Shown here piece after piece: positions 1 to 64,000 of a stretch of DNA of 64,000 nucleotides. Positions within the stretch are counted from its first letter, which is position 1, and the number at the start of each line of letters is the position of its first letter. A model generated the notes under the pieces. The model did not search any database. It was not told where the DNA came from and worked only from the letters and a program-made list of their open reading frames with translations. Position numbers and translations under genes: made by a program. The stretch spans positions 256,122,001 to 256,186,000 of the forward strand of contig OZ024741.1 of assembly GCA_964016885.1 (NCBI GenBank), read 5' to 3'. Source of the DNA: Eledone cirrhosa. Taxonomy: Eukaryota.

Positions 1-348
1 TTCGGCTTACGAGTGTTTCGACTTACGAGTGTTCTGACTTACGAGTGTTCTGACTTACGAGTGTTCTTACTTACGAGTGTTCCGACTTACGAGTGTTCCG
101 ACTTACGAGTGTTTCGGCTTACGAGTGTTTCGGCTTACGAGTGTTTCGACTTACGAATGTTTCGACTTACGAGTGTTCCGACTTACGGGTGTTTCGACTT
201 ACGAGTGTTTTGGCTTACGGTGTTTCGGCTTACGAGTGTTTCGAGTTACGAGTGTTTTGACTTACACGTGTTTTGACATACGAGTGTTTCGACTTTACGA
301 GTGTTTCGGCTCACGATTGTTTCGACTTACGAGTGTTTCGACTTACGA

Positions 349-417
349 AAATAACAAATAGACGCGGTTTCAAATCTCTATGCTTTTCAAATTCATTACA
401 TTAATCTTTATTTATAC
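349..417 (+). repeat. 69-bp AT-rich conserved insert, copy 1 of 36
   Basis: AAATAACAAATAGACGCGGTTTCAAATCTCTATGCTTTTCAAATTCATTACATTAATCTTTATTTATAC (17/69 G+C) replaces the GT in TTACGA|GT|GTTTCG. Confidence 0.95.
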
Positions 418-1970
418 GTTTCGCTTTACGAGTGTTTCGTCTTACGAGTGTTTCGACATACGAGTGTTTCGGCTTACGAGTGTTTTGATTTACGAGTGTT
501 TTGACTTACGGGTGCTTCGACTTACGCGTGTTTTGACTTACGAGTGTTTCGACTTACGAGTGTTTCGACTTACGAGTGTTTCGGCTTACGAGTGTTTTGA
601 CTTACGAATGTTTTGACTTACGATTGTTTCGGCTTACGGGTGTTTCGACTTACGAATGTTTTTGCTTACGAGTGTTTCGGCTTACGAGTGTTTCGGCTTA
701 TGAGTGTTTCGAATTACGAGTGTTTTGACTTACGGGTGTTTTGACATACGAGTGTTTCGATACGATTGTTCTGACTTACGAGTGTTTCCGCTTACGAGTG
801 TTTCGGCTTACGAGTGTTTCGACTTACTAATGTTTTTACTTACGAGTGTTTCGGTGTACGAGTGTTTCGACTTAAGGATGTTTCGACTTACGAGTGTTTC
901 GACTTACGAGTGTTTCGACTTACGAGTGTTTCGACTTACGAGTGTTTTGGCTTACGAATGTTTTGACTTACGGGTGTTTCGACTTACGAGTGTTTCGGCT
1001 TATGAGTGTTTCGACTTACGGGCGTTTCGACTTACGAGTGTTTCGACTTACGAGTGTTTTGGCTTACGAATGTTTTGACTTACGGGTGTTTCGACTTACG
1101 AGTGTTTCGACTTATGAGTGTTTCGACTTACGAGTGTTTCGGCTTATGAGTGTTTCGACTTACGAGTGCTTCGGCTTACGAGTGTTTCGACTTACGAGTA
1201 TTTCGGCTTACGAGTGTTTCGACGTACGAATGTTTTGGGTTACGAGTGTTTCGGCTTATGAGTGTTTCGGCTTACGAGTGTTTCGACTTACGAGTGTTTC
1301 GGCTTACGAGTGTTTCAGTGTTTCGGCTTACGTGTGTTTCGACTTACGAGTGTTTCGACTTACGACTGTTTCGGCTTACGAGTGTTTCGGCTTACGAGTG
1401 TTTCGGCTTACGAGTGTTTTGACTTACGATTGTTTGGCTTACGAGTGTTCTGACTTACGGGTGTTCTGACTTACGGGTGTTCCGACTTACGAGTGTTTCG
1501 GCTTATGAGGGTTTCGACTTACGAGTGTTTCGACTTACGAGTGTTTCGGCTTACGAGTGTTTCGACTTACGAGTGTTCTGACTTACGAGTGTTCTGACTT
1601 ACGAGTGTTCTTACTTACGAGTGTTCCGACTTACGAGTGTTCCGACTTACGAGTGTTTCGGCTTACGAGTGTTTCGGCTTACGAGTGTTTCGACTTACGA
1701 ATGTTTCGACTTACGAGTGTTCCGACTTACGGGTGTTTCGACTTACGAGTGTTTTGGCTTACGGTGTTTCGGCTTACGAGTGTTTCGAGTTACGAGTGTT
1801 TTGACTTACACGTGTTTTGACATACGAGTGTTTCGATACGAGTGTTCTGACTTACGAGTGTTCTGACTTACGAGTGTTCTGACTTACGAGTGTTCTGACT
1901 TACGAGTGTTCCGACTTTACGAGTGTTTCGGCTCACGAGTGTTTCGACTTACGAGTGTTTCGACTTACGA

Positions 1971-2039
1971 AAATAACAAATAGACGCGGTTTCAAATCTC
2001 TATGCTTTTCAAATTCATTACATTAATCTTTATTTATAC
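1971..2039 (+). repeat. 69-bp AT-rich insert, copy 2
   Basis: Same sequence as 349-417. Confidence 0.95.
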
Positions 2040-3353
2040 GTTTCGCTTTACGAGTGTTTCGACTTACGAGTGTTTCGACATACGAGTGTTTCGGCTTACG
2101 AGTGTTTTGATTTACGAGTGTTTTGACTTACGGGTGCTTCGACTTACGCGTGTTTTGACTTACGAGTGTTTCGACTTACGAGTGTTTCGACTTACGAGTG
2201 TTTCGGCTTACGAGTGATTTGACTTACGAATGTTTTGACTTACGATTGTTTCGGCTTACGAGTGTTTCGACTTACGAGTGTTCTGATTACGAGTGTTCTG
2301 ACTTACGGGTGTTCTGACTTACGAGTGTTCCGACTTACGAGTGTTTCGGCTTATGAGTGTTTCGACTTACGAGTGCTTCGACTTACGAGTGTTTCGGCTT
2401 ACGGGTGTTTCGGCTTATGAGTGTTTCGGCTTATGAGTGTTTCGACTTACGAGTGTTTTGACTTACGGGCGTTTCGACTTACGAGTGTTTCGACTTATGA
2501 GTGTTTCGACTTACGAGTGTTTCGGCTTATGAGTGTTTCGACTTACGAGTGCTTCGGCTTACGAGTGTTTCGACTTACGAGTATTTCGGCTTACGAGTGT
2601 TTCGACGTACGAATGTTTTGGGTTACGAGTGTTTCGGCTTATGAGTGTTTCGGCTTACGAGTGTTTCGACTTACGAGTGTTTCGGCTTACGAGTGTTTCA
2701 GTGTTTCGGCTTACGTGTGTTTCGACTTACGAGTGTTTCGACTTACGACTGTTTCGGCTTACGAGTGTTTCGGCTTACGAGTGTTTCGGCTTACGAGTGT
2801 TTTGACTTACGATTGTTTGGCTTACGAGTGTTCTGACTTACGGGTGTTCTGACTTACGGGTGTTCCGACTTACGAGTGTTTCGGCTTATGAGGGTTTCGA
2901 CTTACGAGTGTTTCGACTTACGAGTGTTTCGGCTTACGAGTGTTTCGACTTACGAGTGTTCTGACTTACGAGTGTTCTGACTTACGAGTGTTCTTACTTA
3001 CGAGTGTTCCGACTTACGAGTGTTCCGACTTACGAGTGTTTCGGCTTACGAGTGTTTCGGCTTACGAGTGTTTCGACTTACGAATGTTTCGACTTACGAG
3101 TGTTCCGACTTACGGGTGTTTCGACTTACGAGTGTTTTGGCTTACGGTGTTTCGGCTTACGAGTGTTTCGAGTTACGAGTGTTTTGACTTACACGTGTTT
3201 TGACATACGAGTGTTTCGATACGAGTGTTCTGACTTACGAGTGTTCTGACTTACGAGTGTTCTGACTTACGAGTGTTCTGACTTACGAGTGTTCCGACTT
3301 TACGAGTGTTTCGGCTCACGAGTGTTTCGACTTACGAGTGTTTCGACTTACGA

Positions 3354-3422
3354 AAATAACAAATAGACGCGGTTTCAAATCTCTATGCTTTTCAAATTCA
3401 TTACATTAATCTTTATTTATAC
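3354..3422 (+). repeat. 69-bp AT-rich insert, copy 3
   Basis: Same sequence as 349-417. Confidence 0.95.
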
Positions 3423-4798
3423 GTTTCGCTTTACGAGTGTTTCGACTTACGAGTGTTTCGACATACGAGTGTTTCGGCTTACGAGTGTTTTGATTTACGA
3501 GTGTTTTGACTTACGGGTGCTTCGACTTACGCGTGTTTTGACTTACGAGTGTTTCGACTTACGAGTGTTTCGACTTACGAGTGTTTCGGCTTACGAGTGA
3601 TTTGACTTACGAATGTTTTGACTTACGATTGTTTCGGCTTACGAGTGTTTCGACTTACGAGTGTTCTGATTACGAGTGTTCTGACTTACGGGTGTTCTGA
3701 CTTACGAGTGTTCCGACTTACGAGTGTTTCGGCTTATGAGTGTTTCGACTTACGAGTGCTTCGACTTACGAGTGTTTCGGCTTACGGGTGTTTCGGCTTA
3801 TGAGTGTTTCGGCTTATGAGTGTTTCGACTTACGAGTGTTTTGACTTACGGATGTTTTGACATACGAGTGTTTCGATACGATTGTTCTGACTTACGAGTG
3901 TTTCCGCTTACGAGTGTTTCGGCTTACGAGTGTTTCGACTTACTAATGTTTTTACTTACGAGTGTTTCGGTGTACGAGTGTTTCGACTTAAGGATGTTTC
4001 GACTTACGAGTGTTTCGGCTTATGAGTGTTTCGACTTACGAGTGCTTCGGCTTACGAGTGTTTCGACTTACGAGTATTTCGGCTTACGAGTGTTTCGACG
4101 TACGAATGTTTTGGCTTACGAGTGTTTCGGCTTATGAGTGTTTCGGCTTACGAGTGTTTCGACTTACGAGTGTTTCGGCTTACGAGTGTTTCAGTGTTTC
4201 GGCTTACGTGTGTTTTGACTTACGAGTGTTTCGACTTACGACTGTTTCGGCTTACGAGTGTTTCGGCTTACGAGTGTTTCGGCTTACGAGTGTTTTGACT
4301 TACGATTGTTTGGCTTACGAGTGTTCTGACTTACGGGTGTTATGACTTACGAGTGTTCCGACTTACGAGTGTTTCGGCTTATGAGGGTTTCGACTTACGA
4401 GTGCTTCGGTTTACGAGTGTTTCGACTTACGAGTGTTTCGGCTTACGAGTGTTTCGACTTACGAGTGTTTCGACTTACGAGTGTTTTGACTTACGGTGTT
4501 TCGGCTTACGAGTGTTTCGACATACGAGTGTTTTGACGTACGGGTGTTTCGACTTACGGGTCTTTCGACTTAAGAGTGTTTCGACTTACGAGCGCTTCGA
4601 CTTACGAGTGTTTCGACTTACGAGTGTTTTGACTTACACGTGTTTTGACATACGAGTGTTTCGATACGAGTGATTCGGCTCACGATTGTTTCGACTTACG
4701 AGTGTTCTGACTTACGAGTGTTCTGACTTACGAGTGTTCCGACTTTACGAGTGTTTCGGCTCACGAGTGTTTCGGCTTACGAGTGTTTCGACTTACGA

Positions 4799-4867
4799 AA
4801 ATAACAAATAGACGCGGTTTCAAATCTCTATGCTTTTCAAATGCATTACATTAATCTTTATTTATAC
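4799..4867 (+). repeat. 69-bp AT-rich insert, copy 4
   Basis: Same sequence except T>G at 4843 (AAATGCATT). Confidence 0.95.
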
Positions 4868-5951
4868 GTTTCGCTTTACGAGTGTTTCGACTTACGAGTG
4901 TTTCGACATACGAGTGTTTCGGCTTACGAGTGTTTTGATTTACGAGTGTTTTGACTTACGGGTGCTTCGACTTACGCGTGTTTCGACTTACGAGTGTTTC
5001 GACTTACGAGTGTTTCGACTTACGAGTGTTTCGGCTTACGAGTGTTTTGACTTACGATTGTTTCAGCTTACGAGTGTTTCGACTTACGAGTGTTCTGACT
5101 ACGAGTGTTCTGATTTACGGGTGTTCTGACTTACGAGTGTTCCGACTTACGAGTGTTTCGGCTTATGAGTGTTTCGACTTACGAGTGCTTCGACTTACGA
5201 GTGTTTCGGCTTACGGGTGTTTCGACTTACGAATGTTTTTGCTTACGAGTGTTTCGGCTTACGAGTGTTTCGGCTTATGAGTGTTTCGACTTACGAGTGT
5301 TTCGACTTACGAGTGTTTCGACTTACGAGTGTTTCGGCTTACGAGTGTTTTGACTTACGATTGTTTCAGCTTACGAGTGTTTCGACTTACGAGTGTTCTG
5401 ACTACGAGTGTTCTGATTTACGGGTGTTCTGACTTACGAGTGTTCCGACTTACGAGTGTTTCGGCTTATGAGTGTTTCGACTTACGAGTGCTTCGACTTA
5501 CGAGTGTTTCGGCTTACGGGTGTTTCGACTTACGAATGTTTTTGCTTACGAGTGTTTCGGCTTACGAGTGTTTCGGCTTATGAGTGTTTCGACTTACGAG
5601 TGTTTTGACTTACGGGTGTTCTGACTTACGAGTGTTTCGGCTTACGAGTGTTTCGGCTTATGAGTGTTTCGACTTACGAGTGTTTTGACTTACGAGTGTT
5701 CCGACTTACGAGTGTTTCGGCTTACGAGTGTTTCGGCTTACGAGTGTTTCGACTTACGAATGTTTCGACTTACGAGTGTTCCGACTTACGGGTGTTTCGA
5801 CTTACGAGTGTTTTGGCTTACGGTGTTTCGGCTTACGAGTGTTTCGAGTTACGAGTGTTTTGACTTACACGTGTTTTGACATACGAGTGTTTCGACTTTA
5901 CGAGTGTTTCGGCTCACGATTGTTTCGACTTACGAGTGTTTCGACTTACGA

Positions 5952-6020
5952 AAATAACAAATAGACGCGGTTTCAAATCTCTATGCTTTTCAAATTCATT
6001 ACATTAATCTTTATTTATAC
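5952..6020 (+). repeat. 69-bp AT-rich insert, copy 5
   Basis: Same sequence as 349-417. Confidence 0.95.
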
Positions 6021-7573
6021 GTTTCGCTTTACGAGTGTTTCGACTTACGAGTGTTTCGACATACGAGTGTTTCGGCTTACGAGTGTTTTGATTTACGAGT
6101 GTTTTGACTTACGGGTGCTTCGACTTACGCGTGTTTTGACTTACGAGTGTTTCGACTTACGAGTGTTTCGACTTACGAGTGTTTCGGCTTACGAGTGTTT
6201 TGACTTACGAATGTTTTGACTTACGATTGTTTCGGCTTACGGGTGTTTCGACTTACGAATGTTTTTGCTTACGAGTGTTTCGGCTTACGAGTGTTTCGGC
6301 TTATGAGTGTTTCGAATTACGAGTGTTTTGACTTACGGGTGTTTTGACATACGAGTGTTTCGATACGATTGTTCTGACTTACGAGTGTTTCCGCTTACGA
6401 GTGTTTCGGCTTACGAGTGTTTCGACTTACTAATGTTTTTACTTACGAATGTTTCGGTGTACGAGTGTTTCGACTTAAGGATGTTTCGACTTACGAGTGT
6501 TTCGACTTACGAGTGTTTCGACTTACGAGTGTTTCGACTTACGAGTGTTTTGGCTTACGAATGTTTTGACTTACGGGTGTTTCGACTTACGAGTGTTTCG
6601 GCTTATGAGTGTTTCGACTTACGGGCGTTTCGACTTACGAGTGTTTCGACTTACGAGTGTTTTGGCTTACGAATGTTATGACTTACGGGTGTTTCGACTT
6701 ACGAGTGTTTCGACTTATGAGTGTTTCGACTTACGAGTGTTTCGGCTTATGAGTGTTTCGACTTACGAGTGCTTCGGCTTACGAGTGTTTCGACTTACGA
6801 GTATTTCGGCTTACGAGTGTTTCGACGTACGAATGTTTTGGCTTACGAGTGTTTCGGCTTATGAGTGTTTCGGCTTACGAGTGTTTCGACTTACGAGTGT
6901 TTCGGCTTACGAGTGTTTCAGTGTTTCGGCTTACGTGTGTTTCGACTTACGAGTGTTTCGACTTACGACTGTTTCGGCTTACGAGTGTTTCGGCTTACGA
7001 GTGTTTCGGCTTACGAGTGTTTTGACTTACGATTGTTTGGCTTACGAGTGTTCTGACTTACGGGTGTTCTGACTTACGGGTGTTCCGACTTACGAGTGTT
7101 TCGGCTTATGAGGGTTTCGACTTACGAGTGTTTCGACTTACGAGTGTTTCGGCTTACGAGTGTTTCGACTTACGAGTGTTCTGACTTACGAGTGTTCTGA
7201 CTTACGAGTGTTCTTACTTACGAGTGTTCCGACTTACGAGTGTTCCGACTTACGAGTGTTTCGGCTTACGAGTGTTTCGGCTTACGAGTGTTTCGACTTA
7301 CGAATGTTTCGACTTACGAGTGTTCCGACTTACGGGTGTTTCGACTTACGAGTGTTTTGGCTTACGGTGTTTCGGCTTACGAGTGTTTCGAGTTACGAGT
7401 GTTTTGACTTACACGTGTTTTGACATACGAGTGTTTCGATACAAGTGTTCTGACTTACGAGTGTTCTGACTTACGAGTGTTCTGACTTACGAGTGTTCTG
7501 ACTTACGAGTGTTCCGACTTTACGAGTGTTTCGGCCCACGAGTGTTTCGACTTACGAGTGTTTCGACTTACGA

Positions 7574-7642
7574 AAATAACAAATAGACGCGGTTTCAAAT
7601 CTCTATGCTTTTCAAATTCATTACATTAATCTTTATTTATAC
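7574..7642 (+). repeat. 69-bp AT-rich insert, copy 6
   Basis: Same sequence as 349-417. Confidence 0.95.
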
Positions 7643-9179
7643 GTTTCGCTTTACGAGTGTTTCGACTTACGAGTGTTTCGACATACGAGTGTTTCGGCTT
7701 ACGAGTGTTTTGATTTACGAGTGTTTTGACTTACGGGTGCTTCGACTTACGCGTGTTTTGACTTACGAGTGTTTCGACTTACGAGTGTTTCGACTTACGA
7801 GTGTTTCGGCTTACGAGTGATTTGACTTACGAATGTTTTGACTTACGATTGTTTCGGCTTACGAGTGTTTCGACTTACGAGTGTTCTGATTACGAGTGTT
7901 CTGACTTACGGGTGTTCTGACTTACGAGTGTTCCGACTTACGAGTGTTTCGGCTTATGAGTGTTTCGACTTACGAGTGCTTCGACTTACGAGTGTTTCGG
8001 CTTACGGGTGTTTCGGCTTATGAGTGTTTCGGCTTATGAGTGTTTCGACTTACGAGTGTTTTGACTTACGGATGTTTTGACATACGAGTGTTTCGATACG
8101 ATTGTTCTGACTTACGAGTGTTTCCGCTTACGAGTGTTTCGGCTTACGAGTGTTTCGACTTACTAATGTTTTTACTTACGAGTGTTTCGGTGTACGAGTG
8201 TTTCGACTTAAGGATGTTTCGACTTACGAGTGTTTCGGCTTATGAGTGTTTCGACTTACGAGTGCTTCGGCTTACGAGTGTTTCGACTTACGAGTATTTC
8301 GGCTTACGAGTGTTTCGACGTACGAATGTTTTGGCTTACGAGTGTTTCGGCTTATGAGTGTTTCGGCTTACGAGTGTTTCGACTTACGAGTGTTTCGGCT
8401 TACGAGTGTTTCAGTGTTTCGGCTTACGTGTGTTTCGACTTACGAGTGTTTCGACTTACGACTGTTTCGGCTTACGAGTGTTTCGGCTTACGAGTGTTTC
8501 GGCTTACGAGTGTTTTGATTTACGATTGTTTGGCTTACGAGTGTTCTGACTTACGGGTGTTATGACTTACGAGTGTTCCGACTTACGAGTGTTTCGGCTT
8601 ATGAAGGTTTCGACTTACGAGTGCTTCGGCTTACGAGTGTTTCGACTTACCAGTGTTTCGGCTTACGAGTGTTTCGACTTACGAGTGTTTCGACTTACGA
8701 GTGTTTTGACTTACGGTGTTTCGGCTTACGAGTGTTTCGACATACGAGTGTTTTGACGTACGGGTGTTTCGACTTACGGGTCTTTCGACTTAAGAGTGTT
8801 TCGACTTACGAGCGCTTCGACTTACGAGTGTTTCGACTTACGAGTGTTTCGGCGTATGAGTGTTTTGACTTACGAGTGTTTCGACTTACGAGTGTTTCGA
8901 CTTACGAGTGTTTCGAATTACGAGTGTTTCGACTTACGAGTGTTCCGACTTACGGGTGTTTTGAGTTAGGAGTGTTTTGGCTTACGGTGTTTCGACTTAC
9001 GAGTGTTTCGAGTTAAGAGTGTTTTTACTTACGAGTGTTCTGATTTACGAGTGTTCTGACTTACGAGTGTTCTGACTTACGAGTGTTCTGACTTACGAGT
9101 GTTCTGACTTACGAGTGTTCCGACTTTACGAGTGATTCGGGTCACGAGTGTTTCGGCTTACGAGTGTTTCGACTTACGA

Positions 9180-9248
9180 AAATAACAAATAGACGCGGTT
9201 TCAAATCTCTATGCTTTTCAAATTCATTACATTAATCTTTATTTATAC
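9180..9248 (+). repeat. 69-bp AT-rich insert, copy 7
   Basis: Same sequence as 349-417. Confidence 0.95.
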
Positions 9249-9995
9249 GTTTCGCTTTACGAGTGTTTCGACTTACGAGTGTTTCGACATACGAGTCTTT
9301 CGACTTACGAATGTTTTTGCTTACGGGTGTTTCGACTTACGAATGTTTTTGCTTACGAGTGTTTCGGTTTACGAGTGTTCCGACTTACGAGTGTTCCGAC
9401 TTACGAGTGTCTCGGCTTACGAGTGTTTCCGGCTTACGAGTGTTTCAACTTACGAGTGTTCTGACTTACGAGTGTTCTGATTTACGGATGTTTCGACACA
9501 CGAGTGTTTCGAATTACGAGTGTTTCGACTTACGAGTGTTTTGACTTACGGGTGTTTTGACATACGAGTGTTTCGATACGAGTGTTTCGACTTACGAGTG
9601 TTCTGACTTACGAGTGTTCTGACTTACGAGTGTTCTTACTTACGAGTGTTCCGACTTACGAGTGTTCCGACTTACGAGTGTTTCGGCATACGAGTGTTTC
9701 GGCTTACGAGTGTTTCGACTTACGAATGTTTCGACTTACGAGTGTTCCGACTTACGGGTGTTTCGACTTACGAGTGTTTTGGCTTACGGTGTTTCGGCTT
9801 ACGAGTGTTTCGAGTTACGAGTGTTTTGACTTACACGTGTTTTGACATACGAGTGTTTCGATACGAGTGTTCTGACTTACGAGTGTTCTGACTTACGAGT
9901 GTTCTGACTTACGAGTGTTCTGACTTACGAGTGTTCCGACTTTACGAGTGTTTCGGCTCACGAGTGTTTCGGCTTACGAGTGTTTCGACTTACGA

Positions 9996-10064
9996 AAATA
10001 ACAAATAGACGCGGTTTCAAATCTCTATGCTTTTCAAATTCATTACATTAATCTTTATTTATAT
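9996..10064 (+). repeat. 69-bp AT-rich insert, copy 8
   Basis: Same sequence except terminal C>T at 10064 (TATATG). Confidence 0.95.
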
Positions 10065-11712
10065 GTTTCGCTTTACGAGTGTTTCGACTTACGAGTGTTT
10101 CGACATACGAGTGTTTCGGCTTACGAGTGTTTTGATTTACGAGTGTTTTGACTTACGGGTGCTTCGACTTACGCGTGTTTCGACTTACGAGTGTTTCGAC
10201 TTACGAGTGTTTCGACTTACGAGTGTTTCGGCTTACGAGTGTTTTGACTTACGAAGTTTTGACTTACGATTGTTTCAGCTTACGAGTGTTTCGACTTACG
10301 AGTGTTCTGACTACGAGTGTTCTGATTTACGGGTGTTCTGACTTACGAGTGTTCCGACTTACGAGTGTTTCGGCTTATGAGTGTTTCGACTTACGAGTGC
10401 TTCGACTTACGAGTGTTTCGGCTTACGGGTGTTTCGACTTACGAATGTTTTTGCTTACGAGTGTTTCGGCTTACGAGTGTTTCGGCTTATGAGTGTTTCG
10501 ACTTACGAGTGTTTTGACTTACGAGTGTTTCGGCTTACGGGTGTTTCGGCTTATGAGTGTTTCGGCTTATGAGTGTTTCGACTTACGAGTGTTTTGACTT
10601 ACGGATGTTTTGACATACGAGTGTTTCGATACGATTGTTCTGACTTACGAGTGTTTCCGCTTACGAGTGTTTCGGCTTACGAGTGTTTCGACTTACTAAT
10701 GTTTTTACTTACGAGTGTTTCGGTGTACGAGTGTTTCGACTTAAGGATGTTTCGACTTACGAGTGTTTCGGCTTATGAGTGTTTCGACTTACGAGTGCTT
10801 CGGCTTACGAGTGTTTCGACTTACGAGTATTTCGGCTTACGAGTGTTTCGACGTACGAATGTTTTGGCTTACGAGTGTTTCGGCTTATGAGTGTTTCGGC
10901 TTACGAGTGTTTCGACTTACGAGTGTTTCGGCTTACGAGTGTTTCAGTGTTTCGGCTTACGTGTGTTTCGACTTACGAGTGTTTCGACTTACGACTGTTT
11001 CGGCTTACGAGTGTTTCGGCTTACGAGTGTTTCGGCTTACGAGTGTTTTGATTTACGATTGTTTGGCTTACGAGTGTTCTGACTTACGGGTGTTATGACT
11101 TACGAGTGTTCCGACTTACGAGTGTTTCGGCTTATGAAGGTTTCGACTTACGAGTGCTTCGGCTTACGAGTGTTTCGACTTACCAGTGTTTCGGCTTACG
11201 AGTGTTTCGACTTACGAGTGTTTCGACTTACGAGTGTTTTGACTTACGGTGTTTCGGCTTACGAGTGTTTCGACATACGAGTGTTTTGACGTACGGGTGT
11301 TTCGACTTACGGGTCTTTCGACTTAAGAGTGTTTCGACTTACGAGCGCTTCGACTTACGAGTGTTTCGACTTACGAGTGTTTCGGCGTATGAGTGTTTTG
11401 ACTTACGAGTGTTTCGACTTACGAGTGTTTCGACTTACGAGTGTTTCGAATTACGAGTGTTTCGACTTACGAGTGTTCCGACTTACGGGTGTTTTGAGTT
11501 AGGAGTGTTTTGGCTTACGGTGTTTCGACTTACGAGTGTTTCGAGTTAAGAGTGTTTTTACTTACGAGTGTTCTGATTTACGAGTGTTCTGACTTACGAG
11601 TGTTCTGACTTACGAGTGTTCTGACTTACGAGTGTTCTGACTTACGAGTGTTCCGACTTTACGAGTGATTCGGGTCACGAGTGTTTCGGCTTACGAGTGT
11701 TTCGACTTACGA

Positions 11713-11781
11713 AAATAACAAATAGACGCGGTTTCAAATCTCTATGCTTTTCAAATTCATTACATTAATCTTTATTTATAC
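11713..11781 (+). repeat. 69-bp AT-rich insert, copy 9
   Basis: Same sequence as 349-417. Confidence 0.95.
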
Positions 11782-12528
11782 GTTTCGCTTTACGAGTGTT
11801 TCGACTTACGAGTGTTTCGACATACGAGTCTTTCGACTTACGAATGTTTTTGCTTACGGGTGTTTCGACTTACGAATGTTTTTGCTTACGAGTGTTTCGG
11901 TTTACGAGTGTTCCGACTTACGAGTGTTCCGACTTACGAGTGTCTCGGCTTACGAGTGTTTCCGGCTTACGAGTGTTTCAACTTACGAGTGTTCTGACTT
12001 ACGAGTGTTCTGATTTACGGATGTTTCGACACACGAGTGTTTCGAATTACGAGTGTTTCGACTTACGAGTGTTTTGACTTACGGGTGTTTTGACATACGA
12101 GTGTTTCGATACGAGTGTTTCGACTTACGAGTGTTCTGACTTACGAGTGTTCTGACTTACGAGTGTTCTTACTTACGAGTGTTCCGACTTACGAGTGTTC
12201 CGACTTACGAGTGTTTCGGCATACGAGTGTTTCGGCTTACGAGTGTTTCGACTTACGAATGTTTCGACTTACGAGTGTTCCGACTTACGGGTGTTTCGAC
12301 TTACGAGTGTTTTGGCTTACGGTGTTTCGGCTTACGAGTGTTTCGAGTTACGAGTGTTTTGACTTACACGTGTTTTGACATACGAGTGTTTCGATACGAG
12401 TGTTCTGACTTACGAGTGTTCTGACTTACGAGTGTTCTGACTTACGAGTGTTCTGACTTACGAGTGTTCCGACTTTACGAGTGTTTCGGCTCACGAGTGT
12501 TTCGGCTTACGAGTGTTTCGACTTACGA

Positions 12529-12597
12529 AAATAACAAATAGACGCGGTTTCAAATCTCTATGCTTTTCAAATTCATTACATTAATCTTTATTTATAT
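12529..12597 (+). repeat. 69-bp AT-rich insert, copy 10
   Basis: Terminal C>T at 12597, as in copy 8. Confidence 0.95.
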
Positions 12598-14405
12598 GTT
12601 TCGCTTTACGAGTGTTTCGACTTACGAGTGTTTCGACATACGAGTGTTTCGGCTTACGAGTGTTTTGATTTACGAGTGTTTTGACTTACGGGTGCTTCGA
12701 CTTACGCGTGTTTCGACTTACGAGTGTTTCGACTTACGAGTGTTTCGACTTACGAGTGTTTCGGCTTACGAGTGTTTTGACTTACGAAGTTTTGACTTAC
12801 GATTGTTTCAGCTTACGAGTGTTTCGACTTACGAGTGTTCTGACTACGAGTGTTCTGATTTACGGGTGTTCTGACTTACGAGTGTTCCGACTTACGAGTG
12901 TTTCGGCTTATGAGTGTTTCGACTTACGAGTGCTTCGACTTACGAGTGTTTCGGCTTACGGGTGTTTCGACTTACGAATGTTTTTGCTTACGAGTGTTTC
13001 GGCTTACGAGTGTTTCGGCTTATGAGTGTTTCGACTTACGAGTGTTTTGACTTACGGGTGTTTTGACATACGAGTGTTTCGATACGATTGTTCTGACTTA
13101 CGAGTGTTTCCGGTTACGAGTGTTTCGGCTTACGAGTATTTCGACTTACTAATGTTTTTACTTACGAGTGTTTCGGTGTACGAGTGTTTCGACTTAAGGA
13201 TGTTTCGACTTACGAGTGTTTCGACTTACGAGTGTTTCGACTTACGAGTGTTTTGGCTTACGAATGTTTTGACTTACGGGTGTTTCGACTTACGAGTGTT
13301 TCGGCTTATGAGTGTTTCGACTTACGGGCGTTTCGACTTACGGGTGTTTCGACTTACGAGTGTTTTGGCTTACGAATGTTTTGACTTACGGGTGTTTCGA
13401 CTTACGAGTGTTTCGACTTATGAGTGTTTCGACTTACGAGTGTTTCGGCTTATGAGTGTTTCGACTTACGAGTGCTTCGGCTTACGAGTGTTTCGACTTA
13501 CGAGTATTTCGGCTTAACAGTGTTTCGACGTACGAATGTTTTGGCTTACGAGTGTTTCGGCTTATGAGTGTTTCGGCTTACGAGTGTTTCGGCTTACGAG
13601 TGTTTCAGTGTTTCGGCTTACGTGTGTTTCGACTTACGAGTGTTTCGACTTACGACTGTTTCGGCTTACGAGTGTTTCGGCTTACGAGTGTTTCGGCTTA
13701 CGAGTGTTTTGACTTACGATTGTTTGGCTTACGAGTGTTCTGACTTACGGGTGTTCTGACTTACGGGTGTTCCGACTTACGAGTGTTTCGGCTTATGAGG
13801 GTTTCGACTTACGAGTGTTTCGACTTACGAGTGTTTCGGCTTACGAGTGTTTCGACTTACGAGTGTTCTGACTTACGACTGTTTCGGCTTACGAGTGTTT
13901 CGGCTTACGAGTGTTTCGGCTTACGAGTGTTTTGACTTACGATTGTTTGGCTTACGAGTGTTCTGACTTACGGGTGTTCTGACTTACGGGTGTTCCGACT
14001 TACGAGTGTTACGGCTTATGAGGGTTTCGAATTACGAGTGTTTCGACTTACGAGTGTTTCGGCTTACGAGTGTTTCGACTTACGAGTGTTCTGACTTACG
14101 AGTGTTCTGACTTACGAGTGTTCTTACTTACGAGTGTTCCGACTTACGAGTGTTCCGACTTACGAGTGTTTCGGCTTACGAGTGTTTCGGCTTACGAGTG
14201 TTTCGACTTACGAATGTTTCGACTTACGAGTGTTCCGACTTACGGGTGTTTCGACTTACGAGTGTTTTGGCTTACGGTGTTTCGGCTTACGAGTGTTTCG
14301 AGTTACGAGTGTTTTGACTTACACGTGTTTTGACATACGAGTGTTTCGACTTTACGAGTGTTTCGGCTCACGATTGTTTCGACTTACGAGTGTTTCGACT
14401 TACGA

Positions 14406-14474
14406 AAATAACAAATAGACGCGGTTTCAAATCTCTATGCTTTTCAAATTCATTACATTAATCTTTATTTATAC
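14406..14474 (+). repeat. 69-bp AT-rich insert, copy 11
   Basis: Same sequence as 349-417. Confidence 0.95.
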
Positions 14475-16027
14475 GTTTCGCTTTACGAGTGTTTCGACTT
14501 ACGAGTGTTTCGACATACGAGTGTTTCGGCTTACGAGTGTTTTGATTTACGAGTGTTTTGACTTACGGGTGCTTCGACTTACGCGTGTTTTGACTTACGA
14601 GTGTTTCGACTTACGAGTGTTTCGACTTACGAGTGTTTCGGCTTACGAGTGTTTTGACTTACGAATGTTTTGACTTACGATTGTTTCGGCTTACGGGTGT
14701 TTCGACTTACGAATGTTTTTGCTTACGAGTGTTTCGGCTTACGAGTGTTTCGGCTTATGAGTGTTTCGAATTACGAGTGTTTTGACTTACGGGTGTTTTG
14801 ACATACGAGTGTTTCGATACGATTGTTCTGACTTACGAGTGTTTCCGCTTACGAGTGTTTCGGCTTACGAGTGTTTCGACTTACTAATGTTTTTACTTAC
14901 GAGTGTTTCGGTGTACGAGTGTTTCGACTTAAGGATGTTTCGACTTACGAGTGTTTCGACTTACGAGTGTTTCGACTTACGAGTGTTTCGACTTACGAGT
15001 GTTTTGGCTTACGAATGTTTTGACTTACGGGTGTTTCGACTTACGAGTGTTTCGGCTTATGAGTGTTTCGACTTACGGGCGTTTCGACTTACGAGTGTTT
15101 CGACTTACGAGTGTTTTGGCTTACGAATGTTTTGACTTACGGGTGTTTCGACTTACGAGTGTTTCGACTTATGAGTGTTTCGACTTACGAGTGTTTCGGC
15201 TTATGAGTGTTTCGACTTACGAGTGCTTCGGCTTACGAGTGTTTCGACTTACGAGTATTTCGGCTTACGAGTGTTTCGACGTACGAATGTTTTGGGTTAC
15301 GAGTGTTTCGGCTTATGAGTGTTTCGGCTTACGAGTGTTTCGACTTACGAGTGTTTCGGCTTACGAGTGTTTCAGTGTTTCGGCTTACGTGTGTTTCGAC
15401 TTACGAGTGTTTCGACTTACGACTGTTTCGGCTTACGAGTGTTTCGGCTTACGAGTGTTTCGGCTTACGAGTGTTTTGACTTACGATTGTTTGGCTTACG
15501 AGTGTTCTGACTTACGGGTGTTCTGACTTACGGGTGTTCCGACTTACGAGTGTTTCGGCTTATGAGGGTTTCGACTTACGAGTGTTTCGACTTACGAGTG
15601 TTTCGGCTTACGAGTGTTTCGACTTACGAGTGTTCTGACTTACGAGTGTTCTGACTTACGAGTGTTCTTACTTACGAGTGTTCCGACTTACGAGTGTTCC
15701 GACTTACGAGTGTTTCGGCTTACGAGTGTTTCGGCTTACGAGTGTTTCGACTTACGAATGTTTCGACTTACGAGTGTTCCGACTTACGGGTGTTTCGACT
15801 TACGAGTGTTTTGGCTTACGGTGTTTCGGCTTACGAGTGTTTCGAGTTACGAGTGTTTTGACTTACACGTGTTTTGACATACGAGTGTTTCGATACGAGT
15901 GTTCTGACTTACGAGTGTTCTGACTTACGAGTGTTCTGACTTACGAGTGTTCTGACTTACGAGTGTTCCGACTTTACGAGTGTTTCGGCTCACGAGTGTT
16001 TCGACTTACGAGTGTTTCGACTTACGA

Positions 16028-16096
16028 AAATAACAAATAGACGCGGTTTCAAATCTCTATGCTTTTCAAATTCATTACATTAATCTTTATTTATAC
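16028..16096 (+). repeat. 69-bp AT-rich insert, copy 12
   Basis: Same sequence as 349-417. Confidence 0.95.
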
Positions 16097-17474
16097 GTTT
16101 CGCTTTACGAGTGTTTCGACTTACGAGTGTTTCGACATACGAGTGTTTCGGCTTACGAGTGTTTTGATTTACGAGTGTTTTGACTTACGGGTGCTTCGAC
16201 TTACGCGTGTTTTGACTTACGAGTGTTTCGACTTACGAGTGTTTCGACTTACGAGTGTTTCGGCTTACGAGTGATTTGACTTACGAATGTTTTGACTTAC
16301 GATTGTTTCGGCTTACGAGTGTTTCGACTTACGAGTGTTCTGATTACGAGTGTTCTGACTTACGGGTGTTCTGACTTACGAGTGTTCCGACTTACGAGTG
16401 TTTCGGCTTATGAGTGTTTCGACTTACGAGTGCTTCGACTTACGAGTGTTTCGGCTTACGGGTGTTTCGGCTTATGAGTGTTTCGGCTTATGAGTGTTTC
16501 GACTTACGAGTGTTTTGACTTACGGGCGTTTCGACTTACGAGTGTTTCGACTTACGAGTGTTTTGGCTTACGAATGTTTTGACTTACGGGTGTTTCGACT
16601 TACGAGTGTTTCGACTTATGAGTGTTTCGACTTACGAGTGTTTCGGCTTATGAGTGTTTCGACTTACGAGTGCTTCGGCTTACGAGTGTTTCGACTTACG
16701 AGTATTTCGGCTTACGAGTGTTTCGACGTACGAATGTTTTGGGTTACGAGTGTTTCGGCTTATGAGTGTTTCGGCTTACGAGTGTTTCGACTTACGAGTG
16801 TTTCGGCTTACGAGTGTTTCAGTGTTTCGGCTTACGTGTGTTTCGACTTACGAGTGTTTCGACTTACGACTGTTTCGGCTTACGAGTGTTTCGGCTTACG
16901 AGTGTTTCGGCTTACGAGTGTTTTGACTTACGATTGTTTGGCTTACGAGTGTTCTGACTTACGGGTGTTCTGACTTACGGGTGTTCCGACTTACGAGTGT
17001 TTCGGCTTATGAGGGTTTCGACTTACGAGTGTTTCGACTTACGAGTGTTTCGGCTTACGAGTGTTTCGACTTACGAGTGTTCTGACTTACGAGTGTTCTG
17101 ACTTACGAGTGTTCTTACTTACGAGTGTTCCGACTTACGAGTGTTCCGACTTACGAGTGTTTCGGCTTACGAGTGTTTCGGCTTACGAGTGTTTCGACTT
17201 ACGAATGTTTCGACTTACGAGTGTTCCGACTTACGGGTGTTTCGACTTACGAGTGTTTTGGCTTACGGTGTTTCGGCTTACGAGTGTTTCGAGTTACGAG
17301 TGTTTTGACTTACACGTGTTTTGACATACGAGTGTTTCGATACGAGTGTTCTGACTTACGAGTGTTCTGACTTACGAGTGTTCTGACTTACGAGTGTTCT
17401 GACTTACGAGTGTTCCGACTTTACGAGTGTTTCGGCTCACGAGTGTTTCGACTTACGAGTGTTTCGACTTACGA

Positions 17475-17543
17475 AAATAACAAATAGACGCGGTTTCAAA
17501 TCTCTATGCTTTTCAAATTCATTACATTAATCTTTATTTATAC
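17475..17543 (+). repeat. 69-bp AT-rich insert, copy 13
   Basis: Same sequence as 349-417. Confidence 0.95.
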
Positions 17544-19142
17544 GTTTCGCTTTACGAGTGTTTCGACTTACGAGTGTTTCGACATACGAGTGTTTCGGCT
17601 TACGAGTGTTTTGATTTACGAGTGTTTTGACTTACGGGTGCTTCGACTTACGCGTGTTTTGACTTACGAGTGTTTCGACTTACGAGTGTTTCGACTTACG
17701 AGTGTTTCGGCTTACGAGTGATTTGACTTACGAATGTTTTGACTTACGATTGTTTCGGCTTACGAGTGTTTCGACTTACGAGTGTTCTGATTACGAGTGT
17801 TCTGACTTACGGGTGTTCTGACTTACGAGTGTTCCGACTTACGAGTGTTTCGGCTTATGAGTGTTTCGACTTACGAGTGCTTCGACTTACGAGTGTTTCG
17901 GCTTACGGGTGTTTCGGCTTATGAGTGTTTCGGCTTATGAGTGTTTCGACTTACGAGTGTTTTGACTTACGGATGTTTTGACATACGAGTGTTTCGATAC
18001 GATTGTTCTGACTTACGAGTGTTTCCGCTTACGAGTGTTTCGGCTTACGAGTGTTTCGACTTACTAATGTTTTTACTTACGAGTGTTTCGGTGTACGAGT
18101 GTTTCGACTTAAGGATGTTTCGACTTACGAGTGTTTCGGCTTATGAGTGTTTCGACTTACGAGTGCTTCGGCTTACGAGTGTTTCGACTTACGAGTATTT
18201 CGGCTTACGAGTGTTTCGACGTACGAATGTTTTGGCTTACGAGTGTTTCGGCTTATGAGTGTTTCGGCTTACGAGTGTTTCGACTTACGAGTGTTTCGGC
18301 TTACGAGTGTTTCAGTGTTTCGGCTTACGTGTGTTTCGACTTACGAGTGTTTCGACTTACGACTGTTTCGGCTTACGAGTGTTTCGGCTTACGAGTGTTT
18401 CGGCTTACGAGTGTTTTGACTTACGATTGTTTGGCTTACGAGTGTTCTGACTTACGGGTGTTATGACTTACGAGTGTTCCGACTTACGAGTGTTTCGGCT
18501 TATGAGGGTTTCGACTTACGAGTGCTTCGGTTTACGAGTGTTTCGACTTACGAGTGTTTCGGCTTACGAGTGTTTCGACTTACGAGTGTTTCGACTTACG
18601 AGTGTTTTGACTTACGGTGTTTCGGCTTACGAGTGTTTCGACATACGAGTGTTTTGACGTACGGGTGTTTCGACTTACGGGTCTTTCGACTTAAGAGTGT
18701 TTCGACTTACGAGCGCTTCGACTTACGAGTGTTTCGACTTACGAGTGTTTCGGCGTATGAGTGTTTTGACTTACGAGTGTTTCGACTTACGAGTGTTTCG
18801 ACTTACGAGTGTTTCGAATTACGAGTGTTTCGACTTACGAGTGTTTTGACTTACGAGTGTTTTGACTTACGGTGTTTCTGCTTACGAGTGTTTCGACTTA
18901 CGAGTGTTATGACTTACGGGTGTTTTGACATACGAGTGTTTCGACTTACGAGTGTTTTGACTTACGGGTGTTTTGACATACGAGTGTTTCGATACGAGTG
19001 TTCTGACTTAAGAGTGTTCTGACTTACGAGTGTTCTGACTTACGAGTGTTCTGACTTACGAGTGTTCTGACTTACGAGTGTTCCGACTTTACGAGTGTTT
19101 CGGCTCACGAGTGTTTCGGTTTACGAGTGTTTCGACTTACGA

Positions 19143-19211
19143 AAATAACAAATAGACGCGGTTTCAAATCTCTATGCTTTTCAAATTCATTACATTAATC
19201 TTTATTTATAC
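19143..19211 (+). repeat. 69-bp AT-rich insert, copy 14
   Basis: Same sequence; downstream flank variant CGCTCTACG. Confidence 0.95.
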
Positions 19212-19719
19212 GTTTCGCTCTACGAGTGTTTCGACTTACGAGTGTTTCGACATACGAGTGTTTCGGCTTACGAGTGTTTTGATTTACGAGTGTTTTGACT
19301 TACGGGTGCTTCAACTTACGCGTGTTTCGACTTACGAGTGTTTCGATTTACGAGTGTTTCGACTTACGAGTGTTTCGGCTTACGAATGTTTTGACTTACG
19401 GTGTTTCGGCTTACGAGTGTTTCGACTTACGAGTGTTCTGACTACGAGTGTTCTGACTTACGGGTGTTCTGACTTACGAGTGTTCCGACTTACGGGTGTT
19501 TTGAGTTAGGAGTGTTTTGGCTTACGGTGTTTCGACTTACGAGTGTTTCGAGTTAAGAGTGTTTTTACTTACGAGTGTTCTGATTTACGAGTGTTCTGAC
19601 TTACGAGTGTTCTGACTTACGAGTGTTCTGACTTACGAGTGTTCTGACTTACGAGTGTTCCGACTTTACGAGTGATTCGGGTCACGAGTGTTTCGGCTTA
19701 CGAGTGTTTCGACTTACGA

Positions 19720-19788
19720 AAATAACAAATAGACGCGGTTTCAAATCTCTATGCTTTTCAAATTCATTACATTAATCTTTATTTATAC
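19720..19788 (+). repeat. 69-bp AT-rich insert, copy 15
   Basis: Same sequence as 349-417. Confidence 0.95.
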
Positions 19789-20535
19789 GTTTCGCTTTAC
19801 GAGTGTTTCGACTTACGAGTGTTTCGACATACGAGTCTTTCGACTTACGAATGTTTTTGCTTACGGGTGTTTCGACTTACGAATGTTTTTGCTTACGAGT
19901 GTTTCGGTTTACGAGTGTTCCGACTTACGAGTGTTCCGACTTACGAGTGTCTCGGCTTACGAGTGTTTCCGGCTTACGAGTGTTTCAACTTACGAGTGTT
20001 CTGACTTACGAGTGTTCTGATTTACGGATGTTTCGACACACGAGTGTTTCGAATTACGAGTGTTTCGACTTACGAGTGTTTTGACTTACGGGTGTTTTGA
20101 CATACGAGTGTTTCGATACGAGTGTTTCGACTTACGAGTGTTCTGACTTACGAGTGTTCTGACTTACGAGTGTTCTTACTTACGAGTGTTCCGACTTACG
20201 AGTGTTCCGACTTACGAGTGTTTCGGCATACGAGTGTTTCGGCTTACGAGTGTTTCGACTTACGAATGTTTCGACTTACGAGTGTTCCGACTTACGGGTG
20301 TTTCGACTTACGAGTGTTTTGGCTTACGGTGTTTCGGCTTACGAGTGTTTCGAGTTACGAGTGTTTTGACTTACACGTGTTTTGACATACGAGTGTTTCG
20401 ATACGAGTGTTCTGACTTACGAGTGTTCTGACTTACGAGTGTTCTGACTTACGAGTGTTCTGACTTACGAGTGTTCCGACTTTACGAGTGTTTCGGCTCA
20501 CGAGTGTTTCGGCTTACGAGTGTTTCGACTTACGA

Positions 20536-20604
20536 AAATAACAAATAGACGCGGTTTCAAATCTCTATGCTTTTCAAATTCATTACATTAATCTTTATTT
20601 ATAT
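20536..20604 (+). repeat. 69-bp AT-rich insert, copy 16
   Basis: Terminal C>T at 20604, as in copies 8 and 10. Confidence 0.95.
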
Positions 20605-22349
20605 GTTTCGCTTTACGAGTGTTTCGACTTACGAGTGTTTCGACATACGAGTGTTTCGGCTTACGAGTGTTTTGATTTACGAGTGTTTTGACTTACGGGT
20701 GCTTCGACTTACGCGTGTTTCGACTTACGAGTGTTTCGACTTACGAGTGTTTCGACTTACGAGTGTTTCGGCTTACGAGTGTTTTGACTTACGAAGTTTT
20801 GACTTACGATTGTTTCAGCTTACGAGTGTTTCGACTTACGAGTGTTCTGACTACGAGTGTTCTGATTTACGGGTGTTCTGACTTACGAGTGTTCCGACTT
20901 ACGAGTGTTTCGGCTTATGAGTGTTTCGACTTACGAGTGCTTCGACTTACGAGTGTTTCGGCTTACGGGTGTTTCGACTTACGAATGTTTTTGCTTACGA
21001 GTGTTTCGGCTTACGAGTGTTTCGGCTTATGAGTGTTTCGACTTACGAGTGTTTTGACTTACGGGTGTTTTGACATACGAGTGTTTCGATACGATTGTTC
21101 TGACTTACGAGTGTTTCCGGTTACGAGTGTTTCGGCTTACGAGTATTTCGACTTACTAATGTTTTTACTTACGAGTGTTTCGGTGTACGAGTGTTTCGAC
21201 TTAAGGATGTTTCGACTTACGAGTGTTTCGACTTACGAGTGTTTCGACTTACGAGTGTTTTGGCTTACGAATGTTTTGACTTACGGGTGTTTCGACTTAC
21301 GAGTGTTTCGGCTTATGAGTGTTTCGACTTACGGGCGTTTCGACTTACGGGTGTTTCGACTTACGAGTGTTTTGGCTTACGAATGTTTTGACTTACGGGT
21401 GTTTCGACTTACGAGTGTTTCGACTTATGAGTGTTTCGACTTACGAGTGTTTCGGCTTATGAGTGTTTCGACTTACGAGTGCTTCGGCTTACGAGTGTTT
21501 CGACTTACGAGTATTTCGGCTTAACAGTGTTTCGACGTACGAATGTTTTGGCTTACGAGTGTTTCGGCTTATGAGTGTTTCGGCTTACGAGTGTTTCGGC
21601 TTACGAGTGTTTCAGTGTTTCGGCTTACGTGTGTTTCGACTTACGAGTGTTTCGACTTACGACTGTTTCGGCTTACGAGTGTTTCGGCTTACGAGTGTTT
21701 CGGCTTACGAGTGTTTTGACTTACGATTGTTTGGCTTACGAGTGTTCTGACTTACGGGTGTTCTGACTTACGGGTGTTCCGACTTACGAGTGTTTCGGCT
21801 TATGAGGGTTTCGACTTACGAGTGTTTCGACTTACGAGTGTTTCGGCTTACGAGTGTTTCGACTTACGAGTGTTCTGACTTACGACTGTTTCGGCTTACG
21901 AGTGTTTCGGCTTACGAGTGTTTCGGCTTACGAGTGTTTTGACCTACGATTGTTTGGCTTACGAGTGTTCTGACTTACGGGTGTTCTGACTTACGGGTGT
22001 TCCGACTTACGAGTGTTACGGCTTATGAGGGTTTCGAATTACGAGTGTTTCGACTTACGAGTGTTTCGGCTTACGAGTGTTTCGACTTACGAGTGTTCTG
22101 ACTTACGAGTGTTCTGACTTACGAGTGTTCTTACTTACGAGTGTTCCGACTTACGAGTGTTCCGACTTACGAGTGTTTCGGCTTACGAGTGTTTCGGCTT
22201 ACGAGTGTTTCGACTTACGAATGTTTCGACTTACGAGTGTTCCGACTTACGGGTGTTTCGACTTACACGTGTTTTGACATACGAGTGTTTCGACTTTACG
22301 AGTGTTTCGGCTCACGATTGTTTCGACTTACGAGTGTTTCGACTTACGA

Positions 22350-22418
22350 AAATAACAAATAGACGCGGTTTCAAATCTCTATGCTTTTCAAATTCATTAC
22401 ATTAATCTTTATTTATAC
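22350..22418 (+). repeat. 69-bp AT-rich insert, copy 17
   Basis: Same sequence as 349-417. Confidence 0.95.
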
Positions 22419-23971
22419 GTTTCGCTTTACGAGTGTTTCGACTTACGAGTGTTTCGACATACGAGTGTTTCGGCTTACGAGTGTTTTGATTTACGAGTGT
22501 TTTGACTTACGGGTGCTTCGACTTACGCGTGTTTTGACTTACGAGTGTTTCGACTTACGAGTGTTTCGACTTACGAGTGTTTCGGCTTACGAGTGTTTTG
22601 ACTTACGAATGTTTTGACTTACGATTGTTTCGGCTTACGGGTGTTTCGACTTACGAATGTTTTTGCTTACGAGTGTTTCGGCTTACGAGTGTTTCGGCTT
22701 ATGAGTGTTTCGAATTACGAGTGTTTTGACTTACGGGTGTTTTGACATACGAGTGTTTCGATACGATTGTTCTGACTTACGAGTGTTTCCGCTTACGAGT
22801 GTTTCGGCTTACGAGTGTTTCGACTTACTAATGTTTTTACTTACGAGTGTTTCGGTGTACGAGTGTTTCGACTTAAGGATGTTTCGACTTACGAGTGTTT
22901 CGACTTACGAGTGTTTCGACTTACGAGTGTTTCGACTTACGAGTGTTTTGGCTTACGAATGTTTTGACTTACGGGTGTTTCGACTTACGAGTGTTTCGGC
23001 TTATGAGTGTTTCGACTTACGGGCGTTTCGACTTACGAGTGTTTCGACTTACGAGTGTTTTGGCTTACGAATGTTTTGACTTACGGGTGTTTCGACTTAC
23101 GAGTGTTTCGACTTATGAGTGTTTCGACTTACGAGTGTTTCGGCTTATGAGTGTTTCGACTTACGAGTGCTTCGGCTTACGAGTGTTTCGACTTACGAGT
23201 ATTTCGGCTTACGAGTGTTTCGACGTACGAATGTTTTGGGTTACGAGTGTTTCGGCTTATGAGTGTTTCGGCTTACGAGTGTTTCGACTTACGAGTGTTT
23301 CGGCTTACGAGTGTTTCAGTGTTTCGGCTTACGTGTGTTTCGACTTACGAGTGTTTCGACTTACGACTGTTTCGGCTTACGAGTGTTTCGGCTTACGAGT
23401 GTTTCGGCTTACGAGTGTTTTGACTTACGATTGTTTGGCTTACGAGTGTTCTGACTTACGGGTGTTCTGACTTACGGGTGTTCCGACTTACGAGTGTTTC
23501 GGCTTATGAGGGTTTCGACTTACGAGTGTTTCGACTTACGAGTGTTTCGGCTTACGAGTGTTTCGACTTACGAGTGTTCTGACTTACGAGTGTTCTGACT
23601 TACGAGTGTTCTTACTTACGAGTGTTCCGACTTACGAGTGTTCCGACTTACGAGTGTTTCGGCTTACGAGTGTTTCGGCTTACGAGTGTTTCGACTTACG
23701 AATGTTTCGACTTACGAGTGTTCCGACTTACGGGTGTTTCGACTTACGAGTGTTTTGGCTTACGGTGTTTCGGCTTACGAGTGTTTCGAGTTACGAGTGT
23801 TTTGACTTACACGTGTTTTGACATACGAGTGTTTCGATACGAGTGTTCTGACTTACGAGTGTTCTGACTTACGAGTGTTCTGACTTACGAGTGTTCTGAC
23901 TTACGAGTGTTCCGACTTTACGAGTGTTTCGGCTCACGAGTGTTTCGACTTACGAGTGTTTCGACTTACGA

Positions 23972-24040
23972 AAATAACAAATAGACGCGGTTTCAAATCT
24001 CTATGCTTTTCAAATTCATTACATTAATCTTTATTTATAC
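23972..24040 (+). repeat. 69-bp AT-rich insert, copy 18
   Basis: Same sequence as 349-417. Confidence 0.95.
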
Positions 24041-25418
24041 GTTTCGCTTTACGAGTGTTTCGACTTACGAGTGTTTCGACATACGAGTGTTTCGGCTTAC
24101 GAGTGTTTTGATTTACGAGTGTTTTGACTTACGGGTGCTTCGACTTACGCGTGTTTTGACTTACGAGTGTTTCGACTTACGAGTGTTTCGACTTACGAGT
24201 GTTTCGGCTTACGAGTGATTTGACTTACGAATGTTTTGACTTACGATTGTTTCGGCTTACGAGTGTTTCGACTTACGAGTGTTCTGATTACGAGTGTTCT
24301 GACTTACGGGTGTTCTGACTTACGAGTGTTCCGACTTACGAGTGTTTCGGCTTATGAGTGTTTCGACTTACGAGTGCTTCGACTTACGAGTGTTTCGGCT
24401 TACGGGTGTTTCGGCTTATGAGTGTTTCGGCTTATGAGTGTTTCGACTTACGAGTGTTTTGACTTACGGGCGTTTCGACTTACGAGTGTTTCGACTTACG
24501 AGTGTTTTGGCTTACGAATGTTTTGACTTACGGGTGTTTCGACTTACGAGTGTTTCGACTTATGAGTGTTTCGACTTACGAGTGTTTCGGCTTATGAGTG
24601 TTTCGACTTACGAGTGCTTCGGCTTACGAGTGTTTCGACTTACGAGTATTTCGGCTTACGAGTGTTTCGACGTACGAATGTTTTGGGTTACGAGTGTTTC
24701 GGCTTATGAGTGTTTCGGCTTACGAGTGTTTCGACTTACGAGTGTTTCGGCTTACGAGTGTTTCAGTGTTTCGGCTTACGTGTGTTTCGACTTACGAGTG
24801 TTTCGACTTACGACTGTTTCGGCTTACGAGTGTTTCGGCTTACGAGTGTTTCGGCTTACGAGTGTTTTGACTTACGATTGTTTGGCTTACGAGTGTTCTG
24901 ACTTACGGGTGTTCTGACTTACGGGTGTTCCGACTTACGAGTGTTTCGGCTTATGAGGGTTTCGACTTACGAGTGTTTCGACTTACGAGTGTTTCGGCTT
25001 ACGAGTGTTTCGACTTACGAGTGTTCTGACTTACGAGTGTTCTGACTTACGAGTGTTCTTACTTACGAGTGTTCCGACTTACGAGTGTTCCGACTTACGA
25101 GTGTTTCGGCTTACGAGTGTTTCGGCTTACGAGTGTTTCGACTTACGAATGTTTCGACTTACGAGTGTTCCGACTTACGGGTGTTTCGACTTACGAGTGT
25201 TTTGGCTTACGGTGTTTCGGCTTACGAGTGTTTCGAGTTACGAGTGTTTTGACTTACACGTGTTTTGACATACGAGTGTTTCGATACGAGTGTTCTGACT
25301 TACGAGTGTTCTGACTTACGAGTGTTCTGACTTACGAGTGTTCTGACTTACGAGTGTTCCGACTTTACGAGTGTTTCGGCTCACGAGTGTTTCGACTTAC
25401 GAGTGTTTCGACTTACGA

Positions 25419-25487
25419 AAATAACAAATAGACGCGGTTTCAAATCTCTATGCTTTTCAAATTCATTACATTAATCTTTATTTATAC
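25419..25487 (+). repeat. 69-bp AT-rich insert, copy 19
   Basis: Same sequence as 349-417. Confidence 0.95.
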
Positions 25488-27086
25488 GTTTCGCTTTACG
25501 AGTGTTTCGACTTACGAGTGTTTCGACATACGAGTGTTTCGGCTTACGAGTGTTTTGATTTACGAGTGTTTTGACTTACGGGTGCTTCGACTTACGCGTG
25601 TTTTGACTTACGAGTGTTTCGACTTACGAGTGTTTCGACTTACGAGTGTTTCGGCTTACGAGTGATTTGACTTACGAATGTTTTGACTTACGATTGTTTC
25701 GGCTTACGAGTGTTTCGACTTACGAGTGTTCTGATTACGAGTGTTCTGACTTACGGGTGTTCTGACTTACGAGTGTTCCGACTTACGAGTGTTTCGGCTT
25801 ATGAGTGTTTCGACTTACGAGTGCTTCGACTTACGAGTGTTTCGGCTTACGGGTGTTTCGGCTTATGAGTGTTTCGGCTTATGAGTGTTTCGACTTACGA
25901 GTGTTTTGACTTACGGATGTTTTGACATACGAGTGTTTCGATACGATTGTTCTGACTTACGAGTGTTTCCGCTTACGAGTGTTTCGGCTTACGAGTGTTT
26001 CGACTTACTAATGTTTTTACTTACGAGTGTTTCGGTGTACGAGTGTTTCGACTTAAGGATGTTTCGACTTACGAGTGTTTCGGCTTATGAGTGTTTCGAC
26101 TTACGAGTGCTTCGGCTTACGAGTGTTTCGACTTACGAGTATTTCGGCTTACGAGTGTTTCGACGTACGAATGTTTTGGCTTACGAGTGTTTCGGCTTAT
26201 GAGTGTTTCGGCTTACGAGTGTTTCGACTTACGAGTGTTTCGGCTTACGAGTGTTTCAGTGTTTCGGCTTACGTGTGTTTCGACTTACGAGTGTTTCGAC
26301 TTACGACTGTTTCGGCTTACGAGTGTTTCGGCTTACGAGTGTTTCGGCTTACGAGTGTTTTGACTTACGATTGTTTGGCTTACGAGTGTTCTGACTTACG
26401 GGTGTTATGACTTACGAGTGTTCCGACTTACGAGTGTTTCGGCTTATGAGGGTTTCGACTTACGAGTGCTTCGGTTTACGAGTGTTTCGACTTACGAGTG
26501 TTTCGGCTTACGAGTGTTTCGACTTACGAGTGTTTCGACTTACGAGTGTTTTGACTTACGGTGTTTCGGCTTACGAGTGTTTCGACATACGAGTGTTTTG
26601 ACGTACGGGTGTTTCGACTTACGGGTCTTTCGACTTAAGAGTGTTTCGACTTACGAGCGCTTCGACTTACGAGTGTTTCGACTTACGAGTGTTTCGGCGT
26701 ATGAGTGTTTTGACTTACGAGTGTTTCGACTTACGAGTGTTTCGACTTACGAGTGTTTCGAATTACGAGTGTTTCGACTTACGAGTGTTTTGACTTACGA
26801 GTGTTTTGACTTACGGTGTTTCTGCTTACGAGTGTTTCGACTTACGAGTGTTATGACTTACGGGTGTTTTGACATACGAGTGTTTCGACTTACGAGTGTT
26901 TTGACTTACGGGTGTTTTGACATACGAGTGTTTCGATACGAGTGTTCTGACTTAAGAGTGTTCTGACTTACGAGTGTTCTGACTTACGAGTGTTCTGACT
27001 TACGAGTGTTCTGACTTACGAGTGTTCCGACTTTACGAGTGTTTCGGCTCACGAGTGTTTCGGTTTACGAGTGTTTCGACTTACGA

Positions 27087-27155
27087 AAATAACAAATAGA
27101 CGCGGTTTCAAATCTCTATGCTTTTCAAATTCATTACATTAATCTTTATTTATAC
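27087..27155 (+). repeat. 69-bp AT-rich insert, copy 20
   Basis: Same sequence; downstream flank variant CGCTCTACG, as in copy 14. Confidence 0.95.
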
Positions 27156-28975
27156 GTTTCGCTCTACGAGTGTTTCGACTTACGAGTGTTTCGACATACG
27201 AGTGTTTCGGCTTACGAGTGTTTTGATTTACGAGTGTTTTGACTTACGGGTGCTTCAACTTACGCGTGTTTCGACTTACGAGTGTTTCGATTTACGAGTG
27301 TTTCGACTTACGAGTGTTTCGGCTTACGAATGTTTTGACTTACGGTGTTTCGGCTTACGAGTGTTTCGACTTACGAGTGTTCTGACTACGAGTGTTCTGA
27401 CTTACGGGTGTTCTGACTTACGAGTGTTCCGACTTACGAGTGTTTCGGCTTATGAGTGTTTCGACTTACGAGTGCTTCGACTTACGAGTGTTTCGGCTTA
27501 CGGGTGTTTCGACTTACGAATGTTTTTGCTTACGAGTGTTTCGGCTTATGAGTGTTTCGACTTACGAGTGTTTTGACTTACGGGTGTTTTAACATACGAG
27601 TGTTTCGATACGATTGTTCTGACTTACGAGTGTTTCCGCTTACGAGTGTTTCGGCTTACGAGTGTTTCGACTTACTAATGTTTTTACTTACGAGTGTTTC
27701 GGTGTACGAGTGTTTCGACTTAAGGATTTTTCGACTTACGATTGTTTCGGCTTACGAGTGTTCTGACTACGAGTGTTCTGACTTACGGGTGTTCTGACTT
27801 ACGAGTGTTCCGACTTACGAGTGTTTCGGCTTATGAGTGTTTCGACTTACGAGTGCTTCGACTTACGAGTGTTTCGGCTTACGGGTGTTTCGACTTACGA
27901 ATGTTTTTGCTTACGAGTGTTTCGGCTTATGAGTGTTTCGACTTACGAGTGTTTTGACTTACGGGTGTTTTGACATACGAGTGTTTCGACTTACGAGTAT
28001 TTCGGCTTACGAGTGTTTCGACGTACGAATGTTTTGGCTTACGAGTGTTTCGGCTTATGAGTGTTTCGGCTTACGAGTGTTTCGACTTACGAGTGTTTCG
28101 GCTTACGAGTGTTTCAGTGTTTCGGCTTACGAGTGTTTCGACTTACGAGTGTTTCGACTTACGACTGTTTCCGCTTACGAGTGTTTCGGCTTACGAGTGT
28201 TTCGGCTTACGAGTGTTTTGACTTACGATTGTTTGGCTTACGAGTGTTCTGACTTACGGGTGTTTTGACTTACGATTGTTTGGCTTACGAGTGTTCTGAC
28301 TTACGGGTGTTCTGACTTACGAGTGTTCCGACTTACGAGTGTTTCGGCTTATGAGGGTTTCGACTTACGAGTGCTTCGGCTTACGAGTGTTTCGACTTAC
28401 GAGTGTTTCGGCTTACGAGTGTTTCGACTTACGAGTGTTTCGACTTACGAGTGTTTTGACTTACGGTGTTTCGGCTTACGAGTGTTTCGACATACGAGTG
28501 TTTTGACGTACGGGTGTTTCGACTTACGGGTCTTTCGACTTACGAGTGTTTCGACTTACGAGCGCTTCGACTTACGAGTGTTTCGACTTACGAGTGTTTC
28601 GGCGTATGAGTGTTTTGACTTACGAGTGTTTCGACTTACGAGTGTTTCGAATTACGAGTGTTTCGACTTACGAGTGTTTTGACTTACGAGTGTTTTGACT
28701 TACGGTGTTTGTGCTTACGAGTGTTTCGACTTACGAGTGTTATGACTTACGGGTGTTTTGACATACGAGTGTTTCGACTTACGAGTGTTTTGACTTACGG
28801 GTGTTTTGACATACGAGTGTTTCGATACGAGTGTTCTGACATACGAGTGTTCTGACTTACGAGTGTTCTGACTTACGACTGTTCTGACTTACGAGTGTTC
28901 TGACTTACGAGTGTTCCGACTTTACGAGTGTTTCGGCTCACGAGTGTTTCGGCTTACAAGTGTTTCGACTTACGA

Positions 28976-29044
28976 AAATAACAAATAGACGCGGTTTCAA
29001 ATCTCTATGCTTTTCAAATTCATTACATTAATCTTTATTTATAC
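28976..29044 (+). repeat. 69-bp AT-rich insert, copy 21
   Basis: Same sequence; upstream flank variant TTACAAG. Confidence 0.95.
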
Positions 29045-30819
29045 GTTTCGCTTTACGAGTGTTTCGACTTACGAGTGTTTCGACATACGAGTGTTTCGGC
29101 TTACGAGTGTTTTGATTTACGAGTGTTTTGACTTACGGGTGCTTCGACTTACGCGTGTTTCGACTTACGAGTGTTTCGACTTATGAGTGTTTCGACTTAC
29201 GATTGTTTCGGCTTACGAGTGTTTCGACTTACGAGTGTTCTGACTACGAGTGTTCTGACTTACGGGTGTTCTAACTTACGAGTGTTCCGACTTACGAGTG
29301 TTTCGGCTTATGAGTGTTTCGACTTACGAGTGCTTCGACTTACGAGTGTTTCGGCTTACGGGTGTTTCGACTTACGAATGTTTTTGCTTACGAGTGTTTC
29401 GGCTTACGAGTGTTTCGGCTTATGAGTGTTTCGACTTACGAGTGTTTTGACTTACGGGTGTTTTGACATACGAGTGTTTCGATACGATTGTTCTGACTTA
29501 CGAGTGTTTCCGCTTACGAGTGTTTCGGCTTACGAGTGTTTCGACTTACTAATGTTTTTACTTGCGAGTGTTTCGGTGTACGAGTGTTTCGACTTAAGGA
29601 TGTTTCGACTTACGAGTGTTTCGACTTACGAGTGTTTCGACTTACGAGTGTTTCGACTTACGAGTGTTTTGGCTTACGAATGTTTTGACTTACGGGTGTT
29701 TCGACTTACGAGTGTTTCGGCTTATGAGTGTTTCGACTTACGGGCGTTTCGACTTACGGGTGTTTCGACTTACGAGTGTTTTGGCTTACGAATGTTTTGA
29801 TTTACGGGTGTTTCGACTTACGAGTGTTTCGACTTATGAGTGTTTCGACTTACGAGTGTTTCGGCTTATGAGTGTTTCGACTTACGAGTGCTTCGGCTTA
29901 CGAGTGTTTCGACTTACGAGTATTTCGGCTTACGAGTGTTTCGTCGTACGAATGTTTTGGCTTACGAGTGTTTCGGCTTATGAGTGTTTCGGCTTACGAG
30001 TGTTTCGACTTACGAGTGTTTCGGCTTACGAGTGTTTCAGTGTTTCGGCTTACGTGTGTTTCGACTTACGATTGTTTGGCTTACGAGTGTTCTGACTTAC
30101 GAGTATTCTTACTTACGAGTGTTCCGACTTACGAGTGTTTCGGCTTACGAGTGTTTTGACTTACGATTGTTTGGCTTACGAGTGTTCTGACTTACGCGTG
30201 TTCTGACTTACGAGTGTTCCGACTTACGAGTGTTTCGGCTTATGAGGGTTTCGACTTACGAGTGCTTCGGCTTACGAGTGTTTCGACTTACGAGTGTTTC
30301 GGCTTACGAGTGTTTCGACTTACGAGTGTTCTGACTTACGAGTGTTCTGACTTACGAGTATTCTTACTTACGAGTGTTCCGACTTACGAGTGTTTCGGCT
30401 TACGAGTGTTTCGGCTTATGAGTGTTTCGACTTACGAGTGCTTCGGTTTACGAGTGTTTCGGCTTACGAGTGTTTTGACTTAAGGGTGTTTCGACTTACG
30501 AGTGTTTCGATACGAGTGTTTCGACTTACGAGTGTTTCGGCTTACGAGTGTTTCGACTTACGAGTGTTTCGACTTACGAGTGTTCCGATTTACGGGTGTT
30601 TCGACTTACGAGTGTTTTGGCTTACGGTGTTTCGACTTACGAGTGTTTCGAGTTAAGAGTGTTTTGACTTACGAGTGTTCTGATTTACGAGTGTTCTGAC
30701 TTACGAGTGTTCTGACTTACGAGTGTTCTGACTTACGAGTGTTCTGACTTACGAGTGTTCCGACTTTACGAGTGTTTCGGCTCACGAGTGTTTCGGCTTA
30801 CGAGTGTTTCGACTTACGA

Positions 30820-30888
30820 AAATAACAAATAGACGCGGTTTCAAATCTCTATGCTTTTCAAATTCATTACATTAATCTTTATTTATAC
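30820..30888 (+). repeat. 69-bp AT-rich insert, copy 22
   Basis: Same sequence as 349-417. Confidence 0.95.
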
Positions 30889-33800
30889 GTTTCGCTTTAC
30901 GAGTGTTTCGACTTACGAGTGTTTCGACATACGAGTGTTTCGACTTACGAATGTTTTTGCTTACGGGTGTTTCGACTTACGAATGTTTTTGCTTACGAGT
31001 GTTTCGGTTTACGAGTGTTCCGACTTACGAGTGTTCCGACTTACGAGTGTTTCGGCTTACGAGTGTTTCCGGCTTACGAGTGTTTCAACTTACAAGTGTT
31101 CTGACTTACGAGTGTTCTGATTTACGGATGTTTCGACACACGAGTGTTTCGAATTACGAGTGTTTCGACTTACGAGTGTTTTGAATTACGGGTGTTTTGA
31201 CATACGAGTGTTTCGATACGAGTGTTTCGACTTACGATTGTTCTGACTTACGAGTGTTCTGATTTACGGATGTTTCGACATACGAGTGTTTCGACTTACG
31301 AGTGTTTCGACTTATGAGTGTTTCGACTTACGAGTGTTTCGACTTACGAGTGTTTTGACTTACGGTGTTTCGGCTTACGAGTGTTTCGACTTACGAGTGT
31401 TTTGACTTACGGGTGTTTTGACATACGAGTGTTTCGATACGAGTGTTCTGACTTACGAGTGTTCTGACTTACGAGTGTTCTGATTTACGAGTGTTCTGAT
31501 TTACGGATGTTTCGACATACGAGTGTTTCGACTTACGAGTGTTTCGACTTATGAGTGTTTCGACTTACGAGTGTTTCGGCTTACGAGTGTTTCGACTTAC
31601 GAGTGTTTTGACTTACGGTGTTTCGGCTTACGAGTGTTTCGACTTACGAGTGTTTTGACTTACGGGTGTTTTGACATACGAGTGTTTCGAAACGAGTGTT
31701 CTGACTTACGAGTGTTCTGACTTACGAGTGTTTTGACTTACGAGTGTTCTGACTTACGGGTGTTTCGACTTACGAGTATGTTTGGCTTACGAGTGTTTCG
31801 ACTTACGAGTGTTTTGACTTACGAGTGTTCTGATTTACGGATGTTTCGACATACGAGTGTTTCGACTTACGAGTGTTTCGACTTATGAGTGTTTCGACTT
31901 ACGAGTGTTTCGGCTTACGAGTGTTTCGACTTACGAGTGTTTTGACTTACGGTGTTTCGGCTTACGAGTGTTTCGACTTACGAGTGTTTTGACTTACGGG
32001 TGTTTTGACATACGAGTGTTTCGATACGAGTGTTCTGACTTACGAGTGTTCTGACTTACGAGTGTTTTGACTTACGAGTGTTCTGACTTACGAGTGTTCC
32101 GACTTACGAGTGTTCCGACTTACGAGTGTTTCGGCTTACGAGTGTTTCCGGCTTACGAGTGTTTCGACTTCCGAGTGTTTTGACTTACGGTGTTTCGGCT
32201 TACGAGTGATTCGACTTACGAGTGTTTTGACTTACGGGTGATTTGACTTACGGGTGTTGTGAATTACGAGTGTTCCGATTTACGAGTGTTTTGACTTACG
32301 GTGTTTCGGCTTACGAGTGATTCGACTTACGAATGTTTTGACTTACGGGTGTTTCGGCTTGCGAGTGTTTCGACTTACGAGTGTTTCGGCTTATGGGTGT
32401 TTCGACTTACTAATGTTTTTACTTACGAGTGTTTCGGCGTACGAGTGTTTTGACTTACGAGTGTTTCGACTTACGAGTGTTTCGACTTACGAGTGTTTCG
32501 GCTTACGTGAGTTTCGACTTAAGAGTGTTCTGATTTACGAGTGTTCTGACTTGCGGGTGTTCTGATTTACGAGTGTTCCGACTTACGAGTGTTTCGGCTT
32601 ATTAGTGTTTCGACTTACGAGTGTTTCGGCTTACGAGTGTTTCGACTTATGGGTGTTTCGACTTACGAGTGTTTTTACTTACGGTGTTTCGGCTTACGAG
32701 TGTTTCGACATACGAGTGTTTTGACTTACGGGTGTTTCGACTTACGAGTGTTTTGACTTACGAATGTTTTGACTTACGGGTGTTTCGGCTTACGAGTGTT
32801 TCGACTTACGAGTGTTTCGGCTTACGAGTGTTTCGACTTACTAATGTTCTTACTTACGAGTGTTTCGGCGTACGAGAGTTTTGACTTACGAGTGTTTCGA
32901 CTTACGAGTGTTTCGACTTACGAGTGTTTTGACTTACGAATGTTTTGACTTACGGGTGTTTCGGCTGACGAGTGTTTCGACTTACGAGTCTTTCGGCTTA
33001 CGAGTGTTTCGACTTACTAATGTTTTTACTTACGAGTGTTTCGGCGTACGAGTGTTTCGACTTACGAGTGTTTCGACTTACGGGTGTTTTGACTTACGGG
33101 TGTTTCGGCTTACGAGTGTTTTGACTTACGAGTGTTTTGACTTAAGGGTGTTTCGACTTACGAGTATTTTTGGCTTACGAGTGTTTCGACTTACGAGTGT
33201 TTTGACTTACGAGTGTTCTGATTTACGGATGTTTCGACATACGAGTGTTTCGACTTACGAGTGTTTCGACTTATGAGTGTTTCGACTTACGAGTGTTTCG
33301 ACTTACGAGTGTTTCGACTTACGAGTGTTTCGACTTACGAGTGTTTTGCCTTACGAATGTTTTGACTTACGGGTGTTTCGAATTACGAGTGTTTCGGCTT
33401 ATGAGTGTTTCGACTTACGGGCGTTTCGACTTACGGGTGTTTCGACTTACGAGTGTTTTGGCTTACGAATGTTTTGACTTACGGGTGTTTCGAATTACGA
33501 GTGTTTCGGCTTATGAGTGTTTCGACTTACGGGCGTTTCGACTTACGGGTGTTTCGACTTACGAGTGTTTTGGCTTACGAGTGTTTCGACTTACTAATGT
33601 TTTTACTTACCAGTGTTTCGGTGTACGAATGTTTAGACTTAAGGATGTTTCGACTTACGAGTGTTTCGACTTACGAGTGTTTCGGCTTACGTGAGTTTCG
33701 ACTTCAGAGTGTTCTGATTTACGAGTGTTCTGACTTGCGGGTGTTTCGGCTTATGAGTGTTTCGACTTACGAGTGTTTCGGCTTACGAGTGTTTCGACTT

Positions 33801-36800
33801 ATGGGTGTTTCGACTTACGAGTGTTTTTACTTACGGTGTTTCGGCTTACGAGTGTTTCGACATACGAGTGTTTTGACTTACGGGTGTTTCGGCTTACGAG
33901 TGTTTCGACTGACGAGTGTTTCGGCTTACGAGTGTTTCGACTTACTAATGTTTTTACTTACGAGTGTTTCGGCGTACGAGAGTTTTGACTTACGAGTGTT
34001 TCGACTTACGAGTGATTTGATTTACGAATGTTTTGACTTACGGGTGTTTCGGCTTATGAGTGTTTCGACTTACGAGTCTTTCGGCTTACGAGTGTTTCGA
34101 CTTACTAATGTTTTTACTTACGAGTGTTTCGGCGTACGAGTGTTTCGACTTACGAGTGTTTCGACTTACGGGTGTTTTGACTTATGGGTGTTTCGGCTTA
34201 CGAGTGTTTCGACTTACGAGTGTTTTGACTTACGGGTGTTTCGACTTACGAGTATTTTTGGCTTACGAGTGTTTCGACTTACGAGTGTTTTGACTTACGA
34301 GTGTTCTGATTTACGGATGTTTCGACATACGAATGTTTCGACTTACGAGTGTTTCGACTTATGAGTGTTTCGACTTACGAGTGTTTCGGCTTACGAGTGT
34401 TTTGACTTACGAGTGTTTTGACTTACGGTGTTTCGGCTTACGAGTGTTTCGACTTACGATTGTTTTGACTTACGGGTGTTTTGACATACGAGTGTTTCGA
34501 TACGAGTGTTCTGACTTACGAGTGTTCTGACTTACGAGTGTTTTGACTTACGAGTGTTCTGACTTACGAGTGTTCCGACTTACGAGTGTTCCGACTTACG
34601 AGTGTTTCGGCTTACGAGTGTTTCCGGCTTACGAGTGTTTCGACTTCCGAGTGTTTTGACTTACGGTGTTTCGGCTTACGAGTGATTCGACTTACGAGTG
34701 TTTTGACTTACGGGTGATTTGACTTACGGGTGTTGTGAATTACGAGTGTTCCGATTTACGAGTGTTTTGACTTACGGTGTTTCGGCTTACAAGTGATTCG
34801 ACTTACGAATGTTTTGACTTACGGGTGTTTCGGCTTGCGAGTGTTTCGACTTACGAGTGTTTCGGCTTATGGGTGTTTCGACTTACTAATGTTTTTACTT
34901 ACGAGTGTTTCGGTGTACGAGTGTTTTGACTTACGAGTGTTTCGACTTACGAGTGTTTCGACTTACGAGTGTTTCGGCTTACGTGAGTTTCGACTTAAGA
35001 GTGTTCTGATTTACGAGTGTTCTGACTTGCGGGTGTTCTGATTTACGAGTGTTCCGATTTACGAGTGTTTCGGCTTATTAGTGTTTCGACTTACGAGTGT
35101 TTCGGCTTACGAGTGTTTCGACTTATGGGTGTTTTGACTTACGAGTGTTTTTAATTACGGTGTTTCCGCTTACGAGTGTTTCGACATACGAGTGTTTTGA
35201 CTTACGGGTGTTTCGACTACGAGTGTTTTGACTTATGAATGTTTTGACTTACGGGTGTTTCGGCTTACGAGTGTTTCGACTTACGAGGGTTTCGGCTTAC
35301 GAGTGTTTCGACTTACTAATGTTCTTACTTACGAGTGTTTCGCCGAACGAGAGTTTTGACTTACGAGTGTTTCGACTTACGAGTGTTTCGACTTACGAGT
35401 GTTTCGACTTACGGGTGTTTTGACTTACGGTTGTTTCGGCTTACGAGTGTTTTGACTTACGAGTGTTTTGACTTACGAGTGTTTTGACTTACGAGTGTTC
35501 TGATTTACGGATGTTTCGACATACGAGTGTTTCGACTTACGAGTGTTTCGACTTATGAGTGTTTCGACTTACGAGTGTTTCGGCTTATGAGTGTTTCGTC
35601 TTACGAGTGCTTCGGCTTACGAGTGTTTCGACTTACGAGTATTTCGGCTTACGAGTGTTTCGACGTACGAATGTTTTGGCTTACGAGTGTTTCGGCTTAT
35701 GAGTGTTTCGGCTTACGAGTGTTTCGACTTACGAATGTTTCGGCTTACGAGTGTTTCAGTGTTTCGGCTTACGTGTGTTTCGACTTACGAGTGTTTCGAC
35801 TTACGACTGTTTTGGCTTACGAGTGTTTCGGCTTACGAGTGTTTCGGCTTACGAGTGTTTTGACTTACGAGTGTTTTGAGTTACGATTGTTTGGCTTACG
35901 AGTGTTCTGACTTACGGGTGTTCTGACTTACGAATGTTCCGACTTACGAGTGTTTCGGCTTATGAGGGTTTCGCCTTACGAGTGCTTCGGCTTACGAGTG
36001 TTTCGACTTACGAGTGTTTCGGCTTACGAGTGTTTCGACTTACGAGTGTTTCGACTTACGAGTGTTTTGACTTACGGTGTTTCGGCTTACGAGTGTTTCG
36101 ACATACGAGTGTTTTGACGTACGGGTGTTTCGACTTACGGGTCTTTCGACTTAAGAGTGTTTCGACTTACGAGCGCTTCGACTTACGAGTGTTTCGACTT
36201 ACGAGTGTTTCGGCGTATGAGTGTTTTGACTTACGAGTGTTTCGACTTACGAGTGTTTCGACTTACGAGTGTTTCGAATTACGAGTGTTTCGACTTACGA
36301 GTGTTTTGACTTACGAGTGTTTTGACTTCGGTGTTTCTGCTTACGAGTGTTTCGACTTACGAGTGTTATGACTTACGGGTGTTTTCACATACGAGTGTTT
36401 CGACTTACGAGTGTTTTGACTTACGGGTGTTTTGACATACGAGTGTTTCGATACGAGTGTTCTGACTTACGAGTGTTCTGACTTACGAGTGTTCTGACTT
36501 ACGAGTGTTTCGACATACGAGTGTTTTGACTTACGGGTGTTTCGACTTACGAGTGTTTTCACTTACGAATGTTTTGACTTACGGGTGTTTCGGCTTACGA
36601 GTGTTTCGACTTACGAGTGTTTCGGCTTACGAAGGTTTCGACTTACTAATATTTTTACTTACGAGTGTTTCGGCGTACGAGAGTTTTGACTTACGAGTGT
36701 TTCGACTTACGAGTGTTTCGACTTACGAGTATTTTGACTTACGAATGTTTTAACTTACGGGTGTTTCGGCTTACGAGTGTTTTGACTTACGAGTCTTTCG

Positions 36801-37700
36801 GCTTACGAGTGTTTCGACTTACTAATGTTTTTACTTACGAGTGTTTCGGCGTACGAGTGTTTCGACTTCCGAGTGTTTCGACTTACGGGTGTTTTGACTT
36901 ACGGGTGTATCGGCTTACGAGTGTTTTGACTTACGAGTGTTTTGACTTAAGGGTGTTTCGACGTACGAGGATTTTTGGCTTACGAGTGTTTCGACTTACG
37001 AGTGTTTTGACTTACGAGTGTTCTGATTTACGGATGTTTCGACATACGAGTGTTTCGACTTACGAGTGTTTCGACTTATGAGTGTTTCGACTTACGAGTG
37101 TTTCGACTTACGAGTGTTTCGGCTTGTGATTGTTTCGACTTACGAGTGTTTTGACTTACGGTGTTTCAGCTTACGAGTGTTTCGACTTACGAGTGTTTTG
37201 ACTTACGGGTGTTTTGACATACGAGTGTTTCGATACGAGTGTTCTGACTTACGAGTGTTCTGACTTACGAGTGTTTTGACTTACGAGTGTTCTGACTTAC
37301 GAGTGTTCCGACTTACGAGTGTTCCGACTTACGAGTGTTTCGGATTACGAGTGTTTTGACTGAAGGGTGTTTCGACTTACGAGTGTTTCGATACGAGTGT
37401 TTCGACTTACGAGTGTTTCGGCTTACGAGTGTTTCGACTTACGAGTGTTTCGACTTACGAGTGTTCCGACTTACGGGTGTTTCGAGTTAGGAGTGTTTTG
37501 GCTTACGGTGTTTCGACTTACGAGTGTTTCGAGTTAAGAGTGTTTTTACTTACGAGTGTTCTGATTTACGAGTGTTCTGACTTACGAGTGTTCTGACTTA
37601 CGAGTGTTCTGACTTACGAGTGTTCTGACTTACGAGTGTTCCGACTTTACGAGTGATTCGGGTCACGAGTGTTTCGGCTTACGAGTGTTTCGACTTACGA

Positions 37701-37769
37701 AAATAACAAATAGACGCGGTTTCAAATCTCTATGCTTTTCAAATTCATTACATTAATCTTTATTTATAC
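37701..37769 (+). repeat. 69-bp AT-rich insert, copy 23
   Basis: Same sequence as 349-417. Confidence 0.95.
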
Positions 37770-38516
37770 GTTTCGCTTTACGAGTGTTTCGACTTACGAG
37801 TGTTTCGACATACGAGTCTTTCGACTTACGAATATTTTTGCTTACGGGTGTTTCGACTTACGAATGTTTTTGCTTACGAGTGTTTCGGTTTACGAGTGTT
37901 CCGACTTACGAGTGTTCCGACTTACGAGTGTCTCGGCTTACGAGTGTTTCCGGCTTACGAGTGTTTCAACTTACGAGTGTTCTGACTTACGAGTGTTCTG
38001 ATTTACGGATGTTTCGACACACGAGTGTTTCGAATTACGAGTGTTTCGACTTACGAGTGTTTTGACTTACGGGTGTTTTGACATACGAGTGTTTCGATAC
38101 GAGTGTTTCGACTTACGAGTGTTCTGACTTACGAGTGTTCTGACTTACGAGTGTTCTTACTTACGAGTGTTCCGACTTACGAGTGTTCCGACTTACGAGT
38201 GTTTCGGCATACGAGTGTTTCGGCTTACGAGTGTTTCGACTTACGAATATTTCGACTTACGAGTGTTCCGACTTACGGGTGTTTCGACTTACGAGTGTTT
38301 TGGCTTACGGTGTTTCGGCTTACGAGTGTTTCGAGTTACGAGTGTTTTGACTTACACGTGTTTTGACATACGAGTGTTTCGATACGAGTGTTCTGACTTA
38401 CGAGTGTTCTGACTTACGAGTGTTCTGACTTACGAGTGTTCTGACTTACGAGTGTTCCGACTTTACGAGTGTTTCGGCTCACGAGTGTTTCGGCTTACGA
38501 GTGTTTCGACTTACGA

Positions 38517-38585
38517 AAATAACAAATAGACGCGGTTTCAAATCTCTATGCTTTTCAAATTCATTACATTAATCTTTATTTATAC
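38517..38585 (+). repeat. 69-bp AT-rich insert, copy 24
   Basis: Same sequence as 349-417. Confidence 0.95.
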
Positions 38586-40297
38586 GTTTCGCTTTACGAG
38601 TGTTTCGACTTACGAGTGTTTCGACATACGAGTGTTTCGGCTTACGAGTGTTTTGATTTACGAGTGTTTTGACTTACGGGTGCTTCGACTTACGCGTGTT
38701 TCGACTTACGAGTGTTTCGACTTACGAGTGTTTCGACTTACGAGTGTTTCGGCTTACGAGTGTTTTGACTTACGAAGTTTTGACTTACGATTGTTTCAGC
38801 TTACGAGTGTTTCGACTTACGAGTGTTCTGACTACGAGTGTTCTGATTTACGGGTGTTCTGACTTACGAGTGTTCCGACTTACGAGTGTTTCGGCTTATG
38901 AGTGTTTCGACTTACGAGTGCTTCGACTTACGAGTGTTTCGGCTTACGGGTGTTTCGACTTACGAATGTTTTTGCTTACGAGTGTTTCGGCTTACGAGTG
39001 TTTCGGCTTATGAGTGTTTCGACTTACGAGTGTTTTGACTTACGGGTGTTTTGACATACGAGTGTTTCGATACGATTGTTCTGACTTACGAGTGTTTCCG
39101 CTTACGAGTGTTTCGGCTTACGAGTATTTCGACTTACTAATGTTTTTACTTACGAGTGTTTCGGTGTACGAGTGTTTCGACTTAAGGATGTTTCGACTTA
39201 CGAGTGTTTCGACTTACGAGTGTTTCGACTTACGAGTGTTTTGGCTTACGAATGTTTTGACTTACGGGTGTTTCGACTTACGAGTGTTTCGACTTATGAG
39301 TGTTTCGACTTACGAGTGTTTCGGCTTATGAGTGTTTCGACTTACGAGTGCTTCGGCTTACGAGTGTTTCGACTTACGAGTATTTCGGCTTAAGAGTGTT
39401 TCGACGTACGAATGTTTTGGCTTACGAGTGTTTCGGCTTATGAGTGTTTCGGCTTACGAGTGTTTCGACTTACGAGTGTTTCGGCTTACGAGTGTTTCAG
39501 TGTTTCGGCTTACGTGTGTTTCGACTTACGAGTGTTTCGACTTACGACTGTTTCGGCTTACGAGTGTTTCGGCTTACGAGTGTTTCGGCTTACGAGTGTT
39601 TTGACTTACGATTGTTTGGCTTACGAGTGTTCTGACTTACGGGTGTTCTGACTTACGGGTGTTCCGACTTACGAGTGTTTCGGCTTATGAGGGTTTCGAC
39701 TTACGATTGTTTCGACTTACGAGTGTTTCGGCTTACGAGTGTTTCGACTTACGAGTGTTCTGACTTACGACTGTTTCGGCTTACGAGTGTTTCGGCTTAC
39801 GAGTGTTTCGGCTTACGAGTGTTTTGACTTAGGATTGTTTGGCTTACGAGTGTTCTGACTTACGGGTGTTCTGACTTACGGGTGTTCCGACTTACGAGTG
39901 TTACGGCTTATGAGGGTTTCGACTTACGAGTGTTTCGACTTACGAGTGTTTCGGCTTACGAGTGTTTCGACTTACGAGTGTTCTGACTTACGAGTGTTCT
40001 GACTTACGAGTGTTCTTACTTACGAGTGTTCCGACTTACGAGTGTTCCGACTTACGAGTGTTTCGGCTTACGAGTGTTTCGGCTTACGAGTGTTTCGACT
40101 TACGAATGTTTCGACTTACGAGTGTTCCGACTTACGGGTGTTTCGACTTACGAGTGTTTTGGCTTACGGTGTTTCGGCTTACGAGTGTTTCGAGTTACGA
40201 GTGTTTTGACTTACACGTGTTTTGACATACGAGTGTTTCGACTTTACGAGTGTTTCGGCTCACGATTGTTTCGAATTACGAGTGTTTCGACTTACGA

Positions 40298-40366
40298 AAA
40301 TAACAAATAGACGCGGTTTCAAATCTCTATGCTTTTCAAATTCATTACATTAATCTTTATTTATAC
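40298..40366 (+). repeat. 69-bp AT-rich insert, copy 25
   Basis: Same sequence; 1-bp deletion in downstream flank (TTTACGATG). Confidence 0.95.
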
Positions 40367-41855
40367 GTTTCGCTTTACGATGTTTCGACTTACGAGTGTT
40401 TCGACATACGAGTGTTTCGGCTTACGAGTGTTTTGATTTACGAGTGTTTTGACTTACGGGTGCTTCGACTTACGCGTGTTTTGACTTACGAGTGTTTCGA
40501 CTTACGAGTGTTTCGACTTACGAGTGTTTCGGCTTACGAGTGTTTTGACTTACGAATGTTTTGACTTACGATTGTTTCGGCTTACGGGTGTTTCGACTTA
40601 CGAATGTTTTTGCTTACGAGTGTTTCGGCTTACGAGTGTTTCGGCTTATGAGTGTTTCGAATTACGAGTGTTTTGACTTACGGGTGTTTTGACATACGAG
40701 TGTTTCGATACGATTGTTCTGACTTACGAGTGTTTCCGCTTACGAGTGTTTCGGCTTACGAGTGTTTCGACTTACTAATGTTTTTACTTACGAGTGTTTC
40801 GGTGTACGAGTGTTTCGACTTAAGGATGTTTCGACTTACGAGTGTTTCGACTTACGAGTGTTTCGACTTACGAGTGTTTCGACTTACGAGTGTTTTGGCT
40901 TACGAATGTTTTGACTTACGGGTGTTTCGACTTACGAGTATTTCGGCTTAAGAGTGTTTCGACGTACGAATGTTTTGGCTTACGAGTGTTTCGGCTTATG
41001 AGTGTTTCGGCTTACGAGTGTTTCGACTTACGAGTGTTTCGGCTTACGAGTGTTTCAGTGTTTCGGCTTACGTGTGTTTCGACTTACGAGTGTTTCGACT
41101 TACGACTGTTTCGGCTTACGAGTGTTTCGGCTTACGAGTGTTTCGGCTTACGAGTGTTTTGACTTACGATTGTTTGGCTTACGAGTGTTCTGACTTACGG
41201 GTGTTCTGACTTACGGGTGTTCCGACTTACGAGTGTTTCGGCTTATGAGGGTTTCGACTTACGATTGTTTCGACTTACGAGTGTTTCGGCTTACGAGTGT
41301 TTCGACTTACGAGTGTTCTGACTTACGACTGTTTCGGCTTACGAGTGTTTCGGCTTACGAGTGTTTCGGCTTACGAGTGTTTTGACTTACGATTGTTTGG
41401 CTTACGAGTGTTCTGACTTACGGGTGTTCTGACTTACGGGTGTTCCGACTTACGAGTGTTACGGCTTATGAGGGTTTCGACTTACGAGTGTTTCGACTTA
41501 CGAGTGTTTCGGCTTACGAGTGTTTCGACTTACGAGTGTTCTGACTTACGAGTGTTCTGACTTACGAGTGTTCTTACTTACGAGTGTTCCGACTTACGAG
41601 TGTTCCGACTTACGAGTGTTTCGGCTTACGAGTGTTTCGGCTTACGAGTGTTTCGACTTACGAATGTTTCGACTTACGAGTGTTCCGACTTACGGGTGTT
41701 TCGACTTACGAGTGTTTTGGCTTACGGTGTTTCGGCTTACGAGTGTTTCGAGTTACGAGTGTTTTGACTTACACGTGTTTTGACATACGAGTGTTTCGAC
41801 TTTACGAGTGTTTCGGCTCACGATTGTTTCGAATTACGAGTGTTTCGACTTACGA

Positions 41856-41924
41856 AAATAACAAATAGACGCGGTTTCAAATCTCTATGCTTTTCAAATT
41901 CATTACATTAATCTTTATTTATAC
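41856..41924 (+). repeat. 69-bp AT-rich insert, copy 26
   Basis: Same sequence; flank TTTACGATG. Confidence 0.95.
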
Positions 41925-43350
41925 GTTTCGCTTTACGATGTTTCGACTTACGAGTGTTTCGACATACGAGTGTTTCGGCTTACGAGTGTTTTGATTTACG
42001 AGTGTTTTGACTTACGGGTGCTTCGACTTACGCGTGTTTTGACTTACGAGTGTTTCGACTTACGAGTGTTTCGACTTACGAGTGTTTCGGCTTACGAGTG
42101 TTTTGACTTACGAATGTTTTGACTTACGATTGTTTCGGCTTACGGGTGTTTCGACTTACGAATGTTTTTGCTTACGAGTGTTTCGGCTTACGAGTGTTTC
42201 GGCTTATGAGTGTTTCGAATTACGAGTGTTTTGACTTACGGGTGTTTTGACATACGAGTGTTTCGATACGATTGTTCTGACTTACGAGTGTTTCCGCTTA
42301 CGAGTGTTTCGGCTTACGAGTGTTTCGACTTACTAATGTTTTTACTTACGAGTGTTTCGGTGTACGAGTGTTTCGACTTAAGGATGTTTCGACTTACGAG
42401 TGTTTCGACTTACGAGTGTTTCGACTTACGAGTGTTTCGACTTACGAGTGTTTTGGCTTACGAATGTTTTGACTTACGGGTGTTTCGACTTACGAGTGTT
42501 TCGGCTTATGAGTGTTTCGACTTACGGGCGTTTCGACTTACGAGTGTTTCGACTTACGAGTGTTTTGGCTTACGAATGTTTTGACTTACGGGTGTTTCGA
42601 CTTACGAGTGTTTCGACTTATGAGTGTTTCGACTTACGAGTGTTTCGGCTTATGAGTGTTTCGACTTACGAGTGCTTCGGCTTACGAGTGTTTCGACTTA
42701 CGAGTATTTCGGCTTACGAGTGTTTCGACGTACGAATGTTTTGGCTTACGAGTGTTTCGGCTTATGAGTGTTTCGGCTTACGAGTGTTTCAGTGTTTCGG
42801 CTTACGTGTGTTTCGACTTACGAGTGTTTCGACTTACGACTGTTTCGGCTTATGAGTGTTTCGGCTTACGAGTGTTTCGGCTTACGAGTGTTTTGACTTA
42901 CGATTGTTTGGCTTACGAGTGTTCTGACTTACGGGTGTTCTGACTTACGGGTGTTCCGACTTACGAGTGTTTCGGCTTATGAGGGTTTCGACTTACGAGT
43001 GTTTCGACTTACGAGTGTTTCGGCTTACGAGTGTTTCGACTTACGAGTGTTCTGACTTACGAGTGTTCTGACTTACGAGTGTTCTTACTTACGAGTGTTC
43101 CGACTTACGAGTGTTCCGACTTACGAGTGTTTCGGCTTACGAGTGTTTCGGCTTACGAGTGTTTCGACTTACGAATGTTTCGACTTACGAGTGTTCCGAC
43201 TTACGGGTGTTTCGACTTACGAGTGTTTTGGCTTACGGTGTTTCGGCTTACGAGTGTTTCGAGTTACGAGTGTTTTGACTTACGAGTGTTCCGACTTTAC
43301 GAGTGTTTCGGCTCACGAGTGTTTCGGCTTACGAGTGTTTCGACTTACGA

Positions 43351-43419
43351 AAATAACAAATAGACGCGGTTTCAAATCTCTATGCTTTTCAAATTCATTA
43401 CATTAATCTTTATTTATAC
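43351..43419 (+). repeat. 69-bp AT-rich insert, copy 27
   Basis: Same sequence as 349-417. Confidence 0.95.
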
Positions 43420-45115
43420 GTTTCGCTTTACGAGTGTTTCGACTTACGAGTGTTTCGACATACGAGTGTTTCGGCTTACGAGTGTTTTGATTTACGAGTG
43501 TTTTGACTTACGGGTGCTTCGACTTACGCGTGTTTCGACTTACGAGTGTTTCGACTTACGAGTGTTTCGACTTACGAGTGTTTCGGCTTACGAGTGTTTT
43601 GACTTACGAAGTTTTGACTTACGATTGTTTCAGCTTACGAGTGTTTCGACTTACGAGTGTTCTGACTACGAGTGTTCTGATTTACGGGTGTTCTGACTTA
43701 CGAGTGTTCCGACTTACGAGTGTTTCGGCTTATGAGTGTTTCGACTTACGAGTGCTTCGACTTACGAGTGTTTCGGCTTACGGGTGTTTCGACTTACGAA
43801 TGTTTTTGCTTACGAGTGTTTCGGCTTACGAGTGTTTCGGCTTATGAGTGTTTCGACTTACGAGTGTTTTGACTTACGGGTGTTTTGACATACGAGTGTT
43901 TCGATACGATTGTTCTGACTTACGAGTGTTTCCGCTTACGAGTGTTTCGGCTTACGAGTATTTCGACTTACTAATGTTTTTACTTACGAGTGTTTCGGTG
44001 TACGAGTGTTTCGACTTAAGGATGTTTCGACTTACGAGTGTTTCGACTTACGAGTGTTTCGACTTACGAGTGTTTTGGCTTACGAATGTTTTGACTTACG
44101 GGTGTTTCGACTTACGAGTGTTTCGACTTATGAGTGTTTCGACTTACGAGTGTTTCGGCTTATGAGTGTTTCGACTTACGAGTGCTTCGGCTTACGAGTG
44201 TTTCGACTTACGAGTATTTCGGCTTAAGAGTGTTTCGACGTACGAATGTTTTGGCTTACGAGTGTTTCGGCTTATGAGTGTTTCGGCTTACGAGTGTTTC
44301 GACTTACGAGTGTTTCGGCTTACGAGTGTTTCAGTGTTTCGGCTTACGTGTGTTTCGACTTACGAGTGTTTCGACTTACGACTGTTTCGGCTTACGAGTG
44401 TTTCGGCTTACGAGTGTTTCGGCTTACGAGTGTTTTGACTTACGATTGTTTGGCTTACGAGTGTTCTGACTTACGGGTGTTCTGACTTACGGGTGTTCCG
44501 ACTTACGAGTGTTTCGGCTTATGAGGGTTTCGACTTACGATTGTTTCGACTTACGAGTGTTTCGGCTTACGAGTGTTTCGACTTACGAGTGTTCTGACTT
44601 ACGACTGTTTCGGCTTACGAGTGTTTCGGCTTACGAGTGTTTCGGCTTACGAGTGTTTTGACTTACGATTGTTTGGCTTACGAGTGTTCTGACTTACGGG
44701 TGTTCTGACTTACGGGTGTTCCGACTTACGAGTGTTACGGCTTATGAGGGTTTCGACTTACGAGTGTTTCGACTTACGAGTGTTTCGGCTTACGAGTGTT
44801 TCGACTTACGAGTGTTCTGACTTACGAGTGTTCTGACTTACGAGTGTTCTTACTTACGAGTGTTCCGACTTACGAGTGTTTCGGCTTACGAGTGTTTCGG
44901 CTTACGAGTGTTTCGACTTACGAATGTTTCGACTTACGAGTGTTCCGACTTACGGGTGTTTCGACTTACGAGTGTTTTGGCTTACGGTGTTTCGGCTTAC
45001 GAGTGTTTCGAGTTACGAGTGTTTTGACTTACACGTGTTTTGACATACGAGTGTTTCGACTTTACGAGTGTTTCGGCTCACGATTGTTTCGAATTACGAG
45101 TGTTTCGACTTACGA

Positions 45116-45184
45116 AAATAACAAATAGACGCGGTTTCAAATCTCTATGCTTTTCAAATTCATTACATTAATCTTTATTTATAC
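45116..45184 (+). repeat. 69-bp AT-rich insert, copy 28
   Basis: Same sequence; flank TTTACGATG. Confidence 0.95.
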
Positions 45185-46673
45185 GTTTCGCTTTACGATG
45201 TTTCGACTTACGAGTGTTTCGACATACGAGTGTTTCGGCTTACGAGTGTTTTGATTTACGAGTGTTTTGACTTACGGGTGCTTCGACTTACGCGTGTTTT
45301 GACTTACGAGTGTTTCGACTTACGAGTGTTTCGACTTACGAGTGTTTCGGCTTACGAGTGTTTTGACTTACGAATGTTTTGACTTACGATTGTTTCGGCT
45401 TACGGGTGTTTCGACTTACGAATGTTTTTGCTTACGAGTGTTTCGGCTTACGAGTGTTTCGGCTTATGAGTGTTTCGAATTACGAGTGTTTTGACTTACG
45501 GGTGTTTTGACATACGAGTGTTTCGATACGATTGTTCTGACTTACGAGTGTTTCCGCTTACGAGTGTTTCGGCTTACGAGTGTTTCGACTTACTAATGTT
45601 TTTACTTACGAGTGTTTCGGTGTACGAGTGTTTCGACTTAAGGATGTTTCGACTTACGAGTGTTTCGACTTACGAGTGTTTCGACTTACGAGTGTTTCGA
45701 CTTACGAGTGTTTTGGCTTACGAATGTTTTGACTTACGGGTGTTTCGACTTACGAGTATTTCGGCTTAAGAGTGTTTCGACGTACGAATGTTTTGGCTTA
45801 CGAGTGTTTCGGCTTATGAGTGTTTCGGCTTACGAGTGTTTCGACTTACGAGTGTTTCGGCTTACGAGTGTTTCAGTGTTTCGGCTTACGTGTGTTTCGA
45901 CTTACGAGTGTTTCGACTTACGACTGTTTCGGCTTACGAGTGTTTCGGCTTACGAGTGTTTCGGCTTACGAGTGTTTTGACTTACGATTGTTTGGCTTAC
46001 GAGTGTTCTGACTTACGGGTGTTCTGACTTACGGGTGTTCCGACTTACGAGTGTTTCGGCTTATGAGGGTTTCGACTTACGAGTGTTTCGACTTACGAGT
46101 GTTTCGGCTTACGAGTGTTTCGACTTACGAGTGTTCTGACTTACGACTGTTTCGGCTTACGAGTGTTTCGGCTTACGAGTGTTTCGGCTTACGAGTGTTT
46201 TGACTTACGATTGTTTGGCTTACGAGTGTTCTGACTTACGGGTGTTCTGACTTACGGGTGTTCCGACTTACGAGTGTTACGGCTTATGAGGGTTTCGACT
46301 TACGAGTGTTTCGACTTACGAGTGTTTCGGCTTACGAGTGTTTCGACTTACGAGTGTTCTGACTTACGAGTGTTCTGACTTACGAGTGTTCTTACTTACG
46401 AGTGTTCCGACTTACGAGTGTTCCGACTTACGAGTGTTTCGGCTTACGAGTGTTTCGGCTTACGAGTGTTTCGACTTACGAATGTTTCGACTTACGAGTG
46501 TTCCGACTTACGGGTGTTTCGACTTACGAGTGTTTTGGCTTACGGTGTTTCGGCTTACGAGTGTTTCGAGTTACGAGTGTTTTGACTTACACGTGTTTTG
46601 ACATACGAGTGTTTCGACTTTACGAGTGTTTCGGCTCACGATTGTTTCGAATTACGAGTGTTTCGACTTACGA

Positions 46674-46742
46674 AAATAACAAATAGACGCGGTTTCAAAT
46701 CTCTATGCTTTTCAAATTCATTACATTAATCTTTATTTATAC
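46674..46742 (+). repeat. 69-bp AT-rich insert, copy 29
   Basis: Same sequence; flank TTTACGATG. Confidence 0.95.
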
Positions 46743-48435
46743 GTTTCGCTTTACGATGTTTCGACTTACGAGTGTTTCGACATACGAGTGTTTCGGCTTA
46801 CGAGTGTTTTGATTTACGAGTGTTTTGACTTACGGGTGCTTCGACTTACGCGTGTTTTGACTTACGAGTGTTTCGACTTACGAGTGTTTCGACTTACGAG
46901 TGTTTCGGCTTACGAGTGTTTTGACTTACGAATGTTTTGACTTACGATTGTTTCGGCTTACGGGTGTTTCGACTTACGAATGTTTTTGCTTACGAGTGTT
47001 TCGGCTTATGAGTGTTTCGACTTACGAGTGTTTTGACTTACGGGTGTTTTGACATACGAGTGTTTCGATACGATTGTTCTGACTTACGAGTGTTTCCGCT
47101 TACGAGTGTTTCGGCTTACGAGTGTTTCGACTTACTAATGTTTTTACTTACGAGTGTTTCGGTGTACGAGTGTTTCGACTTAAGGATGTTTCGACTTACG
47201 ATTGTTTCGGCTTACGAGTGTTCTGACTACGAGTGTTCTGACTTACGGGTGTTCTGACTTACGAGTGTTCCGACTTACGAGTGTTTCGGCTTATGAGTGT
47301 TTCGACTTACGAGTGCTTCGACTTACGAGTGTTTCGGCTTACGGGTGTTTCGACTTACGAATGTTTTTGCTTACGAGTGTTTCGGCTTATGAGTGTTTCG
47401 ACTTACGAGTGTTTTGACTTACGGGTGTTTTGACATACGAGTGTTTCGACTTACGAGTATTTCGGCTTACGAGTGTTTCGACGTACGAATGTTTTGGCTT
47501 ACGAGTGTTTCGGCTTATGAGTGTTTCGGCTTACGAGTGTTTCGACTTACGAGTGTTTCGGCTTACGAGTGTTTCAGTGTTTCGGCTTACGAGTGTTTCG
47601 ACTTACGAGTGTTTCGACTTACGACTGTTTCCGCTTACGAGTGTTTCGGCTTACGAGTGTTTCGGCTTACGAGTGTTTTGACTTACGATTGTTTGGCTTA
47701 CGAGTGTTCTGACTTACGGGTGTTTTGACTTACGATTGTTTGGCTTACGAGTGTTCTGACTTACGGGTGTTCTGACTTACGAGTGTTCCGACTTACGAGT
47801 GTTTCGGCTTATGAGGGTTTCGACTTACGAGTGCTTCGGCTTACGAGTGTTTCGACTTACGAGTGTTTCGGCTTACGAGTGTTTCGACTTACGAGTGTTT
47901 CGACTTACGAGTGTTTTGACTTACGGTGTTTCGGCTTACGAGTGTTTCGACATACGAGTGTTTTGACGTACGGGTGTTTCGACTTACGGGTCTTTCGACT
48001 TACGAGTGTTTCGACTTACGAGCGCTTCGACTTACGAGTGTTTCGACTTACGAGTGTTTCGGCGTATGAGTGTTTTGACTTACGAGTGTTTCGACTTACG
48101 AGTGTTTCGAATTACGAGTGTTTCGACTTACGAGTGTTTTGACTTACGAGTGTTTTGACTTACGGTGTTTGTGCTTACGAGTGTTTCGACTTACGAGTGT
48201 TATGACTTACGGGTGTTTTGACATACGAGTGTTTCGACTTACGAGTGTTTTGACTTACGGGTGTTTTGACATACGAGTGTTTCGATACGAGTGTTCTGAC
48301 TTACGAGTGTTCTGACTTACGAGTGTTCTGACTTACGAGTGTTCTGACTTACGAGTGTTCTGACTTACGAGTGTTCCGACTTTACGAGTGTTTCGGCTCA
48401 CGAGTGTTTCGGCTTACAAGTGTTTCGACTTACGA

Positions 48436-48504
48436 AAATAACAAATAGACGCGGTTTCAAATCTCTATGCTTTTCAAATTCATTACATTAATCTTTATTT
48501 ATAC
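48436..48504 (+). repeat. 69-bp AT-rich insert, copy 30
   Basis: Same sequence; upstream flank variant TTACAAG, as in copy 21. Confidence 0.95.
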
Positions 48505-51500
48505 GTTTCGCTTTACGAGTGTTTCGACTTACGAGTGTTTCGACATACGAGTGTTTCGGCTTACGAGTGTTTTGATTTACGAGTGTTTTGACTTACGGGT
48601 GCTTCGACTTACGCGTGTTTCGACTTACGAGTGTTTCGACTTATGAGTGTTTCGACTCACGAGTGTTTCGGCTTACGAGTGTTTTGACTTACGAATGTTT
48701 TGACTTACGATTGTTTCGGCTTACGAGTGTTTCGACTTACGAGTGTTCTGACTACGAGTGTTCTGACTTACGGGTGTTCTGACTTACGAGTGTTCCGACT
48801 TACGAGTGTTTCGGCTTATGAGTGTTTCGACTTACGAGTGTTTCGACTTACGAGTGTTTCGACTTACGAGTGTTTCGACTTACGAGTGTTTTGCCTTACG
48901 AATGTTTTGACTTACGGGTGTTTCGAATTACGAGTGTTTCGGCTTATGAGTGTTTCGACTTACGGGCGTTTCGACTTACGGGTGTTTCGACTTACGAGTG
49001 TTTTGGCTTACGAATGTTTTGACTTACGGGTGTTTCGAATTACGAGTGTTTCGGCTTATGAGTGTTTCGACTTACGGGCGTTTCGACTTACGGGTGTTTC
49101 GACTTACGAGTGTTTTGGCTTACGAGTGTTTCGACTTACTAATGTTTTTACTTACCAGTGTTTCGGTGTACGAATGTTTAGACTTAAGGATGTTTCGACT
49201 TACGAGTGTTTCGACTTACGAGTGTTTCGGCTTACGTGAGTTTCGACTTCAGAGTGTTCTGATTTACGAGTGTTCTGACTTGCGGGTGTTTCGGCTTATG
49301 AGTGTTTCGACTTACGAGTGTTTCGGCTTACGAGTGTTTCGACTTATGGGTGTTTCGACTTACGAGTGTTTTTACTTACGGTGTTTCGGCTTACGAGTGT
49401 TTCGACATACGAGTGTTTTGACTTACGGGTGTTTCGGCTTACGAGTGTTTCGACTGACGAGTGTTTCGGCTTACGAGTGTTTCGACTTACTAATGTTTTT
49501 ACTTACGAGTGTTTCGGCGTACGAGAGTTTTGACTTACGAGTGTTTCGACTTACGAGTGATTTGATTTACGAATGTTTTGACTTACGGGTGTTTCGGCTT
49601 ATGAGTGTTTCGACTTACGAGTCTTTCGGCTTACGAGTGTTTCGACTTACTAATGTTTTTACTTACGAGTGTTTCGGCGTACGAGTGTTTCGACTTACGA
49701 GTGTTTCGACTTACGGATGTTTTGACTTATGGGTGTTTCGGCTTACGAGTGTTTCGACTTACGAGTGTTTTGACTTACGGGTGTTTCGACTTACGAGTAT
49801 TTTTGGCTTACGAGTGTTTCGACTTACGAGTGTTTTGACTTACGAGTGTTCTGATTTACGGATGTTTCGACATACGAATGTTTCGACTTACGAGTGTTTC
49901 GACTTATGAGTGTTTCGACTTACGAGTGTTTCGGCTTACGAGTGTTTTGACTTACGAGTGTTTTGACTTACGGTGTTTCGGCTTACGAGTGTTTCGACTT
50001 ACGATTGTTTTGACTTACGGGTGTTTTGACATACGAGTGTTTCGATACGAGTGTTCTGACTTACGAGTGTTCTGACTTACGAGTGTTTTGACTTACGAGT
50101 GTTCTGACTTACGAGTGTTCCGACTTACGAGTGTTCCGACTTACGAGTGTTTCGGCTTACGAGTGTTTCCGGCTTACGAGTGTTTCGACTTCCGAGTGTT
50201 TTGACTTACGGTGTTTCGGCTTACGAGTGATTCGACTTACGAGTGTTTTGACTTACGGGTGATTTGACTTACGGGTGTTGTGAATTACGAGTGTTCCGAT
50301 TTACGAGTGTTTTGACTTACGGTGTTTCGGCTTACAAGTGATTCGACTTACGAATGTTTTGACTTACGGGTGTTTCGGCTTGCGAGTGTTTCGACTTACG
50401 AGTGTTTCGGCTTATGGGTGTTTCGACTTACTAATGTTTTTACTTACGAGTGTTTCGGTGTACGAGTGTTTTGACTTACGAGTGTTTCGACTTACGAGTG
50501 TTTCGACTTACGAGTGTTTCGGCTTACGTGAGTTTCGACTTAAGAGTGTTCTGATTTACGAGTGTTCTGACTTGCGGGTGTTCTGATTTACGAGTGTTCC
50601 GATTTACGAGTGTTTCGGCTTATTAGTGTTTCGACTTACGAGTGTTTCGGCTTACGAGTGTTTCGACTTATGGGTGTTTTGACTTACGAGTGTTTTTAAT
50701 TACGGTGTTTCCGCTTACGAGTGTTTCGACATACGAGTGTTTTGACTTACGGGTGTTTCGACTACGAGTGTTTTGACTTATGAATGTTTTGACTTACGGG
50801 TGTTTCGGCTTACGAGTGTTTCGACTTACGAGGGTTTCGGCTTACGAGTGTTTCGACTTACTAATGTTCTTACTTACGAGTGTTTCGCCGAACGAGAGTT
50901 TTGACTTACGAGTGTTTCGACTTACGAGTGTTTCGACTTACGAGTGTTTCGACTTACGGGTGTTTTGACTTACGGTTGTTTCGGCTTACGAGTGTTTTGA
51001 CTTACGAGTGTTTTGACTTACGTGTTTTGACTTACGAGTGTTCTGATTTACGGATGTTTCGACATACGAGTGTTTCGACTTACGAGTGTTTCGACTTATG
51101 AGTGTTTCGACTTACGAGTGTTTCGGCTTATGAGTGTTTCGTCTTACGAGTGCTTCGGCTTACGAGTGTTTCGACTTACGAGTATTTCGGCTTACGAGTG
51201 TTTCGACGTACGAATGTTTTGGCTTACGAGTGTTTCGGCTTATGAGTGTTTCGGCTTACGAGTGTTTCGACTTACGAATGTTTCGGCTTACGAGTGTTTC
51301 AGTGTTTCGGCTTACGTGTGTTTCGACTTACGAGTGTTTCGACTTACGACTGTTTTGGCTTACGAGTGTTTCGGCTTACGAGTGTTTCGGCTTACGAGTG
51401 TTTTGACTTACGAGTGTTTTGAGTTACGATTGTTTGGCTTACGAGTGTTCTGACTTACGGGTGTTCTGACTTACGAATGTTCCGACTTACGAGTGTTTCG

Positions 51501-53243
51501 GCTTATGAGGGTTTCGCCTTACGAGTGCTTCGGCTTACGAGTGTTTCGACTTACGAGTGTTTCGGCTTACGAGTGTTTCGACTTACGAGTGTTTCGACTT
51601 ACGAGTGTTTTGACTTACGGTGTTTCGGCTTACGAGTGTTTCGACATACGAGTGTTTTGACGTACGGGTGTTTCGACTTACGGGTCTTTCGACTTAAGAG
51701 TGTTTCGACTTACGAGCGCTTCGACTTACGAGTGTTTCGACTTACGAGTGTTTCGGCGTATGAGTGTTTTGACTTACGAGTGTTTCGACTTACGAGTGTT
51801 TCGACTTACGAGTGTTTCGAATTACGAGTGTTTCGACTTACGAGTGTTTTGACTTACGAGTGTTTTGACTTCGGTGTTTCTGCTTACGAGTGTTTCGACT
51901 TACGAGTGTTATGACTTACGGGTGTTTTCACATACGAGTGTTTCGACTTACGAGTGTTTTGACTTACGGGTGTTTTGACATACGAGTGTTTCGATACGAG
52001 TGTTCTGACTTACGAGTGTTCTGACTTACGAGTGTTCTGACTTACGAGTGTTTCGACATACGAGTGTTTTGACTTACGGGTGTTTCGACTTACGAGTGTT
52101 TTCACTTACGAATGTTTTGACTTACGGGTGTTTCGGCTTACGAGTGTTTCGACTTACGAGTGTTTCGGCTTACGAAGGTTTCGACTTACTAATATTTTTA
52201 CTTACGAGTGTTTCGGCGTACGAGAGTTTTGACTTACGAGTGTTTCGACTTACGAGTGTTTCGACTTACGAGTATTTTGACTTACGAATGTTTTAACTTA
52301 CGGGTGTTTCGGCTTACGAGTGTTTTGACTTACGAGTCTTTCGGCTTACGAGTGTTTCGACTTACTAATGTTTTTACTTACGAGTGTTTCGGCGTACGAG
52401 TGTTTCGACTTCCGAGTGTTTCGACTTACGGGTGTTTTGACTTACGGGTGTATCGGCTTACGAGTGTTTTGACTTACGAGTGTTTTGACTTAAGGGTGTT
52501 TCGACGTACGAGGATTTTTGGCTTACGAGTGTTTCGACTTACGAGTGTTTTGACTTACGAGTGTTCTGATTTACGGATGTTTCGACATACGAGTGTTTCG
52601 ACTTACGAGTGTTTCGACTTATGAGTGTTTCGACTTACGAGTGTTTCGACTTACGAGTGTTTCGGCTTGTGATTGTTTCGACTTACGAGTGTTTTGACTT
52701 ACGGTGTTTCAGCTTACGAGTGTTTCGACTTACGAGTGTTTTGACTTACGGGTGTTTTGACATACGAGTGTTTCGATACGAGTGTTCTGACTTACGAGTG
52801 TTCTGACTTACGAGTGTTTTGACTTACGAGTGTTCTGACTTACGAGTGTTCCGACTTACGAGTGTTCCGACTTACGAGTGTTTCGGATTACGAGTGTTTT
52901 GACTGAAGGGTGTTTCGACTTACGAGTGTTTCGATACGAGTGTTTCGACTTACGAGTGTTTCGGCTTACGAGTGTTTCGACTTACGAGTGTTTCGACTTA
53001 CGAGTGTTCCGACTTACGGGTGTTTCGAGTTAGGAGTGTTTTGGCTTACGGTGTTTCGACTTACGAGTGTTTCGAGTTAAGAGTGTTTTTACTTACGAGT
53101 GTTCTGATTTACGAGTGTTCTGACTTACGAGTGTTCTGACTTACGAGTGTTCTGACTTACGAGTGTTCTGACTTACGAGTGTTCCGACTTTACGAGTGAT
53201 TCGGGTCACGAGTGTTTCGGCTTACGAGTGTTTCGACTTACGA

Positions 53244-53312
53244 AAATAACAAATAGACGCGGTTTCAAATCTCTATGCTTTTCAAATTCATTACATTAAT
53301 CTTTATTTATAC
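53244..53312 (+). repeat. 69-bp AT-rich insert, copy 31
   Basis: Same sequence as 349-417. Confidence 0.95.
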
Positions 53313-54059
53313 GTTTCGCTTTACGAGTGTTTCGACTTACGAGTGTTTCGACATACGAGTCTTTCGACTTACGAATATTTTTGCTTACGGGTGTTTCGAC
53401 TTACGAATGTTTTTGCTTACGAGTGTTTCGGTTTACGAGTGTTCCGACTTACGAGTGTTCCGACTTACGAGTGTCTCGGCTTACGAGTGTTTCCGGCTTA
53501 CGAGTGTTTCAACTTACGAGTGTTCTGACTTACGAGTGTTCTGATTTACGGATGTTTCGACACACGAGTGTTTCGAATTACGAGTGTTTCGACTTACGAG
53601 TGTTTTGACTTACGGGTGTTTTGACATACGAGTGTTTCGATACGAGTGTTTCGACTTACGAGTGTTCTGACTTACGAGTGTTCTGACTTACGAGTGTTCT
53701 TACTTACGAGTGTTCCGACTTACGAGTGTTCCGACTTACGAGTGTTTCGGCATACGAGTGTTTCGGCTTACGAGTGTTTCGACTTACGAATGTTTCGACT
53801 TACGAGTGTTCCGACTTACGGGTGTTTCGACTTACGAGTGTTTTGGCTTACGGTGTTTCGGCTTACGAGTGTTTCGAGTTACGAGTGTTTTGACTTACAC
53901 GTGTTTTGACATACGAGTGTTTCGATACGAGTGTTCTGACTTACGAGTGTTCTGACTTACGAGTGTTCTGACTTACGAGTGTTCTGACTTACGAGTGTTC
54001 CGACTTTACGAGTGTTTCGGCTCACGAGTGTTTCGGCTTACGAGTGTTTCGACTTACGA

Positions 54060-54128
54060 AAATAACAAATAGACGCGGTTTCAAATCTCTATGCTTTTCA
54101 AATTCATTACATTAATCTTTATTTATAC
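54060..54128 (+). repeat. 69-bp AT-rich insert, copy 32
   Basis: Same sequence as 349-417. Confidence 0.95.
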
Positions 54129-55840
54129 GTTTCGCTTTACGAGTGTTTCGACTTACGAGTGTTTCGACATACGAGTGTTTCGGCTTACGAGTGTTTTGAT
54201 TTACGAGTGTTTTGACTTACGGGTGCTTCGACTTACGCGTGTTTCGACTTACGAGTGTTTCGACTTACGAGTGTTTCGACTTACGAGTGTTTCGGCTTAC
54301 GAGTGTTTTGACTTACGAAGTTTTGACTTACGATTGTTTCAGCTTACGAGTGTTTCGACTTACGAGTGTTCTGACTACGAGTGTTCTGATTTACGGGTGT
54401 TCTGACTTACGAGTGTTCCGACTTACGAGTGTTTCGGCTTATGAGTGTTTCGACTTACGAGTGCTTCGACTTACGAGTGTTTCGGCTTACGGGTGTTTCG
54501 ACTTACGAATGTTTTTGCTTACGAGTGTTTCGGCTTACGAGTGTTTCGGCTTATGAGTGTTTCGACTTACGAGTGTTTTGACTTACGGGTGTTTTGACAT
54601 ACGAGTGTTTCGATACGATTGTTCTGACTTACGAGTGTTTCCGCTTACGAGTGTTTCGGCTTACGAGTATTTCGACTTACTAATGTTTTTACTTACGAGT
54701 GTTTCGGTGTACGAGTGTTTCGACTTAAGGATGTTTCGACTTACGAGTGTTTCGACTTACGAGTGTTTCGACTTACGAGTGTTTTGGCTTACGAATGTTT
54801 TGACTTACGGGTGTTTCGACTTACGAGTGTTTCGACTTATGAGTGTTTCGACTTACGAGTGTTTCGGCTTATGAGTGTTTCGACTTACGAGTGCTTCGGC
54901 TTACGAGTGTTTCGACTTACGAGTATTTCGGCTTAAGAGTGTTTCGACGTACGAATGTTTTGGCTTACGAGTGTTTCGGCTTATGAGTGTTTCGGCTTAC
55001 GAGTGTTTCGACTTACGAGTGTTTCGGCTTACGAGTGTTTCAGTGTTTCGGCTTACGTGTGTTTCGACTTACGAGTGTTTCGACTTACGACTGTTTCGGC
55101 TTACGAGTGTTTCGGCTTACGAGTGTTTCGGCTTACGAGTGTTTTGACTTACGATTGTTTGGCTTACGAGTGTTCTGACTTACGGGTGTTCTGACTTACG
55201 GGTGTTCCGACTTACGAGTGTTTCGGCTTATGAGGGTTTCGACTTACGATTGTTTCGACTTACGAGTGTTTCGGCTTACGAGTGTTTCGACTTACGAGTG
55301 TTCTGACTTACGACTGTTTCGGCTTACGAGTGTTTCGGCTTACGAGTGTTTCGGCTTACGAGTGTTTTGACTTACGATTGTTTGGCTTACGAGTGTTCTG
55401 ACTTACGGGTGTTCTGACTTACGGGTGTTCCGACTTACGAGTGTTACGGCTTATGAGGGTTTCGACTTACGAGTGTTTCGACTTACGAGTGTTTCGGCTT
55501 ACGAGTGTTTCGACTTACGAGTGTTCTGACTTACGAGTGTTCTGACTTACGAGTGTTCTTACTTACGAGTGTTCCGACTTACGAGTGTTCCGACTTACGA
55601 GTGTTTCGGCTTACGAGTGTTTCGGCTTACGAGTGTTTCGACTTACGAATGTTTCGACTTACGAGTGTTCCGACTTACGGGTGTTTCGACTTACGAGTGT
55701 TTTGGCTTACGGTGTTTCGGCTTACGAGTGTTTCGAGTTACGAGTGTTTTGACTTACACGTGTTTTGACATACGAGTGTTTCGACTTTACGAGTGTTTCG
55801 GCTCACGATTGTTTCGAATTACGAGTGTTTCGACTTACGA

Positions 55841-55909
55841 AAATAACAAATAGACGCGGTTTCAAATCTCTATGCTTTTCAAATTCATTACATTAATCTT
55901 TATTTATAC
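55841..55909 (+). repeat. 69-bp AT-rich insert, copy 33
   Basis: Same sequence; flank TTTACGATG. Confidence 0.95.
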
Positions 55910-57398
55910 GTTTCGCTTTACGATGTTTCGACTTACGAGTGTTTCGACATACGAGTGTTTCGGCTTACGAGTGTTTTGATTTACGAGTGTTTTGACTTAC
56001 GGGTGCTTCGACTTACGCGTGTTTTGACTTACGAGTGTTTCGACTTACGAGTGTTTCGACTTACGAGTGTTTCGGCTTACGAGTGTTTTGACTTACGAAT
56101 GTTTTGACTTACGATTGTTTCGGCTTACGGGTGTTTCGACTTACGAATGTTTTTGCTTACGAGTGTTTCGGCTTACGAGTGTTTCGGCTTATGAGTGTTT
56201 CGAATTACGAGTGTTTTGACTTACGGGTGTTTTGACATACGAGTGTTTCGATACGATTGTTCTGACTTACGAGTGTTTCCGCTTACGAGTGTTTCGGCTT
56301 ACGAGTGTTTCGACTTACTAATGTTTTTACTTACGAGTGTTTCGGTGTACGAGTGTTTCGACTTAAGGATGTTTCGACTTACGAGTGTTTCGACTTACGA
56401 GTGTTTCGACTTACGAGTGTTTCGACTTACGAGTGTTTTGGCTTACGAATGTTTTGACTTACGGGTGTTTCGACTTACGAGTATTTCGGCTTAAGAGTGT
56501 TTCGACGTACGAATGTTTTGGCTTACGAGTGTTTCGGCTTATGAGTGTTTCGGCTTACGAGTGTTTCGACTTACGAGTGTTTCGGCTTACGAGTGTTTCA
56601 GTGTTTCGGCTTACGTGTGTTTCGACTTACGAGTGTTTCGACTTACGACTGTTTCGGCTTACGAGTGTTTCGGCTTACGAGTGTTTCGGCTTACGAGTGC
56701 TTTGACTTACGATTGTTTGGCTTACGAGTGTTCTGACTTACGGGTGTTCTGACTTACGGGTGTTCCGACTTACGAGTGTTTCGGCTTATGAGGGTTTCGA
56801 CTTACGAGTGTTTCGACTTACGAGTGTTTCGGCTTACGAGTGTTTCGACTTACGAGTGTTCTGACTTACGACTGTTTCGGCTTACGAGTGTTTCGGCTTA
56901 CGAGTGTTTCGGCTTACGAGTGTTTTGACTTACGATTGTTTGGCTTACGAGTGTTCTGACTTACGGGTGTTCTGACTTACGGGTGTTCCGACTTACGAGT
57001 GTTACGGCTTATGAGGGTTTCGACTTACGAGTGTTTCGACTTACGAGTGTTTCGGCTTACGAGTGTTTCGACTTACGAGTGTTCTGACTTACGAGTGTTC
57101 TGACTTACGAGTGTTCTTACTTACGAGTGTTCCGACTTACGAGTGTTCCGACTTACGAGTGTTTCGGCTTACGAGTGTTTCGGCTTACGAGTGTTTCGAC
57201 TTACGAATGTTTCGACTTACGAGTGTTCCGACTTACGGGTGTTTCGACTTACGAGTGTTTTGGCTTACGGTGTTTCGGCTTACGAGTGTTTCGAGTTACG
57301 AGTGTTTTGACTTACACGTGTTTTGACATACGAGTGTTTCGACTTTACGAGTGTTTCGGCTCACGATTGTTTCGAATTACGAGTGTTTCGACTTACGA

Positions 57399-57467
57399 AA
57401 ATAACAAATAGACGCGGTTTCAAATCTCTATGCTTTTCAAATTCATTACATTAATCTTTATTTATAC
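57399..57467 (+). repeat. 69-bp AT-rich insert, copy 34
   Basis: Same sequence; flank TTTACGATG. Confidence 0.95.
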
Positions 57468-59159
57468 GTTTCGCTTTACGATGTTTCGACTTACGAGTGT
57501 TTCGACATACGAGTGTTTCGGCTTACGAGTGTTTTGATTTACGAGTGTTTTGACTTACGGGTGCTTCGACTTACGCGTGTTTTGACTTACGAGTGTTTCG
57601 ACTTACGAGTGTTTCGACTTACGAGTGTTTCGGCTTACGAGTGTTTTGACTTACGAATGTTTTGACTTACGATTGTTTCGGCTTACGGGTGTTTCGACTT
57701 ACGAATGTTTTTGCTTACGAGTGTTTCGGCTTATGAGTGTTTCGACTTACGAGTGTTTTGACTTACGGGTGTTTTGACATACGAGTGTTTCGATACGATT
57801 GTTCTGACTTACGAGTGTTTCCGCTTACGAGTGTTTCGGCTTACGAGTGTTTCGACTTACTAATGTTTTTACTTACGAGTGTTTCGGTGTACGAGTGTTT
57901 CGACTTAAGGATGTTTCGACTTACGATTGTTTCGGCTTACGAGTGTTCTGACTACGAGTGTTCTGACTTACGGGTGTTCTGACTTACGAGTGTTCCGACT
58001 TACGAGTGTTTCGGCTTATGAGTGTTTCGACTTACGAGTGCTTCGACTTACGAGTGTTTCGGCTTACGGGTGTTTCGACTTACGAATGTTTTTGCTTACG
58101 AGTGTTTCGGCTTATGAGTGTTTCGACTTACGAGTGTTTTGACTTACGGGTGTTTTGACATACGAGTGTTTCGACTTACGAGTATTTCGGCTTACGAGTG
58201 TTTCGACGTACGAATGTTTTGGCTTACGAGTGTTTCGGCTTATGAGTGTTTCGGCTTACGAGTGTTTCGACTTACGAGTGTTTCGGCTTACGAGTGTTTC
58301 AGTTTTCGGCTTACGAGTGTTTCGACTTACGAGTGTTTCGACTTACGACTGTTTCCGCTTACGAGTGTTTCGGCTTACGAGTGTTTCGGCTTACGAGTGT
58401 TTTGACTTACGATTGTTTGGCTTACGAGTGTTCTGACTTACGGGTGTTTTGACTTACGATTGTTTGGCTTACGAGTGTTCTGACTTACGGGTGTTCTGAC
58501 TTACGAGTGTTCCGACTTACGAGTGTTTCGGCTTATGAGGGTTTCGACTTACGAGTGCTTCGGCTTACGAGTGTTTCGACTTACGAGTGTTTCGGCTTAC
58601 GAGTGTTTCGACTTACGAGTGTTTCGACTTACGAGTGTTTTGACTTACGGTGTTTCGGCTTACGAGTGTTTCGACATACGAGTGTTTTGACGTACGGGTG
58701 TTTCGACTTACGGGTCTTTCGACTTACGAGTGTTTCGACTTACGAGCGCTTCGACTTACGAGTGTTTCGACTTACGAGTGTTTCGGCGTATGAGTGTTTT
58801 GACTTACGAGTGTTTCGACTTACGAGTGTTTCGAATTACGAGTGTTTCGACTTACGAGTGTTTTGACTTACGAGTGTTTTGACTTACGGTGTTTGTGCTT
58901 ACGAGTGTTTCGACTTACGAGTGTTATGACTTACGGGTGTTTTGACATACGAGTGTTTCGACTTACGAGTGTTTTGACTTACGGGTGTTTTGACATACGA
59001 GTGTTTCGATACGAGTGTTCTGACTTACGAGTGTTCTGACTTACGAGTGTTCTGACTTACGAGTGTTCTGACTTACGAGTGTTCTGACTTACGAGTGTTC
59101 CGACTTTACGAGTGTTTCGGCTCACGAGTGTTTCGGCTTACAAGTGTTTCGACTTACGA

Positions 59160-59228
59160 AAATAACAAATAGACGCGGTTTCAAATCTCTATGCTTTTCA
59201 AATTCATTACATTAATCTTTATTTATAC
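59160..59228 (+). repeat. 69-bp AT-rich insert, copy 35
   Basis: Same sequence; upstream flank variant TTACAAG. Confidence 0.95.
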
Positions 59229-61003
59229 GTTTCGCTTTACGAGTGTTTCGACTTACGAGTGTTTCGACATACGAGTGTTTCGGCTTACGAGTGTTTTGAT
59301 TTACGAGTGTTTTGACTTACGGGTGCTTCGACTTACGCGTGTTTCGACTTACGAGTGTTTCGACTTATGAGTGTTTCGACTCACGAGTGTTTCGGCTTAC
59401 GAGTGTTTTGACTTACGAATGTTTTGACTTACGATTGTTTCGGCTTACGAGTGTTTCGACTTACGAGTGTTCTGACTACGAGTGTTCTGACTTACGGGTG
59501 TTCTGACTTACGAGTGTTCCGACTTACGAGTGTTTCGGCTTATGAGTGTTTCGACTTACGAGTGCTTCGATTTACGAGTGTTTCGGCTTACGGGTGTTTC
59601 GACTTACGAATGTTTTTGCTTACGAGTGTTTCGGCTTACGAGTGTTTCGGCTTATGAGTGTTTCGACTTACGAGTGTTTTGACTTACGGGTGTTTTGACA
59701 TACGAGTGTTTCGATACGATTGTTCTGACTTACGAGTGTTTCCGCTTACGAGTGTTTCGGCTTACGAGTGTTTCGACTTACTAATGTTTTTACTTGCGAG
59801 TGTTTCGGTGTACGAGTGTTTCGACTTAAGGATGTTTCGAATTACGAGTGTTTCGACTTACGAGTGTTTCGACTTACGAGTGTTTCGACTTACGAGTGTT
59901 TTGGCTTACGAATGTTTTGACTTACGGGTGTTTCGACTTACGAGTGTTTCGGCTTATGAGTGTTTCGACTTACGGGCGTTTCGACTTACGGGTGTTTCGA
60001 CTTACGAGTGTTTTGGCTTACGAATGTTTTGACTTACGGGTGTTTCGACTTACGAGTGTTTCGACTTATGAGTGTTTCGACTTACGAGTGTTTCGGCTTA
60101 TGAGTGTTTCGACTTACGAGTGCTTCGGCTTACGAGTGTTTCGACTTACGAGTATTTCGGCTTACGAGTGTTTCGTCGTACGAATGTTTTGGCTTACGAG
60201 TGTTTCGGCTTATGAGTGTTTCGGCTTACGAGTGTTTCGACTTACGAGTGTTTCGGCTTACGAGTGTTTCAGTGTTTCGGCTTACGTGTGTTTCGACTTA
60301 CGATTGTTTGGCTTACGAGTGTTCTGACTTACGAGTATTCTTACTTACGAGTGTTCCGACTTACGAGTGTTTCGGCTTACGAGTGTTTTGACTTACGATT
60401 GTTTGGCTTACGAGTGTTCTGACTTACGGGTGTTCTGACTTACGAGTGTTCCGACTTACGAGTGTTTCGGCTTATGAGGGTTTCGACTTACGAGTGCTTC
60501 GGCTTACGAGTGTTTCGACTTACGAGTGTTTCGGCTTACGAGTGTTTCGACTTACGAGTGTTCTGACTTACGAGTGTTCTGACTTACGAGTATTCTTACT
60601 TACGAGTGTTCCGACTTACGAGTGTTTCGGCTTACGAGTGTTTCGGCTTATGAGTGTTTCGACTTACGAGTGCTTCGGTTTACGAGTGTTTCGGCTTACG
60701 AGTGTTTTGACTTAAGGGTGTTTCGACTTACGAGTGTTTCGATACGAGTGTTTCGACTTACGAGTGTTTCGGCTTACGAGTGTTTCGACTTACGAGTGTT
60801 TCGACTTACGAGTGTTCCGATTTACGGGTGTTTCGACTTACGAGTGTTTTGGCTTACGGTGTTTCGACTTACGAGTGTTCTGACTTACGAGTGTTCTGAC
60901 TTACGAGTGTTCTGACTTACGAGTGTTCTGACTTACGAGTGTTCCGACTTTACGAGTGTTTCGGCTCACGAGTGTTTCGGCTTACGAGTGTTTCGACTTA
61001 CGA

Positions 61004-61072
61004 AAATAACAAATAGACGCGGTTTCAAATCTCTATGCTTTTCAAATTCATTACATTAATCTTTATTTATAC
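61004..61072 (+). repeat. 69-bp AT-rich insert, copy 36
   Basis: Same sequence as 349-417. Confidence 0.95.
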
Positions 61073-64000
61073 GTTTCGCTTTACGAGTGTTTCGACTTAC
61101 GAGTGTTTCGACATACGAGTGTTTCGACTTACGAATGTTTTTGCCTACGGGTGTTTCGACTTACGAATGTTTTTGCTTACGAGTGTTTCGGTTTACGAGT
61201 GTTCCGACTTACGAGTGTTCCGACTTACGAGTGTTTCGGCTTACGAGTGTTTCCGGCTTACGAGTGTTTCAACTTACAAGTGTTCTGACTTACGAGTGTT
61301 CTGATTTACGGATGTTTCGACACACGAGTGTTTCGAATTACGAGTGTTTCGACTTACGAGTGTTTTGACTTACGGGTGTTTTGACATACGAGTGTTTCGA
61401 TACGAGTGTTTCGACTTACGATTGTTCTGACTTACGAGTGTTCTGATTTACGGATGTTTCGACATACGAGTGTTTCGACTTACGAGTGTTTCGACTTATG
61501 AGTGTTTCGACTTACGAGTGTTTCGGCTTACGAGTGTTTCGACTTACGAGTGTTTTGACTTACGGTGTTTCGGCTTACGAGTGTTTCGACTTACGAGTGT
61601 TTTGACTTACGGGTGTTTTGACATACGAGTGTTTCGATACGAGTGTTCTGACTTACGAGTGTTCTGACTTACGAGTGTTTTGACTTACGAGTGTTCTGAC
61701 TTACGGGTGTTTCGACTTACGAGTATGTTTGGCTTACGAGTGTTTCGACTTACGAGTGTTTTGACTTACGAGTGTTCTGATTTACGGATGTTTCGACATA
61801 CGAGTGTTTCGACTTACGAGTGTTTCGACTTATGAGTGTTTCGACTTACGAGTGTTTCGGCTTACGAGTGTTTCGACTTACGAGTGTTTTGACTTACGGG
61901 TGTTTTGACATACGAGTGTTTCGATACGAGTGTTCTGACTTACGAGTGTTCTGACTTACGAGTGTTTTGACTTACGAGTGTTCTGACTTACGAGTGTTCC
62001 GACTTACGAGTGTTCCGACTTACGAGTGTTTCGGCTTACGAGTGTTTCCGGCTTACGAGTGTTTCGACTTCCGAGTGTTTTGACTTACGGTGTTTCGGCT
62101 TACGAGTGATTCGACTTACGAGTGTTTTGACTTACGGGTGATTTGACTTACGGGTGTTGTGAATTACGAGTGTTCCGATTTACGAGTGTTTTGACTTACG
62201 GTGTTTCGGCTTACGAGTGATTCGACTTACGAATGTTTTGACTTACGGGTGTTTCGGCTTGCGAGTGTTTCGACTTACGAGTGTTTCGGCTTATGGGTGT
62301 TTCGACTTACTAATGTTTTTACTTACGAGTGTTTCGGCGTACGAGTGTTTTGACTTACGAGTGTTTCGACTTACGAGTGTTTCGACTTACGAGTGTTTCG
62401 GCTTACGTGAGTTTCGACTTAAGAGTGTTCTGATTTACGAGTGTTCTGACTTGCGGGTGTTCTGATTTACGAGTGTTCCGACTTACGAGTGTTTCGGCTT
62501 ATTAGTGTTTCGACTTACGAGTGTTTCGGCTTACGAGTGTTTCGACTTATGGGTGTTTCGACTTACGAGTGTTTTTACTTACGGTGTTTCGGCTTACGAG
62601 TGTTTCGACATACGAGTGTTTTGACTTACGGGTGTTTCGACTTACGAGTGTTTTGACTTACGAATGTTTTGACTTACGGGTGTTTCGGCTTACGAGTGTT
62701 TCGACTTACGAGTGTTTCGGCTTACGAGTGTTTCGACTTACTAATGTTCTTACTTACGAGTGTTTCGGCGTACGAGAGTTTTGACTTACGAGTGTTTCGA
62801 CTTACGAGTGTTTCGACTTACGAGTGTTTTGACTTACGAATGTTTTGACTTACGGGTGTTTCGGCTGACGAGTGTTTCGACTTACGAGTCTTTCGGCTTA
62901 CGAGTGTTTCGACTTACTAATGTTTTTACTTACGAGTGTTTCGGCGTACGAGTGTTTCGACTTACGAGTGTTTCGACTTACGGGTGTTTTGACTTAAGGG
63001 TGTTTCGACTTACGAGTATTTTTGGCTTACGAGTGTTTCGACTTACGAGTGTTTTGACTTACGAGTGTTCTGATTTACGGATGTTTCGACATACGAGTGT
63101 TTCGACTTACGAGTGTTTCGACTTATGAGTGTTTCGACTTACGAGTGTTTCGGCTTATGAGTGTTTCGACTTACGAGTGTTTCGACTTACGAGTGTTTCG
63201 ACTTACGAGTGTTTCGACTTACGAGTGTTTTGCCTTACGAATGTTTTGACTTACGGGTGTTTCGAAATACGAGTGTTTCGGCTTATGAGTGTTTCGACTT
63301 ACGGGCGTTTCGACTTACGGGTGTTTCGACTTACGAGTGTTTTGGCTTACGAATGTTTTGACTTACGGGTGTTTCGACTTACGAGTGTTTCGACTTATGA
63401 GTGTTTCGACTTACGAGTGCTTCGGCTTATGAGTGTTTCGACTTACGAGTGCTTCGGCTTACGAGTGTTTCGACTTACGAGTATTTCGGCTTACGATTGT
63501 TTCGACGTACGAATGTTTTGGCTTACGAGTGTTTCGGCTTATGAGTGTTTCGGCTTACGAGTGTTTCGACTTACGAGTGTTTCGGCTTACGAGTGTTTCA
63601 GTGTTTCGGCTTACGTGTGTTTCGACTTACGAGTGTTTCGACTTACGACTGTTTCGGCTTACGAGTGTTTCGGCTTACGAGTGTTTCGGCTTACGAGTGT
63701 TTTGACTTACGATTGTCTGGCTTACGAGTGTTCTGACTTACGGGTGTTCTGACTTACGAGTGTTCCGACTTACGAGTGTTTCGGCTTATGAGGGTTTCGA
63801 CTTACGAGTGCTTCGGCTTACGAGTGTTTCGACTTACGAGTGTTTCGGCTTACGAGTGTTTCGACTTACGAGTGTTTTGACTTACGGTGTTTCGGCTTAC
63901 GAGTGTTTCGACATACGAGTGTTTTGACGTACGGGTGTTTCGACTTACGGGTCTTTCGACTTAAGAGTGTTTCCACTTACGAGCGCTTCGACTTACGAGT

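What the first reader, a model, noticed from the sequence alone, without database searches (positions are those of the whole stretch)
349..61072. Composite satellite: a near-invariant 69-bp AT-rich insert punctuates a variable 16-bp array 36 times
Seen: 36 copies of one 69-bp segment (about 75% AT, versus 44% GC for the monomer). Inside the segment I see only two substitutions: T>G at 4843, and a terminal C>T shared by 10064, 12597 and 20604. The monomer tracts between copies differ greatly in length and variant order. Start-to-start spacings: 1622,1383,1445,1153,1622,1606,816,1717,816,1877,1622,1447,1668,577,816,1814,1622,1447,1668,1889,1844,6881,816,1781,1558,1495,1765,1558,1762,4808,816,1781,1558,1761,1844. 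Inference: a constant module with variable repeat spacers could be a functional landmark (protein-binding or nucleosome-depleted site, transcription start or end, origin, or centromere/telomere organiser). It could also be a passive passenger of recent amplification.
Basis: partly seen in the sequence, partly recalled or inferred. Interest (0 to 1): 0.72.

Follow-up and report, generated by a model that had tools for sequence, protein, structure and literature searches.

The report
Helitron fragment riding in its satellite
The 69-base insert is a piece from near the start of a small jumping gene whose inner 16-base repeat likely grew into a satellite of millions of bases, and because the insert mutates as fast as the repeats beside it, it is likely a passenger rather than a functional landmark.

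Summary
The 'functional landmark' reading is not supported. The insert is nt 61-64 plus 73-137 of a 514-bp dispersed Helitron-like element (5' TC, 3' hairpin and CTAG; 156 exact junction copies), in which it lies directly before 2-4 copies of the same 16-mer. An allele with an 8-bp deletion supplies the insert letter for letter and heads four arrays. One, on C4, is a complete 2,644-bp intermediate: 5' part, three inserts, 3' end. Private mutations are equally frequent in insert and monomers (1/2,484 vs 21/46,689 bp, p=1). Across arrays only 46 of 96 position-sampled copies are identical. At C2:260.5 Mb the element's 3' half rides along in the same way. Verdict: a neutral passenger in a Helitron-born satellite, a known route. 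The scan already noted this satellite's Helitron origin in other windows of this genome. Centromere function is untested.

The parts
1..64000 (+). 16-bp satellite array, an interior part of a multi-Mb block on contig C2 (window = G000:C2:256,122,001-256,186,000); the monomer is the internal minisatellite of a 514-bp Helitron-like element
349..417 (+). insert 1 = Helitron-like element nt 61-64 + 73-137 (8-bp-deletion allele)
418..431 (+). 14-bp variant first monomer (element nt 138-151); follows every insert, identical in 34 of 36
1971..2039 (+). insert 2
3354..3422 (+). insert 3
4799..4867 (+). insert 4 (T>G at 4843)
5952..6020 (+). insert 5
7574..7642 (+). insert 6
9180..9248 (+). insert 7
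9996..10064 (+). insert 8 (terminal C>T)
11713..11781 (+). insert 9
12529..12597 (+). insert 10 (terminal C>T)
14406..14474 (+). insert 11
16028..16096 (+). insert 12
17475..17543 (+). insert 13
19143..19211 (+). insert 14
19720..19788 (+). insert 15
20536..20604 (+). insert 16 (terminal C>T)
22350..22418 (+). insert 17
23972..24040 (+). insert 18
25419..25487 (+). insert 19
27087..27155 (+). insert 20
28976..29044 (+). insert 21
30820..30888 (+). insert 22
30889..37700 (+). insert-free tract of 428 monomers
37701..37769 (+). insert 23
38517..38585 (+). insert 24
40298..40366 (+). insert 25
41856..41924 (+). insert 26
43351..43419 (+). insert 27
45116..45184 (+). insert 28
46674..46742 (+). 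insert 29
48436..48504 (+). insert 30
48505..53243 (+). insert-free tract of 298 monomers
53244..53312 (+). insert 31
54060..54128 (+). insert 32
55841..55909 (+). insert 33
57399..57467 (+). insert 34
59160..59228 (+). insert 35
61004..61072 (+). insert 36
14316..19494 (+). higher-order block duplicated at offset 7,944 with 0 mismatches in 5,179 bp
35479..42190 (+). higher-order block duplicated at offset 15,543 with 4 mismatches in 6,712 bp

Best explanation
The insert is a fragment of the 5' region of a 514-bp non-autonomous Helitron-like transposon, and it is likely a neutral passenger that was copied along as that element's internal 16-bp repeat expanded into a satellite. Shown: the insert sits just upstream of 2-4 monomers in dispersed copies of the element; an 8-bp-deletion allele matches it exactly; arrays begin at the element's 5' part and some end at its 3' end. 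Inferred steps: (1) the internal repeat lengthened in one copy carrying the deletion; (2) one internal tandem duplication joined a monomer end to the A-run at element nt 60-61 (1 base of overlap), creating the fixed monomer-insert junction; (3) unequal crossover, slippage and segmental duplication amplified the unit. The 16-periodic tracts can recombine out of register and so change length and order; the non-repetitive insert cannot, so it looks constant although it mutates at the same per-base rate.
For: Origin: 20 of 20 dispersed hits fetched are the same element, 5' TC at -64 to -68 from the insert, CTAG end found in 17 of 20; 156 exact copies of the element-type junction against 1,979 of the satellite-type junction. 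Founder allele at 4 places, each heading an array (C2:254.735, 257.768, 262.043 Mb; C4:114.054 Mb). The C4 copy spans 2,644 bp from the 5' part through three inserts to hairpin and CTAG; the C2:240.96 Mb array also ends in the element's 3' half. Neutrality: private mutations 1/2,484 bp in inserts vs 21/46,689 bp in monomers, Fisher p=1.0; three 69-bp pure-monomer frames are identical in 29/29, 27/27 and 21/21 colinear copies. 169 of 181 sampled copies: variants per target base 0.478 vs 0.486, singletons 0.232 vs 0.257. Position-chosen probes: 46 of 96 identical, 24 of 69 positions vary, 1.2% per base vs 0.74% and 1.6% for the two adjoining monomers. Two insert substitutions each occur in 28 of 63 copies of one sub-array. 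4 of 31 probes (6-10 kb) hold no insert. Mirror case: an 801-bp passenger (3' half plus flank) is identical in 3 of 3 units at C2:260.5 Mb.
Against: No chromatin, protein-binding or RNA data were available, so function without sequence constraint (for example from AT content alone) is not excluded. The tests have limited power against weak selection and say nothing about selection on insert density. The frames were picked as the best frame per landmark; other landmarks were more variable (pi 0.004-0.028 vs 0.003 for the insert). The duplication mechanism is inferred from one junction. The three C2 array heads and the C4 head lack the terminal TC. No autonomous partner with matching ends was found among 7 RepHel loci examined.
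Confidence: 0.88

Rival explanations
1. The insert began as a passenger but now works as a chromatin landmark (nucleosome-poor site, protein-binding site, or transcription start or end) in a centromeric or pericentromeric block.
For: 75% AT in a 43% GC array; one AATAAA and one TATAAA on the minus strand of each copy; about 2,000 copies in a multi-Mb block of alternating satellites on C2.
Against: No sequence constraint; insert-free stretches of 6-10 kb; no CENP-B box or heat-shock-element match (0 hits); no fold (z +1.5); those hexamers are expected in AT-rich DNA and are already present in the parent element.
Confidence: 0.07
2. The units are a direct product of Helitron rolling-circle replication (several 5' parts, one 3' end), as proposed for plant centromeric Helitron arrays, and whole arrays then moved between chromosomes as Helitrons.
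For: The C4 copy has three 5'-region segments and one 3' end, the layout that the review PMC12628747 (passages) attributes to Xiong et al. 2016. The same junction and founder allele occur on C2 and C4, the junction also on C1, and the C4 head has a different upstream flank from the C2 heads.
Against: Internal units lack the first 59-60 nt including the TC nick site, so the junction is not a Helitron end; the three C2 heads share one upstream flank (segmental duplication); the C1 array shows no element end at either edge. This rival concerns the amplification route only and is compatible with the passenger reading.
Confidence: 0.2
3. The insert is a small independent mobile element or small-RNA gene that inserted repeatedly into, or is spaced by, the satellite.
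For: The constant-module and variable-spacer layout resembles small-RNA gene arrays (recalled, no call).
Against: All 36 copies share both junctions, so there was one event; the right junction is the parent element's native sequence; no Rfam match at E<=1 in window 1-2,500; no structure.
Confidence: 0.01

Closest known systems
DINE-TR1 / 154TR of Drosophila virilis (PMC6922343, passages; original Dias et al. 2015 not read)
   Same: A tandem repeat internal to a Helitron-superfamily element that also forms long heterochromatic arrays.
   Different: 154-bp monomer in a DINE/Helentron-type element; here a 16-bp monomer in a TC...CTAG element, and a 5' flank fragment is carried in each higher-order unit.
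Cg_HINE elements and Cg170/HindIII satellite of the Pacific oyster (PMC7492417: abstract, outline, Discussion part 1 of 2); 'intermediate' arrays with element parts on one side (PMC12628747, passages)
   Same: Central repeats of non-autonomous rolling-circle elements linked to classical satellite; fixed array orientation relative to the flanks; arrays with element ends on one side only.
   Different: HINEs have subterminal inverted repeats and T-rich targets and 140-180-bp monomers, mostly up to 5 copies; this element has no subTIR and its arrays reach megabases.
Tandem arrays of truncated Helitrons in plant centromeres (Xiong, Dooner and Du 2016, seen only as described in PMC12628747)
   Same: Several 5'-region segments with a single 3' end.
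   Different: Here the repeated segment lacks the 5' terminus and most of each unit is minisatellite.
Heli2Xen minisatellite-filled Helitrons of Xenopus (PMC12001565, passages)
   Same: Non-autonomous Helitrons made largely of internal minisatellite arrays.
   Different: 166-bp unit, 2-7 repeats per tandem array, autonomous partner known; no Mb expansion reported in the passages seen.

Membership tests
Canonical non-autonomous Helitron (parent element; definition from PMC4067079 passages) | 5' end TC | tested here: met
   20 of 20 dispersed copies start TC at -64 to -68 from the insert. The four array-heading copies have lost it.
Canonical non-autonomous Helitron (parent element) | 3' end CTRR | tested here: met
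   CTAG end in 17 of 20; not found by my pattern in 3; also at the C4 and C2:240.96 Mb array ends.
Canonical non-autonomous Helitron (parent element) | 16-20-nt palindrome about 11 bp before the 3' end | tested here: inconclusive
   A strong hairpin is present (17-bp stem, 3-nt loop, -17.7 kcal/mol), but it is longer than the canon and runs into the terminal CTAG; hence 'Helitron-like'.
Canonical non-autonomous Helitron (parent element) | Insertion between A and T without target duplication | tested here: inconclusive
   T follows 17 of 17 3' ends. A precedes 11 of 11 outer TC starts of a related 5' end found upstream. The element's own TC is preceded by A in 6, G in 13 (one shared upstream join) and T in 1 of 20. 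No empty site was examined.
Canonical non-autonomous Helitron (parent element) | Autonomous Rep/Helicase partner with matching ends | tested here: inconclusive
   PF14214 matches are abundant (150 scored of 3,704 candidates); none of 7 long-ORF loci examined carries this element's ends, though several have TC...CTAG ends of their own.
Helentron / HINE / DINE-1 | Subterminal inverted repeats of 11-15 bp | tested here: not met
   No inverted match of 7 bp or more between the first 80 and last 120 nt of the element.
Helentron / HINE / DINE-1 | Insertion in TT, T runs at both ends | tested here: not met
   Flanks listed show A or G before TC, and TC after CTAG.
Satellite DNA with higher-order structure, derived from a transposon's internal repeat | Long tandem array whose monomer matches a TE-internal repeat, with element ends at array edges | tested here: met
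Centromeric satellite | CENP-A/CenH3 occupancy | not testable with these tools
   No chromatin data.
Centromeric satellite | Large array on every chromosome | tested here: inconclusive
   Arrays seen on C2 (Mb), C1 (about 97 kb) and C4 (2.6 kb) only. Pattern listings stop at 100 places; 27 of 27 copies of one variant class are on C2 but cluster by descent.
Centromeric satellite | CENP-B box (motif recalled, mammalian) | tested here: not met
   0 matches on either strand of the window.
Small-RNA gene array | Repeated module matches an RNA family or folds stably | tested here: not met
   0 Rfam hits at E<=1 in window 1-2,500; z +1.47 and +1.51.

The most novel reading that the evidence does not exclude
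The C2 block is a young, Helitron-born centromere or pericentromere: a single 0.5-kb transposon copy grew into megabases of 16-bp satellite, moved between chromosomes as an array-filled Helitron, and its AT-rich 5' fragment now phases chromatin every 1-2 kb without needing an exact sequence.
Probability: 0.07. Interest if true: 0.65.

Novelty: new member of a known kind. Interest (0 to 1): 0.24.

Why it matters
It removes a tempting false lead: a constant module in a variable satellite needs no selection, because a non-repetitive piece cannot recombine out of register. It is also a clean textbook series in one genome: a 514-bp element with 2-4 repeats, a 2.6-kb copy with three inserts and its 3' end, a small array of a few kb, an array of about 97 kb, and a multi-Mb block, traceable to one allele by an 8-bp deletion. 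That is useful to satellite-evolution specialists but confirms a published route (Helitron internal repeats to satellite). It would matter more only if the block proved centromeric.

Tried and rejected
Sequence runs: no RNA holder listed, which is no evidence on expression. Other organisms' runs: near-identical monomers at under 0.1% of the depth of run X1; X6 and X7 also hold the insert, X4 and X5 show a hole there. This may be carry-over, and holes prove nothing, so no cross-species claim is made. Depth in X1 (insert 125-246 thousand vs 4-23 thousand on the element's 3' half) hints at more copies than assembled, but the tool says depth is no copy number. Mapping arrays to other chromosomes by a rare variant was weak because the 27 hits cluster by descent. 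The count of all mutated copies makes the insert look more variable than its flanks (p=0.013), but shared descent inflates it, so it is not used. Autonomous partner: none among 7 loci. CENP-B box, heat-shock element, Rfam and folding: all negative. Paper searches: an 11-letter monomer motif gave 2 unrelated papers; cephalopod plus Helitron plus satellite gave 3 unrelated papers; some searches gave the precedents cited. These six searches found no description of this satellite, but the library lacks most subscription journals and no supplement was read. Dfam and Repbase were not available.
Full report
Observation. Parsing into monomers gives 3,879 units of 195 types; tracts hold 32-428 monomers and are mosaics of shared ordered blocks. 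Multi-kb stretches are duplicated almost perfectly (5,179 bp with 0 mismatches, 6,712 bp with 4), so the local array is very recently amplified.

Genomic setting. The window is G000:C2:256,122,001-256,186,000 in a 3.0-Gb, 1,796-contig genome. Probes show the 16-mer satellite from 254.735 Mb to beyond 262.06 Mb, alternating with a 39-bp satellite, a 6-bp repeat and non-satellite stretches, with a reversed part near 258.9-260.0 Mb. Smaller arrays lie at C1:279.30-279.39 Mb, C2:240.96 Mb and C4:114.05 Mb. The satellite-type junction occurs 1,979 times exactly.

Origin of the insert. A 29-bp core of the insert has 1,592 exact matches, many of them solitary. I fetched 20 of the solitary places on C1. 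All 20 are one element: TC start 64-68 bp upstream of the insert, then the insert, then 2-4 copies of the same monomer (measured in 18 of 20), then about 310 bp ending in a 17-bp-stem hairpin and CTAG (found in 17 of 20); the consensus of 16 is 514 bp. Its own junction occurs 156 times exactly, about equally on both strands. T follows 17 of 17 3' ends. No subterminal inverted repeat was found. By the definition in PMC4067079 (passages) the ends are those of a canonical Helitron and not of a Helentron/HINE; the hairpin is longer than the canon and no empty site or matching autonomous partner was found, so I call it Helitron-like.

The founder allele and intermediates. Dispersed copies match insert positions 5-69 (element nt 73-137). 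The first four bases are explained by an allele lacking element nt 65-72. That allele occurs at exactly 4 places, each at the head of an array: three on C2 with one shared upstream flank, and one on C4 with another. The satellite junction is a monomer end joined to this allele's A-run with one base of overlap (sequence; the duplication event is inferred). The C4 copy is a whole intermediate of 2,644 bp: 5' part, three inserts with monomer tracts, 3' half, hairpin and CTAG. The C2:240.96 Mb array also ends in the 3' half. The C1 array shows no element end at its edges.

Is the insert conserved? In the window, monomer types seen once occur 21 times in 46,689 bp of the 33 regular tracts (the two edge tracts and the two long tracts were left out; 34 in all 61,516 bp), against 1 in 2,484 bp of insert: expected 1.1, Fisher p=1.0. 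Three 69-bp pure-monomer frames are identical in 29/29, 27/27 and 21/21 colinear copies; these were best frames, and nine other landmarks were as variable as or more variable than the insert. Across 8 array regions 105 of 181 copies equal the window consensus, although 27 of the loci were picked by BLAST for perfect identity; in the 169 copies with colinear flanks (12 dropped), variants per target base are 0.478 in the insert and 0.486 in the flanks, after alleles common in the array are excluded. In 31 position-chosen probes, 46 of 96 usable copies (98 found) are identical, 24 of 69 positions vary, and divergence is 1.2% per base against 0.74% and 1.6% for the adjoining monomers; 4 probes have no insert. 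Two substitutions each occur in 28 of 63 copies of the reversed sub-array. At C2:260.5 Mb the element's 3' half plus flank, 801 bp, is identical in 3 of 3 units between monomer tracts of 2,205 and 2,029 bp: the same layout with a different passenger.

How it works. Inferred: the monomer tracts change length and order by out-of-register exchange and slippage, which a non-repetitive segment cannot undergo, while point mutation hits both alike and recent block duplication keeps local copies identical. No Rfam match, fold, CENP-B box or heat-shock element was found. Chromatin or RNA function was not testable; a role that needs only AT-richness remains possible (about 0.07).

Comparison with what is known. 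Satellites from Helitron/Helentron internal repeats are published for Drosophila DINE-TR1/154TR (PMC6922343, passages), oyster Cg_HINE/Cg170 (PMC7492417, abstract and Discussion part 1) and Xenopus Heli2Xen (PMC12001565, passages). The review PMC12628747 (passages) calls this a common route and describes arrays with several 5' parts and one 3' end. Six paper searches found no account of this satellite; supplements were not read. Earlier agents of this scan reached the same Helitron origin for this satellite from other windows (unchecked notes, read after my own analysis).

Verdict. A real feature; a new member of a known kind; a likely neutral passenger (0.88); interest 0.24.

Noticed in passing
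L126 (G000:C2:260,496,001-260,506,000), units near 2532, 5362, 8192: Mirror composite satellite: the element's 3' half plus the start of another Helitron-like element (801 bp, identical in 3 copies) repeats between 16-mer tracts with a 2,830-bp period.
   Followed up: partly
L031-L050, 3' flanks: Most 3' CTAG ends are followed directly by the TC start of another Helitron-like family, and many 5' ends sit inside composite stacks; the element may target other Helitrons' starts.
   Followed up: partly
L065, L070, L075, L076, L087 (G000:C2:255.15-258.76 Mb): A second satellite of 36-39 bp, rich in GTT triplets, forms large blocks that alternate with the 16-mer satellite.
   Followed up: no
L057 left part (G000:C1:279,295,001-279,296,700): The C1 array abuts a different satellite of about 25-27 bp units without any gap.
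   Followed up: no
G000:C2:254.73, 257.77 and 262.04 Mb (L071-L073): The array head and at least 500 bp of upstream flank occur three times at high identity, so the block grew partly by large segmental duplications.
   Followed up: partly
L110-L111 (G000:C2:315.52-315.53 Mb): A Helitron with a 1,718-codon open frame over PF14214 and apparent TC...CTAG ends about 6.7 kb apart; a candidate intact autonomous element, with ends unlike this family's.
   Followed up: no
C20:3.5-5.2 Mb, C27:13.0-15.5 Mb, C19, C16: Near-identical Helitron Rep domains recur about every 100-130 kb, suggesting very large tandem or segmental duplications.
   Followed up: no
L035, L039, L042, L046: A tRNA-like SINE is inserted in or beside several copies of the element; it resembles SINEs of octopod cephalopods (recalled, not tested by any search).
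   Followed up: no
window, monomer positions: The commonest monomer variants are C>T at one CpG (30%) and A>G next to it (30%), with little matching G>A, so the pattern is not simple CpG decay.
   Followed up: no
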